Source: a virus
Reading direction: 5' to 3' (one strand)
Virus record (IMG/VR): IMGVR_UViG_3300008740_000003
Span: 25,497 to 89,496 of that record
DNA length: 64,000 bases
Position numbers and translations under genes: made by a program. Below are positions 1 to 64,000 of the stretch, in pieces. Position 1 is the stretch's first letter. The number at the start of each line of letters is the position of its first letter. The notes beneath the pieces are model-generated. The model made no database searches, was not told the DNA's origin, and saw nothing but the letters and a program-made list of their open reading frames with translations.

Positions 1-1
1 T

Positions 2-379
2 GTATCAGCATTTGGCTGTCACCCAAGTTGTCCTTGTCAATTCCACTGGCACAATCCGACACCGGCAGGAATGTTCAGTGAAAACGGAGCATATATCACT
101 TACAATACAGAAAATAATAATGGATTTTCACAATGGTCAGGTCACGGAGGTCACCAATTGGAAGCATCACTAGGTGCTGGAAGATTCCCAACTGGTGGAA
201 TACCTTGGGCAACTTGCTGGGGAGCAAGTAAGGCTTGTAACTGTTATGAAGCAGATCCATGTATACCACACGTTCCAGTAGGAATGGGAGGTCACGGACC
301 AATGCCTTGCGATGGAGTAAGAGATCACGCAAACAGAGGTGGCCATGGTGGAGTTAGAATTAAATGGATTACAGGATAG
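2..379 (+). CDS. Cys/Gly-rich putative receptor-binding protein, paralog 1 (5'-truncated by the window edge)
   Basis: Frame is open from nt 2 (VSAFGCHPSCPCQFHWHNPTPAG-M...). The C-terminus CWG..ACNCYE...PCDGVRDH..RGGHGGVRIKW matches the next two ORFs. Confidence 0.75.
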   Translation, partial: VSAFGCHPSCPCQFHWHNPTPAGMFSENGAYITYNTENNNGFSQWSGHGGHQLEASLGAGRFPTGGIPWATCWGASKACNCYEADPCIPHVPVGMGGHGPMPCDGVRDHANRGGHGGVRIKWITG

Positions 380-388
380 GATAAAATT

Positions 389-1396
389 ATGGCATCATTA
401 ACGACATTATTGCAAACAAAATATGATGGGATAGCGGCTGGAGAAACTAACCTGGAAAAAGGTACAATTTATACTTTTTATCCTTCCAACGATTATAACA
501 CAAACTTCCAATGTCACGTATGTTGGAAACCACCTGCAAACGGTACAGCACTTTTAGAAGTTTGGGGAGCGGCTGGATCAGGTGCAGAAATGTGTTGTTG
601 CGGTGGAGGAATACCAGGTAACCCAGGTGGTTATGCTAAAAAACAACTAGCGGCTTTTGGTGCAAGTTGGTCAGATTGTTTTGTTTGTTCAGTTATTGGT
701 TTATCATGCGGTAACTCAGATACTTTAAGTCACAGAGGACGTTCAGAACCAACTCAAGTTTGTTGGTTTGCCGGCGGAGCAGATGGATGTATTTGTTCTG
801 AAGGTGGTCAAGGAGGATGTTCTATTTGTTCTACTGGTAATGCATTATATTGTTGTTTTGTAGCACAAAATTATTGTCATACACAAGGTGGAAGCACTTA
901 TTGTGGAATAATTTGTAATTATAGAGATGATGGTGGAAACAGTTATGACGGTGCAGATTATTGTGCATTTGCTTATGGCGGAGATGTAAACTGTTATGGT
1001 GGATTTAGTTGTTATTACTTTAGAGGATGTCAACCAAACTGTAACTGTAGATATATTGCAGTAATTAAAGTTCCACCTGGAATGGTTTCAGAGTGCGGTG
1101 GAGAAGTTCAATACGCACACGATGAAGATAGTGAAAAAGTTTATCACTCAGGTTCAGGCGGAATTATGGGAGTTATGGAACCTCTTAATTTAATGACAAG
1201 AAGTCCTACACAAGGTTCACCTTACAACGCTTGTTGGACAGGTAATGACTCTTGCGGTTGTTATCAAGATCAAGGATGTATTCACTTCTTTCCAGGAGGA
1301 ATACCAGGACAAGGACCAACACCGTGCGATGGATATAGAGATCACGCATGGAGAGGTGGAAACGGAATATTAAGAATTAAGTTTATAGCTTCGTAA
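389..1396 (+). CDS. Cys/Gly-rich putative adhesin (Gly-rich tail-fibre tip-like), paralog 2
   Basis: W..P...EVWGAAGSG...G.PG..GGY.KK and terminal GG.G..RIKF scaffold of phage Gly-rich domains; ~30 Cys in 335 aa including CCC. Confidence 0.75.
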   Translation: MASLTTLLQTKYDGIAAGETNLEKGTIYTFYPSNDYNTNFQCHVCWKPPANGTALLEVWGAAGSGAEMCCCGGGIPGNPGGYAKKQLAAFGASWSDCFVCSVIGLSCGNSDTLSHRGRSEPTQVCWFAGGADGCICSEGGQGGCSICSTGNALYCCFVAQNYCHTQGGSTYCGIICNYRDDGGNSYDGADYCAFAYGGDVNCYGGFSCYYFRGCQPNCNCRYIAVIKVPPGMVSECGGEVQYAHDEDSEKVYHSGSGGIMGVMEPLNLMTRSPTQGSPYNACWTGNDSCGCYQDQGCIHFFPGGIPGQGPTPCDGYRDHAWRGGNGILRIKFIAS

Positions 1397-1414
1397 AAAG
1401 GAATAAATATTATT

Positions 1415-2386
1415 ATGGCAACATTAAAAAACATATTAACAACAAGACAACCGGCAAGTATGTCAGAAAATAACCTAGAAAAAGGTTACATTTATGCATA
1501 TTCTCCGGGTACTCAATTTGCTAATTTTTGTAATGGTGTTTGTTGGACAGCTATAGCAGATGGAAAAGCTATTGTAGAAATTTGGGGAGCTGGTGGATCT
1601 GGTTCTCGTATGTGTTGTTGCGGAGATGGATTACCAGGTAATGCAGGAGCATATTCTAAAAAAACAATTCAAGTAAATCAAGGTGATACAATTACAGCTA
1701 CTTTAGGAATGGCTTGTAGAGCTCACCCACTTTGTCACTCAGGATGTAGTGATTCAACTCAATTATGTTACATAACAACTACTGGAAGTGCAGATGGTTG
1801 TATGTGTGCAAGAGGTGGATATGGTGGAAAATCTATGTGTACAACTGGTACATCTTTCTATTGTTGTTACAGTGCAGAAGGTTTCTGTACTAATAGATGT
1901 AACAATGACAATTGTGGAATGACTTGTAACTGGTGTAATGGTGCATGGGAAGCCTTAGCATATGGTGGAGATATAAATTGTTGTGGACAAATAGGCTGTA
2001 CTAGTTGGTTCGGCTGTTGCCCTCACTGTAAATGTTTCTTCCAAAGACACGCTCCTATACCTTCAGGACTTTTTGCGGAAAATGGAGCATTAATTACGTT
2101 CCAAACAGAATCAGATGGAACACCTATGTCTAACTGGTCAGGTAACCAATTATTCCAATATTATGCGGCTCTTAATTTGGCTACTAAATCACCAAGACAA
2201 GGAAATCCAAGAGCTTATTGTTGGAGATCAGACAGATCTTGCGGTTGTTATGAATCACAAGGATGTGCTAATTTCTTACCAACAGGAGCAGGTGGACTAC
2301 CGCCAATGGCTTGTCCAGACGTTAGAGACCACGGAATACGTGGAGGACACGGAGGAGTTAGAATCAAGTTTATAGCTTCGGCATAA
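1415..2386 (+). CDS. Cys/Gly-rich putative adhesin, paralog 3
   Basis: Collinear with paralog 2 (NLEKG.IY, EIWGAGGSG..MCCCG, AYGGD.NC, SCGCY..QGC, RDH..RGG.G..RIKF); ~31 Cys in 323 aa. Confidence 0.75.
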   Translation: MATLKNILTTRQPASMSENNLEKGYIYAYSPGTQFANFCNGVCWTAIADGKAIVEIWGAGGSGSRMCCCGDGLPGNAGAYSKKTIQVNQGDTITATLGMACRAHPLCHSGCSDSTQLCYITTTGSADGCMCARGGYGGKSMCTTGTSFYCCYSAEGFCTNRCNNDNCGMTCNWCNGAWEALAYGGDINCCGQIGCTSWFGCCPHCKCFFQRHAPIPSGLFAENGALITFQTESDGTPMSNWSGNQLFQYYAALNLATKSPRQGNPRAYCWRSDRSCGCYESQGCANFLPTGAGGLPPMACPDVRDHGIRGGHGGVRIKFIASA

Positions 2387-2432
2387 TAATTGCAGGAGTA
2401 GGATAAATAGTTAAAACAAAGGAACAAAAATT

Positions 2433-3086
2433 ATGATAACAAAAGCGTTTAACATTGAGATGCCAAATAAACCATACGTGGACAACTTTTCAGATAATAC
2501 TGTCCATGCTTCAGAATATGTTGGATTTAAATACGTTAAAGTAATAGTAGATGCAAATGATTGGGTAGTAAATGTAACTTCTGAAGCTGATTCAATGGCC
2601 GAATTAAACGAACAAGCATCTCCAGTTCCAGCAGGTTGCAGTGCAGTTGTAATTGACGCTACAGCAAATCCTTTTGAAGCGGCTTTTATTACAGGAGATT
2701 ATACAACTGGTGCAGTTGCGGCTTATGAAGAATCATTAGGAACAAATGATGATGACGGAAATCCAGAAACTTGGTCATATACTTGGCAAGAAAATAGCCT
2801 TTTAGCTCAAATTTACTTACACGGTACAATGAAATATACAGCTGGTTCTTTTGTTAAACCTCAAATGAGAACACACGCATTAACTAGACAAATGTTCTTA
2901 GATTCTTTAGGACCATTAGCTGATGGTTTACAAGCTAATCTTGATGCAGATACGGCAGATCCTAAATATACAGCGGCACAAAGACAAGCAGTTGTAGATC
3001 ACAAAGCATACGTAGATAATATTCCTACAAAATACGCGGCAGTTGACCATTGGAAGATTCCTTTCAAACCAATGCCTCAAGTGTAA
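2433..3086 (+). CDS. Hypothetical protein, possible fibre assembly/chaperone or adhesin attachment subunit
   Basis: Acidic 217-aa ORF directly after the paralogs; C-terminal helix followed by IP..Y....WKIPF.P.P loosely resembles fibre-assembly protein tails. Confidence 0.45.
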   Translation: MITKAFNIEMPNKPYVDNFSDNTVHASEYVGFKYVKVIVDANDWVVNVTSEADSMAELNEQASPVPAGCSAVVIDATANPFEAAFITGDYTTGAVAAYEESLGTNDDDGNPETWSYTWQENSLLAQIYLHGTMKYTAGSFVKPQMRTHALTRQMFLDSLGPLADGLQANLDADTADPKYTAAQRQAVVDHKAYVDNIPTKYAAVDHWKIPFKPMPQV

Positions 3087-3119
3087 TAATTTAATACTTC
3101 TAATCACATTTCAAGAATT

Positions 3120-3164
3120 TTAGGTTACACTATTCGTACCTAATAAGTAATAGTGTTAATCTAA
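3120..3164 (+). promoter_or_regulatory. Stem-loop or pseudoknot enclosing an ATAAGTA late-promoter-like box just upstream of ATG 3167
   Basis: ACACTATT 3127-3134 pairs with AATAGTGT 3149-3156. TTAGGT 3120-3125 can pair with ACCTAA 3138-3143 or with the AATCTAA arm 3158-3164. Confidence 0.45.
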
Positions 3165-3166
3165 TT

Positions 3167-4144
3167 ATGACTGAAAATAATCCAATATCTAGACCAAAAG
3201 CATTTTTTTTAAATGGGGGAATGGGCAGAATAATTTGTGCCATCCCTGCCCTTGAAAAATACTATAATGAATCTAACGATAAAGATTTTATTATAGTAAT
3301 AGAAGGTATCCAAAATATCTTAGATGGTCATCCAACATTAGATTCTAAAACATTTGACTATGGTCATAAAAATTTATTCCACACTAAACTTGTAAAAATG
3401 GATGTGATAAGTTTAGAGCCATATAGAGTATGGGAATACTATAATCAAAAATGTAATATAACTCAAGCATTTGATATTTTAATTAATAACAAAGGCGTTA
3501 GAGAATTATCAGCACCTACAATTAATCTAAGTCAAGAAGAATTACTTGCAGGGAAAAAAGCAGTTAAAGAAATTAAAGATAAACTTAAAAAAGAAAAAGT
3601 AATTGTTTTACAACCTTTTGGACGAGGCATTCAACAAATAGATAATAGTTTTGTAGATAAAACTTGTCGAAGTATGGAATTTAAAAATCTAAAAAGTATA
3701 ATAAGAAAATTACAAGCACAAGATTATGCAATTATATTAATGGCAGAATTTGGAATTGAATTAAAAGGTGAGAAATATCCAGATGAAGTAGCAATGCCTG
3801 AAGGAATTGATTTAAGAAAATGGTTAGCAATTATAAAAAATTGTGATCATTTTTTAGGTTGTGATAGTGTAGGTCAACATTTAGCCTATATAGGTGGAAC
3901 AGAAGCAACAGTAATAATTGGTGCAACGTTCCCAGTTAATACATCATATCCTAAAACAAAAGGAATTAATATTATAGATATGGGACAAATAGATAGAGAA
4001 TATGATCCAATAAGAATAACAAACGATGAACAAGTTAGTAGACATAATGAAAAATTAATGTGGATGTCTGATGAAGTAGAAGATTATGTTGTAAATGTAA
4101 TATTAGGAAAACAAAAAACTGACGAGGAAGAACTAAATGAATAA
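3167..4144 (+). CDS. GT-B fold glycosyltransferase, GT9/heptosyltransferase-like, paralog A
   Basis: N-terminal GGMGRIICAIPAL (cf. the GT9 lGD...p.l motif), QPFG, and C-terminal IKNCDHFLGCDSVGQHLA (GT9 DSG..HlA box). Confidence 0.7.
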   Translation: MTENNPISRPKAFFLNGGMGRIICAIPALEKYYNESNDKDFIIVIEGIQNILDGHPTLDSKTFDYGHKNLFHTKLVKMDVISLEPYRVWEYYNQKCNITQAFDILINNKGVRELSAPTINLSQEELLAGKKAVKEIKDKLKKEKVIVLQPFGRGIQQIDNSFVDKTCRSMEFKNLKSIIRKLQAQDYAIILMAEFGIELKGEKYPDEVAMPEGIDLRKWLAIIKNCDHFLGCDSVGQHLAYIGGTEATVIIGATFPVNTSYPKTKGINIIDMGQIDREYDPIRITNDEQVSRHNEKLMWMSDEVEDYVVNVILGKQKTDEEELNE

Positions 4145-5948
4145 ATCAGGTTATATTGCGGCAATAGCCAGAGGACATAATGCAGGAATATGTTTATTAA
4201 AAGATGGAGAAATTGTTTTTGCAATAGAAGAAGAAAGATTATCTAGACACAAATACGATGGTGGTCCTTATCGTTCAATGATGGAAGTATTAAAATATAC
4301 TGACAAAATAGATTATTTAATTGTAGCTCATACACAACCATTAGATGATCCTACTACTGGTAAAGTAGATTATACTCATGATGATGTATATACAGGAATA
4401 GCAAGAAAATTAGGTTTAATAGATAGAAAAGCAAATTTAAAACAACACCCACAAGTAATTGACCTAAGTCATATTCATCATAAGTTACACGCCGGTTGTG
4501 CTTTTTATAGATCAGGATTTGATAAAGCCTGTTCGGTTATTGTTGATGGAGCAGGAACTTTTATGCCTGTTAATAATCAACTTACAGGAGATTTATGGAT
4601 GTTTGAAATAGAATCTATTTTTGATTGTTCATATCCTAATAATATAACAACTGTATGGAAACACTACGGTACTGGTTCTGCGTCTCCTGGAGCACATATG
4701 ACAAAAATGGATTCATCTAAAATGGGAGAACCTGGTAAAACTCATGAATGTTTATTTTCAGATGTAGCAGGAATTGTTAAAGTTTATGAAGCAGTTACTC
4801 AATACTGTGGATTCTCAGCCATTGAAGCAGGAAAAACAATGGGATTATTTCCTTATGGAAAACCTAATGATAGAATTCCTCCATTATTTCATAATGAAAT
4901 AAAATATATGTCTTTATCTAATAGACATTTAATAATTCCTACATATCCTAATGCGGCAATAGTAAATGAAGGCATTTATGATTATTTAGATGAAACACCT
5001 ACAGACAATCCTGATGTTACTAAACTACCTAATAGAAGAGATTTAGCCTATGCTTGTCAAACAGAAACTCAAGCAGAAGTTTTAAAATTAATTTATAAAG
5101 CTGTAGAAATGACAGGTCAAAAAAATGTTGTATTATCTGGTGGATATGGATTAAATTGTGTAGCAAATTATTGGTATCTTGAGTCTTTAAGAAAAGATGG
5201 AATTAATTTATTTGTTGAACCAGTATCAAATGACGCCGGAACAGCCATTGGAGCGGCTCTTTTATTTTATTATGGTATGTCAGAAGATATGACAAAAAGA
5301 CCACTTACTACATTATGTCAAGGTCCAGAAAGAAAATATACATTAGAAGAAATAGAAAAATTAGCAAATAAACCTGGTGTTGAATTGATGGACGCAAACG
5401 ATAAAGATGTAGTTAAATTAATGATAGAAAAAAATATTGTTTCAATGTTTCAAGGAAAATCAGAAAGTGGTCCAAGAGCATTAGGTAACAGAAGTATTTT
5501 ATTTGATCCTTCATTTAAAGATGGTAAAGATTTTGTTAATATAGTTAAACGAAGAGAATATTTTAGACCATTTGCAGGATCTATATTACATGAACACGTA
5601 CACGAATGGTTTGATTTAAGAGGAATGGAAGAAAGTCCTTATATGATGTATGCTGTAAATTGTCAAGAAGGAATAGCAGAAAAAATTCCTAGTATTATAC
5701 ACGTAGATGGTACTTGTAGAATACAAACAGTTAAAGAAGAACAAAATCCATTGTATTATAAATTAATTAAAGAGTTTTATAATCAAACAAAAATACCAAT
5801 TGTGTTTAATACGTCATTTAATTTAGCTGGAGAACCACTTGTAGAAACATTAGAAGACGCTATATGGACTCTTGAACAATCTCTTTTAGAATATTTGTAT
5901 CTTCCAGAATATGGAAAAATGATAAAGGTAAAAAATGTTAAGAAATAG
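4137..5948 (+). CDS. Full-length O-carbamoyltransferase (NodU/CmcH/TobZ family)
   Basis: EEERLSRHK, HHKLHA, VDGAG, GKTMGL, SGGYGLNCVAN, DAGTAIGAA, ESGPRALGNRSIL, KRREYFRPFA, HVDGTCRIQTV, NTSFNLAGEPLV. Confidence 0.95.
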   Translation: MNKSGYIAAIARGHNAGICLLKDGEIVFAIEEERLSRHKYDGGPYRSMMEVLKYTDKIDYLIVAHTQPLDDPTTGKVDYTHDDVYTGIARKLGLIDRKANLKQHPQVIDLSHIHHKLHAGCAFYRSGFDKACSVIVDGAGTFMPVNNQLTGDLWMFEIESIFDCSYPNNITTVWKHYGTGSASPGAHMTKMDSSKMGEPGKTHECLFSDVAGIVKVYEAVTQYCGFSAIEAGKTMGLFPYGKPNDRIPPLFHNEIKYMSLSNRHLIIPTYPNAAIVNEGIYDYLDETPTDNPDVTKLPNRRDLAYACQTETQAEVLKLIYKAVEMTGQKNVVLSGGYGLNCVANYWYLESLRKDGINLFVEPVSNDAGTAIGAALLFYYGMSEDMTKRPLTTLCQGPERKYTLEEIEKLANKPGVELMDANDKDVVKLMIEKNIVSMFQGKSESGPRALGNRSILFDPSFKDGKDFVNIVKRREYFRPFAGSILHEHVHEWFDLRGMEESPYMMYAVNCQEGIAEKIPSIIHVDGTCRIQTVKEEQNPLYYKLIKEFYNQTKIPIVFNTSFNLAGEPLVETLEDAIWTLEQSLLEYLYLPEYGKMIKVKNVKK

Positions 5949-6882
5949 TGCTATCTTTTTAAATGGCGGTGCTGGAAGAATGATTAGTTCCATACCTGCA
6001 TTAGAAAATTTTGAAAAAGAAAATCCTAATGATGATTTTGTAATAATTTGTGAAGGTGGAACTGATGTTTTAAAAGGTCATCCAACATTATATTATAAAA
6101 CATATGACAATTGGCATAAAGGACTTTTTAAAGAATTAATAAAAGATAGAAATTGTATTAATCCTGAACCATATAGAGTATGGGAATACTATACTCAAAA
6201 ATGTAGTCTTGCTCAAGCATATGATATTGCAATTAATAATAAAGGTATAAGAGAATTACAAAAACCTACAATAAGATTAAGCAAAGATGAACTATTATAT
6301 GCTCGAAAAATGTTAACTGAAGTAAAAGAAAAATGCAAAAAAGATAAAATAATTGTTATTCAACCCTTTGGAAGAGGTGTTAGAAAAGAAGATAAAGATG
6401 TAGTTGACATTACCGGCAGAAGTATGGAAACTAAAAATCTTTATAATATAGTAAGAAAGTTATCTAAAAAATATGCTGTAATGATTATGACAGAAACACC
6501 ATTAGAATTTAATAAGCATATGTCATCACCTGTAGCTACACCACAAAACGTACATATTAGAATATGGATGGCTGTAATTAGACAATGTGATCACTTTGTA
6601 GGATGTGACAGTGTAGGTGCACATATGGCTTATACTTTTGACACAACTACAACATCTATTATAGGATCTACATTTCCTATTAATACATCATTTCCAGATT
6701 ATGAAAAATTTGATGTCATTGATTTGGGCAAAGAAGACCGTGTTTATAGCCCTATAAGAATTACTGTAGATGAATTTTCAGACCGTATAAACGAGGGTAT
6801 TATGGAGATGAATGACCAACAAGAGCAACAAGTTATTGCATCTGTCAATAGAATGATAAAACACGGTAAAAATACCCGTTAA
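5935..6882 (+). CDS. GT9/heptosyltransferase-like glycosyltransferase, paralog B
   Basis: Collinear paralog of 3167-4144 (FLNGG.GR, GHPTL, EPYRVWEYY.QKC, QPFGRG, CDHF.GCDSVG.H.AY, PIRIT). Confidence 0.7.
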   Translation: MLRNSAIFLNGGAGRMISSIPALENFEKENPNDDFVIICEGGTDVLKGHPTLYYKTYDNWHKGLFKELIKDRNCINPEPYRVWEYYTQKCSLAQAYDIAINNKGIRELQKPTIRLSKDELLYARKMLTEVKEKCKKDKIIVIQPFGRGVRKEDKDVVDITGRSMETKNLYNIVRKLSKKYAVMIMTETPLEFNKHMSSPVATPQNVHIRIWMAVIRQCDHFVGCDSVGAHMAYTFDTTTTSIIGSTFPINTSFPDYEKFDVIDLGKEDRVYSPIRITVDEFSDRINEGIMEMNDQQEQQVIASVNRMIKHGKNTR

Positions 6883-6948
6883 GCCCAATATCTACTTAAA
6901 CTTTATCCTAATAAAATTGGTAAATACACTTAAAGAAGGAATCTTCAT

Positions 6949-7371
6949 ATGTTTGATGTGTCAAAACTATTTGGAAAAGGCGATAAAAATACGCTATTAA
7001 TGAAAAATGGGTTAAATTTTTCATATAATGGTCCGTATGCTACAGTTGTAGAAGGATTAATTTTAGACAGATTTCATGTTGGAACTTTTTGTTCTGCAGA
7101 ATATACAATATCTATAGACTATGATACTAATAATAAAGAAATTATTAGAGCACTAGTAGTAGGTAGCCCATCAAATAGTTCTGTAACAATTTACGGAAGA
7201 TCAAATTTAGGAAATGATTTAGTAAAATTAACTAGTACAGTTACTAATTCTTATGTAGAATTAAAACTAGATCCTGAACAAAAAACATCAACAACAAAAT
7301 ATGACGGTTCAAAAGCTATTTTCAAAGCAACATATTATCAAACAATGAATGCTTTGGTAGGTGGTGCATAA
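6949..7371 (+). CDS. Hypothetical virion protein (beta-rich)
   Basis: AAGGA SD and upstream TAAATA (6921-6926); located in the fibre region. Confidence 0.55.
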   Translation: MFDVSKLFGKGDKNTLLMKNGLNFSYNGPYATVVEGLILDRFHVGTFCSAEYTISIDYDTNNKEIIRALVVGSPSNSSVTIYGRSNLGNDLVKLTSTVTNSYVELKLDPEQKTSTTKYDGSKAIFKATYYQTMNALVGGA

Positions 7372-7412
7372 TATATGAAGTTATATTTTGATAAATATAG
7401 AGTATAAAGACT

Positions 7413-9269
7413 ATGGCAGTAAATTATAAACAGTTTGAAGCAAACTATGGATTTAAGAGTCCAGGATTTACGGTTGACAATCTTGGTAATGTAATAGTAA
7501 GAACAATTACTAATACATATACTCCAACTGCGACTGACTCTATAGATTATACAGTTACAGAATCTACAAATAATTTTAGTATTACAGATAAAGAAAGCAA
7601 TAATTTAGGATCAAATCCTGTTCTTGATTTAAAAAGAGGTACAACTTACGTTTTTAGCCTTGATACTACATCTGTTACATTTAATATTTTTGCACCTGAT
7701 ACAAATAATAATTCAGTACCTGGTGAGCTTTATAATACTGGGTTATCACATACTACAAGTATTAATGGACAAAATCTTTCAACTGATACATGGACAGTTC
7801 AACAAACTTGGCAACAAGAAACAACAGCATATAGTAGACCTGTAACTGTTGTTGTACCTAATACTGTTGGAACATCCTTAGAAGGTAAACAAATTCCTGT
7901 AATTATATCTTTACACAATGCAAATCAATCATCCGGAAATGCTATTACACATTTAAATTATCTAACAGATAAAATTATAGTTGCTCCTCAAGGTTATAGT
8001 AAAGAATGGAATGTTGGATATTCATCTAGTAAAGCAGATGATATAGCATATCTTGATGCAATAATAGATAAGTTAGCAACTTTTGATAACGTAGATATAA
8101 GAGAAATTTCAATTCATGGACAAGGACTTGGTGGTCAAATGGCACACCAATATGCTTTACAAACAACAAAAACAAATATTAAAAATGTAATTATTGAATC
8201 AGCATTATTTAATGAAGATCAATATAGAGAAAATACAAACATTTTCTACAAAATGGCTTTATCTAATCTAGGAGATTCAACAGCAGTTTCTTGGACACCT
8301 GTAACACCTTTAACTAAATCAAAAGTTGTAATGTTTCATGGTGAAGAAGATTTAGCGTATCCATTTAATGGAGGAGTTGTAGCAGGCGAAACTATTTTAA
8401 CAGCGGCAACTACAATATATGGATGGGCAAAAGCCGTTGGTACTAGTCAAAGTAAATTAACATCTGGAACACTACAAAGTGATGGAGCAAGTTTATATTC
8501 TTATAATTCAGGTGCAGTAGCATTATATGGCTATCCTAATGTAGCACAATCTTGGGAAGGAGCTGTAAAAACAAGCATTCAAACAAAAGTAAATGAAACA
8601 GCAACACCTAGTTCATTTTTAGATATTCCTACAGCTTCAACTGTATCAGGAGCAAGTGCTCAAGCAAAAACTAAAGGACTTTTAAGTTTTATAGTACCAA
8701 TTGATGCCCCAGATAAAATATTTTATGGTGATGGAGACAAAATACCTAATGCGGCAATGAATATAACTAATCCTACGGTAACAGGAATTGGATCATTTAG
8801 TTCTATTCTTAATACAGGAAATTTAATAAGTTCAGGTGTAGATGCAACTATAACAATTAGTCCTACAGGTACTGGTACAGTAGATATTAATCCAGCTGGC
8901 GGTGGTACTATAAACAATGTAAATGTTAATGCATCAAATTTAACAACATCTGGTGAAGTATCAATAACACCTAATTCAGACGTAACTATAAGCCCGCAAA
9001 TAAGTGGAACACTAACAATTAATCCTACAGCAACAGGAGTTTTAAATAATGTAACTGTAGGGCAATCTGTTCCTAAAGCTGGGTCTTTTACTACTCTCGT
9101 TTCGACGTCAGGAACGTTAAATAGTACTACAATTGGTACAACAACACCTGCTAATGCTGGATTTTTACAGGCATCGGGCGAAAATGCGCCTTCAACAGGT
9201 AAACACTTGACCAATAAAACTTATGTGGACGCAACTAGTATGGTTTATTCTATTGCGTTAGGAGTATAA
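7413..9269 (+). CDS. Virion structural/fibre protein with an inserted, degenerate alpha/beta-hydrolase (LpqC/PHB-depolymerase-like) domain
   Basis: NPVLDLKRGTTYVF and I.P.GTG.V fibre motifs flank PVIISLH...IVAPQG...WN...DDIAYL...HGQGLGG...FHGEED..PF.GG; ends NKTYVD....SIALG. Confidence 0.7.
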   Translation: MAVNYKQFEANYGFKSPGFTVDNLGNVIVRTITNTYTPTATDSIDYTVTESTNNFSITDKESNNLGSNPVLDLKRGTTYVFSLDTTSVTFNIFAPDTNNNSVPGELYNTGLSHTTSINGQNLSTDTWTVQQTWQQETTAYSRPVTVVVPNTVGTSLEGKQIPVIISLHNANQSSGNAITHLNYLTDKIIVAPQGYSKEWNVGYSSSKADDIAYLDAIIDKLATFDNVDIREISIHGQGLGGQMAHQYALQTTKTNIKNVIIESALFNEDQYRENTNIFYKMALSNLGDSTAVSWTPVTPLTKSKVVMFHGEEDLAYPFNGGVVAGETILTAATTIYGWAKAVGTSQSKLTSGTLQSDGASLYSYNSGAVALYGYPNVAQSWEGAVKTSIQTKVNETATPSSFLDIPTASTVSGASAQAKTKGLLSFIVPIDAPDKIFYGDGDKIPNAAMNITNPTVTGIGSFSSILNTGNLISSGVDATITISPTGTGTVDINPAGGGTINNVNVNASNLTTSGEVSITPNSDVTISPQISGTLTINPTATGVLNNVTVGQSVPKAGSFTTLVSTSGTLNSTTIGTTTPANAGFLQASGENAPSTGKHLTNKTYVDATSMVYSIALGV

Positions 9270-9272
9270 AAA

Positions 9273-9368
9273 ATGGCTTGCGAAAACGAAAAATGTAAAT
9301 GCGAAAATTGTACTTGTGATCCTTGTTTATGTACGGAAGACAAACAGTGTGAGTGTGCAAAGGAATAA
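9273..9368 (+). CDS. 31-aa metallothionein-like peptide (not in the ORF track)
   Basis: MACENEKCKCENCTCDPCLCTEDKQCECAKE*; 9 Cys, four CxC pairs; GGAG SD at 9261-9264; fills the gap between two genes. Confidence 0.75.
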   Translation: MACENEKCKCENCTCDPCLCTEDKQCECAKE

Positions 9369-9373
9369 TTTAA

Positions 9374-12300
9374 ATGGCTAAGAAAAAATTAAAAAATTAT
9401 ATATTTCAAACAGGAATTCCTAAAAGCGGGAATAATTATCCTATTGCTCACAATCTTATCTCTAAAAACGTAGACTGGATTAAAGATGAGATGATGGGGT
9501 ACATCTTAGAAAAAACAAATTTACATACAAAAGCAGATATATATCCTAATACATCTAACAGAATTACAAACAATAGAACTTTTATTAAAGATGAAGTATG
9601 GGCTTGGGTGGCGGCACAAGTTGCAGGTAACGTTGCACCATTTGCCGGTTTCACTAAAACTGAAGACACTATAGAAGCAGATGTAGAAAAAGTAGTAGAT
9701 GCTATTGCACGTGACGTTAGATATGGTGGTAATGAAAATTTAAGAACTCAAACAGGAACATATTTTATAGATGGTGTACTTCAATTAGCTAATAGTGGAG
9801 ATCCTGAAATCGCATATTGGACTTATATGCGAACACTTATAAAAGATTATATTTTACCTGGAAGTGCATTTAGTTCTTTACAAACTAGTACATCTTACAC
9901 TCCTACAGGAGCAACATATACGCCAGCAACTGGTGATATGATTTTAACTATTGGTGCTCACACTTTAACAGTTGGACAATCTGTTAGAATTAGTACACTT
10001 GGTTTAACTTTTACGTGTGCAAAGGACAACAATGCAACAAATCACAGTTATCCAAGAGCGTCTGGTTCAAACGCACCCGGTGGTGCTGATTATTTTTATA
10101 ATAAACCAGTTAAAATTACAGCTAAAGATTCAATGTCAATTACTATAAATGTAGGAGTATCTAGTAATACATCAGCACATACTTTTGTAAGTGCTTCTTC
10201 TGGATCTGTACAAAGTGGAACAATACAAGATTTAACAGGAACAAATGCTGAAAGTGCCGGTGTTACAGATTATGATACAAAATTAGGTCAATTAATTAAT
10301 ACAGTTGACAATGGATATCTTCAATTACCAGCTTTAATAAGTAGCTCTTATAAATTTGAAAATTTTACTTATAATACAGACAAGTGTAATAGAGATTATC
10401 AATTTATTCTTGATGCATATCTTAATGATTTACGTTACAATGGTAACAAACAAACAAGATTTATTGCTTCTAAATTCTGGGTTGGAACAACTCCTCAGAT
10501 AGATGGTGATAGACAACCAGAAATTGCCGCAACAAATTGGGTTAGAGATTTAATAACTAATTACGTTTTAGCAAATAGATCAGTAAACTTCACTCCAACA
10601 AATGCAGTATACACACCTACAACTGGAGTAATGACATTAACTATTGGAACACACCCAATAACAGTTGGTCAATATATTAGAATTAATACAAATAGTTTGA
10701 CGTTTACGTGTGCTATGGATAACCATGGATCAAATCATACATATCCAAGAGCAACAGGCTCGAATGCACCAGGTGGGGCTGACTATGCCTATAATGAACC
10801 AGTTTTAGTTACAGGAATAAGTGCAGATTCAATTACTGTAAACGTAGGAATATCAAGTAATACAACAGCACATACTTTTGTAAGTGCTACTACAGGTGCA
10901 GTTACAAGATCAAAACAAAGCCCAGTTGTTACTACACAATTTACAGATGGAACTCTTTCTGAATCAAATGCGGCAAGTAGAATAGTAACATTGTCAAATA
11001 TTATTGCTGATGTAAAAGAATTTGGTTTAGATAATTTACCAACATTAGAAAAAAATGAAGTATCTAGTTTAAAAGTTGTTAATCCAGGTGGACAAGTTAA
11101 TCATGAAGATATTTTATTAATTACAAACACTACAAGAAATACTGTATTATATAATTTTGCAGATGCAAGTCTTGGTTGTACAGTAGAATATGAAAAAGAA
11201 GAAGATGATGATTTTAAAGCATTCTTACAAGGTAGTGATACTGTAACTACAATATTTTTAAATGCTGATACTAGTACACACTCATTAACTGATGCAGTAT
11301 CTATTTTTATAGAAGGCGGAGAACTTAAAACAAGACCATTTGATTTTGGTACTGACGCAATTGAAAGATTTAGAATTGCAAAACCACAATCAATGATAGA
11401 TGCTGACTTTGAGTATGGACTACAGCCAACCAAGTGGCAAGCGATTGCAACACAAAGAGGTTATCCATCAATTTACGAAGTACCGGGAACAGATGTAGAT
11501 ATTGCATCAGTAACAACTGACGCATCAACTGGTACAGCAGGAATAGGTGCATCATTAATAACTGTAACAACAGTTGGTCCTCACTCCATGTTAGCAGGAG
11601 ATCCATTAACTATTATAGGTTTTGCAGGATCAGGAGTAGAAGGGGCAGGTAGAGCCCAAGGGTCATTTGTTGTAAATGCTATAACATCTAATAAAATTTT
11701 TAATTACTATGCAAAAGCAAAAGTAGGAACATCAAACGCACAGGTCATATCAACTAAATTTACTCAAATGCGTAAAGGTGCATTTTATACTGGAGCAGAT
11801 TTAGGAGAACCGACTTTCTCTGTTGTAACTCAAGGATCAAGTGGATCAGTTGCAACTTCATTAAAAGTATTATCAGGACAAACAATTGTTCCATTTACTG
11901 GAACAGCTCCTCCAACAGGAGCACCAGTGGCAGGAACAGGTATTGCAACTGGTACACAAATTACAGCAATTACAGGTTCAGGTGGAGCAATAGTTAGTCC
12001 AAAAATTAAAGGAGATTATGCTTCAGGTGTAACTCAAGTTGAAGTCGTAGATGCGGCTGGTATTTTACAAAATTCTGTAATGGATAGAGGTGATGGGTTT
12101 GGTACAAATATTATAAACGTTAATGGAATGGTTTTAACTTTATCAAGTCCCTTACAATCAAGTTTAATAGGTGATCAAACAGTTTATCAAAATGTTGCTG
12201 GATTAAACAGATCACCAAATGGTTCAGGTGCAACTTGGAATGTAAGTTGGACTGGTGGAACTTATACTGTTGCAATATCTGTAACTGGTCTAAATTATCA

Positions 12301-15300
12301 AGTAGGTGATGCAATAACAATTCTTGGAACGGCTTTAAGTGCATCAACACCAGCAAACGATTTAACAATTAATGTAGATAGTGTAGATACTGCAGGAGAA
12401 ATTCTTTCTTTCAGTTATTCAGGAACTGCATTTGACGGAACAGGATCAGTATCAAACGCAACTGGTAGTGTACCAGGTGGCGTAGGAACAGGCGGCACAT
12501 TTAATATTACTAAAACAGCTGGAACATATTCAGTAGCATTGGCAAGTAAAACATATACAGCTATAACTCCTGCATACGCAGGCGGTAATGGTGCTGGATC
12601 TATTTGGGACATAACAATATTGAATAATACTTTTAGTGCCGTTACAATGTCAAATGGTGGAACTGGTTTCATTGTTAATGATTCATTAAGATTTGCAGGA
12701 ACAGAATTTGGTGGAGTTGGAGATACTAATGAATTATTAATTAGAGTTACTGGTGAAAGTTCAGGAGTAATAACAGGTCATTCATCTGCAGGTACGGCTC
12801 CTGATGCAGTAGTAACATACTCAAACCCAGCATTTACTACAAGTGGTTCAGGAACATTAGCACAATTTAACGTAACAAGAACAGGTACAACTTATTCAGC
12901 AGTTATAACAGGATTAGGAACAAATTACGCACAAAATGATACTATAACAATTGATGGTGGTAATTTAGGTGGTGCATCAACAACAAATGATTGTACATTA
13001 ACAGTTGCAACTGTAGACGGTTCAGGTGGAATAACAAGTGTTACACCTACAGGTACAGCCGTAAACACACAATCCTGGACTGGATTAACATCAGCTAACA
13101 ACTATGTAGGTTCAGGAGCTCAATTTAGTGTTACTAACGCAGGCGGTGGTGGTAGCTATAGTAATGTTACAGTAACGTCAGTTGGAGAACATTATACATT
13201 AGGTCAAGAATTAAAAATATCAGGAACAACATTAGGAGGCTTATCTCCTACACACGATTTAACAATTACATTGGATACAGCATTAGGAGCCAATGACGCA
13301 ATTGTACAAGGTAATTGGACAGATAGTGGTAATGCTTTACCAGGACCTGAATCAATGGCTTATGTAGTAAATGATATATTAGAAGTTTCTGGTTCGGCTT
13401 TGGGCGGAGTTAATACGACCAATGATGCATACGTTAGAGTGTCTAGCGTAGACGCAGACGGGTCTATTACAGGATTAGCTGTTAGTGGAACAGGAACTGA
13501 TGGAGACGTAACATATACGGAAATACCAGAATGGGATGGTTCAACGATACCAGGATGGACTACAAACCAATCAGGTACAGGTGCAACATTTACAATTCAA
13601 AGAGTAGGAACAGCTTATACAGCCACAGTAGTAGCGATAGGATCAGGATTTGTAGGAACAGAACAAATAACAATTTTAGGAACACACTTAGGTGGTGCAA
13701 CACCTGGCAATGACGCTTCATTTACTATTTCAACAGTTGACGGATCAGGTGGTATTACAGCCATTAGTGCAGTAACAGGAACCGCGGCTAATACTCAAAC
13801 ATATACAAATGCACCTACATCAAAAAGAATAGGTCAAGGTGAAGCATTTGATATTAGTATTTCAGGTGGAAATTATACTGTAGATGCAATTGCACAGGCA
13901 GGTACAAATTTCTGGGTAGGACAAATAGTTAAAATTTCTGGATCAACATTATATGGTGCTTCACCAGGAAATGATTTATCATTAGAAATTACATCAATAG
14001 ATGCAGTATCAACAGGCGGAATAACAGGCGTAACTGCTACTGGAAGTGCTAACACAGGTACTGGTGCTGTAGGAACATTAATAGGTGGAAGTAATAGACC
14101 ACAGGCTGGTGTTGGAGCAGTATTCTACATAACTAGATCATATACAAATGATTCATCAACTACATATACAGAAGCAACAGTTTCATCTTTAGGAACAGGT
14201 TATAATGTAGGAGATCAAATTGTAGTTTCCGGTTCAAGTTTAGGTGGAGGAACACCTACGCATGATTGCAGTATTACTGTTCAAGCTGTAAATTCATTTG
14301 GTGGTATAACACAATGTACTCATTCAGGTAGTGCAGTAACAGGAACAGGTGTATCAGTTTATTCATCTATTACTTTATCAGATGCAACTACACAAGTTTT
14401 ACCTTCTTCATCTACAATAACTTATAGTGCGATAGCAACAATACAAGTACAATTTTTAACACCACACGGTTTAGTTCCAGGAGATGGTTTCTTAGTAACT
14501 ATTGGATCTGATAATGGAAGTAATAATCATTTATTAGCATCAGGACCATTCCTTGTTACAGAACTTCCAGCAACTAATCAATTAAGATTCCAAGCTAGAG
14601 CTCCAGGACAAATTACGGATCAGGATTGGTCTGGATTCGTATATGTTAGACCAGATTCATTCTTCGTACATAGACCATTTGATGGAGGTGTACAATTAGG
14701 AACAGGTGGACCACAACATGGTGCACAGGCGATAAGACAATCTAAAAAATATATTAGATATCAATCAGGTAAAGGTATAATGTATACAACGGGTGCCTTG
14801 TTTGCTCCTTCTTATGATATTTTAAATATTGTAGCAGAAGGTAAAACACTTGGTTCAGTTATATCAGTTACTACAGATGAAGTTGATCACGGTTTACAAG
14901 TTGGTGCAATTATAACATTAATTGGAATAGCACAACAAGAATTTAATGATGATTATACAGTAACTCAAATAGTAAATGAAAGAACATTTAAAGTTACTGC
15001 TCAAAGTACTTTAAGTATGTTAACTCCAGAATTTAAAGATCAACCACAAGTATCATTAAAAAATTGGAATGGTGCAACTGTAAGATCAGGTATATTTGAT
15101 GATCAAAATGGAATTTTCTGGGAATATGATGGTGTAAACTTAAATCTTGTACAAAGAACAGCTACAAGACAATTAGCAGGAACAATTTCAGTAAATCCTG
15201 ATTCTAATACAATTGCAGGAACAGGAACAAGATTTAGAGAACAATTAAAAGCAGGTGATAGAATAGTAATAAGAGGTATGACTCACGTTGTATCTAGTGT

Positions 15301-17092
15301 TACGGATAATGTAACAATGAATGTTACTCCAGACTATAGAGGAGTTAATGCTTCATCTGGTGTTAAAAGTTGTTTAGTATTTGATAAAAAAGTTAAACAA
15401 GCTAACTGGAATTTAGATAGAGTAGACGGAACAGGAGCTAGTGGATATGATTTAAATGTATCTAAGATGCAGATGATCGGTTTACAAATGTCCTGGTATG
15501 GAGCAGGATTTATTGACTATATGACTAGAGGTGGTGATGGTAACTTTATTTTCTGTCACAGAATGAGAAATTCTAACATCAATACAGAAGCATATATGAG
15601 AACAGGTAACCAACCTGTACGTTATGAAGTTACAAATGAAGGTCCTAATGGTAAACTTTCAGATAATTTAACTGCAGGAGATACAACAATAAGATTAATA
15701 GATGCTTCTTTCTTCCCACCAGGTGGCGGAACACTTTATATAGATAATGAAATTATAACATACACAACTGTTACTGGTAATAAATTAACAGGTGTTACTA
15801 GAGCAACTCAATTAACTAACTTTTCTGCAGGAGCTACTAGATCATATACAGCAGGTCCGGCGGCTGAACACTTTAGAAATACAGGAGTTGTATTAATTAG
15901 TAACTCAGCAAGTCCAATTATATCACACTGGGGATCATCTTACATAACAGATGGTGACTTTGATGAAGAACGTGGATATCTGTTTAGTTACTCAGCAACG
16001 AATTTAGAATTATCAACTACGAAAAAAACTGTGTTCCTAATAAGATTAGCACCATCAGTTGCTAACGCTTTAACAGGAGACCTTGGAGATAGAGACTTGC
16101 TTAACAGAGCCCAGTTGCTACTTGAAGGTATAGAAATTACAACTGAACCTGAAGCTACTAATCCAGGTTCACTAGTTGTACAAGGGGTTATTAATCCTCA
16201 AAACTATCCAATTGATCCAAGTGATATAGGTTGGACGGGACTGTCAGGAACTGCACAAGGTGGTCAACCATCATTTGCTCAAATAGCGGCAGGTGGTTCG
16301 GTTAACTGGAACGGTGGTGCAACTCAGGTTACAGCAACAGCAGACACATCGGCGGCAATTTCAACTCAAGTTACAAACAACTGGTGGAACATGGGTACTT
16401 GGTATAACAATTATTCATACTGGTTAAAAGAAGATGGTCCAGGAAACAACAATGGTTTTGATGACAGAAATATTAAAGTGGGAGATTCAGTAAGTGGTGG
16501 TAGTTTCCCTGCAAATACAATTATTACAGAGCTTTATGAATATTCTTATTACTACCTAGCATACTACAGTAATAATCACGGTGGTATTCCAATGGGAACA
16601 CCTATTACGTTTTCTATGGGAGGTACATTAACTAATACAAACTACTTGTACATGGATCCAACTTCATGGGAAGCTTCAAATGCCACACAAGGTACAGAAT
16701 TAGAAGACGCTAATTTTCCAGCTGGTACATCAGTTATTAGTGTGGATCCAATAGCAAGATATGGTCCAGTTAGTGGTGGTACAAATTATTACAAAGTAAC
16801 GTTTTCACAAACGTCTACCGGGGCTATTGCCGCAGGTGCAAGTGTTACGTTCTTATTTGGTAATCCACCATATGCACAACCAGGTGAAACGATCTTTTCA
16901 TTCGTTGCACAGCCAGGTGAAAGAGCAACATTATCTCTTCATCCGATCAAGGAATTGACTAATACTACATTAGGTGGAAGAGGAACATTTCCTAATGGTC
17001 CAGATGCGTTAGCAATTAACGTATACAGAACATCAGGTGCTGGAGCAGTTAACGGTACAGTTACACTGCGTTGGTCAGAAGCTCAAGCGTAA
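9374..17092 (+). CDS. Giant (2572 aa) repeat-rich virion fibre/structural protein
   Basis: T/G/S-rich; KCxRD...D.RY.GN helical motifs, duplicated YTP.TG...TFTC..DN...H.YPR modules, eight LGG..P.ND repeats, PHGL..GD modules. Confidence 0.85.
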   Translation: MAKKKLKNYIFQTGIPKSGNNYPIAHNLISKNVDWIKDEMMGYILEKTNLHTKADIYPNTSNRITNNRTFIKDEVWAWVAAQVAGNVAPFAGFTKTEDTIEADVEKVVDAIARDVRYGGNENLRTQTGTYFIDGVLQLANSGDPEIAYWTYMRTLIKDYILPGSAFSSLQTSTSYTPTGATYTPATGDMILTIGAHTLTVGQSVRISTLGLTFTCAKDNNATNHSYPRASGSNAPGGADYFYNKPVKITAKDSMSITINVGVSSNTSAHTFVSASSGSVQSGTIQDLTGTNAESAGVTDYDTKLGQLINTVDNGYLQLPALISSSYKFENFTYNTDKCNRDYQFILDAYLNDLRYNGNKQTRFIASKFWVGTTPQIDGDRQPEIAATNWVRDLITNYVLANRSVNFTPTNAVYTPTTGVMTLTIGTHPITVGQYIRINTNSLTFTCAMDNHGSNHTYPRATGSNAPGGADYAYNEPVLVTGISADSITVNVGISSNTTAHTFVSATTGAVTRSKQSPVVTTQFTDGTLSESNAASRIVTLSNIIADVKEFGLDNLPTLEKNEVSSLKVVNPGGQVNHEDILLITNTTRNTVLYNFADASLGCTVEYEKEEDDDFKAFLQGSDTVTTIFLNADTSTHSLTDAVSIFIEGGELKTRPFDFGTDAIERFRIAKPQSMIDADFEYGLQPTKWQAIATQRGYPSIYEVPGTDVDIASVTTDASTGTAGIGASLITVTTVGPHSMLAGDPLTIIGFAGSGVEGAGRAQGSFVVNAITSNKIFNYYAKAKVGTSNAQVISTKFTQMRKGAFYTGADLGEPTFSVVTQGSSGSVATSLKVLSGQTIVPFTGTAPPTGAPVAGTGIATGTQITAITGSGGAIVSPKIKGDYASGVTQVEVVDAAGILQNSVMDRGDGFGTNIINVNGMVLTLSSPLQSSLIGDQTVYQNVAGLNRSPNGSGATWNVSWTGGTYTVAISVTGLNYQVGDAITILGTALSASTPANDLTINVDSVDTAGEILSFSYSGTAFDGTGSVSNATGSVPGGVGTGGTFNITKTAGTYSVALASKTYTAITPAYAGGNGAGSIWDITILNNTFSAVTMSNGGTGFIVNDSLRFAGTEFGGVGDTNELLIRVTGESSGVITGHSSAGTAPDAVVTYSNPAFTTSGSGTLAQFNVTRTGTTYSAVITGLGTNYAQNDTITIDGGNLGGASTTNDCTLTVATVDGSGGITSVTPTGTAVNTQSWTGLTSANNYVGSGAQFSVTNAGGGGSYSNVTVTSVGEHYTLGQELKISGTTLGGLSPTHDLTITLDTALGANDAIVQGNWTDSGNALPGPESMAYVVNDILEVSGSALGGVNTTNDAYVRVSSVDADGSITGLAVSGTGTDGDVTYTEIPEWDGSTIPGWTTNQSGTGATFTIQRVGTAYTATVVAIGSGFVGTEQITILGTHLGGATPGNDASFTISTVDGSGGITAISAVTGTAANTQTYTNAPTSKRIGQGEAFDISISGGNYTVDAIAQAGTNFWVGQIVKISGSTLYGASPGNDLSLEITSIDAVSTGGITGVTATGSANTGTGAVGTLIGGSNRPQAGVGAVFYITRSYTNDSSTTYTEATVSSLGTGYNVGDQIVVSGSSLGGGTPTHDCSITVQAVNSFGGITQCTHSGSAVTGTGVSVYSSITLSDATTQVLPSSSTITYSAIATIQVQFLTPHGLVPGDGFLVTIGSDNGSNNHLLASGPFLVTELPATNQLRFQARAPGQITDQDWSGFVYVRPDSFFVHRPFDGGVQLGTGGPQHGAQAIRQSKKYIRYQSGKGIMYTTGALFAPSYDILNIVAEGKTLGSVISVTTDEVDHGLQVGAIITLIGIAQQEFNDDYTVTQIVNERTFKVTAQSTLSMLTPEFKDQPQVSLKNWNGATVRSGIFDDQNGIFWEYDGVNLNLVQRTATRQLAGTISVNPDSNTIAGTGTRFREQLKAGDRIVIRGMTHVVSSVTDNVTMNVTPDYRGVNASSGVKSCLVFDKKVKQANWNLDRVDGTGASGYDLNVSKMQMIGLQMSWYGAGFIDYMTRGGDGNFIFCHRMRNSNINTEAYMRTGNQPVRYEVTNEGPNGKLSDNLTAGDTTIRLIDASFFPPGGGTLYIDNEIITYTTVTGNKLTGVTRATQLTNFSAGATRSYTAGPAAEHFRNTGVVLISNSASPIISHWGSSYITDGDFDEERGYLFSYSATNLELSTTKKTVFLIRLAPSVANALTGDLGDRDLLNRAQLLLEGIEITTEPEATNPGSLVVQGVINPQNYPIDPSDIGWTGLSGTAQGGQPSFAQIAAGGSVNWNGGATQVTATADTSAAISTQVTNNWWNMGTWYNNYSYWLKEDGPGNNNGFDDRNIKVGDSVSGGSFPANTIITELYEYSYYYLAYYSNNHGGIPMGTPITFSMGGTLTNTNYLYMDPTSWEASNATQGTELEDANFPAGTSVISVDPIARYGPVSGGTNYYKVTFSQTSTGAIAAGASVTFLFGNPPYAQPGETIFSFVAQPGERATLSLHPIKELTNTTLGGRGTFPNGPDALAINVYRTSGAGAVNGTVTLRWSEAQA
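9896..10903 (+). repeat. Two ~105-aa intragenic modules (starting ~9896 and ~10589)
   Basis: YTPTGATYTPATGDMILTIGAH...TFTCAKDNNATNHSYPRASGSNAPGGADY versus FTPTNAVYTPTTGVMTLTIGTH...TFTCAMDNHGSNHTYPRATGSNAPGGADY. Confidence 0.85.
12215..14345 (+). repeat. Eight degenerate ~85-90-aa beta-module repeats
   Basis: Recurrent G..Y..GD.I.I.G..LGG..P.ND..I.V..V...G.I; coordinates approximate. Confidence 0.8.
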
Positions 17093-17482
17093 TTATTTCT
17101 TTTCAGGATTGTCTTTTTTGGATTGGCTATCGCCTTTTATAACTCTATAATTATCTTCAGAATGATCAGGTGTACTAACTTCGGATACGCTACCATGATC
17201 AGATACTAATTCTAATTGATGAGGCATTAATGGTGGATTGTACCAAGTTTCACCTTCTTTAAATTCTTTAGTATATAAGGTTGCATCTTTAGTATCAATC
17301 CAATGTAATTTGAATACTCCACTATTACAAAACCAAGTTTCATCTTTGTCTTTATGAAAATGCATACTAAATTTTGCACCTTTTTTAGTAAAGACCATAA
17401 TTTTTCCACAGTATTTGTCGCTGGATGCCCATATTAATTCATAGCCCCAACCCATTTCTCTTTTACCTAGTTTATTGATCAT
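17093..17482 (-). CDS. Cupin (sugar isomerase/epimerase-like)
   Basis: GWGYELIW..YCGKI, FSMHFHKDKDETW, PPLMPHQL, EVST cupin metal motifs. Confidence 0.8.
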   Translation of the reverse strand: MINKLGKREMGWGYELIWASSDKYCGKIMVFTKKGAKFSMHFHKDKDETWFCNSGVFKLHWIDTKDATLYTKEFKEGETWYNPPLMPHQLELVSDHGSVSEVSTPDHSEDNYRVIKGDSQSKKDNPEKK

Positions 17483-18293
17483 CGATAAATTCCTTAACTG
17501 TTTTCCAATTAATGTCTATATGTTTATTTAATTTTGTTAAATCGGCGCAAGTATAAGTTTGATATTGTTTGCTTAAATTTATTGGCATAGGTATTGTTTC
17601 TAATTTGGCATTGTATTTTTCAGCAATAATTTTAGCTATTCTTAAAAAACTAGTAGACTTACCAGTACCTACATTAAAAATACCACTTGTATCTGTTGTT
17701 AACATTTGTTCATGTACTTTACATATATCACTTACACAAACAAAATCTCTCATATAATTTTCACTATTTTCAAAAACTTTAATTACTTTATTTTCTTTAG
17801 CTTGTTTTGTAAATTTAGTTATAGGTGACGCTTGATCTTTTTTATCTTCTTCATGAGGACCATACACATTAAAATATCTAAATCCTTGAACAAGAATTTG
17901 AAATCCATCTTTATCTACAGATTCTACAAAACGATCAAAGAAATATTTGCTCCATGCATAAGCATTCATAGGATAAACAGGACCTTCTTCATTAAAATTT
18001 CCTGTAGTTCCATATACACTAGCAGAGCTGGCGTATTGAAAATTTGTTCCCATAGTATCACATAATTGTAACAACCTCATACTAAAGTCATAATTTTGTT
18101 TCATTATTTTGTTTACATTTGTTTCAGTAGTTTTAGAAATTGCTCCTAAATGAATTATCCAATCATATTTTGATGGATCTGGGAAAGAATTTTCTATATA
18201 ATCATAACCTTCTACAGTATGTCCTTTAGTTTGTAAATATGCAAACAAATTACGTCCTATAAATCCTTTATATCCTGTTATTAAAATATTCAT
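17472..18293 (-). CDS. hldD: ADP-L-glycero-D-manno-heptose 6-epimerase-like SDR
   Basis: ITGYKGFIG, HLGAIS.TTE, YASSASVYG, P.NAYAWSK, GFRYFNVYGPHE, YQTYTCADLTKL; start moved to MNILITG (18293). Confidence 0.85.
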   Translation of the reverse strand: MNILITGYKGFIGRNLFAYLQTKGHTVEGYDYIENSFPDPSKYDWIIHLGAISKTTETNVNKIMKQNYDFSMRLLQLCDTMGTNFQYASSASVYGTTGNFNEEGPVYPMNAYAWSKYFFDRFVESVDKDGFQILVQGFRYFNVYGPHEEDKKDQASPITKFTKQAKENKVIKVFENSENYMRDFVCVSDICKVHEQMLTTDTSGIFNVGTGKSTSFLRIAKIIAEKYNAKLETIPMPINLSKQYQTYTCADLTKLNKHIDINWKTVKEFIDDQ

Positions 18294-18892
18294 TAGTATC
18301 CGTCTGTTTGCCAATCTCTAGTTAATTTACATATTTCTTCTGGTATAGACAAATAAGAATATTTGCTATCTGGAATTGGCACAAAATTAATATTAATTGC
18401 TATTCTAACTTTTTCATCTGTACAAGTAGAACCTGAATGATTTAGATAGCTAGGAAAAATAACCATTGAATTTGCAACACTAGGTATTTGTACACCATTT
18501 TTAAATTCAGTATATCCATTATTAGTATTAACATAAAATATTGCTGTAAGTGAGCAAGGATGAATAGTATCTATATGGTATCCGTGAACAACTACTTTAT
18601 CGGCTTTTGGAATAAGATTAGCTTTAATTCTAACAAAGTTTATTGGATCTAAAACTGCAAAAATTGGCATTAAAATTTCCCAATTTTCTCCTTGTGTAAC
18701 AATTTTACTAAATTCTTGAAATTGATGTACAAATTGTTGTTGATATTCTGATGTACCTGGTTTTGCCATAGCATCTCCTACAACATAATCATAATAGTAC
18801 CAAGGAAAACTTTTATCCATTATTCTATTTCTTAATTTTTCAAAATCTTCAGTACTTAATACATCATTAACAGTTATAATTTTATCTTTCAT
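18293..18892 (-). CDS. 2OG-Fe(II) oxygenase
   Basis: HxD (YHID), TAIFYVNTNNG.T.F, distal H (NHSG), R...N.N (VRIAININF). Confidence 0.8.
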   Translation of the reverse strand: MKDKIITVNDVLSTEDFEKLRNRIMDKSFPWYYYDYVVGDAMAKPGTSEYQQQFVHQFQEFSKIVTQGENWEILMPIFAVLDPINFVRIKANLIPKADKVVVHGYHIDTIHPCSLTAIFYVNTNNGYTEFKNGVQIPSVANSMVIFPSYLNHSGSTCTDEKVRIAININFVPIPDSKYSYLSIPEEICKLTRDWQTDGY

Positions 18893-20123
18893 TTTTAATT
18901 TTCTCTATTATATCACTTGTAGAATGTCCTTCTATTCTTGAAAAAATTTTGACGTCTGCAAGTTCATTTCCTATTACTGTTTCTACAGTCCAATCACCGC
19001 CTTTTACTATAATATCTGGCATAATTTCTTTCATAAGATTGTGTGGATTATCTTCTTCAAAAACTTTAACTTCATCTACCCACGGTAACATCATTAATTG
19101 TTTAACTCTTTTATCAACATCATTAATAGGTCTATCAGGACCTTTTATTTTTTTAACACTAGCATCACTATTAATTCCAACAATTAATTTTTTACCTAAA
19201 CTTTTTGCATATTTTAATAATTCTAAATGACCTATATGTAAAATATCAAATACTCCATTAGTAAAAATAACTCCTTTTTGTAAATCATTTAAAGTAACAG
19301 GAACAACACCACGTTGTTCTACATTTCTAGCTGATGCCATACACGCTAATTTACAACATTCAAATACATTAATATCTTTGGATATACCATAAGCTAATAC
19401 ACTTAAAAATGTATCTCCTGCACCTGTGACGTCAGCAACATCTTTTGCTTTTTCTTTTAATAATTGATATTCACCTGTAGTAGATAATACATGAGCACCA
19501 TTACTACCATCTGTAACTATTAACCATGTCCATTGATGATCTCGCATAAATTTAAGAGCATCACTAATTGAAAATACACCATTCCATTCTTTGTATTCTT
19601 TCATATTTGGTTTAACAATATAAGCTCCATCATAGGTATCTGCACTTTGTTTTGGATCAACTATTACATATTTTGTTTTTTCTAATAATTTAGATATTGT
19701 ATCTTTTTTAATAACACCTTTATTATAATCACTAACAATTACTATATCATTTTCTTTACAGTCAACAATAATTTCATTAGAATAATTTTCTTCTTTATCT
19801 AATCTTAATACGTGTTTACCACCTTGACCTATTATTCTAGTTTTAGTAGTTGTAACAGAATGATCATAATTTAATTTAGGATGTATTTCTTGTGTCAAAA
19901 ATAATTTTATTAATTTTTTACCTGAGTCATCTTGTCCTACTGCACCATATAATTCACAAAATATTTTTAAATTTGCAATATTAACTGCAACATTTCCAGC
20001 ACCACCTATACTATATCTTTTATTTTGTTCTTTTAAAACTAATACAGGTCCTTCAGGTGAAACTCTATTAGCTTGACCTTCTACCCATACATCTAGCATA
20101 ATATCACCAATTATTTTAATCAT
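18882..20123 (-). CDS. hldE: Bifunctional heptose-7-P kinase / heptose-1-P adenylyltransferase
   Basis: IGDIMLD, RVSPEGPV, GGAGNVA.N, SDYNKG, DVTGAGDT (PfkB domain) plus FTNGVFDILHIGH, GINSDASV..KG..RPIN, VKGGD, GHSTS. Confidence 0.92.
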   Translation of the reverse strand: MIKIIGDIMLDVWVEGQANRVSPEGPVLVLKEQNKRYSIGGAGNVAVNIANLKIFCELYGAVGQDDSGKKLIKLFLTQEIHPKLNYDHSVTTTKTRIIGQGGKHVLRLDKEENYSNEIIVDCKENDIVIVSDYNKGVIKKDTISKLLEKTKYVIVDPKQSADTYDGAYIVKPNMKEYKEWNGVFSISDALKFMRDHQWTWLIVTDGSNGAHVLSTTGEYQLLKEKAKDVADVTGAGDTFLSVLAYGISKDINVFECCKLACMASARNVEQRGVVPVTLNDLQKGVIFTNGVFDILHIGHLELLKYAKSLGKKLIVGINSDASVKKIKGPDRPINDVDKRVKQLMMLPWVDEVKVFEEDNPHNLMKEIMPDIIVKGGDWTVETVIGNELADVKIFSRIEGHSTSDIIEKIKNER

Positions 20124-20554
20124 GTTATAAATTTAACCATTTTAAAAACTGTTTCTAATTTTGTTTGATTAGTTTTATTTTGTAATGTTTTTCTTAATCC
20201 TTGATGCAAAGGCTTTGGCCATCTACCAAAAGACACCCACGAATATCCATCGTGTTCTTTGTTTAATTTAGGAATAAATTCATTTTTGACTAAACAGAGA
20301 TATGTATGATATAAGAAATTTTCATCATTACTGATAAAAGTTTCCATTGGAATAGTTTTAATAATTTTTTGGTCACCTATCTCTTCTTTAATTTCTCTTT
20401 TTAAACCTACCCACGCATTAGAATCAGTAGTAGTTGTACCACCAACTAAACCCCAAACATGGTTTTGTTTGCTTTGTGTTCTATGTAATAATAAAAAACG
20501 TTGGGTGTCTAAAGTATAGAAAAGTGCTCCGCAACCAATTATTCTCTGGGTCAT
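20120..20554 (-). CDS. Nudix hydrolase
   Basis: WGLVGG.....A..GLKREIKEEIG Nudix box; LN.EHDGY.W and P.PLH. Confidence 0.8.
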   Translation of the reverse strand: MTQRIIGCGALFYTLDTQRFLLLHRTQSKQNHVWGLVGGTTTTDSNAWVGLKREIKEEIGDQKIIKTIPMETFISNDENFLYHTYLCLVKNEFIPKLNKEHDGYSWVSFGRWPKPLHQGLRKTLQNKTNQTKLETVFKMVKFIT

Positions 20555-20567
20555 GTAAATAATTATC

Positions 20568-22028
20568 TTAAAGAGAGATGTTCCAGGTTCCTTTACGATA
20601 TTCGCCTTCGAAACTTAATAACCAATTTGTGCCATCCCATTTATATTGAATGCCTGTATTAAGGTTGGTAATATAGGTAGGTGTAAATGCTGTTGAATCA
20701 TCTAAATTATTAGCACTTGCATTAAAAATTATTGTCCAATCTGTTCCATTCCATTCTACAATATCATTAGCTTCTGCTATAAAGTCTCCTGCATTACCTT
20801 TCCATGCATCTGGACCGTCTTGATTTCCTGCATCTCCTACAGGTCCTAGTAATAATAATCTTTGACCTGCTACTTTTGTAGTTGATGGATTATAAGTTGA
20901 TGGATCTATTATAAAATCTACTGTACCTTTTGCGTCTGCATATCCTTGAATAACAGAGTCAGTAGGAATAGAATCTGTGTCCCAATTTACAATTAATTGA
21001 TTTTCATTTAAAGTGTTTACTGCAAACGTTCCAGTAATTCTTGTGCTTACATCTTTTCTATTCAAATATAATGTACTAATTCCTGCTTTGTAATTTCCTG
21101 GTAATCTATCTAATAAAGAATTCCAATTTACATTTCCTACAACACCTTTTTCTATTATTTGTGCAATATTATTCATTACAAGTACATCATATTGAATGCC
21201 TGTAGTTCCTACAATACTATCAACATCTGGTTTGTAAGCAACACTAGTATCAATTTTACCATCAGCTGTTTTAACAATATCTGCTTTAATACTTTTAGTA
21301 TAATCATCTTGATATGCTTGTAATTCAGGCATTGTTTGACTAAGGTCAATATTACCTGTTTTTTCATTGTATATGCTAGTAATAATTTGAGTTACTACTC
21401 CTAATTTTTTAACTTTAGTTGGCGGACTTATCCAAATAGGTGTTGTAAATCCTAAAGTAGCTACATCTATTTCACTTTCTGTTCCAGTTGGAATTGTTCT
21501 TCCACTAAATTGTACACTTGTTAAATCTACTACACTTAAACTAGTCCAATCAATATAATTGTCTGTAGTTTGGATTTCTAAACTTGGATTGAATAACATC
21601 ATAACTTGTTCTAAAATTTGTAATTTTTGTTCTGTGTTTGTAGACCATATATCACAACTTACTCCTAATGTATAAGGCGTAGGCATTAATCTTTCAACAG
21701 TATAATTTGCTCCTTGAACATTTAAATATTCTTTTCCTGATTCATCATATTTTCTTTCTCTTACGTGAATTTTGCTAACGTAAGTAGCATCTGCTAATCT
21801 GTCTCTAGCCATTTCTAAATTAGTAATGTATATTGCCATTCTTGGAGCTGATGGGATTTTATTTTCTGAATTATCTCTAACAATATGAGCAACTTGTCTA
21901 GTCATATCTCCGTACATAACAGGTATTTGTCTTAAAACACCATCACCATCTTTATAGCTAAAGTTACTCATTAGTCTAATAATTTGAGTTATGTATCGTC
22001 TAATTTGTCCGTCGTAAAAAAATTGCAT
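20568..22028 (-). CDS. T4 gp15-like tail terminator / sheath stabilizer with C-terminal extension
   Basis: FFYDGQIRRY, IPVMYG, PTPY.L, QKLQILEQ...FNP; adjacent to neck genes. Confidence 0.7.
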   Translation of the reverse strand: MQFFYDGQIRRYITQIIRLMSNFSYKDGDGVLRQIPVMYGDMTRQVAHIVRDNSENKIPSAPRMAIYITNLEMARDRLADATYVSKIHVRERKYDESGKEYLNVQGANYTVERLMPTPYTLGVSCDIWSTNTEQKLQILEQVMMLFNPSLEIQTTDNYIDWTSLSVVDLTSVQFSGRTIPTGTESEIDVATLGFTTPIWISPPTKVKKLGVVTQIITSIYNEKTGNIDLSQTMPELQAYQDDYTKSIKADIVKTADGKIDTSVAYKPDVDSIVGTTGIQYDVLVMNNIAQIIEKGVVGNVNWNSLLDRLPGNYKAGISTLYLNRKDVSTRITGTFAVNTLNENQLIVNWDTDSIPTDSVIQGYADAKGTVDFIIDPSTYNPSTTKVAGQRLLLLGPVGDAGNQDGPDAWKGNAGDFIAEANDIVEWNGTDWTIIFNASANNLDDSTAFTPTYITNLNTGIQYKWDGTNWLLSFEGEYRKGTWNISL

Positions 22029-22195
22029 TATTTCTTCTCTAATTTAAATTTTTCATTTGCTTTTTTATTTGTTGGTTCATAAAAAGTTCTAACTTTACCC
22101 ATATATTTTCGAGTAACTTTTTTAAGTCCTACTGCTTTTTCTGTGCCCGGTATAGGAATACCCCACACGCCTCCTAAAAATTCTCTAAGTCTCAT
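22028..22195 (-). CDS. 55-aa basic protein (MRLREFLGG...), not in the ORF track
   Basis: Overlaps both neighbours by TAATG coupling; open frame MRLREFLGGVWGIPIPGTEKAVGLKK...LEKK*. Confidence 0.65.
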   Translation of the reverse strand: MRLREFLGGVWGIPIPGTEKAVGLKKVTRKYMGKVRTFYEPTNKKANEKFKLEKK

Positions 22196-23352
22196 TAACT
22201 ATCTGCCTTAGGTTTAAGTGCTTTAGACAAACTTTGTCTTTCAGGTACTGATTTTCCACCTATTGTATTAGTTGCCGTATTATTAACAAACCCTGTCTTC
22301 ATTGTATTTCTTGCATCTGTATTAGTTAGTGTCATACGTAATGCATCTTCCATTTTAATCCATCTTGAACCATCAAATCTAAATAATCTATTTGGTAAAA
22401 AGTCAGTTCTTAAATAATAATCACCTTTAATAGATCCTGTTGGGAAAGTAATTCCATGACCAAATACTTCACCATTAGGTGCAAGACCATCACCTAATAA
22501 GTATCCATCATACCCTTCTCTTTCAGGTGTTTGATGTACTCTATCTGCTAATTCATTTTGTGTACTAGCATCTAACGTACTTGTATCTGTTGTAACAAGT
22601 TCGTTTCTACCTTGTTTATCTACTTGTAATGTATATAAATGACTAGTTTCATATCCACTTTTTTTAGTATCTGCTTCTGCTTGAGCAACAACGGCATTAT
22701 TAATTTGCATTTCTTTTTCATAAGTGGATAATACATCTCTTAATGTTTGACTTGATCCTTCTTCTGCAGGTAAATCTAGTATGCCTTTAAATTCTTGACT
22801 GTCTACTATTTGTTTTAATTTTACTCTATATAAATGAGGATACCACGATACACTAAATCCTTCTGCCGCCCTGCTTATATCTTCTACTACATAGTATCTT
22901 TTTAATGCTAAATTAAAATCATTTAAGGCGTGTTCATCTTTAAGATGTGGTAATTCGAATACATCTCCTGGCATAACTTTTCTACCTAAAGTTTCTACAG
23001 ATGTAGATATAGGAATAGTCATAAACAACGTATCATTTTGTAAAAATAATCCAAATTGACTCATATCAAAGTCAATATCTTGTACGTTGTAAATGCCTCT
23101 TAATTGATAAATGCTAGAATCATATTTTCTGTCCCTGTTTTCAAGGAATAACATATCTTGAATATTTGTTTCTTTAACAGCATTATACCTTGGTTGGCTA
23201 GATGTAGCATCTGCTTCTTCAGGATTCTTAGGTCCAAGGTATTTGTGTACAAATACATCAGTACCACCCACAGTAAACATCTCATTAACTGTTTTATCTA
23301 GAAAAGCGTAATCATGGCCCTTCTCTGGTTTATATAGACTAATTCTTGGCAT
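22195..23352 (-). CDS. T4 gp14-like neck protein
   Basis: MSQFGLFLQNDTLFMT, MPGDVFELPHL; neck gene context. Confidence 0.65.
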   Translation of the reverse strand: MPRISLYKPEKGHDYAFLDKTVNEMFTVGGTDVFVHKYLGPKNPEEADATSSQPRYNAVKETNIQDMLFLENRDRKYDSSIYQLRGIYNVQDIDFDMSQFGLFLQNDTLFMTIPISTSVETLGRKVMPGDVFELPHLKDEHALNDFNLALKRYYVVEDISRAAEGFSVSWYPHLYRVKLKQIVDSQEFKGILDLPAEEGSSQTLRDVLSTYEKEMQINNAVVAQAEADTKKSGYETSHLYTLQVDKQGRNELVTTDTSTLDASTQNELADRVHQTPEREGYDGYLLGDGLAPNGEVFGHGITFPTGSIKGDYYLRTDFLPNRLFRFDGSRWIKMEDALRMTLTNTDARNTMKTGFVNNTATNTIGGKSVPERQSLSKALKPKADS

Positions 23353-23358
23353 ATGTTA

Positions 23359-23389
23359 TATTTATTCATAGCAAGGTCCTTGATAAATA
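23359..23389. promoter_or_regulatory. Back-to-back T4-late-like ATAAATA boxes driving divergent gp14 and gp13
   Basis: TATTTAT 23359-23365 (ATAAATA on the - strand, 6 nt before the ATG) and GATAAATA 23382-23389 on the + strand. Confidence 0.65.
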
Positions 23390-23407
23390 TCTATAGAGAC
23401 ATATAAA

Positions 23408-24166
23408 ATGGCAGATTTAGCAACACAAAAGCAAGAAATCTTTGACTACGTATACAATATGCTAGGTGGTGGTATGGTAGAAGTAGAGCTAGATCCACCT
23501 CACTATGAGACAGCTTTACAGGATTCACTTGATAGATTTAGACAAAGATCCGACAATTCAGTGGAAGAAAGCTATATGTTTCTACCTACAGTAATAGACC
23601 AAAACGCATATACCTTAGGACAAGAAGTAATAGAAGTTAAAAAAATATATAGACGTTCAATTGGTTCTAGAACAGGTGGTGGAGACGGTGGTACACTATT
23701 TGAACCATTCAATTTAGCATACACAAATACATACTTGTTGGCAAGTACAAATATGGGTGGACTATCAACTTACAACTTGTTTACACAATATCAAGAACTT
23801 GTAGGAAGAATGTTTGGTAGCTTTATTGAATTTAAATGGAATACTACAACCAAAGAATTAACATTATTACAGAGACCTAGAGCAGAAGAAGAAATTCTAT
23901 TATATTGCTATAATTATAGACCTACTACAGAATTATTAAATGATTATCTTGCTAAAGAATGGCTTAAAAGATATACTCTAGCATTATGTAAAATGGCACT
24001 AGGACAAGCAAGATCTAAATTTGCCACAATAGCAGGCCCACAAGGCGGTGCCGCTTTAAATGGTCCACAACTTATTCAAGAAGCACAATCCGAAATAGAA
24101 AAACTTGACGAAGAGCTAAAATTACAAGTTGGCGGTGGTCAAGGATATCACTTCACAATTGGTTAA
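23408..24166 (+). CDS. T4 gp13-like neck protein
   Basis: LGGGMVEVEL, WLKRYTLALCK..LGQARSKF, GG..LNG..L..EA..EIEKL. Confidence 0.85.
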   Translation: MADLATQKQEIFDYVYNMLGGGMVEVELDPPHYETALQDSLDRFRQRSDNSVEESYMFLPTVIDQNAYTLGQEVIEVKKIYRRSIGSRTGGGDGGTLFEPFNLAYTNTYLLASTNMGGLSTYNLFTQYQELVGRMFGSFIEFKWNTTTKELTLLQRPRAEEEILLYCYNYRPTTELLNDYLAKEWLKRYTLALCKMALGQARSKFATIAGPQGGAALNGPQLIQEAQSEIEKLDEELKLQVGGGQGYHFTIG

Positions 24167-24175
24167 TAATAACAT

Positions 24176-24204
24176 TTGACATTATAACTATTATCCGTTA
24201 TAGT
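24176..24204 (+). promoter_or_regulatory. Sigma70-type promoter of the dNMP kinase gene
   Basis: TTGACA-17-TATAGT; ATG 6 nt after the -10 box, no SD. Confidence 0.75.
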
Positions 24205-24210
24205 ATTAAA

Positions 24211-24804
24211 ATGATTATCGGTATTTGTGGATTAATGGGTAGTGGTAAAGATACAATAGCTAACCATCTTATTCAAAAACATCAATTTAAAAAAATCTCA
24301 TTCGCAGACAAATTAAAAGAGTCTGTTGCTACGATGTTTGATTGGGACAAAACTATGCTTGACGGTCAAACAGATGAAAGTAGACAATGGCGTGAACAAC
24401 CAGATGAATATTGGTCTAAAGAAGTAGGTAAATCTATTACTCCAAGATTTGTATTACAAAAATTTGGTACAGAATGTATGCGTGATAATTTTTATGACGG
24501 TATATGGGTTAGTATGACTAAAAAGAAAATTTTAGATAATCCTAATTCTAGCTGGGTTATTCCTGATGTTAGGTTTGAAAACGAAGTTAAAATGATTAAA
24601 AGTATTGGTGGTCAAGTATGGTGGGTAAGAAGAGGTGAATTACCTACATGGTTTAGAGTTTATCAAGATATAGGTGTTGAACCTAAAGATGTACACCCTA
24701 GTGAATGGGCTTGGGCAAAAGCAGACTTTGATAAAATTTTAGATAATAATTCTACAGTAGATAGTCTTAGAAATCAGGTACAAGATCACCTTGTTTCCAT
24801 TTAA
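24211..24804 (+). CDS. Deoxynucleoside monophosphate kinase (T4 gp1-like)
   Basis: IIGICGLMGSGKDT, SFADKLK, TPRFVLQKFGTE, IPDVRFENE, HPSE. Confidence 0.92.
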   Translation: MIIGICGLMGSGKDTIANHLIQKHQFKKISFADKLKESVATMFDWDKTMLDGQTDESRQWREQPDEYWSKEVGKSITPRFVLQKFGTECMRDNFYDGIWVSMTKKKILDNPNSSWVIPDVRFENEVKMIKSIGGQVWWVRRGELPTWFRVYQDIGVEPKDVHPSEWAWAKADFDKILDNNSTVDSLRNQVQDHLVSI

Positions 24805-25108
24805 ATCCTTGTTTGTGTAAAGTTCTTTGACAGTTAGCACATACCGTTTTAAGGTTTTTAAAATTACAATTAGTTAAATGTCCGTCAATATGGTAAACAT
24901 TAAATTGTTCTGTTGAGTCACTTTTATATCCACACTTATCGCATTTTGCTTTCATACGGTATCCTGCATTATACCATTTAGGCATTCCATGACTTGTTCC
25001 CCCATACCTAATACAAGCTTCACATTTTCTTCTGTAAAACGTTATACCCTTTTTACGATAGTTAATTGCACAAGGATTCCTACGACAATAGTTACATAAA
25101 GGTCTCAT
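24767..25108 (-). CDS. Zn-binding HNH-like protein
   Basis: CxxC pairs; HIDG...N...NL..VCANCQ with the final His replaced by Gln; GTAAATA 6 nt upstream. Confidence 0.65.
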   Translation of the reverse strand: MRPLCNYCRRNPCAINYRKKGITFYRRKCEACIRYGGTSHGMPKWYNAGYRMKAKCDKCGYKSDSTEQFNVYHIDGHLTNCNFKNLKTVCANCQRTLHKQGFKWKQGDLVPDF

Positions 25109-25178
25109 ATAACGTATTTACCTGCCCTTTTCAGGCCCTTTTCTAGACATAATTATAGCTTATATTTTGTTGATATAG

Positions 25179-25186
25179 TATAAATA
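25179..25186 (+). promoter_or_regulatory. Perfect T4 late promoter TATAAATA upstream of the sheath gene
   Basis: TATAAATA, then AGGAG SD, then ATG 25224. Confidence 0.8.
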
Positions 25187-25223
25187 ACGTTAACAATAGA
25201 AATATTAAGCAGGAGATTATAAA

Positions 25224-28200
25224 ATGGCATTAGTTTCACCAGGAGTACAAGTAAGCGTAATAGACGAAAGTTTCTATACACCGGCCGAACCAGGCACGGT
25301 GCCAATGATATTTGTGGCAACAGCACAAGATAAAACTTCAAGTTCAGGTACAGGTACAGCAACAGGTACATTAGCCGCAAACAACGGTAAAGTTTACCTA
25401 ATGACGTCTCAAAGAGAATTAGCTGAAACATTTGGTGATCCAGTATTCAAAAAAGATGCTAACAATAATCCTATACACGGTGGTGAATTAAACGAATACG
25501 GTTTACAAGCGGCTTACTCATACTTAGGTGTAGCCAACAGAGCATACGTGGCAAGAGCGGCAATTGACACAGGTCAACTAGAAGCAAGTGCTACAATGGC
25601 AACTGCAGATCCTGAATCAGGAACTTCCTGGTTAGATACTGCAAGTACAGATTATGGTATGTTTTCTTGGAACAGTAATGCGTCATCTACTACAGGTGGT
25701 CAAACATACACAAAAATTTATCCAACAGTATTAACTGATACTACACATCTTTCAGGTGGAGACGGTTCAATTCCTAAAACTTCATTTGGTGCAGTAGGTG
25801 ATTATGTTGTTAATGCTACAACTTCATACAATGACATTTATTTCAAAAGATATGATAATACTTGGGTTAATGTAGGAACACCGGCTTGGAAAAAATCCCA
25901 AGCTACAGTAACAGGTACAGTAGCAAATCCTACAGTTACAAACACAGGAACATTTGTAGTAAATGGTTCAACAGTTACATCAGGTGGTACTGATGTTGCG
26001 GCAGTTGTTACTGCAATTAATAACGCGACAATTACAGGAATTTCTGCTAGAGCAGTAGCAGGTATATTAGAAATTTATAGTGAAGGAACTGGCGCTGGTG
26101 GTTATGCAGATACAGTTGTTATAGCAAACGGTGGTGGTAACGCAGGTTTAGAAACAGAATTAGGAATTGCGGCAGGTACTTACTACTTGCCTAAGGCGGA
26201 TGTTCAAGCTCATACTAGTGTTCCAGCTTTCAAAAATTCATCTGGTGGAAATATGACATCAGGAAGACCAGCAGGTTCAATTTGGATTAAAACAACAACT
26301 CCTAATTTAGGATCAAATTATAAAATCAAAAAATTCAATGCAACTACTAAATTATGGGAAGATTTAACATCACCTTTATATTCAAGTGGTAACAATGCTA
26401 TCTACAATTTAGATAGAGTTGGCGGTGGAAAAAATCTTGCTGTTGGTACAACATATATAAACTACGATAATGGTACAACTGAATTAGATTTAAGACCATA
26501 CAGAAGAGCAAATACAGGTAACACATCAATTACTTCAAGTGTAATTGCAACGCAAGTAACAGGCGGTACATACGCATTTAATATTGCTGAATCAATAGTT
26601 GGACAAGATGCAATGTCATCTGCGTCTACTATTTCAGTAACAACTACAGCGGCGGCAACAGACTCAGATGTTATTGCGGCAGGAATTAATGGTGCAGGAA
26701 TGGTTAACGTTAGTGCAACTGTTGACAGTTTAAACAGAGTTGTAATTTCACACAATGACGGTGGTGAAATGCATATTACTGATACTGGCGGAGTATTAGC
26801 ATTAGCTGGTTTCTCAAGCACAACAACTAATATGGAATATGAGCCAGGTACAGATGCGGCAACAAATCCTAAACAATGGAGAGCTTCTAACTGGACAGTA
26901 TTAACATATACAGCTTCAGCAACGGCTCCAACATCACTTGCGGCAGATGGTCAACTTTGGTATTCTTCAGTTATTGATTCTGTTGATATTATGGAACACA
27001 ATGGATCTAAATGGGATGGATATTTAACTGTAAATGCAGGAACAGATCCAGCAGGACCACAAGTAAAAGCTACAGCACCTACTACACAATCAGATGCAAC
27101 AGCATTAGTAGAAGGTGACATTTGGATTGATTCTTCAGACTTAGAAAATTATCCTAAAATTAATAAATGGAATGCAACTTCTCTTAAATGGGTTGCAGTA
27201 GACAACAGTGATCAAACAACAGAAGATGGTGTTGTATTCGCTGACGCTAGAAGTTCAACTGCAGGTGCAGATACAACAGATGCTACAATTGTTGCTTTAC
27301 TATCAAGCGATTATGTAGATACTGATGCTCCAGATCCAGCATTATATCCAAAAGGAACATTGTTATTCAATTTACGTAGAAGTGGATTTAATGTTAAGAA
27401 ATTTGCAAGAAATTATGTAGATACAACAGCTAATAATACTAGAATGGGTGATGTATCAATGAGTGGTTATTATGCTCACAGATGGGTAACAGAATCAGCT
27501 AATAATTCAGATGGTTCAGGTGCATTTGGAAGAAAATCACAAAGAAAAGTTGTAGTACAATCACTACAAGCATTAGTTAATGCTAATCAAGATATTAGAG
27601 ATGATGAATCTAGAATATTCAATTTAGTTGCGGCTCCTGGCTATCCAGAATTAATTGGAGAACTAGTTAGCTTAAACACTGACAGAGGATTATCAGCATT
27701 TATAGTTGGTGATGCTCCGTTTAGATTGTCTTCAGATTCAACATCATTAAGCGATTGGGCAACGAACGTTAATTCAGCAGTTGAAGATAACGACAAAGGA
27801 CTTGTAACTTCAAATGATTATCTTGGAGTATTTTATCCATCAGGATTTACAAGCGATAACTTCGGCAAAAACATAACTGTTCCAGCAAGTCACATGATGC
27901 TTAGAACGATTGCTTTAAGCGATCAAGTTTCTTATCCATGGTTTGCTCCAGCAGGAACTAGACGAGGTACTATAACGAATGCTTCTTCAACTGGTTACAT
28001 TAATAGCGAAGGTGAATTTACTGCGTCAGCATTAAATGAAGGTCAAAGAGATACTTTATACAGTAATAACGTTAATCCAATTACTTTCATAACAGGTGCA
28101 GGTTTAGTTAACTATGGACAAAAAACTAGATCAGGTGCAACTTCATCTTTAGACAGAATTAATGTTTCAAGATTAGTAATTTACATTAGAAGTCAATTAA

Positions 28201-28469
28201 ACAAATTGGCTAGACCTTTTGTGTTTGAACCTAATGATAAAATTACAAGAGATGAAATTAAAGCTCAAGCAGACAGCCTATTACTTGAATTAGTAGGTAA
28301 CAGAGCATTATACGACTTCTTAGTAGTGTGTGATGAATCAAACAACACACCTGCAAGAATAGACAGAAACGAACTTTATTTAGACATAGCAATAGAGCCA
28401 GTTAAAGCAGTGGAATTTATATACATTCCATTAAGACTTAAAAACACTGGTGAAATAGCAGGTTTATAA
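25224..28469 (+). CDS. Tail sheath protein (gp18-like), enlarged to 1081 aa
   Basis: LVSPGVQVSVIDES, PWFAPAG..RG, RDTLY...VNPI, GQKT, LDRINVSRL, FEPND..TR, DESNNTP..ID.N, P.KAVEFIYI. Confidence 0.95.
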   Translation: MALVSPGVQVSVIDESFYTPAEPGTVPMIFVATAQDKTSSSGTGTATGTLAANNGKVYLMTSQRELAETFGDPVFKKDANNNPIHGGELNEYGLQAAYSYLGVANRAYVARAAIDTGQLEASATMATADPESGTSWLDTASTDYGMFSWNSNASSTTGGQTYTKIYPTVLTDTTHLSGGDGSIPKTSFGAVGDYVVNATTSYNDIYFKRYDNTWVNVGTPAWKKSQATVTGTVANPTVTNTGTFVVNGSTVTSGGTDVAAVVTAINNATITGISARAVAGILEIYSEGTGAGGYADTVVIANGGGNAGLETELGIAAGTYYLPKADVQAHTSVPAFKNSSGGNMTSGRPAGSIWIKTTTPNLGSNYKIKKFNATTKLWEDLTSPLYSSGNNAIYNLDRVGGGKNLAVGTTYINYDNGTTELDLRPYRRANTGNTSITSSVIATQVTGGTYAFNIAESIVGQDAMSSASTISVTTTAAATDSDVIAAGINGAGMVNVSATVDSLNRVVISHNDGGEMHITDTGGVLALAGFSSTTTNMEYEPGTDAATNPKQWRASNWTVLTYTASATAPTSLAADGQLWYSSVIDSVDIMEHNGSKWDGYLTVNAGTDPAGPQVKATAPTTQSDATALVEGDIWIDSSDLENYPKINKWNATSLKWVAVDNSDQTTEDGVVFADARSSTAGADTTDATIVALLSSDYVDTDAPDPALYPKGTLLFNLRRSGFNVKKFARNYVDTTANNTRMGDVSMSGYYAHRWVTESANNSDGSGAFGRKSQRKVVVQSLQALVNANQDIRDDESRIFNLVAAPGYPELIGELVSLNTDRGLSAFIVGDAPFRLSSDSTSLSDWATNVNSAVEDNDKGLVTSNDYLGVFYPSGFTSDNFGKNITVPASHMMLRTIALSDQVSYPWFAPAGTRRGTITNASSTGYINSEGEFTASALNEGQRDTLYSNNVNPITFITGAGLVNYGQKTRSGATSSLDRINVSRLVIYIRSQLNKLARPFVFEPNDKITRDEIKAQADSLLLELVGNRALYDFLVVCDESNNTPARIDRNELYLDIAIEPVKAVEFIYIPLRLKNTGEIAGL

Positions 28470-28495
28470 TAAGATAAATACTATAGGAGAAACAA

Positions 28496-29122
28496 ATGAG
28501 TATATCGACACTATCAAAGATTACAGTACCATTGAATTCTAGCCAATCAGCTAGTAATCAAGGTCTATTGATGCCTAAATTACAATATCGTTTTAGAGTA
28601 TCATTAGAAAACTTTGGTGTATCAACTCCTACAACTGAACTAACAAAACAAGTTGTTGACGTTACAAGACCTAATTTAAGTTTTGAAAATACAACAATAG
28701 ATGTTTACAATTCTAAAGTATTTTTAGCAGGTAAACATACTTGGGAACCAATTACATTAACATTAAGAGAAGATGTTGCAAATAATGTTCAAAAATTAGT
28801 TGGCGAGCAACTACAAAAACAATTTGATTTCTTTGAACAATCTGCGGCGGCTTCAGGTGCAGATTACAAATTCGTAACTAGAATAGAAGTAACTGACGGT
28901 GCAAATGGTGCCAATGTAGTTAATATTTTAGAAACATATGAATTATATGGTTGCTATGTTCAATCAGCAAACTATAACACTTTAGCATACAACTCTAGTG
29001 AACCAGTAACTGTTACGTTAGTAATGCATTATGATAATGCTATACAAACACCACAAGGTACAGGAATAGGTACGTCAGTGGGCAGAACAGTTAATACTTT
29101 AATCACTGGTGGTGGTGCATAA
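28496..29122 (+). CDS. Tail tube protein (gp19-like)
   Basis: PKLQYRFRV, RPNLSFE, AGKHTWEPITLT; follows the sheath; ATAAATA (28474) plus AGGAG. Confidence 0.88.
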   Translation: MSISTLSKITVPLNSSQSASNQGLLMPKLQYRFRVSLENFGVSTPTTELTKQVVDVTRPNLSFENTTIDVYNSKVFLAGKHTWEPITLTLREDVANNVQKLVGEQLQKQFDFFEQSAAASGADYKFVTRIEVTDGANGANVVNILETYELYGCYVQSANYNTLAYNSSEPVTVTLVMHYDNAIQTPQGTGIGTSVGRTVNTLITGGGA

Positions 29123-29150
29123 TAACAAAATTTAAAATTCCACTAATAGA

Positions 29151-29175
29151 GGAGGCGCTAAGGCGCCTTTTTTAT
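29151..29175 (+). terminator. Rho-independent terminator after the tail tube gene
   Basis: AGGCGC-TAAG-GCGCCT followed by a T-run. Confidence 0.8.
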
Positions 29176-29211
29176 TCTCTACCCTGTTTTTCTACTCGAT
29201 AAATACTGTAT

Positions 29212-30363
29212 ATGGCAAATTTATTAAATGGATTTTTAGATAATTTAAAAAGCGGTACCTTATCGCCAAAAGGTAATCTTGGTGATTTCGCTCATGCGGC
29301 TAGACTATATGTTGATGATAGTTTTAGACTTGCACCTAAAGTAAAATTTTTATATCACGTAGCATTTACTCTAAATGAATCAGTATTAAAATCTGATCCA
29401 CCAATATCTAAACACGGAACAGAATTAAATATGTTAGTAAAAGGTGTAGAACTACCTAAATATTCTATTGATACAGATACAGTTTTTGCGTATAATAAAA
29501 AAAGAAAAATTCAAAAAAAAATTCAATATGATCCTATAAGCATTGTATTCCATGATGATAATTATGGTGTAACAACTGCTATGTGGGAATCATATTATAG
29601 ATATTATTTTAAAGATGGTAATTATGGAGCTCTTGATAATGCAGGAAATCCTGACTCAGGTGTGCCTAGACAATTTAATAGAACAGCAGGTGGCCCATAT
29701 AATAGAGGAAATACATATTTGTCATCTGATCATAATAGATATAGATTTGGTTTAGATGCTGGATCTTTTGATCCGTTCTTTCGTAGTATTCAAATTTATC
29801 AAATGGCTAGAAAAACATTTACTTGTTTTACAATAGTTAATCCTGTAATTTCTGGTTGGACGCATGATTCAATGCAAAATGAAGAAACTGGTCCAGTAAC
29901 AAATCAAATGACTATAGAATATGAAACTGTATTTTATAGTAGAGGTAGAGTAGTTAAAGGTAGTGCACCTAAAGGATTTGCCTTAGAACATTATGATAAA
30001 ACACCTAGTCCTAATTCTTTAAGTGGTGGAGGAACTACAAGTGTATTTGGTCAAGGAGGAATATTAAGTGGATTATTTAATGATGGTTCAGGTCCTCATA
30101 CATACATAGGTAGTCAATTAGGAGCTGGCGGCGGTAAAATGACTTTAGGGTCTATAATAAGAACTGCCAACAGAATTAAAAATGCTAAAAATTTAACTAA
30201 AGGTGGATTAATACAAGAAGGTGTTAATATATTAACAGGAGCAATAGGTAAAATAGGCGGGACTTCAGATTCTTCTTATGGTGTTGCTAATACTGTTATT
30301 GGTAGAACAGCTTCTAATGTTAGAGGTGGAGTAGTTAAAGCAATTAAAGGAATAAGCAAATAA
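29212..30363 (+). CDS. Tube-fold baseplate/tube-initiator protein (gp54/gp48-like)
   Basis: VELPKY, YNKKR......YDPISIVFHDD, MTIEYE; tube-like pattern. Confidence 0.6.
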   Translation: MANLLNGFLDNLKSGTLSPKGNLGDFAHAARLYVDDSFRLAPKVKFLYHVAFTLNESVLKSDPPISKHGTELNMLVKGVELPKYSIDTDTVFAYNKKRKIQKKIQYDPISIVFHDDNYGVTTAMWESYYRYYFKDGNYGALDNAGNPDSGVPRQFNRTAGGPYNRGNTYLSSDHNRYRFGLDAGSFDPFFRSIQIYQMARKTFTCFTIVNPVISGWTHDSMQNEETGPVTNQMTIEYETVFYSRGRVVKGSAPKGFALEHYDKTPSPNSLSGGGTTSVFGQGGILSGLFNDGSGPHTYIGSQLGAGGGKMTLGSIIRTANRIKNAKNLTKGGLIQEGVNILTGAIGKIGGTSDSSYGVANTVIGRTASNVRGGVVKAIKGISK

Positions 30364-30731
30364 TGTCACAAAATATACCAAGTACAACAGAAAATAATTC
30401 GGAAACAAATGTAAAAGAATTTTTTAATCAATTTTTTACAGAAACTATAACGTTTCCTAGTAGTCAAGTAGATGCAGTTGTTGGATTTTTCGAATCAAGA
30501 GGATTTGATAAAGTTGCTAGTATAAGCACAGCTACAATTTTATTACAACAAGCAAAATTAGATAATGTAAATGTATTTCAATTAATTGATACATTAAAAG
30601 GATTAAAATCAGCTAATTTAAGTTACATGGTAACTGAAGTATTAAATCATAATAGATCAAAAATTTCTTCTTTAGGTTATAAAATAACCGATTCAAATGA
30701 GGCCACTCAAAAAAGAAATATAGTGGTGTAG
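30363..30731 (+). CDS. Hypothetical protein
   Basis: Coupled ORF in the structural operon. Confidence 0.6.
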   Translation: MSQNIPSTTENNSETNVKEFFNQFFTETITFPSSQVDAVVGFFESRGFDKVASISTATILLQQAKLDNVNVFQLIDTLKGLKSANLSYMVTEVLNHNRSKISSLGYKITDSNEATQKRNIVV

Positions 30732-30734
30732 TCC

Positions 30735-31172
30735 ATGAAGCGTTATCTAAATGGCAAATTCACTCCTAAGAATCCTGGCAAATACATAGGTAATAGATCT
30801 CCTTTATATAGATCAAGTTGGGAATTCGCTTTCATGAGATTCTGTGATGAAAGTCCTAGTATTAGTAAATGGGCCAATGAAGCAATTAAAATTCCTTACA
30901 AACATCCTTTCACAGGAAAGTTTTCAATTTATGTTCCTGATTTCTTTATAGCATACACAGATAAAAAAGGAAAAAGCCACGCAGAAGTTATAGAAATTAA
31001 ACCTGAAAATCAAACTAAAAAAGAAAGTATAGGTGAAAGTAGAACTAACAAAATACACTATGTAGTCAATCAAGCCAAATGGGGTTCCGCTATAGCATGG
31101 TGTAAAAACAAAGGTTTTAGATTTAGAGTTGTTAATGAAAAAGACCTTTTCCATACTGGAAGACGCGGATAA
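30735..31172 (+). CDS. Head completion nuclease (T4 gp4-like)
   Basis: GKFTPKNPGKY.G, YRSSWE, YVPDF, EIKP, NQAKW..A..WC. Confidence 0.9.
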   Translation: MKRYLNGKFTPKNPGKYIGNRSPLYRSSWEFAFMRFCDESPSISKWANEAIKIPYKHPFTGKFSIYVPDFFIAYTDKKGKSHAEVIEIKPENQTKKESIGESRTNKIHYVVNQAKWGSAIAWCKNKGFRFRVVNEKDLFHTGRRG

Positions 31173-31202
31173 TATTCTAAATAAATATAGTAGCATATAA
31201 TT

Positions 31203-31709
31203 ATGACCAAAAAATTAGAAGAATTACTAAACTTACCTGAATCTCAAGAAATAGTAGATGAAGAAAAAGCTAAAGAAGTTAAAGCTGACGTTAAAAAAGT
31301 AAAAATTGAAGACCACGAATCTACTAAAAGAGATATAGCAGAATTGGATAAAATAACAGCCGCTTTACCTCAAGTAAAAGGATTAGGAGATATGTCTGAT
31401 ACAGAGGTAAATGATATTAGTTCCAAAGCCATTGACGCATATGAAGATTTAATGGACTTAGGTATGAACGTAGAAAGCAGGTACTCTTCTAGAGTATTTG
31501 AAGTAGCTGGACAAATGCTTAAAACAGCCCTAGATGCCAGGGTAGCTAAAATAGATAAGAAGCTTAAAATGGTCGATTTACAGCTAAAGAAACAAAAGCA
31601 AGACTCTAAACAGGGTGTTGATGACACTACTAACATAGTACAGGGCGAAGGATACGTCATTACTGACCGGAACAGTTTACTCGAGAAGTTGAAGAAACTG
31701 GCTAAATAA
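31203..31709 (+). CDS. Putative terminase small subunit (gp16-like)
   Basis: Helical R.FEVA..M.K...A...K.. pattern, terminal DRN.LL..L; upstream of the large terminase. Confidence 0.5.
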   Translation: MTKKLEELLNLPESQEIVDEEKAKEVKADVKKVKIEDHESTKRDIAELDKITAALPQVKGLGDMSDTEVNDISSKAIDAYEDLMDLGMNVESRYSSRVFEVAGQMLKTALDARVAKIDKKLKMVDLQLKKQKQDSKQGVDDTTNIVQGEGYVITDRNSLLEKLKKLAK

Positions 31710-31714
31710 TGCAT

Positions 31715-32260
31715 ATGGACAAAAGTTTTAAAGAATATCTAGCTGAAAGTAAAAGAACTTACAATTTCAAAGTAGGTTTAGCAGGTATGTTAGCAGATGA
31801 TACAGCTGACAAACTTGAATCAGCTATGCAGAAATATAGTGTAGTTAAAATGAGTAATGGCAAAAAAACGCCTATTCAGAAAAAAGCATTAGATTTTCCT
31901 GCATTAGAAAATACAGAAGTTACATATTTTGATATTGAAGTTGAATATCCAACAACTACTTCTGTACTTGAAGAATATTTAAAACATACATTAGGTTTAG
32001 CTGAAAATCATATAGTAGTTAGAAAACCTGGTGACCCTTTAGTTGCTCAACAAGAAGAGCCAAAAGAAGGTGACGGAAAAGCTAATTTAGAAAGTGAATA
32101 TCCTAAAGCTGATCCTAAAGCACAAAAAACAGCAGGTACTTCTAGAGTAATGGAATTACTTAAAGAATTAGAAAAAGTTAGAAAAGATAGAGAGGCTCCT
32201 GATGCCGCTAAAGATGTTAAAACTAATCCAGAAGGCGACAAAGGAATAATGGAGAGATAA
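31715..32260 (+). CDS. Hypothetical head/internal protein
   Basis: Start MDKSFKEYLAES lies 6 nt after CTAAATA and resembles the T4 capsid-targeting sequence. Confidence 0.55.
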   Translation: MDKSFKEYLAESKRTYNFKVGLAGMLADDTADKLESAMQKYSVVKMSNGKKTPIQKKALDFPALENTEVTYFDIEVEYPTTTSVLEEYLKHTLGLAENHIVVRKPGDPLVAQQEEPKEGDGKANLESEYPKADPKAQKTAGTSRVMELLKELEKVRKDREAPDAAKDVKTNPEGDKGIMER

Positions 32261-32261
32261 G

Positions 32262-32738
32262 ATGGATATTAGAGATTTTATAGGTAAAGTAGACAAGATT
32301 CAAAGCAAAGAAGAAAACAGAAAAGAAGCTAACAAAGAAACTTTAAAAGAAGCAGTTCAGTTTTCTATGGTTGGTGACAATCTTGATGATATCCAAAACT
32401 TCTTACAAATTTTTAAAAATGCAGGAGTACAAGCACCAAAAATGGATGCCGCTACTACTACACAAGACGTAGAAGATATATTACAACCTGATGCCGAAGC
32501 TACAGAAGAAACTAAAGATGAAGTACCTGGTAAAGCAAGTACTACACCTGACCCAGAAGTTAAAGATACTAACTTTATGACAAAGGATATAGCAGGCGGT
32601 ATTAATAAAGCTAAAAAAACTTATCCTAAAGTGTCATCTGGTGACAATCCAATGGCTATGGAACAAGAAACTGTTGATTTTGTTGCAAAAGTTAAAGAAG
32701 ATATAGCAAGTCAATACAAAGAATACAAAGCAAAGTAG
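32262..32738 (+). CDS. Acidic hypothetical protein (possible head protein)
   Basis: GGAG SD; low-complexity acidic sequence. Confidence 0.55.
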   Translation: MDIRDFIGKVDKIQSKEENRKEANKETLKEAVQFSMVGDNLDDIQNFLQIFKNAGVQAPKMDAATTTQDVEDILQPDAEATEETKDEVPGKASTTPDPEVKDTNFMTKDIAGGINKAKKTYPKVSSGDNPMAMEQETVDFVAKVKEDIASQYKEYKAK

Positions 32739-32783
32739 TTTTCAAAACATTTTCCACCCCCCAGTTTACTACTAAATATTAGT

Positions 32784-34376
32784 ATGTCAATGAAAAGTTT
32801 AGATGGTGTACTAACCAAAAAAGCACACCTTAAGGAAAGATTTACAGAGGATCAACTAACAGATCTGACTAAATGTACAAATCCAGATAATGGTTTTGAA
32901 CATTTTGCTAAAAATTATTTTCATATCCAACATCCTGTACAGGGTAAATTATTATTCAAACCTTATGAATATCAATCTAGACTTTTAAACAGTTATCATA
33001 ATTATAGATTTAATATTAATATGCTACCACGACAAAGTGGAAAAACTACTTCAGCCGCTTGTTATCTATTATGGTATGCAATGTTTCATCCAGACCAAGT
33101 TGTATTAATTGCCGCACACAAATTTGCTGGTGCCCAAGAAATTATGCAACGTATTCGTTATGGATATGAATTATGTCCTGATCATATTAGAGCAGGTGTA
33201 ATAAACTATAATAAAGGTTCTATGGAATTTGAAAATGGAAGTAGAATAGTTAGCACAACAACTACTACAAATACTGGAAGAGGTATGGCGATATCATTAT
33301 TATATTGTGATGAGTTTGCTTTCGTAAATGCCGGTATTGCCAGAGAATTTTGGACTTCTATTTCTCCTACACTAGCAACAGGAGGTAAAGCAATAGTTAC
33401 ATCAACTCCTAATTCAGATGAAGATATGTTTGCAACTTTATGGAAACAATCTCAAGATAAATTTGATGAACACGGTAATGAAGCAGAACTTGGATCAAAT
33501 GGCTTTCATGGTTATACTTGTATGTGGAACGAACATCCGGATCGAGATGAAGAATGGAAACAGGCAGAATTAAGTAGAATAGGTGAAGAAAGATTTAGAC
33601 GAGAATATGGTTGTGAATTTTTAGTTTATGATGAAACTTTAATTAATAGTATTTTCTTATCAACGTTAGATGGAAAAGAACCTATAATGAATATGGGACA
33701 AACACGTTGGTATGAAAAAATTAATTCAGAAAGTATTTACGTAATAGCATTAGATCCTGCAATGGGTACCGGTGGAGACAATGCCGCAATACAAGTTTAT
33801 GAATTACCAAGTTACAAACAAGTAGGCGAATGGAAACATAATATGACTGGTATACCACAACAAGTTAGAATTCTAAAAGACATATCAACTTACATTAAAG
33901 ATGAATCAGGAAATCCTAATGGTTCAAATATATATTGGAGTGTAGAAAATAATACAATAGGTGAGTCAGCATTATTAGTAATTCAAGACTTTGGTGAGGA
34001 TTCTATACCCGGTATGTTTGTAAATGAACCTATTAGAAAAGGTCATATTAGAAAATTTAGAAAAGGTTTTAATACAACTCATAAAACTAAAATAAGTGCC
34101 TGTGCAAGATTAAAATCAATGATAGAAAGAAACAAAATGACAATTCATAGTAAACCTCTAATTAGTGAACTTAAATCATATGTGGCGGCAGGTTCCTCTT
34201 ATAGAGCTAAAACAGGTGAAAAAGATGACCTAGTTAGTGCATCTTTATTAGCTATGAGGATCATACAAGTATTAAAAGACTGGGATCCTAAAGTATATAC
34301 GTCATTTAGCCAGGCAGATGAAGATACAACAGAAAGAGTTATACCACTACCAGTGTTCGCAAGTTACACAGGGTAG
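32784..34376 (+). CDS. Terminase large subunit (gp17-like)
   Basis: PRQSGKTT Walker A, LLYCDEFAF Walker B, TSTPN, FRREYGCEF, ALDPAMG.G.D, DDLV. Confidence 0.97.
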   Translation: MSMKSLDGVLTKKAHLKERFTEDQLTDLTKCTNPDNGFEHFAKNYFHIQHPVQGKLLFKPYEYQSRLLNSYHNYRFNINMLPRQSGKTTSAACYLLWYAMFHPDQVVLIAAHKFAGAQEIMQRIRYGYELCPDHIRAGVINYNKGSMEFENGSRIVSTTTTTNTGRGMAISLLYCDEFAFVNAGIAREFWTSISPTLATGGKAIVTSTPNSDEDMFATLWKQSQDKFDEHGNEAELGSNGFHGYTCMWNEHPDRDEEWKQAELSRIGEERFRREYGCEFLVYDETLINSIFLSTLDGKEPIMNMGQTRWYEKINSESIYVIALDPAMGTGGDNAAIQVYELPSYKQVGEWKHNMTGIPQQVRILKDISTYIKDESGNPNGSNIYWSVENNTIGESALLVIQDFGEDSIPGMFVNEPIRKGHIRKFRKGFNTTHKTKISACARLKSMIERNKMTIHSKPLISELKSYVAAGSSYRAKTGEKDDLVSASLLAMRIIQVLKDWDPKVYTSFSQADEDTTERVIPLPVFASYTG

Positions 34377-34391
34377 ATAAATACAAGATAT

Positions 34392-36470
34392 ATGAACACA
34401 AGAGCAGTTGCAAACGATTTATTCGCTAAAATTAGGGGACGATTTCCAGCAGTCACTTTGGGTAATGACGCAGGAGAAGTTACTAGTAATCCCGAAGAAG
34501 CACGGTATTTTGACTTCGATTTTCAAGAAGCTGGAAAGCAACTAGGAAAGGTAAGTATTAGTATAGACGACAAAGATGGTCTAGTAGTACTACACAATAC
34601 GGATTTTATAGAGGATGCCGATAGTGGAGTAAAGCATAAGTGGTTTGAATTTCTTAAAGAATTAAGAAATTTTGCTAAATCAAGAATGCTTAATTTTGAT
34701 ACAAGGGATATTACTAAAAGCAACCTTGAAAAACGAGACTATCAATATTTGAGTCAAACACGTCAAGATGGCGAGGAAAAAAGAATGAGTGAATCTAATA
34801 TATACGGAACTACAAAAACTAGTTTTCAACCTATTGGAAATGCACGTTTAGTTATTAAACACTCTGCTCCAATAGATATGTCTGTTGGTGCTAACAGATC
34901 TCGAAGAATAGAATCTTTATTCATAGAAAGTCCTAAAGGAGAAAGATTTAGATATCCTCTTAAACATCTTAACGGTGCAAGAGCAATGGCTCAACATATT
35001 TCCAATGGCGGTGTTCCATATGATGATTTTGGAAAACATATAGCAGGATTAAGTGAAGAACTTTCAAAACTAAAACAATTTAAAACATATATTAATCGTT
35101 CAGCTGTGATGGCAGAAGGTCTTAAAAGTTATCTATCTATTGTAGATGAAAGAGTAGAAGAAATTAAAAGTACCTGCCAAAAATTACAAAGAAATTCATA
35201 TTATTCAGAAGCAATTAAAGATTATAAAACAACAGAAGTTAAAGAAGTTCCTGAAGAAATTAAACAAAATTGGATAGATGAATTAACAATTAAAACTTTC
35301 AAAGAAGAATTAAAAGACGTATTTCCTTACATTTATAATTTAGTTTCAGAAAAAACAACAGCAAAAGAAGTTACACCAGAAGACTTTGATGAAGCAGGAG
35401 GCTTTCAAGGAGAAACAGAACCTCATATGCTTCAGTATGATTTAGCAGGTGACTTTGATCAAGAAAATGGTGTATCGGACGAACACGCAAAAGAAATTGA
35501 AGCCAAATTAGCTGATGCTGGTATTACAGCAGAAGTTCATCCAGACGAAATGCGTTATCAAGGAATTCATATTCATACATTAGCATCTGCAGAAGAAGTA
35601 GAAAAAGTATTAGCTGGAATGATTGAACATATTGCTGACATAGAAGATTTTGAACAAGCATTGAATACTATTGTAGGCGAAGCAGAAAATGGTTTATTTT
35701 CATCTGATCCTGAAGAAGCTAAACAATCTTTGACAAAATTAAATAATTTAATGGACAAACATTTCCCTGCAGGAGTAAATGGTGTTAATGGTTTAGAAAG
35801 TTTACAAGGTATTATCGACGATAAAGAATTAAACGATCAAATAGTGTCAATGGGTAAAGAAGATAGTGATGCTTGTATAAGAGGCACAATAATGAATTAT
35901 ATTAAAAGCAAAAGACCAGATTTAGCTCAAAGCATCAATGTAGGTGATATGAAACCAGAAGGCGAAACATTTACTTGGGAAAATATTAAACCTTATGTGT
36001 CAATGTACAAAGGTGATGACGGAAAAACAGTTTATGATGTTTTAGACAAAGATAGTAAGTCTGTATTCCAATCAAATAAAGCCAAAGAAGCAATGGCATA
36101 TTTGAAAAAGAATTTTGACGCATTAAGAAAAGGTGAAATGAAACCAGAAATGCCAGCAGGTTGGGAAGATGATTCCGGTAATGTTTCTATAATGAAAGGA
36201 CCAGATGGCAAAATTAGTTTAGAACCAAAAGCTGAACCAGGTAAAGAAGAAGAACCAGAACTTGATGATCCAAAAAATTTAGCTGAATTTATTAAAAGTC
36301 ATTTTGATTATACAACTAACAATTTTCCAAAAGGTGAAACAGGTCTTTTAACAGCAGTTGAAAAAAGATTTGGTGAAAAACACGTAAGAACTGCTGAAGC
36401 TATTATCCAAAAATTAATGACGGGCCAAGATAAGCAAATTAATAGAATAAAAAAATTGGCTGGCGTTTAA
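34392..36470 (+). CDS. Large acidic hypothetical protein (possible prohead core/scaffold)
   Basis: ATAAATA upstream; acidic; ends RIKKLAGV. Confidence 0.55.
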   Translation: MNTRAVANDLFAKIRGRFPAVTLGNDAGEVTSNPEEARYFDFDFQEAGKQLGKVSISIDDKDGLVVLHNTDFIEDADSGVKHKWFEFLKELRNFAKSRMLNFDTRDITKSNLEKRDYQYLSQTRQDGEEKRMSESNIYGTTKTSFQPIGNARLVIKHSAPIDMSVGANRSRRIESLFIESPKGERFRYPLKHLNGARAMAQHISNGGVPYDDFGKHIAGLSEELSKLKQFKTYINRSAVMAEGLKSYLSIVDERVEEIKSTCQKLQRNSYYSEAIKDYKTTEVKEVPEEIKQNWIDELTIKTFKEELKDVFPYIYNLVSEKTTAKEVTPEDFDEAGGFQGETEPHMLQYDLAGDFDQENGVSDEHAKEIEAKLADAGITAEVHPDEMRYQGIHIHTLASAEEVEKVLAGMIEHIADIEDFEQALNTIVGEAENGLFSSDPEEAKQSLTKLNNLMDKHFPAGVNGVNGLESLQGIIDDKELNDQIVSMGKEDSDACIRGTIMNYIKSKRPDLAQSINVGDMKPEGETFTWENIKPYVSMYKGDDGKTVYDVLDKDSKSVFQSNKAKEAMAYLKKNFDALRKGEMKPEMPAGWEDDSGNVSIMKGPDGKISLEPKAEPGKEEEPELDDPKNLAEFIKSHFDYTTNNFPKGETGLLTAVEKRFGEKHVRTAEAIIQKLMTGQDKQINRIKKLAGV

Positions 36471-36497
36471 TCCTAAAATCATATCCAAAAAAAATAC

Positions 36498-36554
36498 TTG
36501 ACTAAATATTAGAGTTAATATAGTATTGACATTATGTTTGTCTTGTGCTACATT
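36498..36554 (+). promoter_or_regulatory. Tandem sigma70-type promoters (plus CTAAATA) for gp32
   Basis: TTGACT(36498)-17-TAGTAT and TTGACA(36526)-17-TACATT. Confidence 0.65.
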
Positions 36555-36601
36555 AACAATAAGGCACAATTAACAAAGGCTAAAAATAGGAGGCTTATAT
36601 T

Positions 36602-37549
36602 ATGGCAACATTAGCAGACATTCGTGCAAAACTTAAAGAACAAGAAGCACGACAAGGCGGCGGAAGCCGATCAGGCGGAGACAACGCCATTTTTCCATTT
36701 TGGAATCTGAAAGAAGGAGAGCAGGCAACTGTTCGTTTCTTGCCGGATGGAAATAAAGAAAACACTTTTTTCTGGAAGGAACGTTTAATGATTAAACTAC
36801 CTTTCCAAGGCATAAAAAGTGAAACAGACTCTAAACCGGTACAGGTACAAGTTCCATGTATGGAAATGTATGGAGAATCTTGTCCTATACTATCAGAAGT
36901 TAGAGGATGGTTTAAAGATCCCAAGTTAGAGGATATGGGAAGAAAATATTGGAAGAAAAGATCTTATATCTTTCAAGGTTTTGTTGGAACAAATCCTTTA
37001 AATGAGGAAACTACACCAGAAAATCCAATTAGAAGATTTATAATTGGACCACAAATTTTCCAAATTATCAAAGGTGCATTAATGGACCCAGACATGGAAG
37101 ATTTGCCAACGGATTCAGTAAACGGTGTTGATTTTAGAATAATCAAAACTAGCAAAGGTGGCTATGCAGATTATTCAACTTCGACTTGGTCAAGAAAATC
37201 AAGACCACTTTCTGAAGAAGAAAATAAAGCAGTTGAACAACATAGTTTGTGGAACTTGAGCGACTTTCTTCCAAAGAAACCATCTGAAGTAGACGTTAAA
37301 GTAATCAAAGAAATGTTTGAAGCATCTGTGGATGGCGAAGCATATGACCAAGAAAAATATGGTCAATACTTTAGACCAGCAGGTATTAGTGCAAGAACAG
37401 GTGATCCAGTAGCAACGCCAAAAGCGACTACACCAGAACCTAAAAAAAGTACGGTTCAGGAAACACCTAAGTCTAATGCTGATACTAATAAACAGAATAG
37501 TAAGGCTGAAGACATTTTAGCGATGATTAGAGCAAGACAACAAAAGTAA
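36602..37549 (+). CDS. ssDNA-binding protein (T4 gp32-like)
   Basis: VRFLPD, C.E....CPI, YWKKRSY, G.DF...KT.KGGYADYSTS; AGGAGG SD. Confidence 0.9.
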   Translation: MATLADIRAKLKEQEARQGGGSRSGGDNAIFPFWNLKEGEQATVRFLPDGNKENTFFWKERLMIKLPFQGIKSETDSKPVQVQVPCMEMYGESCPILSEVRGWFKDPKLEDMGRKYWKKRSYIFQGFVGTNPLNEETTPENPIRRFIIGPQIFQIIKGALMDPDMEDLPTDSVNGVDFRIIKTSKGGYADYSTSTWSRKSRPLSEEENKAVEQHSLWNLSDFLPKKPSEVDVKVIKEMFEASVDGEAYDQEKYGQYFRPAGISARTGDPVATPKATTPEPKKSTVQETPKSNADTNKQNSKAEDILAMIRARQQK

Positions 37550-37558
37550 CTTAATTAA

Positions 37559-37585
37559 TATGGTGGGGGCTAGTTCCCCACTATA
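37559..37585 (+). terminator. Stem-loop after gp32 (terminator or processing site)
   Basis: TATGGTGGGGG-CTAGT-TCCCCACTATA; weak U-tract. Confidence 0.5.
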
Positions 37586-37593
37586 GAAATATT

Positions 37594-37692
37594 ATGAAAA
37601 GAGAAATTAAAAAAATAATAGACTGGATATTATATAAACAAATTCCTGCCTGGATATTGTTAGTAGTAATAATTATCTGGATCTTAATATAG
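37594..37692 (+). CDS. 32-aa single-TM peptide (not in the ORF track)
   Basis: MKREIKKIIDWILYKQIPAWILLVVIIIWILI*; fills the gap before uvsX. Confidence 0.5.
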   Translation: MKREIKKIIDWILYKQIPAWILLVVIIIWILI

Positions 37693-37700
37693 GATAAACA

Positions 37701-38765
37701 ATGGCAAATAAGGCATTCGACGCATCAAAATTCAGAAAAAATTTAACAAAAAGTATAACAGGATTAGGTATAGGATTTACAGATCCAACAGATTGGATAA
37801 GCACAGGTAATTATGCATTAAATTATCTAATATCAGGAGATTTCAATAAAGGTGTTCCATTAGGAAAAGTTACAGTATTAGCAGGTGAACCACAAGCAGG
37901 TAAATCTTATATAGCATCAGGTAATATTGTTAAAGCGGCACAAGATCAAGGAATTTTTGTAATTTTAATAGATTCAGAAAATGCTTTAGATGAAAAATGG
38001 TTACAAGCACTTAACGTAGATACAGATGAGAAAAAACTTTTAAAATTAAGTTTATCTATGATAGATGATGTAGCAAAAACTATATCAACATTTATGAAAG
38101 ATTACAAAGAACAATATGCAGATAATAAAGTAGATGCACCAAAAATTTTATTTGTAGTTGATAGTTTAGGTATGTTATTAACACCAACTGATGTTGATCA
38201 ATTTGAGAAAGGTGATATGAAAGGTGATTTAGGTAGAAAAGCAAAATCACTAACAGCACTTGTAAGAAATTGTGTTAATATGTTTGGTAGTTGGAATGTC
38301 GGACTTGTTGCAACAAATCATACTTACGCATCACAAGATATGTTTGACCCAGATGATAAAATATCAGGTGGACAAGGATTTGTATATGCATCAAGTATTG
38401 TAATTGCAATGAAAAAATTAAAGTTAAAAGAAGATGAAGATGGTAATAAAATAACAGATGTACGTGGTATTAGAGCATCTTGTAAAGTAATGAAAACAAG
38501 ATTTGCTAAACCATTTGAAGCAGTACAAGTTAAAATTCCATATGATACAGGTATGGATCCTAACAGTGGATTAGTAGACTTATTTGAGAAAAAAGGTATT
38601 TTAGTCAAGTCGGGTAATAGATTAAAGTACGTCGGACCTGACGGAAAAGAGCACTTAGAGTATAGAAAAGCGTGGACCGGAGATAAATTAAAGATGTTAA
38701 TGGATGATTTTGACCAAATGCAAGATAATCCAACAGCAAAAGAAATTGAAGAAGAAACGGAGTAA
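37701..38765 (+). CDS. uvsX: RecA/UvsX recombinase
   Basis: ISTGNYALN, AGEPQAGKS, IDSENA, VVDSLG, ATNHTY, SGGQG..YASS, KTRF.KPF. Confidence 0.93.
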   Translation: MANKAFDASKFRKNLTKSITGLGIGFTDPTDWISTGNYALNYLISGDFNKGVPLGKVTVLAGEPQAGKSYIASGNIVKAAQDQGIFVILIDSENALDEKWLQALNVDTDEKKLLKLSLSMIDDVAKTISTFMKDYKEQYADNKVDAPKILFVVDSLGMLLTPTDVDQFEKGDMKGDLGRKAKSLTALVRNCVNMFGSWNVGLVATNHTYASQDMFDPDDKISGGQGFVYASSIVIAMKKLKLKEDEDGNKITDVRGIRASCKVMKTRFAKPFEAVQVKIPYDTGMDPNSGLVDLFEKKGILVKSGNRLKYVGPDGKEHLEYRKAWTGDKLKMLMDDFDQMQDNPTAKEIEEETE

Positions 38766-38768
38766 ACT

Positions 38769-39002
38769 ATGCTTGATTCTAACAAAGTAATAGAGCTATG
38801 GCAGTTCTTTAAAGAATATCTAGATCAAAAACAAATAGAAGTAATTGCAGAAAAGTATGTTGATTTATTAGCAGACTACGGAGTTCCAGACGAAGAATTA
38901 CAAGATGCAATAGGTCATGACGATACATTAGATGATGCAATAAATTATTATTTAGATGTAGATAATGAGGATAAACACGACGACGAATTAGAGGATTATT
39001 AA
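38769..39002 (+). CDS. Small acidic hypothetical protein
   Basis: GGAG SD; coupled to uvsY. Confidence 0.6.
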   Translation: MLDSNKVIELWQFFKEYLDQKQIEVIAEKYVDLLADYGVPDEELQDAIGHDDTLDDAINYYLDVDNEDKHDDELEDY

Positions 39003-39460
39003 TGTCAAATTGGTATACAATAATAGCAAGAGACGTTAGTAAAATACCAGAAGCAATCAAACATTTTGAAACTGAATTACAAAGTGCAAGATATGAAATA
39101 AAAATTAAAGGTAATGTTGAAAAACAATCAGCAGATTTACCTGGTGTAGTAGAAAATAGATTCCATCAATTACAAGAAATAGAAGCAATATTAGAATACT
39201 TAAACATAGAATTAAGAAGATTAAGAAGTAAATTTTTCAAAAAATATCTAGAAAATTATCAAAGAGCATTGTCTAGTAGAGACGTAGAAAAATACGTAGA
39301 TGGTGAACCAGACGTTGTAGATTACGAAAAAATTATTAATGAATTTGCGTTATTGCGTAATAAATGGTTAGCAGTGACCAAAGGATTAGACCAAAAGCAG
39401 TGGCAATTAACTAACATAGTTAAGTTAAGAGTTGCTGGTATGGAAGACGCAACCGTTTAA
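39002..39460 (+). CDS. uvsY: Recombination mediator UvsY-like
   Basis: Helical; KY..NY.R.L..RD.EKYVDGE, K.LD.K.WQL.N.VKL; next to uvsX. Confidence 0.75.
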   Translation: MSNWYTIIARDVSKIPEAIKHFETELQSARYEIKIKGNVEKQSADLPGVVENRFHQLQEIEAILEYLNIELRRLRSKFFKKYLENYQRALSSRDVEKYVDGEPDVVDYEKIINEFALLRNKWLAVTKGLDQKQWQLTNIVKLRVAGMEDATV

Positions 39461-39503
39461 CACCTTCCACCAAACTCCCTCCAAATAAATATTAAAAATA
39501 ACC

Positions 39504-40358
39504 ATGACTGATTTCAAATTACCAAAATTAGAAGGTGACGTTTGTTTAGGACAACACATAATATATTTTAGTTGTGATCCAAAATATTGGGAGAACCACG
39601 GAATATATTTGGTTAAAAGCACGGCACATTATAATCCTCATATATCTATTCACGTACATATTTTATTTAATAACAAAGAAGTTACCATTAATAAATTTAT
39701 AGGCAGAAACAATAATATAACTTATTCATATGAATTTGTTACTGATAAGTTTTTAAAGACTTTAAAATTATCTAGTAATGATTATTATAAAAAAAGAAGT
39801 CATACGTTACTCAATACAAATAGTGAAAAAATAATCAAACAAAAAATATATTTTGCTAGTGCAAGATTTATTAGAATGAAAGAACTTTTTAGTGATTACC
39901 AATATGTATTACAATTAGATGCTGACGGACTTTGTCGTAAAAAATTTACTATAGATGACTTTGAAAAAATTACAAATTCACCATCAGCAATGAGAAAACC
40001 AAAAGATCCTAGTACATTAATTGCAAGTTGTATAACGCCTGGAACAGGAAAAGAAGGTTCTAAATTTAAAACTGATTTAGCAGAACAAATGACTAAAACT
40101 TTTGCAGGAGAAATTTATTGGTTTATAGATCAAGTTGTATTAAAAAAAGTTTTTAGTAAATTTAAATTTGAATCTATTCCTTATCATTGGAATGCTTGGG
40201 GTTTTAAACCTGCAGATATATTCAGTACAGCAAAAGGTAAAAAGAAAAATAATTGGAGATACCTTGATGTAAGAGCAAATTGGTTAGATGAAAAAGCAAG
40301 AAAAGAATATATTTTAAATTGTACAGAAGATAGAAAGAGAAATTTACTTAACAAATGA
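39504..40358 (+). CDS. GT-A glycosyltransferase-like
   Basis: YFASARF, LQLDAD (DxD), WFIDQVVL. Confidence 0.6.
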   Translation: MTDFKLPKLEGDVCLGQHIIYFSCDPKYWENHGIYLVKSTAHYNPHISIHVHILFNNKEVTINKFIGRNNNITYSYEFVTDKFLKTLKLSSNDYYKKRSHTLLNTNSEKIIKQKIYFASARFIRMKELFSDYQYVLQLDADGLCRKKFTIDDFEKITNSPSAMRKPKDPSTLIASCITPGTGKEGSKFKTDLAEQMTKTFAGEIYWFIDQVVLKKVFSKFKFESIPYHWNAWGFKPADIFSTAKGKKKNNWRYLDVRANWLDEKARKEYILNCTEDRKRNLLNK

Positions 40359-40930
40359 AAATACAAGGTTACATAATTTATTTGCCTAATCATAAAAATA
40401 GTGTTGAATGGAGTAATGAAGCATTAAAATCTGGAGAAAAATATAATTGGAATTTACAATTATTTCCTGGCATAGATGGCAAAAAAGAAACTCTTAAATA
40501 TTATGGTTTAACAATATATGAAAAAAATAAAAAATGCAAAAGATATATGTCTAGACCAGGCACAGCCGGTTGCTTTTTAAGTCAATTCCAATTATGGAAC
40601 TATTGTTATCATACTAATAAAACTATAGCAATATTTGAACACGATGTAATTTTTAAAAAGCCTATGGCACAACAATATAAATTTAAAGATGTAATTAAAT
40701 TAGAAGGATTTAATAAAGCAAAACCTGTCGCAGGACAATGGTGGGAAGGTGCAAGAGCATATCTAATTAAACCAAAAGGTGCTAAAAAAATAATAGACTG
40801 GGTTAAACTTAATGGTGCTATGCCGGCAGACTGGATGTTAAATGATGGTATAGTAGATGTTAAGTTTGATACAAATAAAGCAGTAACATATAAACAAAGA
40901 AGATTTAGCTTTACAAAGGATTTAAAATGA
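40355..40930 (+). CDS. GT25 (LPS biosynthesis-type) glycosyltransferase
   Basis: YIIYL, F.GIDG, GCFLSQ..LW, IFEHD, AYLIKP.GA.K, PAD. Confidence 0.8.
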   Translation: MKIQGYIIYLPNHKNSVEWSNEALKSGEKYNWNLQLFPGIDGKKETLKYYGLTIYEKNKKCKRYMSRPGTAGCFLSQFQLWNYCYHTNKTIAIFEHDVIFKKPMAQQYKFKDVIKLEGFNKAKPVAGQWWEGARAYLIKPKGAKKIIDWVKLNGAMPADWMLNDGIVDVKFDTNKAVTYKQRRFSFTKDLK

Positions 40931-41706
40931 AACGATTAATTTTTCAAGTTGCTGTAGGTAAACAAAATATATTATATGAAATTTGTATTAAAAGTGTAGC
41001 AAATTATTGTAAAAAATTTAATATAGATCATATTATATTAAGGGAACCTAAATTGAGAATTAGACCAGATTTAAATAGAACGGGTCGTAGTAAAGAAGCA
41101 GTTGAACGATTAGGTTACCTTCCTATATTTGAAAAAGAAAATGCATTTGAATATTTAAAACCATACGATCAAGTATGTATAGTTGACAGTGACATATACA
41201 TTAAAGATACTGCACCTAATGTATTTGATGAACTACCACAACAATATGATTTTGGTGGTGTTGTGGAAAGAGAAATGCCTTTAACAAAAAAATATTTTAA
41301 CAAAATAAGAAAATATTCTAAAAATGCTTTTCAAAATTTAAAAGACGTTGAATGGGAATGGAACGATAATGGAGCAAAATTTATTAATATGGGTTTAATG
41401 TTAATGAACAAAAGTATGTTAAAATATCTTAATAATGAAACACCAAAACAATTTCTAACACGTCCAGAGTTTAAAGACTTTGTTGATGGAGTAGGTTTTT
41501 ATAAATGGTCAACGGATCAAATGTTATTAAATTGGTGGGTTAAAAAATCACAAATGAATACTAAATTTTTAGATTGGAAATGGAATGCTTTATATACAGC
41601 AGTACACGATTATAAATTAAAAGAAGCACACTTTGTACATTTCTTTTTAAAAGATTTATTACCTAACAAAGGAAACGAAATAGAAAGATTATTAAAATTA
41701 ATATGA
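40927..41706 (+). CDS. GT-A glycosyltransferase (GT8/GT34-like)
   Basis: VDSDIYI, FINMGLML, DQMLLN, WKWNAL, FVHF. Confidence 0.75.
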   Translation: MKRLIFQVAVGKQNILYEICIKSVANYCKKFNIDHIILREPKLRIRPDLNRTGRSKEAVERLGYLPIFEKENAFEYLKPYDQVCIVDSDIYIKDTAPNVFDELPQQYDFGGVVEREMPLTKKYFNKIRKYSKNAFQNLKDVEWEWNDNGAKFINMGLMLMNKSMLKYLNNETPKQFLTRPEFKDFVDGVGFYKWSTDQMLLNWWVKKSQMNTKFLDWKWNALYTAVHDYKLKEAHFVHFFLKDLLPNKGNEIERLLKLI

Positions 41707-42482
41707 TACACATAGTAAACAGAATAATGAGTACTAGAATTCCTAATCTACGTTATACAATGCCAGGATTTGGTGATGCAATACATACAATTCTTTTAGC
41801 TTACTTGTACGGTAAAGCACATAACGATCAAGTCACAATGCATTTAGACAAAGACAAATACAATAAAGATAAACCAGGAACCCTTGCTCAATGTATTTCT
41901 TTGTTTCCAAAAAATAAAATTTTTGTAGAAGGTCACGACAAGTGGTTTAAAGGAGATAAAGAATTTGTAGATTATATTACACAACTAAAAGGAAAATGTA
42001 TTGGACATTATTATAAAGATTTTCCTAATAGTCATAGAGTACAACAAGTAGTAGAACCTTTCTTTTGGGCTGACGATTATCTTAATGGCGGGTATCCATG
42101 TTTACCAGCAGATGATATGAGTCATGAAGTAAAAATACCTAAAAAATTTATAACTGTACAATGGGACGCAGGTTCTAAAAACAGAATGCTATCTAGTCAA
42201 CAAATTTCTGAAATACATGATTCTTTTAAAAAGAAAGGTTATGAAGTTCTTGTAGTTGGTGGACAAGCTCAAGGAAAATTAAGAAGATCATTAAAACATA
42301 TAGGGTATGCAATGGCAAATGCAGACTTTCATGTAGGTGTAGATAGTGGCTATATGCATTTAGCTCAACTATATTTTAAACCAGAAAACATCTACATATA
42401 TACTAATAAAAAAGGAAAATGGGAACATCATTTATTAAGATTTCATAAAAACGGTTCCAAAGTTAACGAAAAATTTGTATGA
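41703..42482 (+). CDS. GT9-like glycosyltransferase
   Basis: PGFGDAIH, ITVQWD, ADFHVGVDSGYMHLA. Confidence 0.7.
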   Translation: MIHIVNRIMSTRIPNLRYTMPGFGDAIHTILLAYLYGKAHNDQVTMHLDKDKYNKDKPGTLAQCISLFPKNKIFVEGHDKWFKGDKEFVDYITQLKGKCIGHYYKDFPNSHRVQQVVEPFFWADDYLNGGYPCLPADDMSHEVKIPKKFITVQWDAGSKNRMLSSQQISEIHDSFKKKGYEVLVVGGQAQGKLRRSLKHIGYAMANADFHVGVDSGYMHLAQLYFKPENIYIYTNKKGKWEHHLLRFHKNGSKVNEKFV

Positions 42483-42979
42483 GTATAGACACAATAAATC
42501 ATAATGGTAATTCTTTTTACAGATTACAAGCCGAAGGTTTTGCTTCAAAATTTGCATTTTCATTTGCAAAAGAACTTTGTAAAGGCGAAGGATTAGACAT
42601 TGGTTGTCATAAAAAGGAATGGGCTTTACCTGGAGCTACACCTATAGATAAAATATTTGGTGACGAATGGTATGCAGAAAATCTTCCAAACAAAAAATAT
42701 GATTATATTTTTTCTTCACATTGTTTAGAACATTTAGATGATTGGGTAGGAGCATTAGATTATTGGACTGAACATTTAAAAACAGGTGGAGTTATGTTTT
42801 TATATTTGCCTCATTATGAACAAACATATTGGCGACCTTGGAATAATAGAAAACATATTCATATACTAGATCCTAAATATTTAAGAGACTATTTCAAAGC
42901 AAGACCTTTTCATAACATATGTGTAACTGATGGATACGATTTAAATTATTCTTTTTACGCTATAGCGGAGAAAAAATAA
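42479..42979 (+). CDS. SAM-dependent methyltransferase (type 11)
   Basis: GLDIGC, YDYIFSSHCLEH, LKTGG..FLYLP. Confidence 0.85.
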   Translation: MSIDTINHNGNSFYRLQAEGFASKFAFSFAKELCKGEGLDIGCHKKEWALPGATPIDKIFGDEWYAENLPNKKYDYIFSSHCLEHLDDWVGALDYWTEHLKTGGVMFLYLPHYEQTYWRPWNNRKHIHILDPKYLRDYFKARPFHNICVTDGYDLNYSFYAIAEKK

Positions 42980-43551
42980 TGATGTTCGGTAAAAATCCAG
43001 GTACAGATAAAACCTGGATAAGAATTCCTAAAGATAGCATTGGTGCAGAATTAGGTGTATGGCGAGGAGATAGTTCTGTAAAATTTCTAAACAATGCAAA
43101 ACACATACATTTAGTAGATAGTTGGAGTACTATACCATATGAAAACTCTGATGAATTTGGTAATTACCAAGCCTATCTTGATAGATATTCTATACTTGTA
43201 AAGTCTAATAATCCAGAAGATTTTCAAAAATACTATGACAAAATTTATAATAGTGTTGTTGAAAGATTTAAAAATAGTCCTGTAACAATTTATCGTATGT
43301 CAACTAAAGAATGGTTTGAAAGTTTTAAAGAAAAATTAGATTGGATATATGTAGACGCTAGTCATAGCTTTGAAGGTTGTTATTATGATTTAATTAATGC
43401 TGTAAAATTTATTAAGCCAGGAGGAACTTTATTTGGTGATGATTATGGAGATAAAAAACCAAATGTAAAAAAAGCCGTAGATAAGTTTATTGCTGATACA
43501 GGTTATGAATTTAATAATTTTCATTTAGATCAATTTGAGGTAAAGATATAA
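42979..43551 (+). CDS. SAM-dependent methyltransferase (Methyltransf_24-like)
   Basis: GAELGVWRG, LVDSW, LDWIYVDASHS, KPGG...GDDY. Confidence 0.85.
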   Translation: MMFGKNPGTDKTWIRIPKDSIGAELGVWRGDSSVKFLNNAKHIHLVDSWSTIPYENSDEFGNYQAYLDRYSILVKSNNPEDFQKYYDKIYNSVVERFKNSPVTIYRMSTKEWFESFKEKLDWIYVDASHSFEGCYYDLINAVKFIKPGGTLFGDDYGDKKPNVKKAVDKFIADTGYEFNNFHLDQFEVKI

Positions 43552-44096
43552 TGCACCCTACGTCAATGGAAAATATGCGTTTAGCAAAAACAAAAATACC
43601 TGATCTAGGAAATAATATAACAATAGTAGATGTAGGTGGTAGAGGAACAAAACAAATACCTGTTAGATCTTATCAAAAAGTTTTTAAAGACGTATACAAA
43701 CATTATTACGTTGCTGACATCAATGAAGGTCCTGGTGTTACTCACATTATGCCAGAACAATACAAATTACCATTTGCAGATAATTCAATAGATTTAGTAG
43801 TATCTGGGCAAACATTAGAACACGTAAGGAACCCTTTTAAAATGATGACTGAAATAAAAAGAATTATAAAACCAAATAGATATATGATAATAATAGCACC
43901 AAGCACAGGACCAAATCATGATGATATAGATTGTTGGCGTTTCATGGCTAACAGTTTTGAATCAATAGCTCAGGAATGTAATATTAAATTTATTGAATCT
44001 TGGATAACAAATGATGCTGTTTGTGATAAAAAAAGTTATAGATTTGAAAGTAGACGAAATATTTGGTCAGATCATACATTCATAGGACAAAAATAA
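43551..44096 (+). CDS. SAM-dependent methyltransferase (type 11)
   Basis: VDVGG, LPFADNSIDLVVSGQTLEHV, DCWRF. Confidence 0.85.
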   Translation: MHPTSMENMRLAKTKIPDLGNNITIVDVGGRGTKQIPVRSYQKVFKDVYKHYYVADINEGPGVTHIMPEQYKLPFADNSIDLVVSGQTLEHVRNPFKMMTEIKRIIKPNRYMIIIAPSTGPNHDDIDCWRFMANSFESIAQECNIKFIESWITNDAVCDKKSYRFESRRNIWSDHTFIGQK

Positions 44097-44797
44097 TGAT
44101 AATGTCAAACAAAGATGCGGCGGAATGGCAAAAACAATTAGACAAATTACAAATGTCTACTTTAAATGAATTGTTTTTAAAACATAAATGCCTTAAAGGT
44201 ATAGACCTAAAATATGATGAAATTTATGAAGCTGACTTTAAAAAATTAAGAAATGAACCAATTAATATATTAGAAATAGGTGTAGATCAAGGACGAAGTA
44301 TAGCTGTTTGGTTAGATTATTTTCCTAATGCTAAAATTTATGCTATAGATATTTTTACAAGAATGCATGAATCTCGTATTAAATCTCTTAAAGACAACAG
44401 AGTACAATATTTAAAAATAGACAGCACTCACCCAGATGTACACAATCAAGTTGCACAATGGAAAACTGAATTTGATATTGTAATAGATGATGGTAGACAT
44501 ACTCCCGAAGCAAATGCATTAACATTTAAAAGCATTGCTCCTTTTTTAAAACCAAATGGCATATATTACATAGAAGATATTTGGCCTATAGATCAAATGA
44601 CTAAACCAGATCTTAAAAATTTAGGATTTGATTTTAAAAAACAAATAGCTTGGGCTCAAAAATATCGTAAAAATGAATTTACAAAAGGGAAATGGACAAT
44701 GTTTATTAATACTCTTAAAGGATATAAAATTGAAAAATTTGATCATAGAAAAAGATGTAAACTATTAGATAGTTACATTTATAAAATTACAAAATGA
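44096..44797 (+). CDS. Sugar O-methyltransferase-like (MycE-type) SAM methyltransferase
   Basis: ILEIGV..G.S...W..YFPNA.IY.ID, FDIVIDDGRH, LKPNGIY.IED; start moved to the coupled ATG 44096. Confidence 0.8.
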   Translation: MIMSNKDAAEWQKQLDKLQMSTLNELFLKHKCLKGIDLKYDEIYEADFKKLRNEPINILEIGVDQGRSIAVWLDYFPNAKIYAIDIFTRMHESRIKSLKDNRVQYLKIDSTHPDVHNQVAQWKTEFDIVIDDGRHTPEANALTFKSIAPFLKPNGIYYIEDIWPIDQMTKPDLKNLGFDFKKQIAWAQKYRKNEFTKGKWTMFINTLKGYKIEKFDHRKRCKLLDSYIYKITK

Positions 44798-45462
44798 AAG
44801 CATTTATAATAACAATTTTAGATAATGAAAGTAGTATTGCCTACAGCAATAATGTTATTAAATCAATAAAAGAAACAAATTCTGATTTAGAACCTATTGT
44901 TTATCCTGCTGTTACTCCTGCAACAATGTGGAAAATTGATTGGACATGGCCCTGGCACAAAAAGAAAATTTGTGAAAAAACAAAATTATTATTAAAGCCG
45001 TACAAAACATATGATATGAATAAAAGAATTGCCGCGGCAGGAAGTCATTATAACTTATGGAAAAAATGTGTTGAATTAAATGAACCAATAATAGTTTGTG
45101 AACACGATGCATACTTTACTAGAAAATTTACACCCTTTGATTTTGAAGGAGGTTGTTTAGGATTAAATGATCCTGCAAAAGCTACACCAAAAGCAGAACT
45201 TTTCCATGAGACATTAAAAAATTTAGGAGAAGGAGTACACGATGCACCTTGGGTAATGAAGAAAGAAATACCACAAGGAATGGCGGGCAATAGTACATTT
45301 ATTATAAAACCTTGGGCCGCAAAAGAAATAATTAAAGCACAAGATGAAATTGGTTGGTGGCCAAATGATGCCATAACTTGCAAACAACTTTTTCCATGGA
45401 TTAAAGTTGTATATCCATACTACACTAGAGTACAAAACATCAAATCAACTACATCATTATAA
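44794..45462 (+). CDS. GT25-like glycosyltransferase
   Basis: KAFIIT, AAAGSHY.LW, IVCEHDA, IIKP.AA, PND. Confidence 0.75.
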   Translation: MKAFIITILDNESSIAYSNNVIKSIKETNSDLEPIVYPAVTPATMWKIDWTWPWHKKKICEKTKLLLKPYKTYDMNKRIAAAGSHYNLWKKCVELNEPIIVCEHDAYFTRKFTPFDFEGGCLGLNDPAKATPKAELFHETLKNLGEGVHDAPWVMKKEIPQGMAGNSTFIIKPWAAKEIIKAQDEIGWWPNDAITCKQLFPWIKVVYPYYTRVQNIKSTTSL

Positions 45463-45489
45463 AATTGGTTAATAAATATTGGTAGTCCA

Positions 45490-46206
45490 ATGAAAATATT
45501 AATAACAGGTAATAAAGGTTTTATAGGTTCAGAACTTTCTAAAAGATTGGAAGAAAAAAATCATAAAATTTTTGGTATAGACATTAAAGACGGAAAAAAT
45601 ATATTTACGGCAGAATTACCAGAAGTAGATTTAGTAATTCATTTAGCCGCTATAGGAGGAGTACGTGAATCAATGTCTGATCCTAAAAAATACTGGGATA
45701 TGAACGTAGAAGGAACTAGAAAAATTTTAGAACATTATCAAAAAACAAGAGTGTTATATGCAGGTTCAAGTTCACAATATGAACCACATTTAAATCCATA
45801 TGCCGCTACAAAAAATGTAATTGAATACATACCTCATCCTAATTCAGTATGTATGAGATTTCATACAGTTTATTCTAAAACACCTAGATTTAATATGTTC
45901 TTTGACAAATTATTAAATGGAAAATTAGAATATGTTACCAATCATAAAAGAGATTTTATTCATGTAGAAGATTTGTGTAGTGCAATATTATGTATTATAG
46001 ACAATCCATTTTTTAAAGGACCTCTTGATATAGGCACTGGACAAAATATTAGAATAAGAGATATAGCACCTAATTTACCTGTAAAAGAAATAACATTGGG
46101 AGAACGTGAAGAAACTTTAGCTGACCTTACTAAAATAAAATCTTTAGGATGGGAACCTAAATGGACAGTACAAAAATTTTTAAGCGAGGAGGGATTTGAT
46201 TTATGA
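45490..46206 (+). CDS. NAD-dependent epimerase/dehydratase
   Basis: ITGNKGFIG, HLAA, YAGSSS, PYAATK, RFHTVY, RDFIHVED. Confidence 0.88.
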   Translation: MKILITGNKGFIGSELSKRLEEKNHKIFGIDIKDGKNIFTAELPEVDLVIHLAAIGGVRESMSDPKKYWDMNVEGTRKILEHYQKTRVLYAGSSSQYEPHLNPYAATKNVIEYIPHPNSVCMRFHTVYSKTPRFNMFFDKLLNGKLEYVTNHKRDFIHVEDLCSAILCIIDNPFFKGPLDIGTGQNIRIRDIAPNLPVKEITLGEREETLADLTKIKSLGWEPKWTVQKFLSEEGFDL

Positions 46207-46574
46207 AGCAAGGAAAAATTTGGGGACAAACAGAATTAATACACGCAAATGGTGTATTAGAATTCCATAGAATAGATTTTAAGAAAAATGTACAATGCTC
46301 TAAACATAAACACAAATATAAATGGAATGGCTTCTATGTTGTTTCAGGTAAGTTAATGGTAAAAGTTTGGAAAACTGACCAAGGATTAATAGATGAAACA
46401 ATACTTAAAGCAGGAGATTGGACAAGAATTAAACCTGGAGAATATCATCAATTTATAGGATTACAAGATGGTGTTGCTTTTGAATTATATTGGGCACAAT
46501 TTGATCATGATGATATAGAAAGAGCAAACGCCGGTCAACGGGTTAATGAAGATATAGACAGAACAAATGATTAA
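46203..46574 (+). CDS. Cupin
   Basis: GKIWG.T, CSKHKH..KWNGF.V.SG, PGEYHQF. Confidence 0.75.
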   Translation: MKQGKIWGQTELIHANGVLEFHRIDFKKNVQCSKHKHKYKWNGFYVVSGKLMVKVWKTDQGLIDETILKAGDWTRIKPGEYHQFIGLQDGVAFELYWAQFDHDDIERANAGQRVNEDIDRTND

Positions 46575-47244
46575 CATTTTTATAGGATATGATAGCAAAG
46601 AAACAGTAGCGTTCAATATACTATCGTATAGTATATTAAAAAATAGTACTAGACCTGTTGCTATTACTCCAGTTAACTTACAAAATATAAAAGATAATTT
46701 TACTAGAGAACGAAGTAATATAGAATCTACAGAATTTAGTTTTAGTAGATTTATTGTTCCTCACTTAATGAATTATAAAGGGTGGGCTTTGTTTATGGAT
46801 TGTGATCAATTAATGTTAGCAGATGTGGCAGAGCTATGGAGATTAAGAGATGAAAGATATGCTGTACAAGTATGCAAACACGATTATATACCAAGAGCTG
46901 ATAAGAAATTTTTAGGACAAGTACAAACAAAATACGAAAAGAAAAATTGGTCAAGTTTTATGTTAATGAATTGTGATAAGTGTACAGCACTAACACCTGA
47001 CTATGTTAATACTGCTACAGGATTACAATTACACCAATTTAAATGGTTAGCAGATGAAAATCTAATAGGTGATTTGCCTTTAGAATGGAATTGGTTAGCT
47101 GGAGAATATCCACGAAAAGATAATGTTAAAAATGTACATTATACTGAAGGCGGACCTTGGTATGTAGATTATTTGCAATCTGATTATGCAAATGAATGGC
47201 AACAATATTTTGACGAAGCCACTAAAAGGAATATGAACAAATAA
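46567..47244 (+). CDS. GT-A glycosyltransferase (GT8-like)
   Basis: IFIGYD..E, STEFSFSRF.VP, FMDCD, KNWSS, EWNWL, HYTEGGPW. Confidence 0.85.
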   Translation: MINIFIGYDSKETVAFNILSYSILKNSTRPVAITPVNLQNIKDNFTRERSNIESTEFSFSRFIVPHLMNYKGWALFMDCDQLMLADVAELWRLRDERYAVQVCKHDYIPRADKKFLGQVQTKYEKKNWSSFMLMNCDKCTALTPDYVNTATGLQLHQFKWLADENLIGDLPLEWNWLAGEYPRKDNVKNVHYTEGGPWYVDYLQSDYANEWQQYFDEATKRNMNK

Positions 47245-47245
47245 T

Positions 47246-48070
47246 ATGAATAAATGGTATGCTGTAGATCATGATGATGCAATCCTAAAAAATTGGATGG
47301 CAGGAATCAAACAAGTGACAGGTCATCCAGATCCTAGTGAATATGACCATTGGGATAATATTAAATTAACACCTACGACTAATTCTATATCTGTTAGAGG
47401 AATGACAAATCATAAAATTATTCACGAGTGTTGGAGAACTAAAAGACCTTTTTATTATGTTGATACAGGATACATAGGTAATAATCAAAAAAGAAAAGAA
47501 TGGCATAGAGTAATTCGTAACAATGTACAACATCAAAAACTTGTAGATGTTCCTGCTAATAGGTTAGTATCACTACAACAATCTTTTCCAGAACTTAAAT
47601 GGAAAGGTTGGAGAAAAGATGGTGGAGCAATATTACTTGTAACACCTAGTCCTAAACCTTGTAGATTTTATAATGTAGATAGAGATACATGGGTAGAAGA
47701 CACTATTGCAACTTTAAAAAAATATACTGATAGAGAAATTATTGTTAGAGATAAAGTAGAAAGACGTAAAAGAGTTGGAGTAGGTCATATATTTTCTCAA
47801 ATAAAAAATGACAACATTTATGCTTTAGTAACATATCAATCTATAGGAGCAATAGAAGGAATAATTGCAGGAGTTCCAGCATTTACAGGAGCACCTACAG
47901 CCGCTGATCCAGTTAGCAATCATGACCTAGCAAATATTGAAAATCCAAAGTATTCAGATGAAGAAGAAATTTGGAAATGGCAAAAATGGTTAGCGTACTG
48001 TCAATATACTTCTGGAGAATTATCAAACGGCAATGCATTAAGAATTTTACAAGAAATGGAGTTAGAATAA
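47246..48070 (+). CDS. Capsule-synthesis (KpsS/KpsC-like) GT-B protein
   Basis: YVDTGY, W...G..IL, YTDREIIVR.K, VTYQS..AIE...G.P, WL..CQ.T..E..G.A. Confidence 0.55.
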   Translation: MNKWYAVDHDDAILKNWMAGIKQVTGHPDPSEYDHWDNIKLTPTTNSISVRGMTNHKIIHECWRTKRPFYYVDTGYIGNNQKRKEWHRVIRNNVQHQKLVDVPANRLVSLQQSFPELKWKGWRKDGGAILLVTPSPKPCRFYNVDRDTWVEDTIATLKKYTDREIIVRDKVERRKRVGVGHIFSQIKNDNIYALVTYQSIGAIEGIIAGVPAFTGAPTAADPVSNHDLANIENPKYSDEEEIWKWQKWLAYCQYTSGELSNGNALRILQEMELE

Positions 48071-49020
48071 TGAAAAGAGTAGTTGCATATATGAAAGTTA
48101 TTCCACCAGGAAACAAAAGTCCACAAAAGCCTTTAATTATAAAAAATTTTATAGAAGGTGTTAACGCAAGTGGAGATCAAGGATTAGTTTCTAATGGTTG
48201 GTCAATTATAGATGCAGATGTATCTGTTATTCAAGGCTATGTACATAAAAATTCAAAACAAACACGTCATTTACTTTTAAGAAAAAATGTTCATGAAAAT
48301 CAAATTAAAAAAGGAAAAAGATGTTTAATTGTTGACAGTAGTTTATTTTTATGGGCAGATCCTAAACAAGAAAAAACATATTTAAGATATGGCTTTGACG
48401 GAATATTTCCTAATACAGCAGAATATTGTAATAAAGAACCAGACCCTAATAGATGGGAAATAATTAAAAAGAATCTTAATGTAGACCTTAAACCTTGGAG
48501 AACTACAAGTAGAGATGGCTTTATATTAATTTGTTGTCAGAGAGATGGTGGATGGAGTATGGAAGGTATGCCTGTTATGAATTGGTTAAGAGACGTTATG
48601 ACTAAAATTAGAACGTATACTGATAGACGTGTTAAGATTAGATTCCACCCAGGTGATAAAAATACAGCAAAACACCAAGCAATGATTAGAGAATGGATAA
48701 AAGCACGAAACGTACAATTCCAAGGAGTAGAAGTTAGTTGGTCAAAAGATATTAGAGATGAGTATGCAGGAGCATATGCAGTTGTTGGACATAATTCAAG
48801 TCCTACTGTATCTAGTGTAATTGAAGGAATACCTACTTTTATAACTGATCCTGAACGAGCTCAATCGGCTCCAGTAACACATCATTCATTTGCAGAAATA
48901 GAAAAACCTAGAGATTTTGATAGAGAATTATGGGTTCGACAAATGGCGCAAGTACATTGGACGTTAGATGAATTAAAAGATGGTACTGCTTGGAAACATT
49001 TGAGAAAGTGGGTTAAATGA
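48070..49020 (+). CDS. Capsule-synthesis (KpsS/KpsC-like) GT-B protein
   Basis: LKPWR, ILICCQ, IRFHP, VVGHNSSP.V...IEGIP, WT.DE..G.AW; start moved to coupled ATG 48070. Confidence 0.6.
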   Translation: MKRVVAYMKVIPPGNKSPQKPLIIKNFIEGVNASGDQGLVSNGWSIIDADVSVIQGYVHKNSKQTRHLLLRKNVHENQIKKGKRCLIVDSSLFLWADPKQEKTYLRYGFDGIFPNTAEYCNKEPDPNRWEIIKKNLNVDLKPWRTTSRDGFILICCQRDGGWSMEGMPVMNWLRDVMTKIRTYTDRRVKIRFHPGDKNTAKHQAMIREWIKARNVQFQGVEVSWSKDIRDEYAGAYAVVGHNSSPTVSSVIEGIPTFITDPERAQSAPVTHHSFAEIEKPRDFDRELWVRQMAQVHWTLDELKDGTAWKHLRKWVK

Positions 49021-49856
49021 AAAACTACAAAGTAGTAACTACCTTTCATCAAAAAGGAATGGATTTGTATGGGCAAAGATTTATAGATTCTTTTAATAAA
49101 AATGTAGATAAAAGTATACGACTAGAAGTATTTGCAGAAAATTGTAATCCACAAGGAGATGAAAGAACTACAATTCATAATAGTAACGTTATTACTAAAC
49201 TAACAGCTTTTAAAAATAAATGGAAAGATGTTCCTAAAGCAAATGGTATATGTCCTTTTCCTGAAAAGCGTCCACGAGATCATCATAAAAAATTTAAATG
49301 GGACGCAATAAGATTTGCAAATAAAGTTTATTCTGTATTACATAGTGCAGAAGATGAAAACACAGATTGGTTAATATGGATGGACGCTGATGTTGTTGTA
49401 CATAGTCAATGGCCACTTCAAGACTTTACAAAATTATTTCCTGATACAAGATGGTTAACATTTGTTGGAAGAGGAAGAGGAGCTCAAACATGGCCCGAGT
49501 GTGGATTTTATGGAATGAATTTAAAACATCCTTCTTGTAAAAAGTTTTTAAAAGATTTTGAACGTGTATATGAAGATGCCGAAAAAGGTATATTTTTATT
49601 ATCTGAATGGCACGACTCATATGTGTTTGGACAGTTATTAAAAAGTGCAAGACTGCAAGATGCAGATGTACTAGATTATAGCGAAAACATATACAATAGG
49701 ACCGCAAAGACGGGCGGAGGCGGGCATCCTTTCATCAACTGCGTACTAGGTACCTGGCTAGATCATTTAAAAGGAGATTCTCGAAAACAAAAAGGAACTA
49801 GCCTAAAAACAGATTTAATGATAGGTCGTAATGAAGAATATTGGAAAAATATATGA
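49017..49856 (+). CDS. GT-A glycosyltransferase
   Basis: DAIRFANKV, LIWMDAD, ECGF, EWHDSYVF, DHLKG.RK. Confidence 0.7.
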   Translation: MKNYKVVTTFHQKGMDLYGQRFIDSFNKNVDKSIRLEVFAENCNPQGDERTTIHNSNVITKLTAFKNKWKDVPKANGICPFPEKRPRDHHKKFKWDAIRFANKVYSVLHSAEDENTDWLIWMDADVVVHSQWPLQDFTKLFPDTRWLTFVGRGRGAQTWPECGFYGMNLKHPSCKKFLKDFERVYEDAEKGIFLLSEWHDSYVFGQLLKSARLQDADVLDYSENIYNRTAKTGGGGHPFINCVLGTWLDHLKGDSRKQKGTSLKTDLMIGRNEEYWKNI

Positions 49857-50692
49857 AATTTAGTGTGTTTACAGATTTTGGTTCTTTAAATAGTGTTCCA
49901 GTTTTTAATGCAGTAATAAAAGGTTTATTAAAATTAGAACATGAAGTAGTTGTAAACTCTTTAGATGCCGATGTGGCTGTTATATGGTCATTACTATGGC
50001 ACGGAAGAATGGAACCTAATAAAAGAATATGGCAAGAATTTCATCGACAAAATAAAAAAGTATTAGTAATAGAAGTAGGAAATATTAAAAGAAATATTAC
50101 TTGGAAAGTTGGCATTAATGGAATAAATCGAAAAGCCGACTTTGGTCAAATGGGTAATGGTCCTGACAGAGCAAATAAATTTAATTTAAAATATAGTCCC
50201 TGGAGGACTGCAGGTGATCATATATTAATATGTTCTCAACATGACAAAAGTGAACAATGGAAAGATATGCCACCATTAAATCAGTATTTGCATGAAACCA
50301 TTGATAAAATTAGAGAACATTCAAAAAGAAAAATAATAATAAGAACTCATCCTAGATGTCCTGTACAATTAAATTTAAAACACGAAAGTCAAGTAGGAAT
50401 GCAAGTACCTAAACAAATTAAAGACAGTTATGATGACTTCGACTTTGATCTAACAAATTGTTGGGCAGTAGTTAGTGAAAGTAGTAACCCAGGTATTACA
50501 GCAGTTCTTAATGGAATACCTGCATTTGTAGGTAAAGACAGTCTTGCATATGACGTAGGAAATACTGATTTCTCCCACATAGAAGACCCAAAAATGCCCG
50601 ACAGGCAACAATGGCTCCAAGATTATGCATATACAGAGTGGACTACAGAAGAAATAGCGGAAGGATTACCATTTTCTAGATTGACTTTTTGA
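49853..50692 (+). CDS. Capsule-synthesis (KpsS/KpsC-like) GT-B protein
   Basis: PWR..G.HILICSQ, IRTHPR, VVSESSNP...AVLNGIP, W.TEEI..G.P; start moved to 49853. Confidence 0.6.
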   Translation: MKFSVFTDFGSLNSVPVFNAVIKGLLKLEHEVVVNSLDADVAVIWSLLWHGRMEPNKRIWQEFHRQNKKVLVIEVGNIKRNITWKVGINGINRKADFGQMGNGPDRANKFNLKYSPWRTAGDHILICSQHDKSEQWKDMPPLNQYLHETIDKIREHSKRKIIIRTHPRCPVQLNLKHESQVGMQVPKQIKDSYDDFDFDLTNCWAVVSESSNPGITAVLNGIPAFVGKDSLAYDVGNTDFSHIEDPKMPDRQQWLQDYAYTEWTTEEIAEGLPFSRLTF

Positions 50693-50709
50693 TAATACCA
50701 AAGTATAAT
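50681..50709 (+). promoter_or_regulatory. Sigma70-type promoter
   Basis: TTGACT-17-TATAAT; ATG 50717 is 7 nt downstream. Confidence 0.8.
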
Positions 50710-50716
50710 ATAAGGT

Positions 50717-52000
50717 ATGCAAAAAATCTCAATAGAAGCTTGTTTGGAAATGATGGTAGGCTTGAGTGATAAGCCAGTTAATCCGCCATTTATTATACTA
50801 GATAAAGATAGAAAAATATTAACCGACATTGCCAAAAAAGTTTATAGAGGTACTGCTTTAACTGATAGACAGTACGCAACTGTAAAAAGAGTCCTTAGAA
50901 CTAACTACTCTACACAATTTAAAAATAGAGATATTGATATCCATGCATCATCAAATATATTACGTAAACCACTAAGACAAATAGATAGAAGTTCTTATAT
51001 TAAAATTGGAAATTATAAAGAATTTGTTTACGATCCTTTTAGTTATTATGCATATCAACCAAACCATAAAGTTCTTGTAATAAGATTTCCTTTTAATGTT
51101 ATGTATAGTAAACTTATGGGGGAAGTTAGAAAATGTTTTCCTTTTTATAGAACTCATAAACAAAAGGATAAAAACAAATATATTCTTCCTTATAATGAAC
51201 GTTTAGCTCATAAAGTAGTAGATAAGTTTAAAGGCAAAATAGCAGATATAGATCCAACATTATTAGAGATTCATGAAAAGTGTGAATACTTTTATAATAA
51301 TAAACAAGAATTTCTACCAGGAATTTATGATTTCAAAATTAAAAATTGTTTACCAAAAACGTCTGAACACTATGTAAATAAGTTTGGGCAACCAAGTCCT
51401 AGTAACTTATTTTTATTTAAAGATAGAAGTGAATATTTGGGATTAAAATATTTTAGTGGACTACATTTAGAACACTCATTAGCCGATCAAGATGAGTTTA
51501 CTAAAAGGCTTGTTAAACGTAAAGCATCTGTAGTTGTTGTTGAAAAGAAAAAATGGGAATTAAAACAAGTAATAAAAACAATGTTTGATTTAAAAAGAAT
51601 TCCTTTATTGGTAGTATTACCAGTATTTCCAAAAAAAGATCCTGCTGAATCTTTGGAAGCATCACATAAAATTTTTAAAAACTATGTAGACAATAAAGAC
51701 ATTTCGGTATTGTTTAGATTAGAAAACATGGAATCTGGCATCAAGTTTAACGAATATGTTCGTGAAAATGGACTTAATAATAAACTTGCAAATAATACAA
51801 AAATAGTGTACATTAATAATAAGAAGATTCCAAAACCTTTATTAAGATTTAATTGGGAACCGGAAGGCGTATTATGTCTTGATACTACAAGGAATTACAG
51901 CAAAGTAAATTCTTTTGAAGAAGAATTTGATTTAGTTGTTCAATATGCTACTGAAGAACATAGCCCTTGGAATCCATATTTTGTTATGGAAAATATATGA
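50717..52000 (+). CDS. Hypothetical protein
   Basis: 427-aa ORF after a promoter, coupled to uvsW; N-terminal LTDRQ motif. Confidence 0.65.
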   Translation: MQKISIEACLEMMVGLSDKPVNPPFIILDKDRKILTDIAKKVYRGTALTDRQYATVKRVLRTNYSTQFKNRDIDIHASSNILRKPLRQIDRSSYIKIGNYKEFVYDPFSYYAYQPNHKVLVIRFPFNVMYSKLMGEVRKCFPFYRTHKQKDKNKYILPYNERLAHKVVDKFKGKIADIDPTLLEIHEKCEYFYNNKQEFLPGIYDFKIKNCLPKTSEHYVNKFGQPSPSNLFLFKDRSEYLGLKYFSGLHLEHSLADQDEFTKRLVKRKASVVVVEKKKWELKQVIKTMFDLKRIPLLVVLPVFPKKDPAESLEASHKIFKNYVDNKDISVLFRLENMESGIKFNEYVRENGLNNKLANNTKIVYINNKKIPKPLLRFNWEPEGVLCLDTTRNYSKVNSFEEEFDLVVQYATEEHSPWNPYFVMENI

Positions 52001-53451
52001 GTTGTAAAATAGTAATCAACGACGAAGTCAATATAAAAATTGAAGGGCTACCTGTCGATGTACGAAGAAAAATAGCAAATAATTTAAAATGGGAAGTCCC
52101 TTATGCAAGATACTTGCCTCAATATAAATTAGGAAGATGGGATGGTAAGATAGGTTTCTTTGGTTTAGGTGGTAGCGGTTTTGTTAATCATTTAGATAAA
52201 ATTTTAGAATTACTTAATAAGCAAGGCGTTGAAGTAGGTTCTATAGAAGATAACAGAAAGAAATATGATTTAAAATTCCTACCTATAGATAAAAATTATT
52301 TTGGAAATAAAACGTGGCCCAAAGGTCATATTTGTGAAGGACAAAAAATTGTACTTCGTGATTATCAAGTAGATGTTGTTAATAATTTTATAAAACAACC
52401 TCAATCATTACAAGAAGTTGCCACAGGTGCAGGTAAAACAATTGTTACTGCTTGTTTATCTAGCTTATGTGAAAGACTTGGAAGAACTGTTGTAATAGTA
52501 CCTAATAAAAGTTTAGTTACACAAACAGAAGAAGATTATGTTAATGTAGGTCTTGATGTTGGTGTGTACTTTGGTGACCGTAAAGAATTAAACAAAACTC
52601 ATACTATTTGTACTTGGCAATCTTTAAATGTTTTAGATAAAAAAGCAAAAGCTGGACAATCTACATTATCCTTAACTGAATTTTTAAGTGGTGTACAAAC
52701 ATTAATAATAGATGAAGTACACCAAGCAAAAGCAGATGTTTTAAAAAAATTACTAACACATCATTTAAAAAATTCTCCAGTAAGATGGGGATTAACAGGA
52801 ACAATACCAAAAGAACAATTTGAATTTCAAAGTTTATTAGTTGCTATAGGTCCTGTTATTAATCAAATATCTGCAAAAGAATTACAAGATAAAGGTATCT
52901 TATCTAAGTGTCACGTTAATATAGTACAACTAGTAGACACTTTAGTACATAGAACATATCAAGAAGAATTAAGTTATTTGGTTACAACAAAAGATAGATT
53001 AACATACATAGCAAAATTAATAGGCAAAATAAAAGATACAGGCAATACACTAATATTAGTAGACAGATTAAAGGCAGGAGAGAAATTAAAAGAATTAATT
53101 CCTAATAGTGTTTTTATTAAAGGCGAAACAAAATTACAAGAAAGAAAAGAACAATACGATGAAATTTCTAGTTCAGATAATAAAATAATAATTGCAACAT
53201 ATGGCGTTGCATCTATTGGAATTAATATTCCTAGAATATTTAATTTAGTATTAATAGAGGCAGGTAAATCATTTATAAGGGTAATACAGTCAATAGGTCG
53301 TGGCATAAGAAAGGCAAAAGATAAAGACTTTGTTCAAATATGGGACATAACATCTACTTGTAAGTTTGCTAAAAGGCATCTTACACGAAGAAAGAAATTT
53401 TATAAAGAAGCTAACTATCCATTTACTGTAGAAAAAGTACAATGGAATTAG
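51997..53451 (+). CDS. uvsW: SF2 DNA helicase UvsW-like
   Basis: WDGKI, LRDYQ, ATGAGKT, DEVH, GLTGT, GINIP, QSIGRGIR; start moved to 51997. Confidence 0.92.
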   Translation: MSCKIVINDEVNIKIEGLPVDVRRKIANNLKWEVPYARYLPQYKLGRWDGKIGFFGLGGSGFVNHLDKILELLNKQGVEVGSIEDNRKKYDLKFLPIDKNYFGNKTWPKGHICEGQKIVLRDYQVDVVNNFIKQPQSLQEVATGAGKTIVTACLSSLCERLGRTVVIVPNKSLVTQTEEDYVNVGLDVGVYFGDRKELNKTHTICTWQSLNVLDKKAKAGQSTLSLTEFLSGVQTLIIDEVHQAKADVLKKLLTHHLKNSPVRWGLTGTIPKEQFEFQSLLVAIGPVINQISAKELQDKGILSKCHVNIVQLVDTLVHRTYQEELSYLVTTKDRLTYIAKLIGKIKDTGNTLILVDRLKAGEKLKELIPNSVFIKGETKLQERKEQYDEISSSDNKIIIATYGVASIGINIPRIFNLVLIEAGKSFIRVIQSIGRGIRKAKDKDFVQIWDITSTCKFAKRHLTRRKKFYKEANYPFTVEKVQWN

Positions 53452-53466
53452 CACAGAAAGAAAGAA

Positions 53467-53973
53467 ATGAGAATATTAACATTAGAAAACGAAACTTTTT
53501 TACTGAATAAATTACCAGAACACGTATCAGATGATATGTGTTTTTCGGTTTTAGATAATAGCAATCCTAAGGAACCCGATTTCTTTTTTATTCCTTTAAT
53601 TTATATAGAAAGTTTTAGTAGTCCTGCTGTTGTTTTAGACATCGGAGGAAATGAATTAATAATGCCTTTAGATTGGAGTATAGGTGTAGGCGATAAAGAA
53701 GATAGTACTTCTGTAGAAGTTGTTCCTTTAACTAGTATTACGGATAGAGGTTTTCAAGCATTTTTGTTTAATCCTTTAAATGGATTTAAAGCAGAATTTA
53801 TGGAAGTTAAAGTATTAAATTTTTATAATGATATTAAATGGTATTTCCCTAAAGTAAAAAATAATCAATTAATATCTACGCCTATTACAACAGGTAAAGA
53901 ACCTTTGTGTGCATTTTTTGTTAAAGATATATCAAGACAATGTGAAACTATTGAATATGGATTGTTATTATAA
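53467..53973 (+). CDS. Hypothetical beta-rich protein
   Basis: 168-aa ORF downstream of uvsW. Confidence 0.6.
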   Translation: MRILTLENETFLLNKLPEHVSDDMCFSVLDNSNPKEPDFFFIPLIYIESFSSPAVVLDIGGNELIMPLDWSIGVGDKEDSTSVEVVPLTSITDRGFQAFLFNPLNGFKAEFMEVKVLNFYNDIKWYFPKVKNNQLISTPITTGKEPLCAFFVKDISRQCETIEYGLLL

Positions 53974-54173
53974 TGGGTAGACATAGTAAACAAGAACCTC
54001 AAGGTAAAGGTATGAACATGGATGTTCAATACGAAAAAGGTAAGGCGTGGGACGGACAAAGTCGTCCATCGGATGATGCATATAGGAAAGGATACAATGC
54101 TATTAACTGGAACAACAAAAAAAATGTCAAAAAGAAAAAGAGAAAACCTAAAAAAAATAAAAAGAACTCTTAA
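53973..54173 (+). CDS. Small basic hypothetical protein
   Basis: TAATG coupling; WDGQSRPSDDAYRK core, Lys-rich tail. Confidence 0.5.
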   Translation: MGRHSKQEPQGKGMNMDVQYEKGKAWDGQSRPSDDAYRKGYNAINWNNKKNVKKKKRKPKKNKKNS

Positions 54174-54402
54174 AAACGGACTTATAATTAAAGCACCTGT
54201 GTTAAGAATACCAACAGGAAAAAGTAAGAAATTAACAGACGTTTGGTTAACACAAGATTACATACCAGAACTTTTAGATATAATTAAGAAGAAAAAATTG
54301 TCTTTAAAAAATATAAAAACAATGGACGAAGGTCATATTAAAATTACTTTTCATGATCCTAGACACGCAACATTATTTGGATTGCATTATGAAAAAATCT
54401 AG
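54124..54402 (+). CDS. Hypothetical protein
   Basis: Likely start MSKRK (54124) within track ORF 54022-54402. Confidence 0.45.
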   Translation: MSKRKRENLKKIKRTLKNGLIIKAPVLRIPTGKSKKLTDVWLTQDYIPELLDIIKKKKLSLKNIKTMDEGHIKITFHDPRHATLFGLHYEKI

Positions 54403-54688
54403 AAAACTTACAAAAAAAGAAGTAATAGCCAAAAAATTAGGAATAGAATATATTTACGAATCACCAGATGGAGGAGAAACTGTATATCAACGAGAAGTAG
54501 GAAATTATACTGCCGAAAGACAAATGGTATCCAAAAGTGAGAAAGCATACATAGAAGAAGAGTTCAAAAGACGTCATCATTACATTACACCAGAGGCAGT
54601 TAAGCTATGTTGGAAACATAGGGGATTGCAAAAAGCCTGGGAAAAGTATATAATGTTATTGGAGTTATATGGCCACAGTGAAGAATAA
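54389..54688 (+). CDS. Hypothetical phage protein (IYESPDGG.TVY.R motif)
   Basis: YIYESPDGGETVYQRE motif; start moved to 54389. Confidence 0.6.
   Translation: MKKSRKLTKKEVIAKKLGIEYIYESPDGGETVYQREVGNYTAERQMVSKSEKAYIEEEFKRRHHYITPEAVKLCWKHRGLQKAWEKYIMLLELYGHSEE
54626..54654 (+). promoter_or_regulatory. Internal sigma70-type promoter
   Basis: TTGCAA-17-TATAAT, then GGAG and ATG 54669. Confidence 0.55.
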
Positions 54689-55148
54689 ATTGCCGTTGAA
54701 GGATATCCTTGCGGCTATAGATATGAATGCCAAAAACATTTGGAATGAATTTTCTGATGATGAACAAAAGCAAGTAGGCTTTTATATATTGAATAGATAT
54801 GCAAGTTCAGTAGTAGGTAAGAAAGAAGATAAAGAATTAACTATTCTAAAAACAAATGAATATTATAATAAAAACTTTTTTACTTTATCTAGACATAAAA
54901 AATTATTATGGTATTTGTTATGTATGACTGCAAGTGAAAAGAAAAAAATAACATTTCATCCATGGATAGGATATAAACATAAAGAATATGGTAGTAAATC
55001 AAAGGCAGTTAAGTTTTTAAAAAATTTATATCCTACTAAAAAAGAAGATGAAATAACATTATTGGCAACAATAAATTCTGCTAGTGAATTAAAAACATTA
55101 GCACAAGACTTTGGTATGTCAAAAGAAGAGGTTAAAAAAGTACTATGA
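54669..55148 (+). CDS. Possible clamp-loader small subunit (gp62-like)
   Basis: L.DIL.AID, FYILNRYAS, N..F, HPWI pattern; size fits. Confidence 0.45.
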   Translation: MATVKNKLPLKDILAAIDMNAKNIWNEFSDDEQKQVGFYILNRYASSVVGKKEDKELTILKTNEYYNKNFFTLSRHKKLLWYLLCMTASEKKKITFHPWIGYKHKEYGSKSKAVKFLKNLYPTKKEDEITLLATINSASELKTLAQDFGMSKEEVKKVL

Positions 55149-55828
55149 TAGAAAAGTTGCATTCTTGTAAACATTGTAACGCAAAGTTTACTAGAGAAAA
55201 AACTTTAGCTGTCCATATGTGCGAACAAAAAAGAAGATTTTTACAAAAGGATGAAAGGAGAGTTCAATTAGGATATCAAACTTTTATTAGATTTTATCAA
55301 TTGTGTCAAAAAATGGAAAAAGAAAAAACATACGAAGAATTTTGTAAGAGTCCATACTATACAGCATTTGTTAAGTTTGGAAGTTTTTTGAGTAATGTTA
55401 AACCTTTATATCCACACAAATATATTGATTATGTTGTTACTAGTGGAGTAAAATTAGATCATTGGTGTAGAGAAGAATTATATGAAAAGTATTCTATAAA
55501 TTTAATTTTAAAAGAAACAATGGAAACAGCAGTAGAACGTTCTATTAAATCTATGATGGATTGGGCAGAAGAAAAAGAAGCACCATGGCACGATTACTTT
55601 AAGTATGCAAGTTTGAATAGAGCTACACAAGATATTAGAGATGGAAAAATTTCACCATGGCTAGTATTAAATTGTAAAACAGGTAAAGAAATGTTGAGTA
55701 AATTTAATGATGAACAATTGCAAATTATAAGTCGTATAATGGATCCTAGACATTGGGCAGTAAGATTTCAAAGAGTGCCAGCAGATGTAGAAATAGTAAA
55801 AAATATTACCAAGGAGGCAAATTTATAA
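55145..55828 (+). CDS. Hypothetical protein with N-terminal C2HC zinc finger
   Basis: CKHCNAKFTREKTLAVHMC. Confidence 0.6.
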   Translation: MIEKLHSCKHCNAKFTREKTLAVHMCEQKRRFLQKDERRVQLGYQTFIRFYQLCQKMEKEKTYEEFCKSPYYTAFVKFGSFLSNVKPLYPHKYIDYVVTSGVKLDHWCREELYEKYSINLILKETMETAVERSIKSMMDWAEEKEAPWHDYFKYASLNRATQDIRDGKISPWLVLNCKTGKEMLSKFNDEQLQIISRIMDPRHWAVRFQRVPADVEIVKNITKEANL

Positions 55829-56019
55829 TGACAACACATACTACTAAAACATATATTAAAGGAAAATATCGTATAAAAGAATATTATACTGATCAAAATT
55901 TATGGAAAGAAACAAAGACACTTATTAAAAAGAAAAAACAAAAACCTAAAAAAGAAAAACCTAATCCTTTTAAAGGACTAGGTAGAGGTAGCAGTAGCAG
56001 AGGACCTTGGAAAATATGA
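55828..56019 (+). CDS. Small basic hypothetical protein
   Basis: AAGGAGG SD, TAATG coupling at 55828. Confidence 0.5.
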   Translation: MTTHTTKTYIKGKYRIKEYYTDQNLWKETKTLIKKKKQKPKKEKPNPFKGLGRGSSSRGPWKI

Positions 56020-56312
56020 AAGATATAGAAATAAAAATAGAAACGTTTAAAAATAAAGATGTGGATTTTCTTGAAGTACAAAAATACGTTATTAATTTAT
56101 TTGAGTCAGGACAAATAACTGTAGAAGGAAAAACTTGCGAAGACATTTCAGATTTATTGTATATGAACATTGCAAGAAGATGGCAAAGTAGAGATATTGC
56201 TATTGAAATAACTGATGAAAGTAAATGTGGTTGTTCAATGTTGTATCCAAAGGATCCTAAAATTGTATTAAATCCAAATCAAAGGAATATTATTGTTAGA
56301 TGCCAGATATAG
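56016..56312 (+). CDS. Hypothetical protein
   Basis: ATGA coupling; start moved to 56016. Confidence 0.5.
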   Translation: MKDIEIKIETFKNKDVDFLEVQKYVINLFESGQITVEGKTCEDISDLLYMNIARRWQSRDIAIEITDESKCGCSMLYPKDPKIVLNPNQRNIIVRCQI

Positions 56313-56878
56313 ATATAGACTTTGCAGATAGATCAATTTTACTAGATAAAATTAAACACAGAATTGCTAAATTAGATTCTGGGAAGAAACATAATACTGG
56401 AGTTTACTTTACAGAAGTACCTCACGATCCAGTAAACAATCTTTGTACACTTGATTATGAAAACGCAGAACAAAGAGGATATTTTAAAATAGATTGTTTG
56501 AACGTTAGCATTTATAAAGATATTAAAGATGAAAAACATCTTAATAAATTAATAAACACTGAACCATTATGGGAATTATTAGAAGCAAAAGAATTTGTAG
56601 ATCAAATTTTTCATATTAATGGACACGTAGAAATATTAAAAAAACTTAAACCAGTAAACATAGAACAATTAGCGGCTGTATTGGCAATAATTAGACCAGC
56701 TAAAAGATATTTACTTAAAAAAACTTGGGATGAAATATTAAAAAATGTTTGGATTAAACCAACTGATGGAAGTTACTTTTTTAAAAAATCCCACGCAACT
56801 TCATATGCAATGGCAGTAATTGTACATATGAATCTTTTATGCGAACAATTAAAAGGAAATAATGTCAAAAAGTCATAA
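56300..56878 (+). CDS. Minimal DNA polymerase III alpha (DnaE, family C) core-like protein, 192 aa
   Basis: PDIDIDF, H..GV, GYFKIDCL, LA..RP, F.KSHA.SYA in DnaE order. Confidence 0.8.
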   Translation: MPDIDIDFADRSILLDKIKHRIAKLDSGKKHNTGVYFTEVPHDPVNNLCTLDYENAEQRGYFKIDCLNVSIYKDIKDEKHLNKLINTEPLWELLEAKEFVDQIFHINGHVEILKKLKPVNIEQLAAVLAIIRPAKRYLLKKTWDEILKNVWIKPTDGSYFFKKSHATSYAMAVIVHMNLLCEQLKGNNVKKS

Positions 56879-57152
56879 AAAAAGAAGTTTAGCTAAAACT
56901 CTTACATGGAGAATTATAGCAACTTCAGATACGTTTTTAATAAGTTGGATTATTACAGGTGCGGCAACTTTAGCAGGTGCTATTGCAGGTATAGAAGTTG
57001 TAACGAAAATGTTTTTATATTACCTACACGAAAGAGGTTGGAATAAAATTAAATGGGCAAAGCAAGTTAATGAAGGACATACGACAATATTTCCTTACTA
57101 TGATGCACCTGAACATAGTAAAATTCATAAAGAAGAAGCTAAAGAGGAATAA
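56862..57152 (+). CDS. DUF2061-like small membrane protein
   Basis: RSLAKTLTWRIIAT...K..LYY.HER.W..I.W. Confidence 0.75.
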   Translation: MSKSHKKRSLAKTLTWRIIATSDTFLISWIITGAATLAGAIAGIEVVTKMFLYYLHERGWNKIKWAKQVNEGHTTIFPYYDAPEHSKIHKEEAKEE

Positions 57153-57155
57153 TAT

Positions 57156-57251
57156 ATGAAATGGTTAACACACGCACCATTACAAAAAGCAGTAGTATAC
57201 TTTTTTGTTTTTATTTTTATCTTTATTTTAATTTTAACTTTTGTTCTTTAG
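57156..57251 (+). CDS. 31-aa single-TM peptide (not in the ORF track)
   Basis: GAGGA SD; MKWLTHAPLQKAVVYFFVFIFIFILILTFVL*. Confidence 0.4.
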   Translation: MKWLTHAPLQKAVVYFFVFIFIFILILTFVL

Positions 57252-57516
57252 AGTAACGTGGCCCATTTAAAATATTATTAAATCTAAATAAATGAGATTG
57301 CCAGTCTTTTATTGCTTTTCCAGAAAACAAATCCTCATCTTCTAGTCTTAAATCGCAATTAGGACAACCTTTATTTTCCATTGTTTCTACCCAATAGGGT
57401 TCACGATATATTGGAAGATTTGCACCTGTATCTGTGCATCGTTCATGCCACCAGACAGTTCTACCACTTATAGCATACCACACCTTTCTTGTCTCCTCGG
57501 TCCAGTTATACATCAC
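57223..57516 (-). CDS. Hypothetical protein
   Basis: Coupled (GTGA overlap) to the upstream minus-strand gene; contains CPNC. Confidence 0.5.
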   Translation of the reverse strand: MMYNWTEETRKVWYAISGRTVWWHERCTDTGANLPIYREPYWVETMENKGCPNCDLRLEDEDLFSGKAIKDWQSHLFRFNNILNGPRYSKEQKLKLK

Positions 57517-57905
57517 TGATTGATTTTTTTGATTACTTCTTTAGGTTTTCTAACTAGTTGAACTGATCTTCTTTTTGTTCTTTTTACAGCAAGATTGTTT
57601 AAATTTGTGACGTGACCCATTTTTACTGTAACATCTTTAGTATTCATTATCATTAAAATTTCCCTATAATTTTGCATTTCTTTTCTTAAAAATATTCCAA
57701 TAGGGATCATTCTATTAGACTCCCACCACCAGGTTTTACACAAGGCTACAAAATCAGCTTTCTGACTATCGCCCTTTAAGTCCTGATAGATGTACATACT
57801 AGTGATTGCGTGGTCTTGATTGTTGATTACACCCACATATTCCTTACCTCCATACTCTACTACACTTATGAAGGGAAAATCTTTCTCTATGTCTTCTTTT
57901 AGCAT
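57513..57905 (-). CDS. Hypothetical phage protein
   Basis: FPFIS...YG..EYVG.I.N, WWWESNRMIPI; likely start MLKED at 57905. Confidence 0.6.
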   Translation of the reverse strand: MLKEDIEKDFPFISVVEYGGKEYVGVINNQDHAITSMYIYQDLKGDSQKADFVALCKTWWWESNRMIPIGIFLRKEMQNYREILMIMNTKDVTVKMGHVTNLNNLAVKRTKRRSVQLVRKPKEVIKKINQ

Positions 57906-57953
57906 TCTTTTTTCTAATAAATACGTTATATTGTTACTAATTGATGGTGTATT

Positions 57954-58739
57954 ATGCAACTTATACGAAGATATTTATTAAATAATAGAATAGTGCTTAC
58001 TGCGAATTTGGCAGGGCAAGTTACGAGGTATAGATCCGTGTATCAAAGAAATATAAATGTTTACAGAAATATAGACAATGTTCTTCAGTTTGAAGTTAAA
58101 AATGCTGACGAAAAAGCTGTGAGTATCCTTAATACATACACACCTAAGTTTAAAATGTGGGATGAAAACAATACATTAGTTGCTGAAAAAGATGGAACTA
58201 TTATAGAAACATCTACTCCAAGCAAAGTAGGACAATTTACTATAACATTAACTGAAAACGATTTACTAAATCTTAAACAACAATATATGAGTTATAGTGT
58301 TTATTTGTATCATACAAATGATGCTAAGAACGTTTTAACTTATCCTAATTCACACTTCGGAAGTCAAGGAACAATATATCTTAATACTAGCAACTTTCCT
58401 GGACCTAAAGTATCGCATGAAGTTAAAACATTTATTCAAGATACAGCAGACAATACAATATATAATTCAGAAACAATTACAGCCGATCCGGCATTAAACG
58501 GAAATATAGCTTTACATACTGCGGCATATTATACTACAGATGCAGTTGGTACATTAACAGTACAAGGTACTTTAGATGCTCAGATAGGTGCAGGTACAAA
58601 TTGGGCAGATATAAGCACAACCAATTTAACTTCTGGTGACACACTTCAATATGTTAATTTCAATGGCGTATATCAACACTTAAGATTCAGACACCAAATA
58701 ACTGCTGGTACTATAGACAAAATATTAGTTCGAAACTAA
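57954..58739 (+). CDS. Hypothetical late/structural protein (Ig-like)
   Basis: ATAAATA at 57917; beta-rich; G...VQGTL.....W.DI, F.G....LRF. Confidence 0.55.
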   Translation: MQLIRRYLLNNRIVLTANLAGQVTRYRSVYQRNINVYRNIDNVLQFEVKNADEKAVSILNTYTPKFKMWDENNTLVAEKDGTIIETSTPSKVGQFTITLTENDLLNLKQQYMSYSVYLYHTNDAKNVLTYPNSHFGSQGTIYLNTSNFPGPKVSHEVKTFIQDTADNTIYNSETITADPALNGNIALHTAAYYTTDAVGTLTVQGTLDAQIGAGTNWADISTTNLTSGDTLQYVNFNGVYQHLRFRHQITAGTIDKILVRN

Positions 58740-58768
58740 TTGACTTTTCATTAAAATTATTTTATAAT
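58740..58768 (+). promoter_or_regulatory. Sigma70-type promoter of the primase gene
   Basis: TTGACT-17-TATAAT; ATG 6 nt downstream, no SD. Confidence 0.8.
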
Positions 58769-58774
58769 GCATAT

Positions 58775-59758
58775 ATGAATATCGTATATGACGCATTATT
58801 AATTCACTTACCCCAAAAAAGAAAACAAACACCTAGCGGTTGGCTATCTTTTAACGCACCTTGTTGTCAACATATGGGCACAACTGCGGATACTAGACAA
58901 CGAGGAGGTCTAATTGGTACCGTTGATGAAGGTGTAAGTTTCCATTGTTTTAACTGTGGTTTTACAGCAAGTTGGAGAATTGGTAGAAACTTATCATATA
59001 AAATGAAAAGGTTCATGAGATGGCTTAATATGCCAGATGAACAAATTACTAAATTAGCATTAGCAGTTCTACAAATCAAAACAGATACAGTAGGATATCA
59101 AGCAATAACACAATTACCAAAATTTAAAAATAAAGAGCTTCCGGAAGGAGCAAAACCATTACACGAATGGACAGAACAGGACAAATATTTTTATAAAGTT
59201 TTAGAATATGTAGACAAAAGAAGTTTAAAGTTAGATGATTATGAATTTTATTGGTCTAATAATAGTGGCTACAGAGATAGGTTAATTATTCCTTTTTATT
59301 ATCAATCACGTATAGTAGGGTATACTGCTAGAAGAGTTACTCACTCAGATAAAGTAAAATACCTATCTGAACAACAACCAGGCTACGTTTTTAACATAGA
59401 TGGACAAGATGATGATAGAAAATATGTAATTGCAGTAGAAGGACCTATAGATGCAATTACTATAGATAGTGTAGCACTATTAGGAAGTGAAATTAAAGAC
59501 CAACAAGGAGTTTTATTAAACAGTTTAGGTAAGCACGTGATAGTGGTACCTGACAGAGATGAAGCTGGAGAAAAGTTAGTTCATGATGCTCTGAACTTGG
59601 GATGGAGCGTGAGTATGCCTGATTGGGATCATGATATTAAAGATATTTCTGACGCCGTTGGTAAATACGGACGACTACATACTTTGTATGCAATCATAAA
59701 AAACGCACAGGAATCACAATTGAAGATAAAGTTAAGGATGAAAAAATGGTTTATATAA
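58775..59758 (+). CDS. DNA primase (gp61-like)
   Basis: Zn ribbon (PCC...FHCFNCG), RLIIPF...G.TAR, KY, TOPRIM EGPIDA and PDRD.AG. Confidence 0.9.
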   Translation: MNIVYDALLIHLPQKRKQTPSGWLSFNAPCCQHMGTTADTRQRGGLIGTVDEGVSFHCFNCGFTASWRIGRNLSYKMKRFMRWLNMPDEQITKLALAVLQIKTDTVGYQAITQLPKFKNKELPEGAKPLHEWTEQDKYFYKVLEYVDKRSLKLDDYEFYWSNNSGYRDRLIIPFYYQSRIVGYTARRVTHSDKVKYLSEQQPGYVFNIDGQDDDRKYVIAVEGPIDAITIDSVALLGSEIKDQQGVLLNSLGKHVIVVPDRDEAGEKLVHDALNLGWSVSMPDWDHDIKDISDAVGKYGRLHTLYAIIKNAQESQLKIKLRMKKWFI

Positions 59759-59868
59759 AAAAGTTCTTTTCGTTCTTATTTTCTCCTATAACTAAATTTC
59801 TAGAACACAGAAAGTACAAGAAGAAAGTTAAAGAACTACAGAAAAGAGATCCATTTATATACAAATAA
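59746..59868 (+). CDS. 40-aa basic peptide ending KRDPFIYK (not in the ORF track)
   Basis: AAGGA SD; MVYIKKFFSFLFSPITKFLEHRKYKKKVKELQKRDPFIYK*; ends 3 nt before the next ATG. Confidence 0.6.
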   Translation: MVYIKKFFSFLFSPITKFLEHRKYKKKVKELQKRDPFIYK

Positions 59869-59871
59869 GAT

Positions 59872-60894
59872 ATGATAATATGGGGAATAACAGGTAATAG
59901 TCACGATGCAAGTTTATCCGTGATGAAGTGGAGTCCGAATGGTTTAACGGATCATTATAAACTTAAACTGCTTTGGGCAGGACTGTCTAGAGACTTTAGT
60001 GGTAAACCAGGTGATCCAAGTTTAAGTGGCAAGATGTTAGCTTATGTTAGATCAAATCCTAGATGGGCTTTCCCGGCAAAAATTATTTGGTATGAAAAAC
60101 CTTTTTTAAAAAGTTTACGACAGTTATGGGCAGGTCAAGGATTATTATTTCAAGAAAATAATATTAAGAAATATCTAGCTAAAGCAGGTATTCATAAAGT
60201 TCCAATCGAATATGCAAAACATCATCACAGTCATGCGGCTTACGGATATTTTACAGCACCTTTTATTGAAAGAAATGCCGCAATAGTTGTACTAGATAGT
60301 ATAGGAGAATTTCAAACATTTACTATATGGCATGGTAAAAGACATCATTTAAAACAAGTATACTCACAAAGATATCCTCATAGTGTTGGATTATTTTATA
60401 GTGCAATGACTCAACGAGTAGGATTTAAACCAAACGCAGAAGAATATAAAACAGAACAACTTGCTAAAAAAGGTAACTGGAGAGTTCACTATAGAAAATT
60501 TATGGAAGAATTAGTTGATACTAGAATGCCTTTTAGATTAAGAGAAAATTTACATCGGGGAGCTAATTGGTGGAGACCTGAACTAACGTCAGAAGAAGAT
60601 TTAGCCAATATAGCCGCAACTACTCAACATATTTTTGAATTGACTTTAGTTAGTATTAGTGGATGGTGCCAAACAAATATTAAAGCTGATAATGTAGTTT
60701 TTGTAGGTGGTTGTGCATTAAACAAAACTGCTATTAGTAAATTACAACATATATGGGATGACATTTGGATTCCACCAAATCCGGGTGATCCAGGCTCTTG
60801 TATTGGTTCTGTTCTAACAAGGTATCCAAAACACCTTGACTTTGATCCCGATGTATGGTACAATAAGGATAATGGAAAAATCAAGACAAAATAA
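59872..60894 (+). CDS. Carbamoyltransferase, N-terminal (Kae1-like) domain only
   Basis: SHDAS, YEKP, HHHSHAA, LDSIGE, SVGLFYS, GGCALN, GDPGSCIG; no GPRALG/RPFA C-terminal domain. Confidence 0.85.
   Translation: MIIWGITGNSHDASLSVMKWSPNGLTDHYKLKLLWAGLSRDFSGKPGDPSLSGKMLAYVRSNPRWAFPAKIIWYEKPFLKSLRQLWAGQGLLFQENNIKKYLAKAGIHKVPIEYAKHHHSHAAYGYFTAPFIERNAAIVVLDSIGEFQTFTIWHGKRHHLKQVYSQRYPHSVGLFYSAMTQRVGFKPNAEEYKTEQLAKKGNWRVHYRKFMEELVDTRMPFRLRENLHRGANWWRPELTSEEDLANIAATTQHIFELTLVSISGWCQTNIKADNVVFVGGCALNKTAISKLQHIWDDIWIPPNPGDPGSCIGSVLTRYPKHLDFDPDVWYNKDNGKIKTK
60836..60864 (+). promoter_or_regulatory. Sigma70-type promoter of the helicase gene, inside the upstream gene
   Basis: TTGACT-17-TACAAT with extended TG; ATG 60872 is 7 nt downstream. 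Confidence 0.7.
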
Positions 60895-62299
60895 AGAATA
60901 CGGATACGATATTCAAAAAGTTTATCTAGAAATGATGCTAGGAAATGCAGAAGCATTTGTTAGATGTCAATCTATATTTGATCAGTCTTTATTTGATAGA
61001 AAATTACAAAGTGCGGCAGATTATCTTAACAAATATGTTGCTGAACATAATGCATTACCAACACCAGATATGATTAATGCAAATTGTAAAACAGATTTAA
61101 AAGTACCTGAAGGACTTCATGAATCTCATTATGATTGGTTACTAGGAGACTTTGAAACATTTGTTAGACATAAAAGTCTTGAAAGAGCTATATTAAAATC
61201 TGCAGATATGTTAGAAAAAGGTGACTATGGTCCAGTTGAAGACTTGGTTAAAAAGGCAGTCCAAATAGGACTACACAAAGATTTAGGTACAGATTATTTT
61301 AAAGATCCAAAAGAAAGATTAATGAAATTAAAAAATCAGGCTGGTCAAGTTAGTACAGGCTGGTCAACATTAGATAGAAAACTATTTGGCGGATTTAATA
61401 AAGGAGAACTTAATATATTTGCAGGAGGATCAGGTGCAGGTAAATCTTTATTTCTTACAAATTTAGGTTGTAACTGGACATTAGCAGGATTGAATATTTT
61501 ATATATTAGCTTTGAATTAAGTGAAGAATTAATATCAATGAGAATAGATAGTATGCTTACTGACATTCCAACAAAGAAAATTTTTAAAGAATTAGAAGGT
61601 GTTGAAATGAAAGTAAAAATACTTGGCAAGAAAGCTGGTAAATTCCAAATTAAATATTTGCCAAGTGGTAAAAATGCAAACGATATTAGATCATTTATTA
61701 AGGAATATGAAATTAAAACACAAAGCAAAGTAGATGTATTGCTAGTTGATTATTTAGATTTAATGATGCCTATATCTAAAAAAGTATCTCCAAGTGATTT
61801 ATTTGTTAAAGATAAGTTTGTATCAGAAGAATTAAGAAATTTATCAATGGAATTAGGAATTATATTTGTAACTGCATCACAATTGAACAGAGGTTCGGTT
61901 GAAGAAATAGAATTTGATCACTCACATATAGCAGGCGGTATTAGTAAAATACAAACTGCTGATAATGTATTTGGTATATTCACTAGTAGAGCAATGAGAG
62001 AACGTGGAAGATATCAAATACAATTAATGAAAACTAGATCATCTAGTGGTATTGGTAGTAAAATAGATTTAGAATTTGATATAGATTCATTAAGAATTAG
62101 AGATTTAATTGAAGATGAAGACGCTCAAAAATATGATAAACGAGTAGGTCAAGTATATAATACATTAAAGAAAACATCACCAGACCAACCAGAAACAACA
62201 GCCGTTGATCCTAGTAAAGGTACTAGAATACCTCAAGCTAAAACAGAAGGCGATTCTACTAAATTGCGAGAGTTTTTATCTAATCTAGACAAAGAGTAA
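60872..62299 (+). CDS. Replicative DnaB-like helicase (gp41-like)
   Basis: GGSGAGKS, YISFEL, VDYLDLM, TASQLNR, K..TAD, MKTR; start moved from TTG 60836 to ATG 60872. Confidence 0.93.
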   Translation: MEKSRQNKEYGYDIQKVYLEMMLGNAEAFVRCQSIFDQSLFDRKLQSAADYLNKYVAEHNALPTPDMINANCKTDLKVPEGLHESHYDWLLGDFETFVRHKSLERAILKSADMLEKGDYGPVEDLVKKAVQIGLHKDLGTDYFKDPKERLMKLKNQAGQVSTGWSTLDRKLFGGFNKGELNIFAGGSGAGKSLFLTNLGCNWTLAGLNILYISFELSEELISMRIDSMLTDIPTKKIFKELEGVEMKVKILGKKAGKFQIKYLPSGKNANDIRSFIKEYEIKTQSKVDVLLVDYLDLMMPISKKVSPSDLFVKDKFVSEELRNLSMELGIIFVTASQLNRGSVEEIEFDHSHIAGGISKIQTADNVFGIFTSRAMRERGRYQIQLMKTRSSSGIGSKIDLEFDIDSLRIRDLIEDEDAQKYDKRVGQVYNTLKKTSPDQPETTAVDPSKGTRIPQAKTEGDSTKLREFLSNLDKE

Positions 62300-62301
62300 T
62301 A

Positions 62302-62790
62302 ATGAGATTATATAAAAACAAAAGATCCAATATACATAGGAATGGCTTGTCTGCCTCTACTAATATTAAAAAAGGTCAAAGAATTATCCAGTATAAAGGA
62401 AAGAAAATTAGTCACGATAAAGCAGAAACAGATCCAAAGTATGATAACGATAAAGAGATTTACTTGTTTAATTTAAACAAACAGTACGATCTTGATGGTG
62501 ATTTTAAATTTAATACTGCTCGATTAATAAATCATTCCTGTAATCCTAACTGTGAAGTTTTTGATTATAACAGACAATTATGGATTTTTGCTATAAAGAA
62601 TATTAAAAAAGACGAAGAGTTAACTTATGATTATGGGTTTAGTTTTGATAAAACAGACTACAAACAATACCCTTGTAAGTGTGGATCATCTAATTGCGTA
62701 GGTTATATTGTTCGAGAGGGATCAAGATGGCGAATAAGCCGCGAAGCGGTCGTCCGCCAGAAAGTAAGCAGTCGCGAAGCGACGCGGTAG
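62302..62790 (+). CDS. SET-domain protein-lysine methyltransferase with post-SET
   Basis: GL.A...IKKG..I..Y.G, ARLINHSCNPNC, EELTYDY, CKCGSSNC. Confidence 0.92.
   Translation: MRLYKNKRSNIHRNGLSASTNIKKGQRIIQYKGKKISHDKAETDPKYDNDKEIYLFNLNKQYDLDGDFKFNTARLINHSCNPNCEVFDYNRQLWIFAIKNIKKDEELTYDYGFSFDKTDYKQYPCKCGSSNCVGYIVREGSRWRISREAVVRQKVSSREATR
62739..62783. repeat. Two GCGAAGC-core mini-hairpins in a GC-rich islet
   Basis: CCGC-GAA-GCGG (62739-62749) and GTCGC-GAA-GCGAC (62771-62783). Confidence 0.8.
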
Positions 62791-62807
62791 CATTCGGTAA
62801 ACAGATT

Positions 62808-63872
62808 TTATATGATTTTTCTTTTGACGCCTGCACGTTTAACGTCTAATGTACTACAATGTATTCCACCATCCCAATACAAATAATGACGTTGCTCCAC
62901 TACGTGGCAATCGATGTGCAAGGACTTTAGTTTTTCAAACAATTTAGGTATGTGTCTTGCAAACACAATATTGTTTCTATCTAATATTAATACGTTTAAA
63001 TCAAAGCAAACTTCTTGACTGTACCCTCTCCAATTCTCTAAATACTTGTCTAACCAAGCAACATCCATTTTATCTCGTGCTTTAGCATAGTCTTGAATAT
63101 ACCTATCCATTTTTAATTCGGGCAAACAATCACTAACATCTATTAATTTTTTGTTATGCAAACACTTAGGCACCCAATCCATTCCAGCATGAATTACTGT
63201 TTCATCATCTATCATAATAAAGCCGTGGTCAATGTGTCCAAACTCTTTAACTCGTGTACCTTCGTTACTAATAAATCTATATTCAGGTAGCTCACGCTTA
63301 CACCACTCTAATCCAGTTTGACTTCCAGGACCTCGTGTATTAACAATAAATGCATCGCCCGCCTTAAACATTGTAGCTGTATGCCACAACACTCTATCAG
63401 ATAATTTGTCTACATACGTTCTATCACTCATAAACCATTCGTCTGTAGTATTCAAATCCATAAGCATAGGGGCTGGTTGGCTCATCCAACGATAGCCTTC
63501 ACGGAATAATTTTTCAAATATTTCATAATAGCTAATAGCATCAAAGTATCTGTCTGTATAACTTGTATAAGTTTGCATAATGTTTTTACCCATAACCATA
63601 TACTGATCTCTTGGTACGATTGGTGCAATTGGTACATTTATGTTGAACTGTGGCATTTTTACAGCATTATATTTGTAAACATTAGGACGATATACTTCAA
63701 TACCCCCTTTTGTAAGAAAGGTTGATAATGCTTCTAAATCTTGTTTAGTTTCTTCTAGGATATGATTAAATTGTTTAATGTTGCCTTTAGTCAACAAATG
63801 ATCCACGTCTCCAGGAGAGTACGTGTCTCCTACGATTACAGATTGTAATGGATCATATTCTGTGTAGATCAT
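62808..63872 (-). CDS. Amidinotransferase (glycine/inosamine amidinotransferase-like pentein)
   Basis: EYDPLQSVIVG, PRD, GHID, catalytic GGIHCST.D..R. Confidence 0.85.
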   Translation of the reverse strand: MIYTEYDPLQSVIVGDTYSPGDVDHLLTKGNIKQFNHILEETKQDLEALSTFLTKGGIEVYRPNVYKYNAVKMPQFNINVPIAPIVPRDQYMVMGKNIMQTYTSYTDRYFDAISYYEIFEKLFREGYRWMSQPAPMLMDLNTTDEWFMSDRTYVDKLSDRVLWHTATMFKAGDAFIVNTRGPGSQTGLEWCKRELPEYRFISNEGTRVKEFGHIDHGFIMIDDETVIHAGMDWVPKCLHNKKLIDVSDCLPELKMDRYIQDYAKARDKMDVAWLDKYLENWRGYSQEVCFDLNVLILDRNNIVFARHIPKLFEKLKSLHIDCHVVEQRHYLYWDGGIHCSTLDVKRAGVKRKII

Positions 63873-64000
63873 AACATATATCCTTTGTTTATAAAAATTT
63901 GTATGCTGTGTCGCACAACATCTTTATTTGTAATTTGTGTTATTGCGTGGGGGAAGTCTTGTGGATTTAATATTAATCTGTTTGCTATAGGTTCTACAAA
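63869..64000 (-). CDS. C-terminus of a probable 2OG-Fe(II) oxygenase (truncated by the window edge)
   Basis: ...FVEPIANRLILNPQDFPHAITQITNKDVVRHSIQIF...; P..NR...H....R.S pattern; ATGA overlap with the amidinotransferase. Confidence 0.55.
   Translation of the reverse strand, partial: FVEPIANRLILNPQDFPHAITQITNKDVVRHSIQIFINKGYML

Follow-up and report, generated by a model that had tools for sequence, protein, structure and literature searches.

A tail-fibre gene module of an ocean phage with candidate heptose-tailoring enzymes of its own

Analysis of a 64,000-nt stretch of viral DNA (the window; part of an 89-kb parent record that is ~24% complete) revealed sugar-tailoring genes amid fibre-tip and fibre genes, together with genes for a putative late supply of ADP-heptose, and this combination suggests that an ocean phage probably sugar-coats its own host-recognition proteins. 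More specifically, the phage would add carbamoyl-heptose to a fibre protein late in infection; we consider this reading about evenly balanced between right and wrong. The ORF calls bore out the coordinates and gene order given by an earlier, sequence-only reading: three Cys/Gly-rich paralogs and a partner are followed by a glycosyltransferase (GT), an O-carbamoyltransferase and a second GT, then by fibre genes, and finally by a convergent minus-strand unit. The first GT gene (gtA) overlaps the carbamoyltransferase gene by 8 nt, and the latter overlaps the second (gtB) by 14 nt. The features are:

1..379 (ORF 2-379, 5'-open), +, Cys/Gly-rich paralog 1, 3' part; 31 Cys
389..1396, +, Cys/Gly-rich paralog 2, 335 aa; 30 Cys; phrog_4205; glycine-rich-domain fibre-tip-like
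1403..1409, +, late-type box (ATAAATA) preceding paralog 3
1415..2386, +, Cys/Gly-rich paralog 3, 323 aa; 31 Cys; model matches fibre tips
2403..2409, +, late-type box (ATAAATA) preceding the partner gene; nearest upstream of the GT trio
2433..3086, +, partner protein (p217), 217 aa; between paralog 3 and gtA
3167..4144, +, GT9-fold glycosyltransferase paralog A (gtA), 325 aa; phrog_8954
4137..5948, +, NodU/TobZ-type O-carbamoyltransferase, 603 aa; two Pfam domains
5935..6882, +, GT9-fold glycosyltransferase paralog B (gtB), 315 aa; from fold and donor motif
6949..7371, +, 140-aa protein (p140); homologue 3' of the enzyme cassette in 77/80 loci (best 80 of 587 relatives)
7391..7397, +, late-type box (ATAAATA) preceding the 618-aa gene
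7413..9269, +, 618-aa Ser/Thr-rich fibre-like protein (p618); phrog_2576; candidate alternative acceptor
9374..17092, +, 2572-aa virion/fibre protein; phrog_5838; homologue of an S-CAM3 'virion structural protein'; candidate alternative acceptor
17093..17482, -, cupin, 129 aa; homologue of T4-GC 307
17472..18314, -, HldD-like ADP-heptose 6-epimerase, 280 aa; from AGME models and 1eq2
18293..18892, -, 2OG-Fe(II) oxygenase-like protein; weak Pfam matches
18882..20123, -, HldE-like bifunctional heptose-7-P kinase / heptose-1-P adenylyltransferase, 413 aa; from its domains
20120..20554, -, NUDIX hydrolase; backbone gene adjoining gp15
23359..23365, -, late-type box (ATAAATA) at the head of the minus-strand unit

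The window contains 14 copies of ATAAATA, against 55.5 +/- 7.6 expected, and each of the 14 precedes a same-strand ORF start by 12-44 nt. The late-type box claimed for this locus is present as ATAAATA before p217, but the canonical TATAAATA occurs just once in the window, at 25179; no ATAAATA was found in the 80-nt gap before gtA. Late boxes head the fibre module, the hldE unit and a second sugar island of the window (two GT25, one GT8, four methyltransferases, an epimerase and a cupin). The unit behind the box at 23359 encodes a 385-aa virion protein, gp15, the NUDIX hydrolase, HldE, the 2OG oxygenase-like protein, HldD and the cupin. Late timing is read from these boxes alone.

The Cys/Gly-rich paralogs contain 9-9.6% Cys and 14-17% Gly and share 40-46% identity with one another; paralog 1 is complete in the parent record (326 aa; L005 12895-13875, equal to window -601..379). 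A model of paralog 3, of moderate quality (pLDDT 70.7), matched the cyanophage Pam3 fibre (E 3.4e-5) and the Bxb1 tail tip (2.5e-4) among solved structures in Foldseek, as well as the ALK/LTK glycine-rich domain (E ~5e-4), and gave 137 matches in BFVD at E <=1e-3, many of them titled glycine-rich domain or tail fibre. Judged from this model, the paralogs are predicted to adopt a glycine-rich-domain (ALK/LTK TG-like) phage fibre-tip fold. The description of a Ser/Thr-rich acceptor does not fit these paralogs, whose Ser/Thr content is just 12-15%, and no Ser or Thr is invariant across 29 sequences of the family; the content is 24% in the 618-aa protein and 22% in the giant 2572-aa protein. Phages that lack this GT can also carry fibre proteins with glycine-rich domains, for example Syn9 (gp38). 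The partner family includes S-CAM3 gp155, SSSM7_118 and PSSM2_305, and its longer members show weak tail-assembly-chaperone matches.

The two GTs are 51% identical. In a Foldseek comparison of the gtB AF2 model (pLDDT 84.7, pTM 0.87) with the PDB, GT9 enzymes ranked on top (3tov, E 4.9e-12, TMq 0.66), and WaaF (5.2e-9), WaaC (1.6e-8) and TibC (1.8e-8) were all among these nearest solved folds; TibC ranked alongside WaaC and WaaF at similar E, and LPS-type and protein-type heptosyltransferases were not separated by fold. The GT9-like assignment made earlier is upheld by fold but not by Pfam score: gtB reached 16.2 bits against a cut-off of 22, and gtA gave no match to Pfam GT9 (PF01075). With NCBIfam heptosyltransferase III, gtB scored 19.4 bits (cut-off 170), and 3 of 10 divergent family members exceeded the Pfam GT9 cut-off, at 22.7-31.1 bits. 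A sequence-level search of PDB chains with gtB returned no match, its identity to WaaC/WaaF and TibC/AAH being ~11-13%. In hhalign, gtB 205-250 paired with WaaF 249-294 (E 0.005) across the donor-side D-S-x-G-x-H motif, of which D225, S226, G228 and H230 do not vary among 27 sequences; the motif and many polar residues, invariant in these 27 and partly so in 25 divergent sequences, would argue for an active GT enzyme. At the position of WaaC Asp13, which we take to be the N-terminal catalytic base, gtB carries an invariant Arg15, in a weak local alignment (gtB 13-42 vs WaaC 11-40, score 35). Distant GT homologues are found in Vibrio and Aeromonas phages, likewise amid tail genes.

The product of the gene between the GTs matched Carbam_trans_N (93.9 bits) and Carbam_trans_C (195.9 bits), both above the Pfam threshold, and solved members at E 1e-40 to 1e-55 (7xb6, 6e-55; TobZ, 1e-44); with the NodU equivalog model it scored 130 bits, far under the cut-off of 1000. 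These matches place it, by homology, in the NodU/CmcH/TobZ O-carbamoyltransferase family. A carbamoyl-adenylate mechanism is established for TobZ.

On the minus strand, the genes for the cupin and the HldD-like, 2OG oxygenase-like, HldE-like and NUDIX proteins either overlap or adjoin their neighbours and run convergently to the gene for the 2572-aa protein; the NUDIX hydrolase is probably outside the sugar pathway. The identities proposed for HldE and HldD were confirmed, as was their location in a late-box unit with gp15. HldE combines PfkB kinase and cytidylyltransferase-like domains and scored 321 bits with NF008454 (E 1e-95) against a cut-off of 521, its domain models likewise falling under their cut-offs, and its best matches, HldE models, point to this identity. 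HldD scored 235.6 bits with TIGR02197, just under the cut-off of 274.6, and matched 1eq2 at E 1e-44, far above GalE-type matches; AGME models and structures are its best matches and suggest the epimerase. The cupin accompanies hldE-hldD in 19 of 20 relatives' cassettes and also in cyanophages, and a 2OG-Fe(II) oxygenase-like gene lies between hldE and hldD in 6 of the 20. For GmhA, no match to cyanophage isomerase-like proteins was found in the 89-kb record (~24% complete); a SIS_2 profile search gave 0/30 and missed annotated cyanophage isomerase genes too.

The proposed linkage of Cys-rich, GT and carbamoyltransferase genes is kept in related contigs and in cultured cyanophages. Among the best 80 of 587 confirmed relatives' loci, which are close relatives (53-100% identity) and not independent, the carbamoyltransferase was present in 78 and lay within 2.1 kb of a GT in 77; every one of the 46 loci flanked by 7 kb or more on each side contained at least two Cys-rich ORFs and a carbamoyltransferase by a GT. 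Inversion of the neighbouring blocks does not displace the enzyme cassette, which keeps the Cys-rich block on one side and the p140/p618/giant block on the other. A search of 50,697 phage records placed the GT, the Cys-rich family and the carbamoyltransferase subfamily (at least 45% identity; 23 of 136 carbamoyltransferase records) in the same seven named cyanomyoviruses: P-SSM2, P-SSM5, S-SSM7, S-SSM6a, S-CAM1, S-CAM3 and Sf-FS3. The gp15 and virion protein of the window had no cyanophage match at 1e-10, and the backbone, as classified from its genes, is of jumbo myovirus type, not cyanophage. From the pairing of a jumbo-myovirus backbone with a cyanomyovirus module, it appears that the module passed between lineages in one piece. 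The suggested co-occurrence of hldE and hldD with the module failed in part: HldE is absent from four long relatives (records of 80-223 kb, or the cassette site seen empty). S-SM2, P-TIM68 and S-T4 contain HldE parts without a GT of this family, and HldE is linked to the GT cassette less tightly than are the Cys-rich genes and the carbamoyltransferase.

The locus can be read as a mobile tail-fibre module carrying its own sugar-tailoring enzymes, in which the fibre-tip genes, the chaperone-like partner, the two GTs, the O-carbamoyltransferase and the big fibre genes would be transcribed late. HldE and HldD, from a second late unit headed by the virion protein and gp15, would by homology turn heptose phosphates into ADP-L,D-heptose. 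From this ADP-heptose, a putative donor assigned solely by the linkage to HldE/HldD, the transferases may move heptose onto a phage-made acceptor; the likeliest candidates for it are either the Cys/Gly-rich fibre tips or the Ser/Thr-rich fibre proteins encoded nearby. Carbamoylation of a sugar hydroxyl via carbamoyl-adenylate, the route given for TobZ in the available part of PMC8670742, would then fall to the TobZ/NodU-type enzyme, and the second transferase paralog might add a second sugar or act at another site or paralog. The end product would be a host-recognition apparatus decorated with carbamoyl-heptose.

The same enzymes could instead remodel the host envelope, adding to host LPS/LOS, or to some other surface glycan, a core or oligosaccharide that contains carbamoyl-heptose, so as to block superinfection or keep released virions from re-adsorbing; we regard this as unlikely. 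It is favoured by WaaF and WaaC among the structural neighbours of the GT, by the second island, whose families are typical of LPS/LOS loci, by the proposal of such a role for cyanophage 'LPS genes' in the available part of Sullivan 2005, and by the occurrence of 7-O-carbamoyl-heptose in the LPS core of Pseudomonas. However, the GT is linked to fibre-tip genes rather than to other sugar genes, a linkage that survives lineage transfer, and its N-terminal acceptor domain is unlike LPS enzymes in sequence. Moreover, cyanobacterial LPS is reported, in the part of PMC4515613 available, to contain neither heptose nor Kdo, so the hosts of the cultured cyanophage carriers would offer no canonical GT9 acceptor. 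Every sugar unit has late boxes, whereas a surface change that serves protection would be expected earlier.

It is more doubtful still that the product is neither protein nor LPS (a soluble or lipid-linked heptose glycoconjugate), or that the GT-like proteins are non-catalytic fibre assembly factors. The Arg at the presumed catalytic Asp position (weak alignment), the weak chaperone-like matches of the partner family, unexplained extra ORFs between GT and carbamoyltransferase in some relatives, and the relatives without HldE all fit such a role, whereas the invariant donor motif and polar residues would speak for an active enzyme, and an intact two-domain carbamoyltransferase stays near the GT. 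Hypermodification of hydroxymethyl-pyrimidines in phage DNA by the carbamoyltransferase and the GT-B-fold transferases is very improbable: a proven 5hmC carbamoyltransferase does belong to the phage NodU/TobZ-family enzymes (PMC8670742, available part), other cyanophage carbamoyltransferase subfamilies adjoin thymidylate-synthase genes (S-RIM44, Sf-FP1, Sf-CH3) and the window holds a dNMP kinase gene (24211-24804), but the subfamily here is located in fibre genes, not nucleotide-metabolism genes, and a thymidylate-synthase/hydroxymethylase (PF00303), whose family, according to that same part, pairs with the 5hmC carbamoyltransferase only in modified contigs, was found in 0 of 5 incomplete records, among them relatives of 267 and 223 kb.

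The closest known counterpart of the module is the 'LPS gene' cluster of cyanomyoviruses, T4-GC 302-308, together with T4-GC 297-301 upstream of it (P-SSM2 PSSM2_302-314; S-SSM7 SSSM7_114-134; S-CAM3 gp160-148), which has homologous genes in the same order: fibre, ~105-aa proteins, Cys-rich paralogs and partner, then GT, carbamoyltransferase, heptose kinase/adenylyltransferase, cupin and epimerase. Identity is 40-50% for the GT and 47-63% for the carbamoyltransferase. In the window, by contrast, the carbamoyltransferase has a GT copy on either side, HldE is fused, no phosphoheptose-isomerase-like gene was found in the 89-kb record, the heptose genes have moved past the giant fibre gene to join the gp15 unit, and the backbone is that of a jumbo myovirus without psbA. 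Because accounts of 2005 and 2010 already listed these homologues as 'LPS genes' of cyanophages, calling the locus a new system was too strong; the available parts of those accounts assign the genes no known function or regard them as possible 'stuffer' DNA, and draw no tie to Cys-rich proteins. The LPS enzymes WaaC/WaaF and the protein-modifying TibC/AAH share with gtB, as modelled, the GT-B fold and D-S-x-G-x-H, and differ in the low identity and sub-threshold Pfam scores given above. TibC/AAH protein heptosyltransferases have an iron-binding Cys cluster and form a dodecamer. Virion glycosylation by phage-encoded glycosyltransferases in mycobacteriophages (Freeman et al. 2023, cited in PMC12619734) is alike in that phage enzymes decorate the phage's own structural proteins, here putatively; the glycans described there are on capsid and tail-tube C-termini of actinophages, and the available part of PMC12619734 mentions no heptose, carbamoylation, own sugar-nucleotide pathway or fibre-tip linkage. 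The O-carbamoyltransferases TobZ, NodU, NovN and GdmN have both Pfam domains in common with the window enzyme. The LPS inner core of Pseudomonas aeruginosa bears 7-O-carbamoyl-heptose, made with GT9 heptosyltransferases and a NodU-family carbamoyltransferase acting on heptose, the same enzyme combination as here. That core is cellular and lipid A-Kdo-linked, whereas the genes of the window are phage-borne and tied to fibre genes.

The window forms the final 64 kb of an 89,496-base IMG/VR virus record that is ~24% complete. The locus at its start, with the adjoining part of the parent record, is arranged as follows (window coordinates unless stated):

Parent record, ahead of the small genes, plus strand: two huge fibre-like genes (1717 and 1923 aa)
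Parent record, between the huge fibre-like genes and the Cys-rich paralogs, plus strand: two small genes (105 and 110 aa)
1–379, 389–1396 and 1415–2386, plus strand: Cys/Gly-rich paralogs 1–3 (326, 335 and 323 aa), the first beginning 601 nt 5′ of the window
2433–3086, plus strand: partner gene p217 (217 aa)
3167–4144, 4137–5948 and 5935–6882, plus strand: gtA, carbamoyltransferase and gtB, with overlaps of 8 and 14 nt
6949–7371, 7413–9269 and 9374–17092, plus strand: genes of 140, 618 and 2572 aa (the last termed the giant gene)
17093–20554 and beyond, minus strand, facing the giant gene: in coding order, 385-aa virion protein, gp15, NUDIX (20120–20554), HldE-like (18882–20123), 2OG oxygenase-like (18293–18892), HldD-like (17472–18314) and cupin (17093–17482)

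The genes of the minus-strand unit, from the 385-aa virion protein to the cupin, overlap or nearly touch. Translation also revealed a 31-codon ORF with 9 Cys between the 618-aa and giant genes (9273–9368, plus strand). The 105-aa protein (parent record 12110–12427) has homologues in S-CAM1, S-CAM3, P-SSM2 and P-SSM5 and no match in S-SSM7 or Sf-FS3; its homologue in Acidithiobacillus phage AcaML1 is annotated as tail fibre-like.

The carbamoyltransferase contained both Pfam domains and was homologous to solved O-carbamoyltransferases, among them TobZ, NovN and GdmN. The HldE-like protein also exhibited both of its domains and matched the HldE model (E 1e-95), and the HldD-like protein matched ADP-heptose 6-epimerase models and structures far ahead of other SDR proteins; both scored somewhat under the strict NCBIfam cut-offs. 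The two GTs, gtA and gtB, were 51% identical and belonged to phrog_8954, a PHROG without assigned function. From sequence alone GT9 was barely detectable; the Pfam GT9 threshold was passed by 3 of 10 divergent family members, and sequence-only searches of PDB chains with GT sequences or a GT profile gave no usable match. The solved structures closest to the AlphaFold model of gtB (pLDDT 84.7) were GT9 enzymes, and the donor-side D-S..G.H motif of gtB aligned with WaaF. In a weak alignment, an invariant Arg of the GT family occupied the position of WaaC Asp13, which we take to be the catalytic base. Given this weak sequence signal, the GT9-like model and the Arg at the Asp13 position, we class the family as a distant offshoot of the GT9 fold carried by phages and as a candidate, not proven, heptosyltransferase.

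This GT family is abundant: clustering at 90% gave 3,410 proteins and clustering at 50% gave 603 clusters, and near-identical DNA was present in marine metagenomes from at least five studies. Its distant homologues, encoded by Vibrio phages of 78 kb and by an Aeromonas phage, were located among tail or fibre genes with no carbamoyltransferase nearby. The phrog_8954 homologues in the Vibrio phage D505-type and Aeromonas phage HJ05 genomes (7983–8720 of record L087 and 7992–8915 of record L086) lie between giant tail/fibre proteins or directly before the tail sheath. A dedicated search, in itself weak evidence, returned no fused GT forms longer than 552 aa. In a profile search, the 558-aa metagenomic protein P0378 combined a GT8 domain with a GT9-like domain of the GT family, a hint that members of the family assemble more than one sugar. 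An ORF of 270–320 aa between the GT and the carbamoyltransferase in many relatives was not detectably GT9-like and had no Pfam or PHROG match.

A pattern scan of IMG/VR yielded 587 confirmed GT relatives, the best 80 of which were analyzed. Among these 80 loci the carbamoyltransferase was present in 78, lay within 2.1 kb of the GT in 77 and was directly adjacent to it in 24; two GT copies, as in the window, occurred in 17, and one or more Cys-rich ORFs, recognized by a profile or by composition, in 70. All 46 loci flanked by 7 kb or more on each side contained two or more Cys-rich ORFs along with the carbamoyltransferase, confirming across related contigs the linkage that the sequence-only reading had seen in this window. 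The enzyme cassette stayed between the flanking structural blocks even where these were inverted (about ten loci). Since the 80 loci are 53–100% identical to gtB, they are not independent, and the phyletic coincidence in 50,697 phage records is more telling than this count: the GT, the Cys-rich family and the carbamoyltransferase records at ≥45% identity (23 of 136) occurred in the same phages. Phages with all three families were P-SSM2, P-SSM5, S-SSM7, S-SSM6a, S-CAM1, S-CAM3 and Sf-FS3, in addition to virus contigs from single cells, and the gene order in the named cyanophage carriers was that of the window. A megablast of the region against the phage records returned nothing; tblastn likewise gave no match when window paralog 3 was the query, and cyanophage paralogs served as queries for the Cys-rich family.

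The heptose supply genes were less constant, and the co-occurrence of hldE and hldD with the cassette expected from the sequence-only reading was upheld in part. HldE was found in 25 of 35 records (22 of 32 from IMG/VR and all three cyanophages). Six of the ten HldE-less records stop short of the expected site, and four (G024, G025, G027 and G028, two of them 165 and 223 kb long) lack the gene; in two of these four, gp15-NUDIX directly abuts the giant gene. The heptose cassette is thus a presence/absence polymorphism at a fixed site. In all 20 HldE surroundings, the unit of virion protein, gp15, (NUDIX), hldE, (2OG) and hldD faces the giant gene, with the cupin in 19 and the 2OG gene in 6. Cyanophages S-SM2, P-TIM68 and S-T4 contained parts of HldE and no GT of the window type. 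Because HldE is absent from four relatives and parts of it occur in these GT-less cyanophages, the heptose supply is a frequent but not obligate companion of the cassette. A search of the 89-kb, ~24% complete record returned no GmhA homologue, and an SIS_2 search for GmhA was uninformative, as it missed annotated cyanophage genes too.

ATAAATA was four-fold depleted in the whole window (14 copies against 55.5 ± 7.6 expected), and each copy was located 12–44 nt 5′ of an ORF start on the same strand, a distribution that fits the core of a T4-type late promoter. The full TATAAATA occurred once in the window, at 25179, ahead of the tail-sheath gene. Such boxes stand ahead of paralog 3, the partner gene, the 618-aa gene and the hldE- and hldD-containing unit on the minus strand. 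As gtA has no box immediately ahead of it, the enzyme trio would be expressed late only by read-through that starts at the 2403 box; the stretch from this box to gtA had no reported terminator-like site. From the motifs only, we infer that the cassette would be expressed late. RNA-library contigs of four runs from three studies were compared with window positions 1–20000. In run X18, 17 of 20 pieces were ≥99% alike, and those listed covered p217 as well as the Cys-rich genes and the giant gene. The oligo-dT run X16 gave pieces of 90–95% likeness that touched hldE, the carbamoyltransferase and its junction with gtA, and the gtB/p140 junction. Because such contigs cannot show strand, start or level and may include DNA carry-over, they allow no conclusion on co-transcription and do not settle timing.

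A second sugar island (39504–51000, plus strand) combines two genes of family GT25 and one GT8-like gene with four methyltransferases, an SDR epimerase, a cupin and a number of unassigned ORFs. Two further ATAAATA boxes, at 39485 and 45472, precede parts of it, from which it too looks late-expressed. Its 259-aa ORF (41703–42482, plus strand) has the GT9 donor motif and a weak Pfam GT9 match (E 3.9e-4), and may encode a third heptosyltransferase-like protein; hhalign with the gtB family was limited to the donor motif.

The Cys-rich paralogs contained 31, 30 and 31 Cys and were 40–46% identical to one another. A model (pLDDT 70.7) matched the cyanophage Pam3 fibre, a Bxb1 tail-tip protein and the ALK/LTK glycine-rich domain, as well as many viral 'glycine-rich domain' and tail-fibre proteins. 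No Ser or Thr was invariant in the family, and Ser+Thr content was 12–15% in these tips, compared with 22–24% in the 618-aa and giant proteins. The giant protein, unlike the 618-aa protein, has a homologue in cyanophage carriers. Candidate acceptors are the Cys-rich tips, which have the matching phyletic pattern, and the 618-aa or giant proteins, which have more Ser+Thr. The 618-aa protein exhibited a weak alpha/beta-hydrolase-type match in its middle (Pfam Chlorophyllase, E 0.008) and a repetitive, Ser/Thr-rich C-terminal third (28% Ser+Thr). Local profile iteration placed the partner in one family with S-CAM3 gp155, SSSM7_118 and PSSM2_305, and with relatives of 310–476 aa that weakly match tail-assembly-chaperone.

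The window gp15 and one virion protein matched only jumbo myoviruses, e.g. Phosso, Atu_ph07 and PA5oct-type phages, with no cyanophage match at 1e-10. Backbone proteins like those of jumbo myoviruses (Sinorhizobium Phosso, Agrobacterium Atu_ph07, Pseudomonas PA5oct) are located at 20568–22028 (minus strand) and 34392–36470 (plus strand). CheckV completeness of relatives suggests a genome size near 350 kb, and psbA was not found in the record or in five relatives of up to 268 kb, all incomplete. As jumbo-type gp15 and virion protein and the lack of psbA are combined with a module that matches cyanophages, the module was apparently transferred in one piece between myovirus lineages that are far apart.

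The most economical explanation, to which we give an even chance, is a fibre module with enzymes for tailoring what it encodes, by late addition of carbamoyl-heptose to a phage protein. ADP-heptose would be produced late in infection, the GT9-fold enzymes would transfer heptose to the phage protein, and the transferred sugar would subsequently be O-carbamoylated. More tentatively, the locus could be a portable 'glyco-receptor-binding' unit, swapped whole between jumbo marine myoviruses and cyanomyoviruses, in which a phage-only GT9 branch places phage-made ADP-heptose on Cys-rich glycine-rich-domain tips before O-carbamoylation, and which together with the 39.5–51 kb island would make up a programme of virion glycosylation like the one in giant viruses. 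Its attachment chemistry might be unusual, since the catalytic Asp is apparently Arg and no Ser or Thr is invariant; heptose might be attached to Cys, or to a residue pre-hydroxylated by the adjacent 2OG oxygenase.

In the published alternative the cassette enzymes would remodel host LPS, and cyanophage homologues were published as 'LPS genes' in 2005 and 2010. We consider this rather unlikely, because it is weakened by the late boxes, by the fibre linkage and by the absence of heptose and Kdo from cyanobacterial LPS reported in PMC4515613, a point that concerns the hosts of the cultured cyanophage carriers and may not extend to this jumbo phage. DNA modification on the model of the 5hmC carbamoyltransferase, whose pairing with thymidylate synthase is linked to 5-carbamoyloxymethylcytosine DNA in PMC8670742, is highly improbable, as the defining hydroxymethylase partner, of the thymidylate-synthase family, was not found in any of the five records searched, all incomplete. 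Other cyanophage carbamoyltransferase subfamilies adjoin thymidylate-synthase genes (S-RIM44, Sf-FP1, Sf-CH3).

Virion glycosylation is known in mycobacteriophages, as cited in PMC12619734. Searches of the literature outside subscription journals returned no report of heptosylated or carbamoylated phage virions, of tail fibres glycosylated by a heptosyltransferase, or of a cyanophage link between carbamoyltransferase and heptose. Should the proposed carbamoyl-heptose tailoring act on the fibre tip, it would represent the first known system for viral protein heptosylation (and carbamoyl-heptose) and the first case of glycosylated receptor-binding proteins in T4-like marine phages, and would bear on host range, particle stability in seawater and the long-standing question of the role of cyanophage 'LPS genes'. 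The cultured carriers P-SSM2, S-SSM7, S-CAM1, S-CAM3 and Sf-FS3 open this question to direct testing. TibC/AAH enzymes are known to heptosylate proteins, and Pseudomonas LPS is known to include carbamoyl-heptose; what is new here is the combination and its tie to fibre tips.
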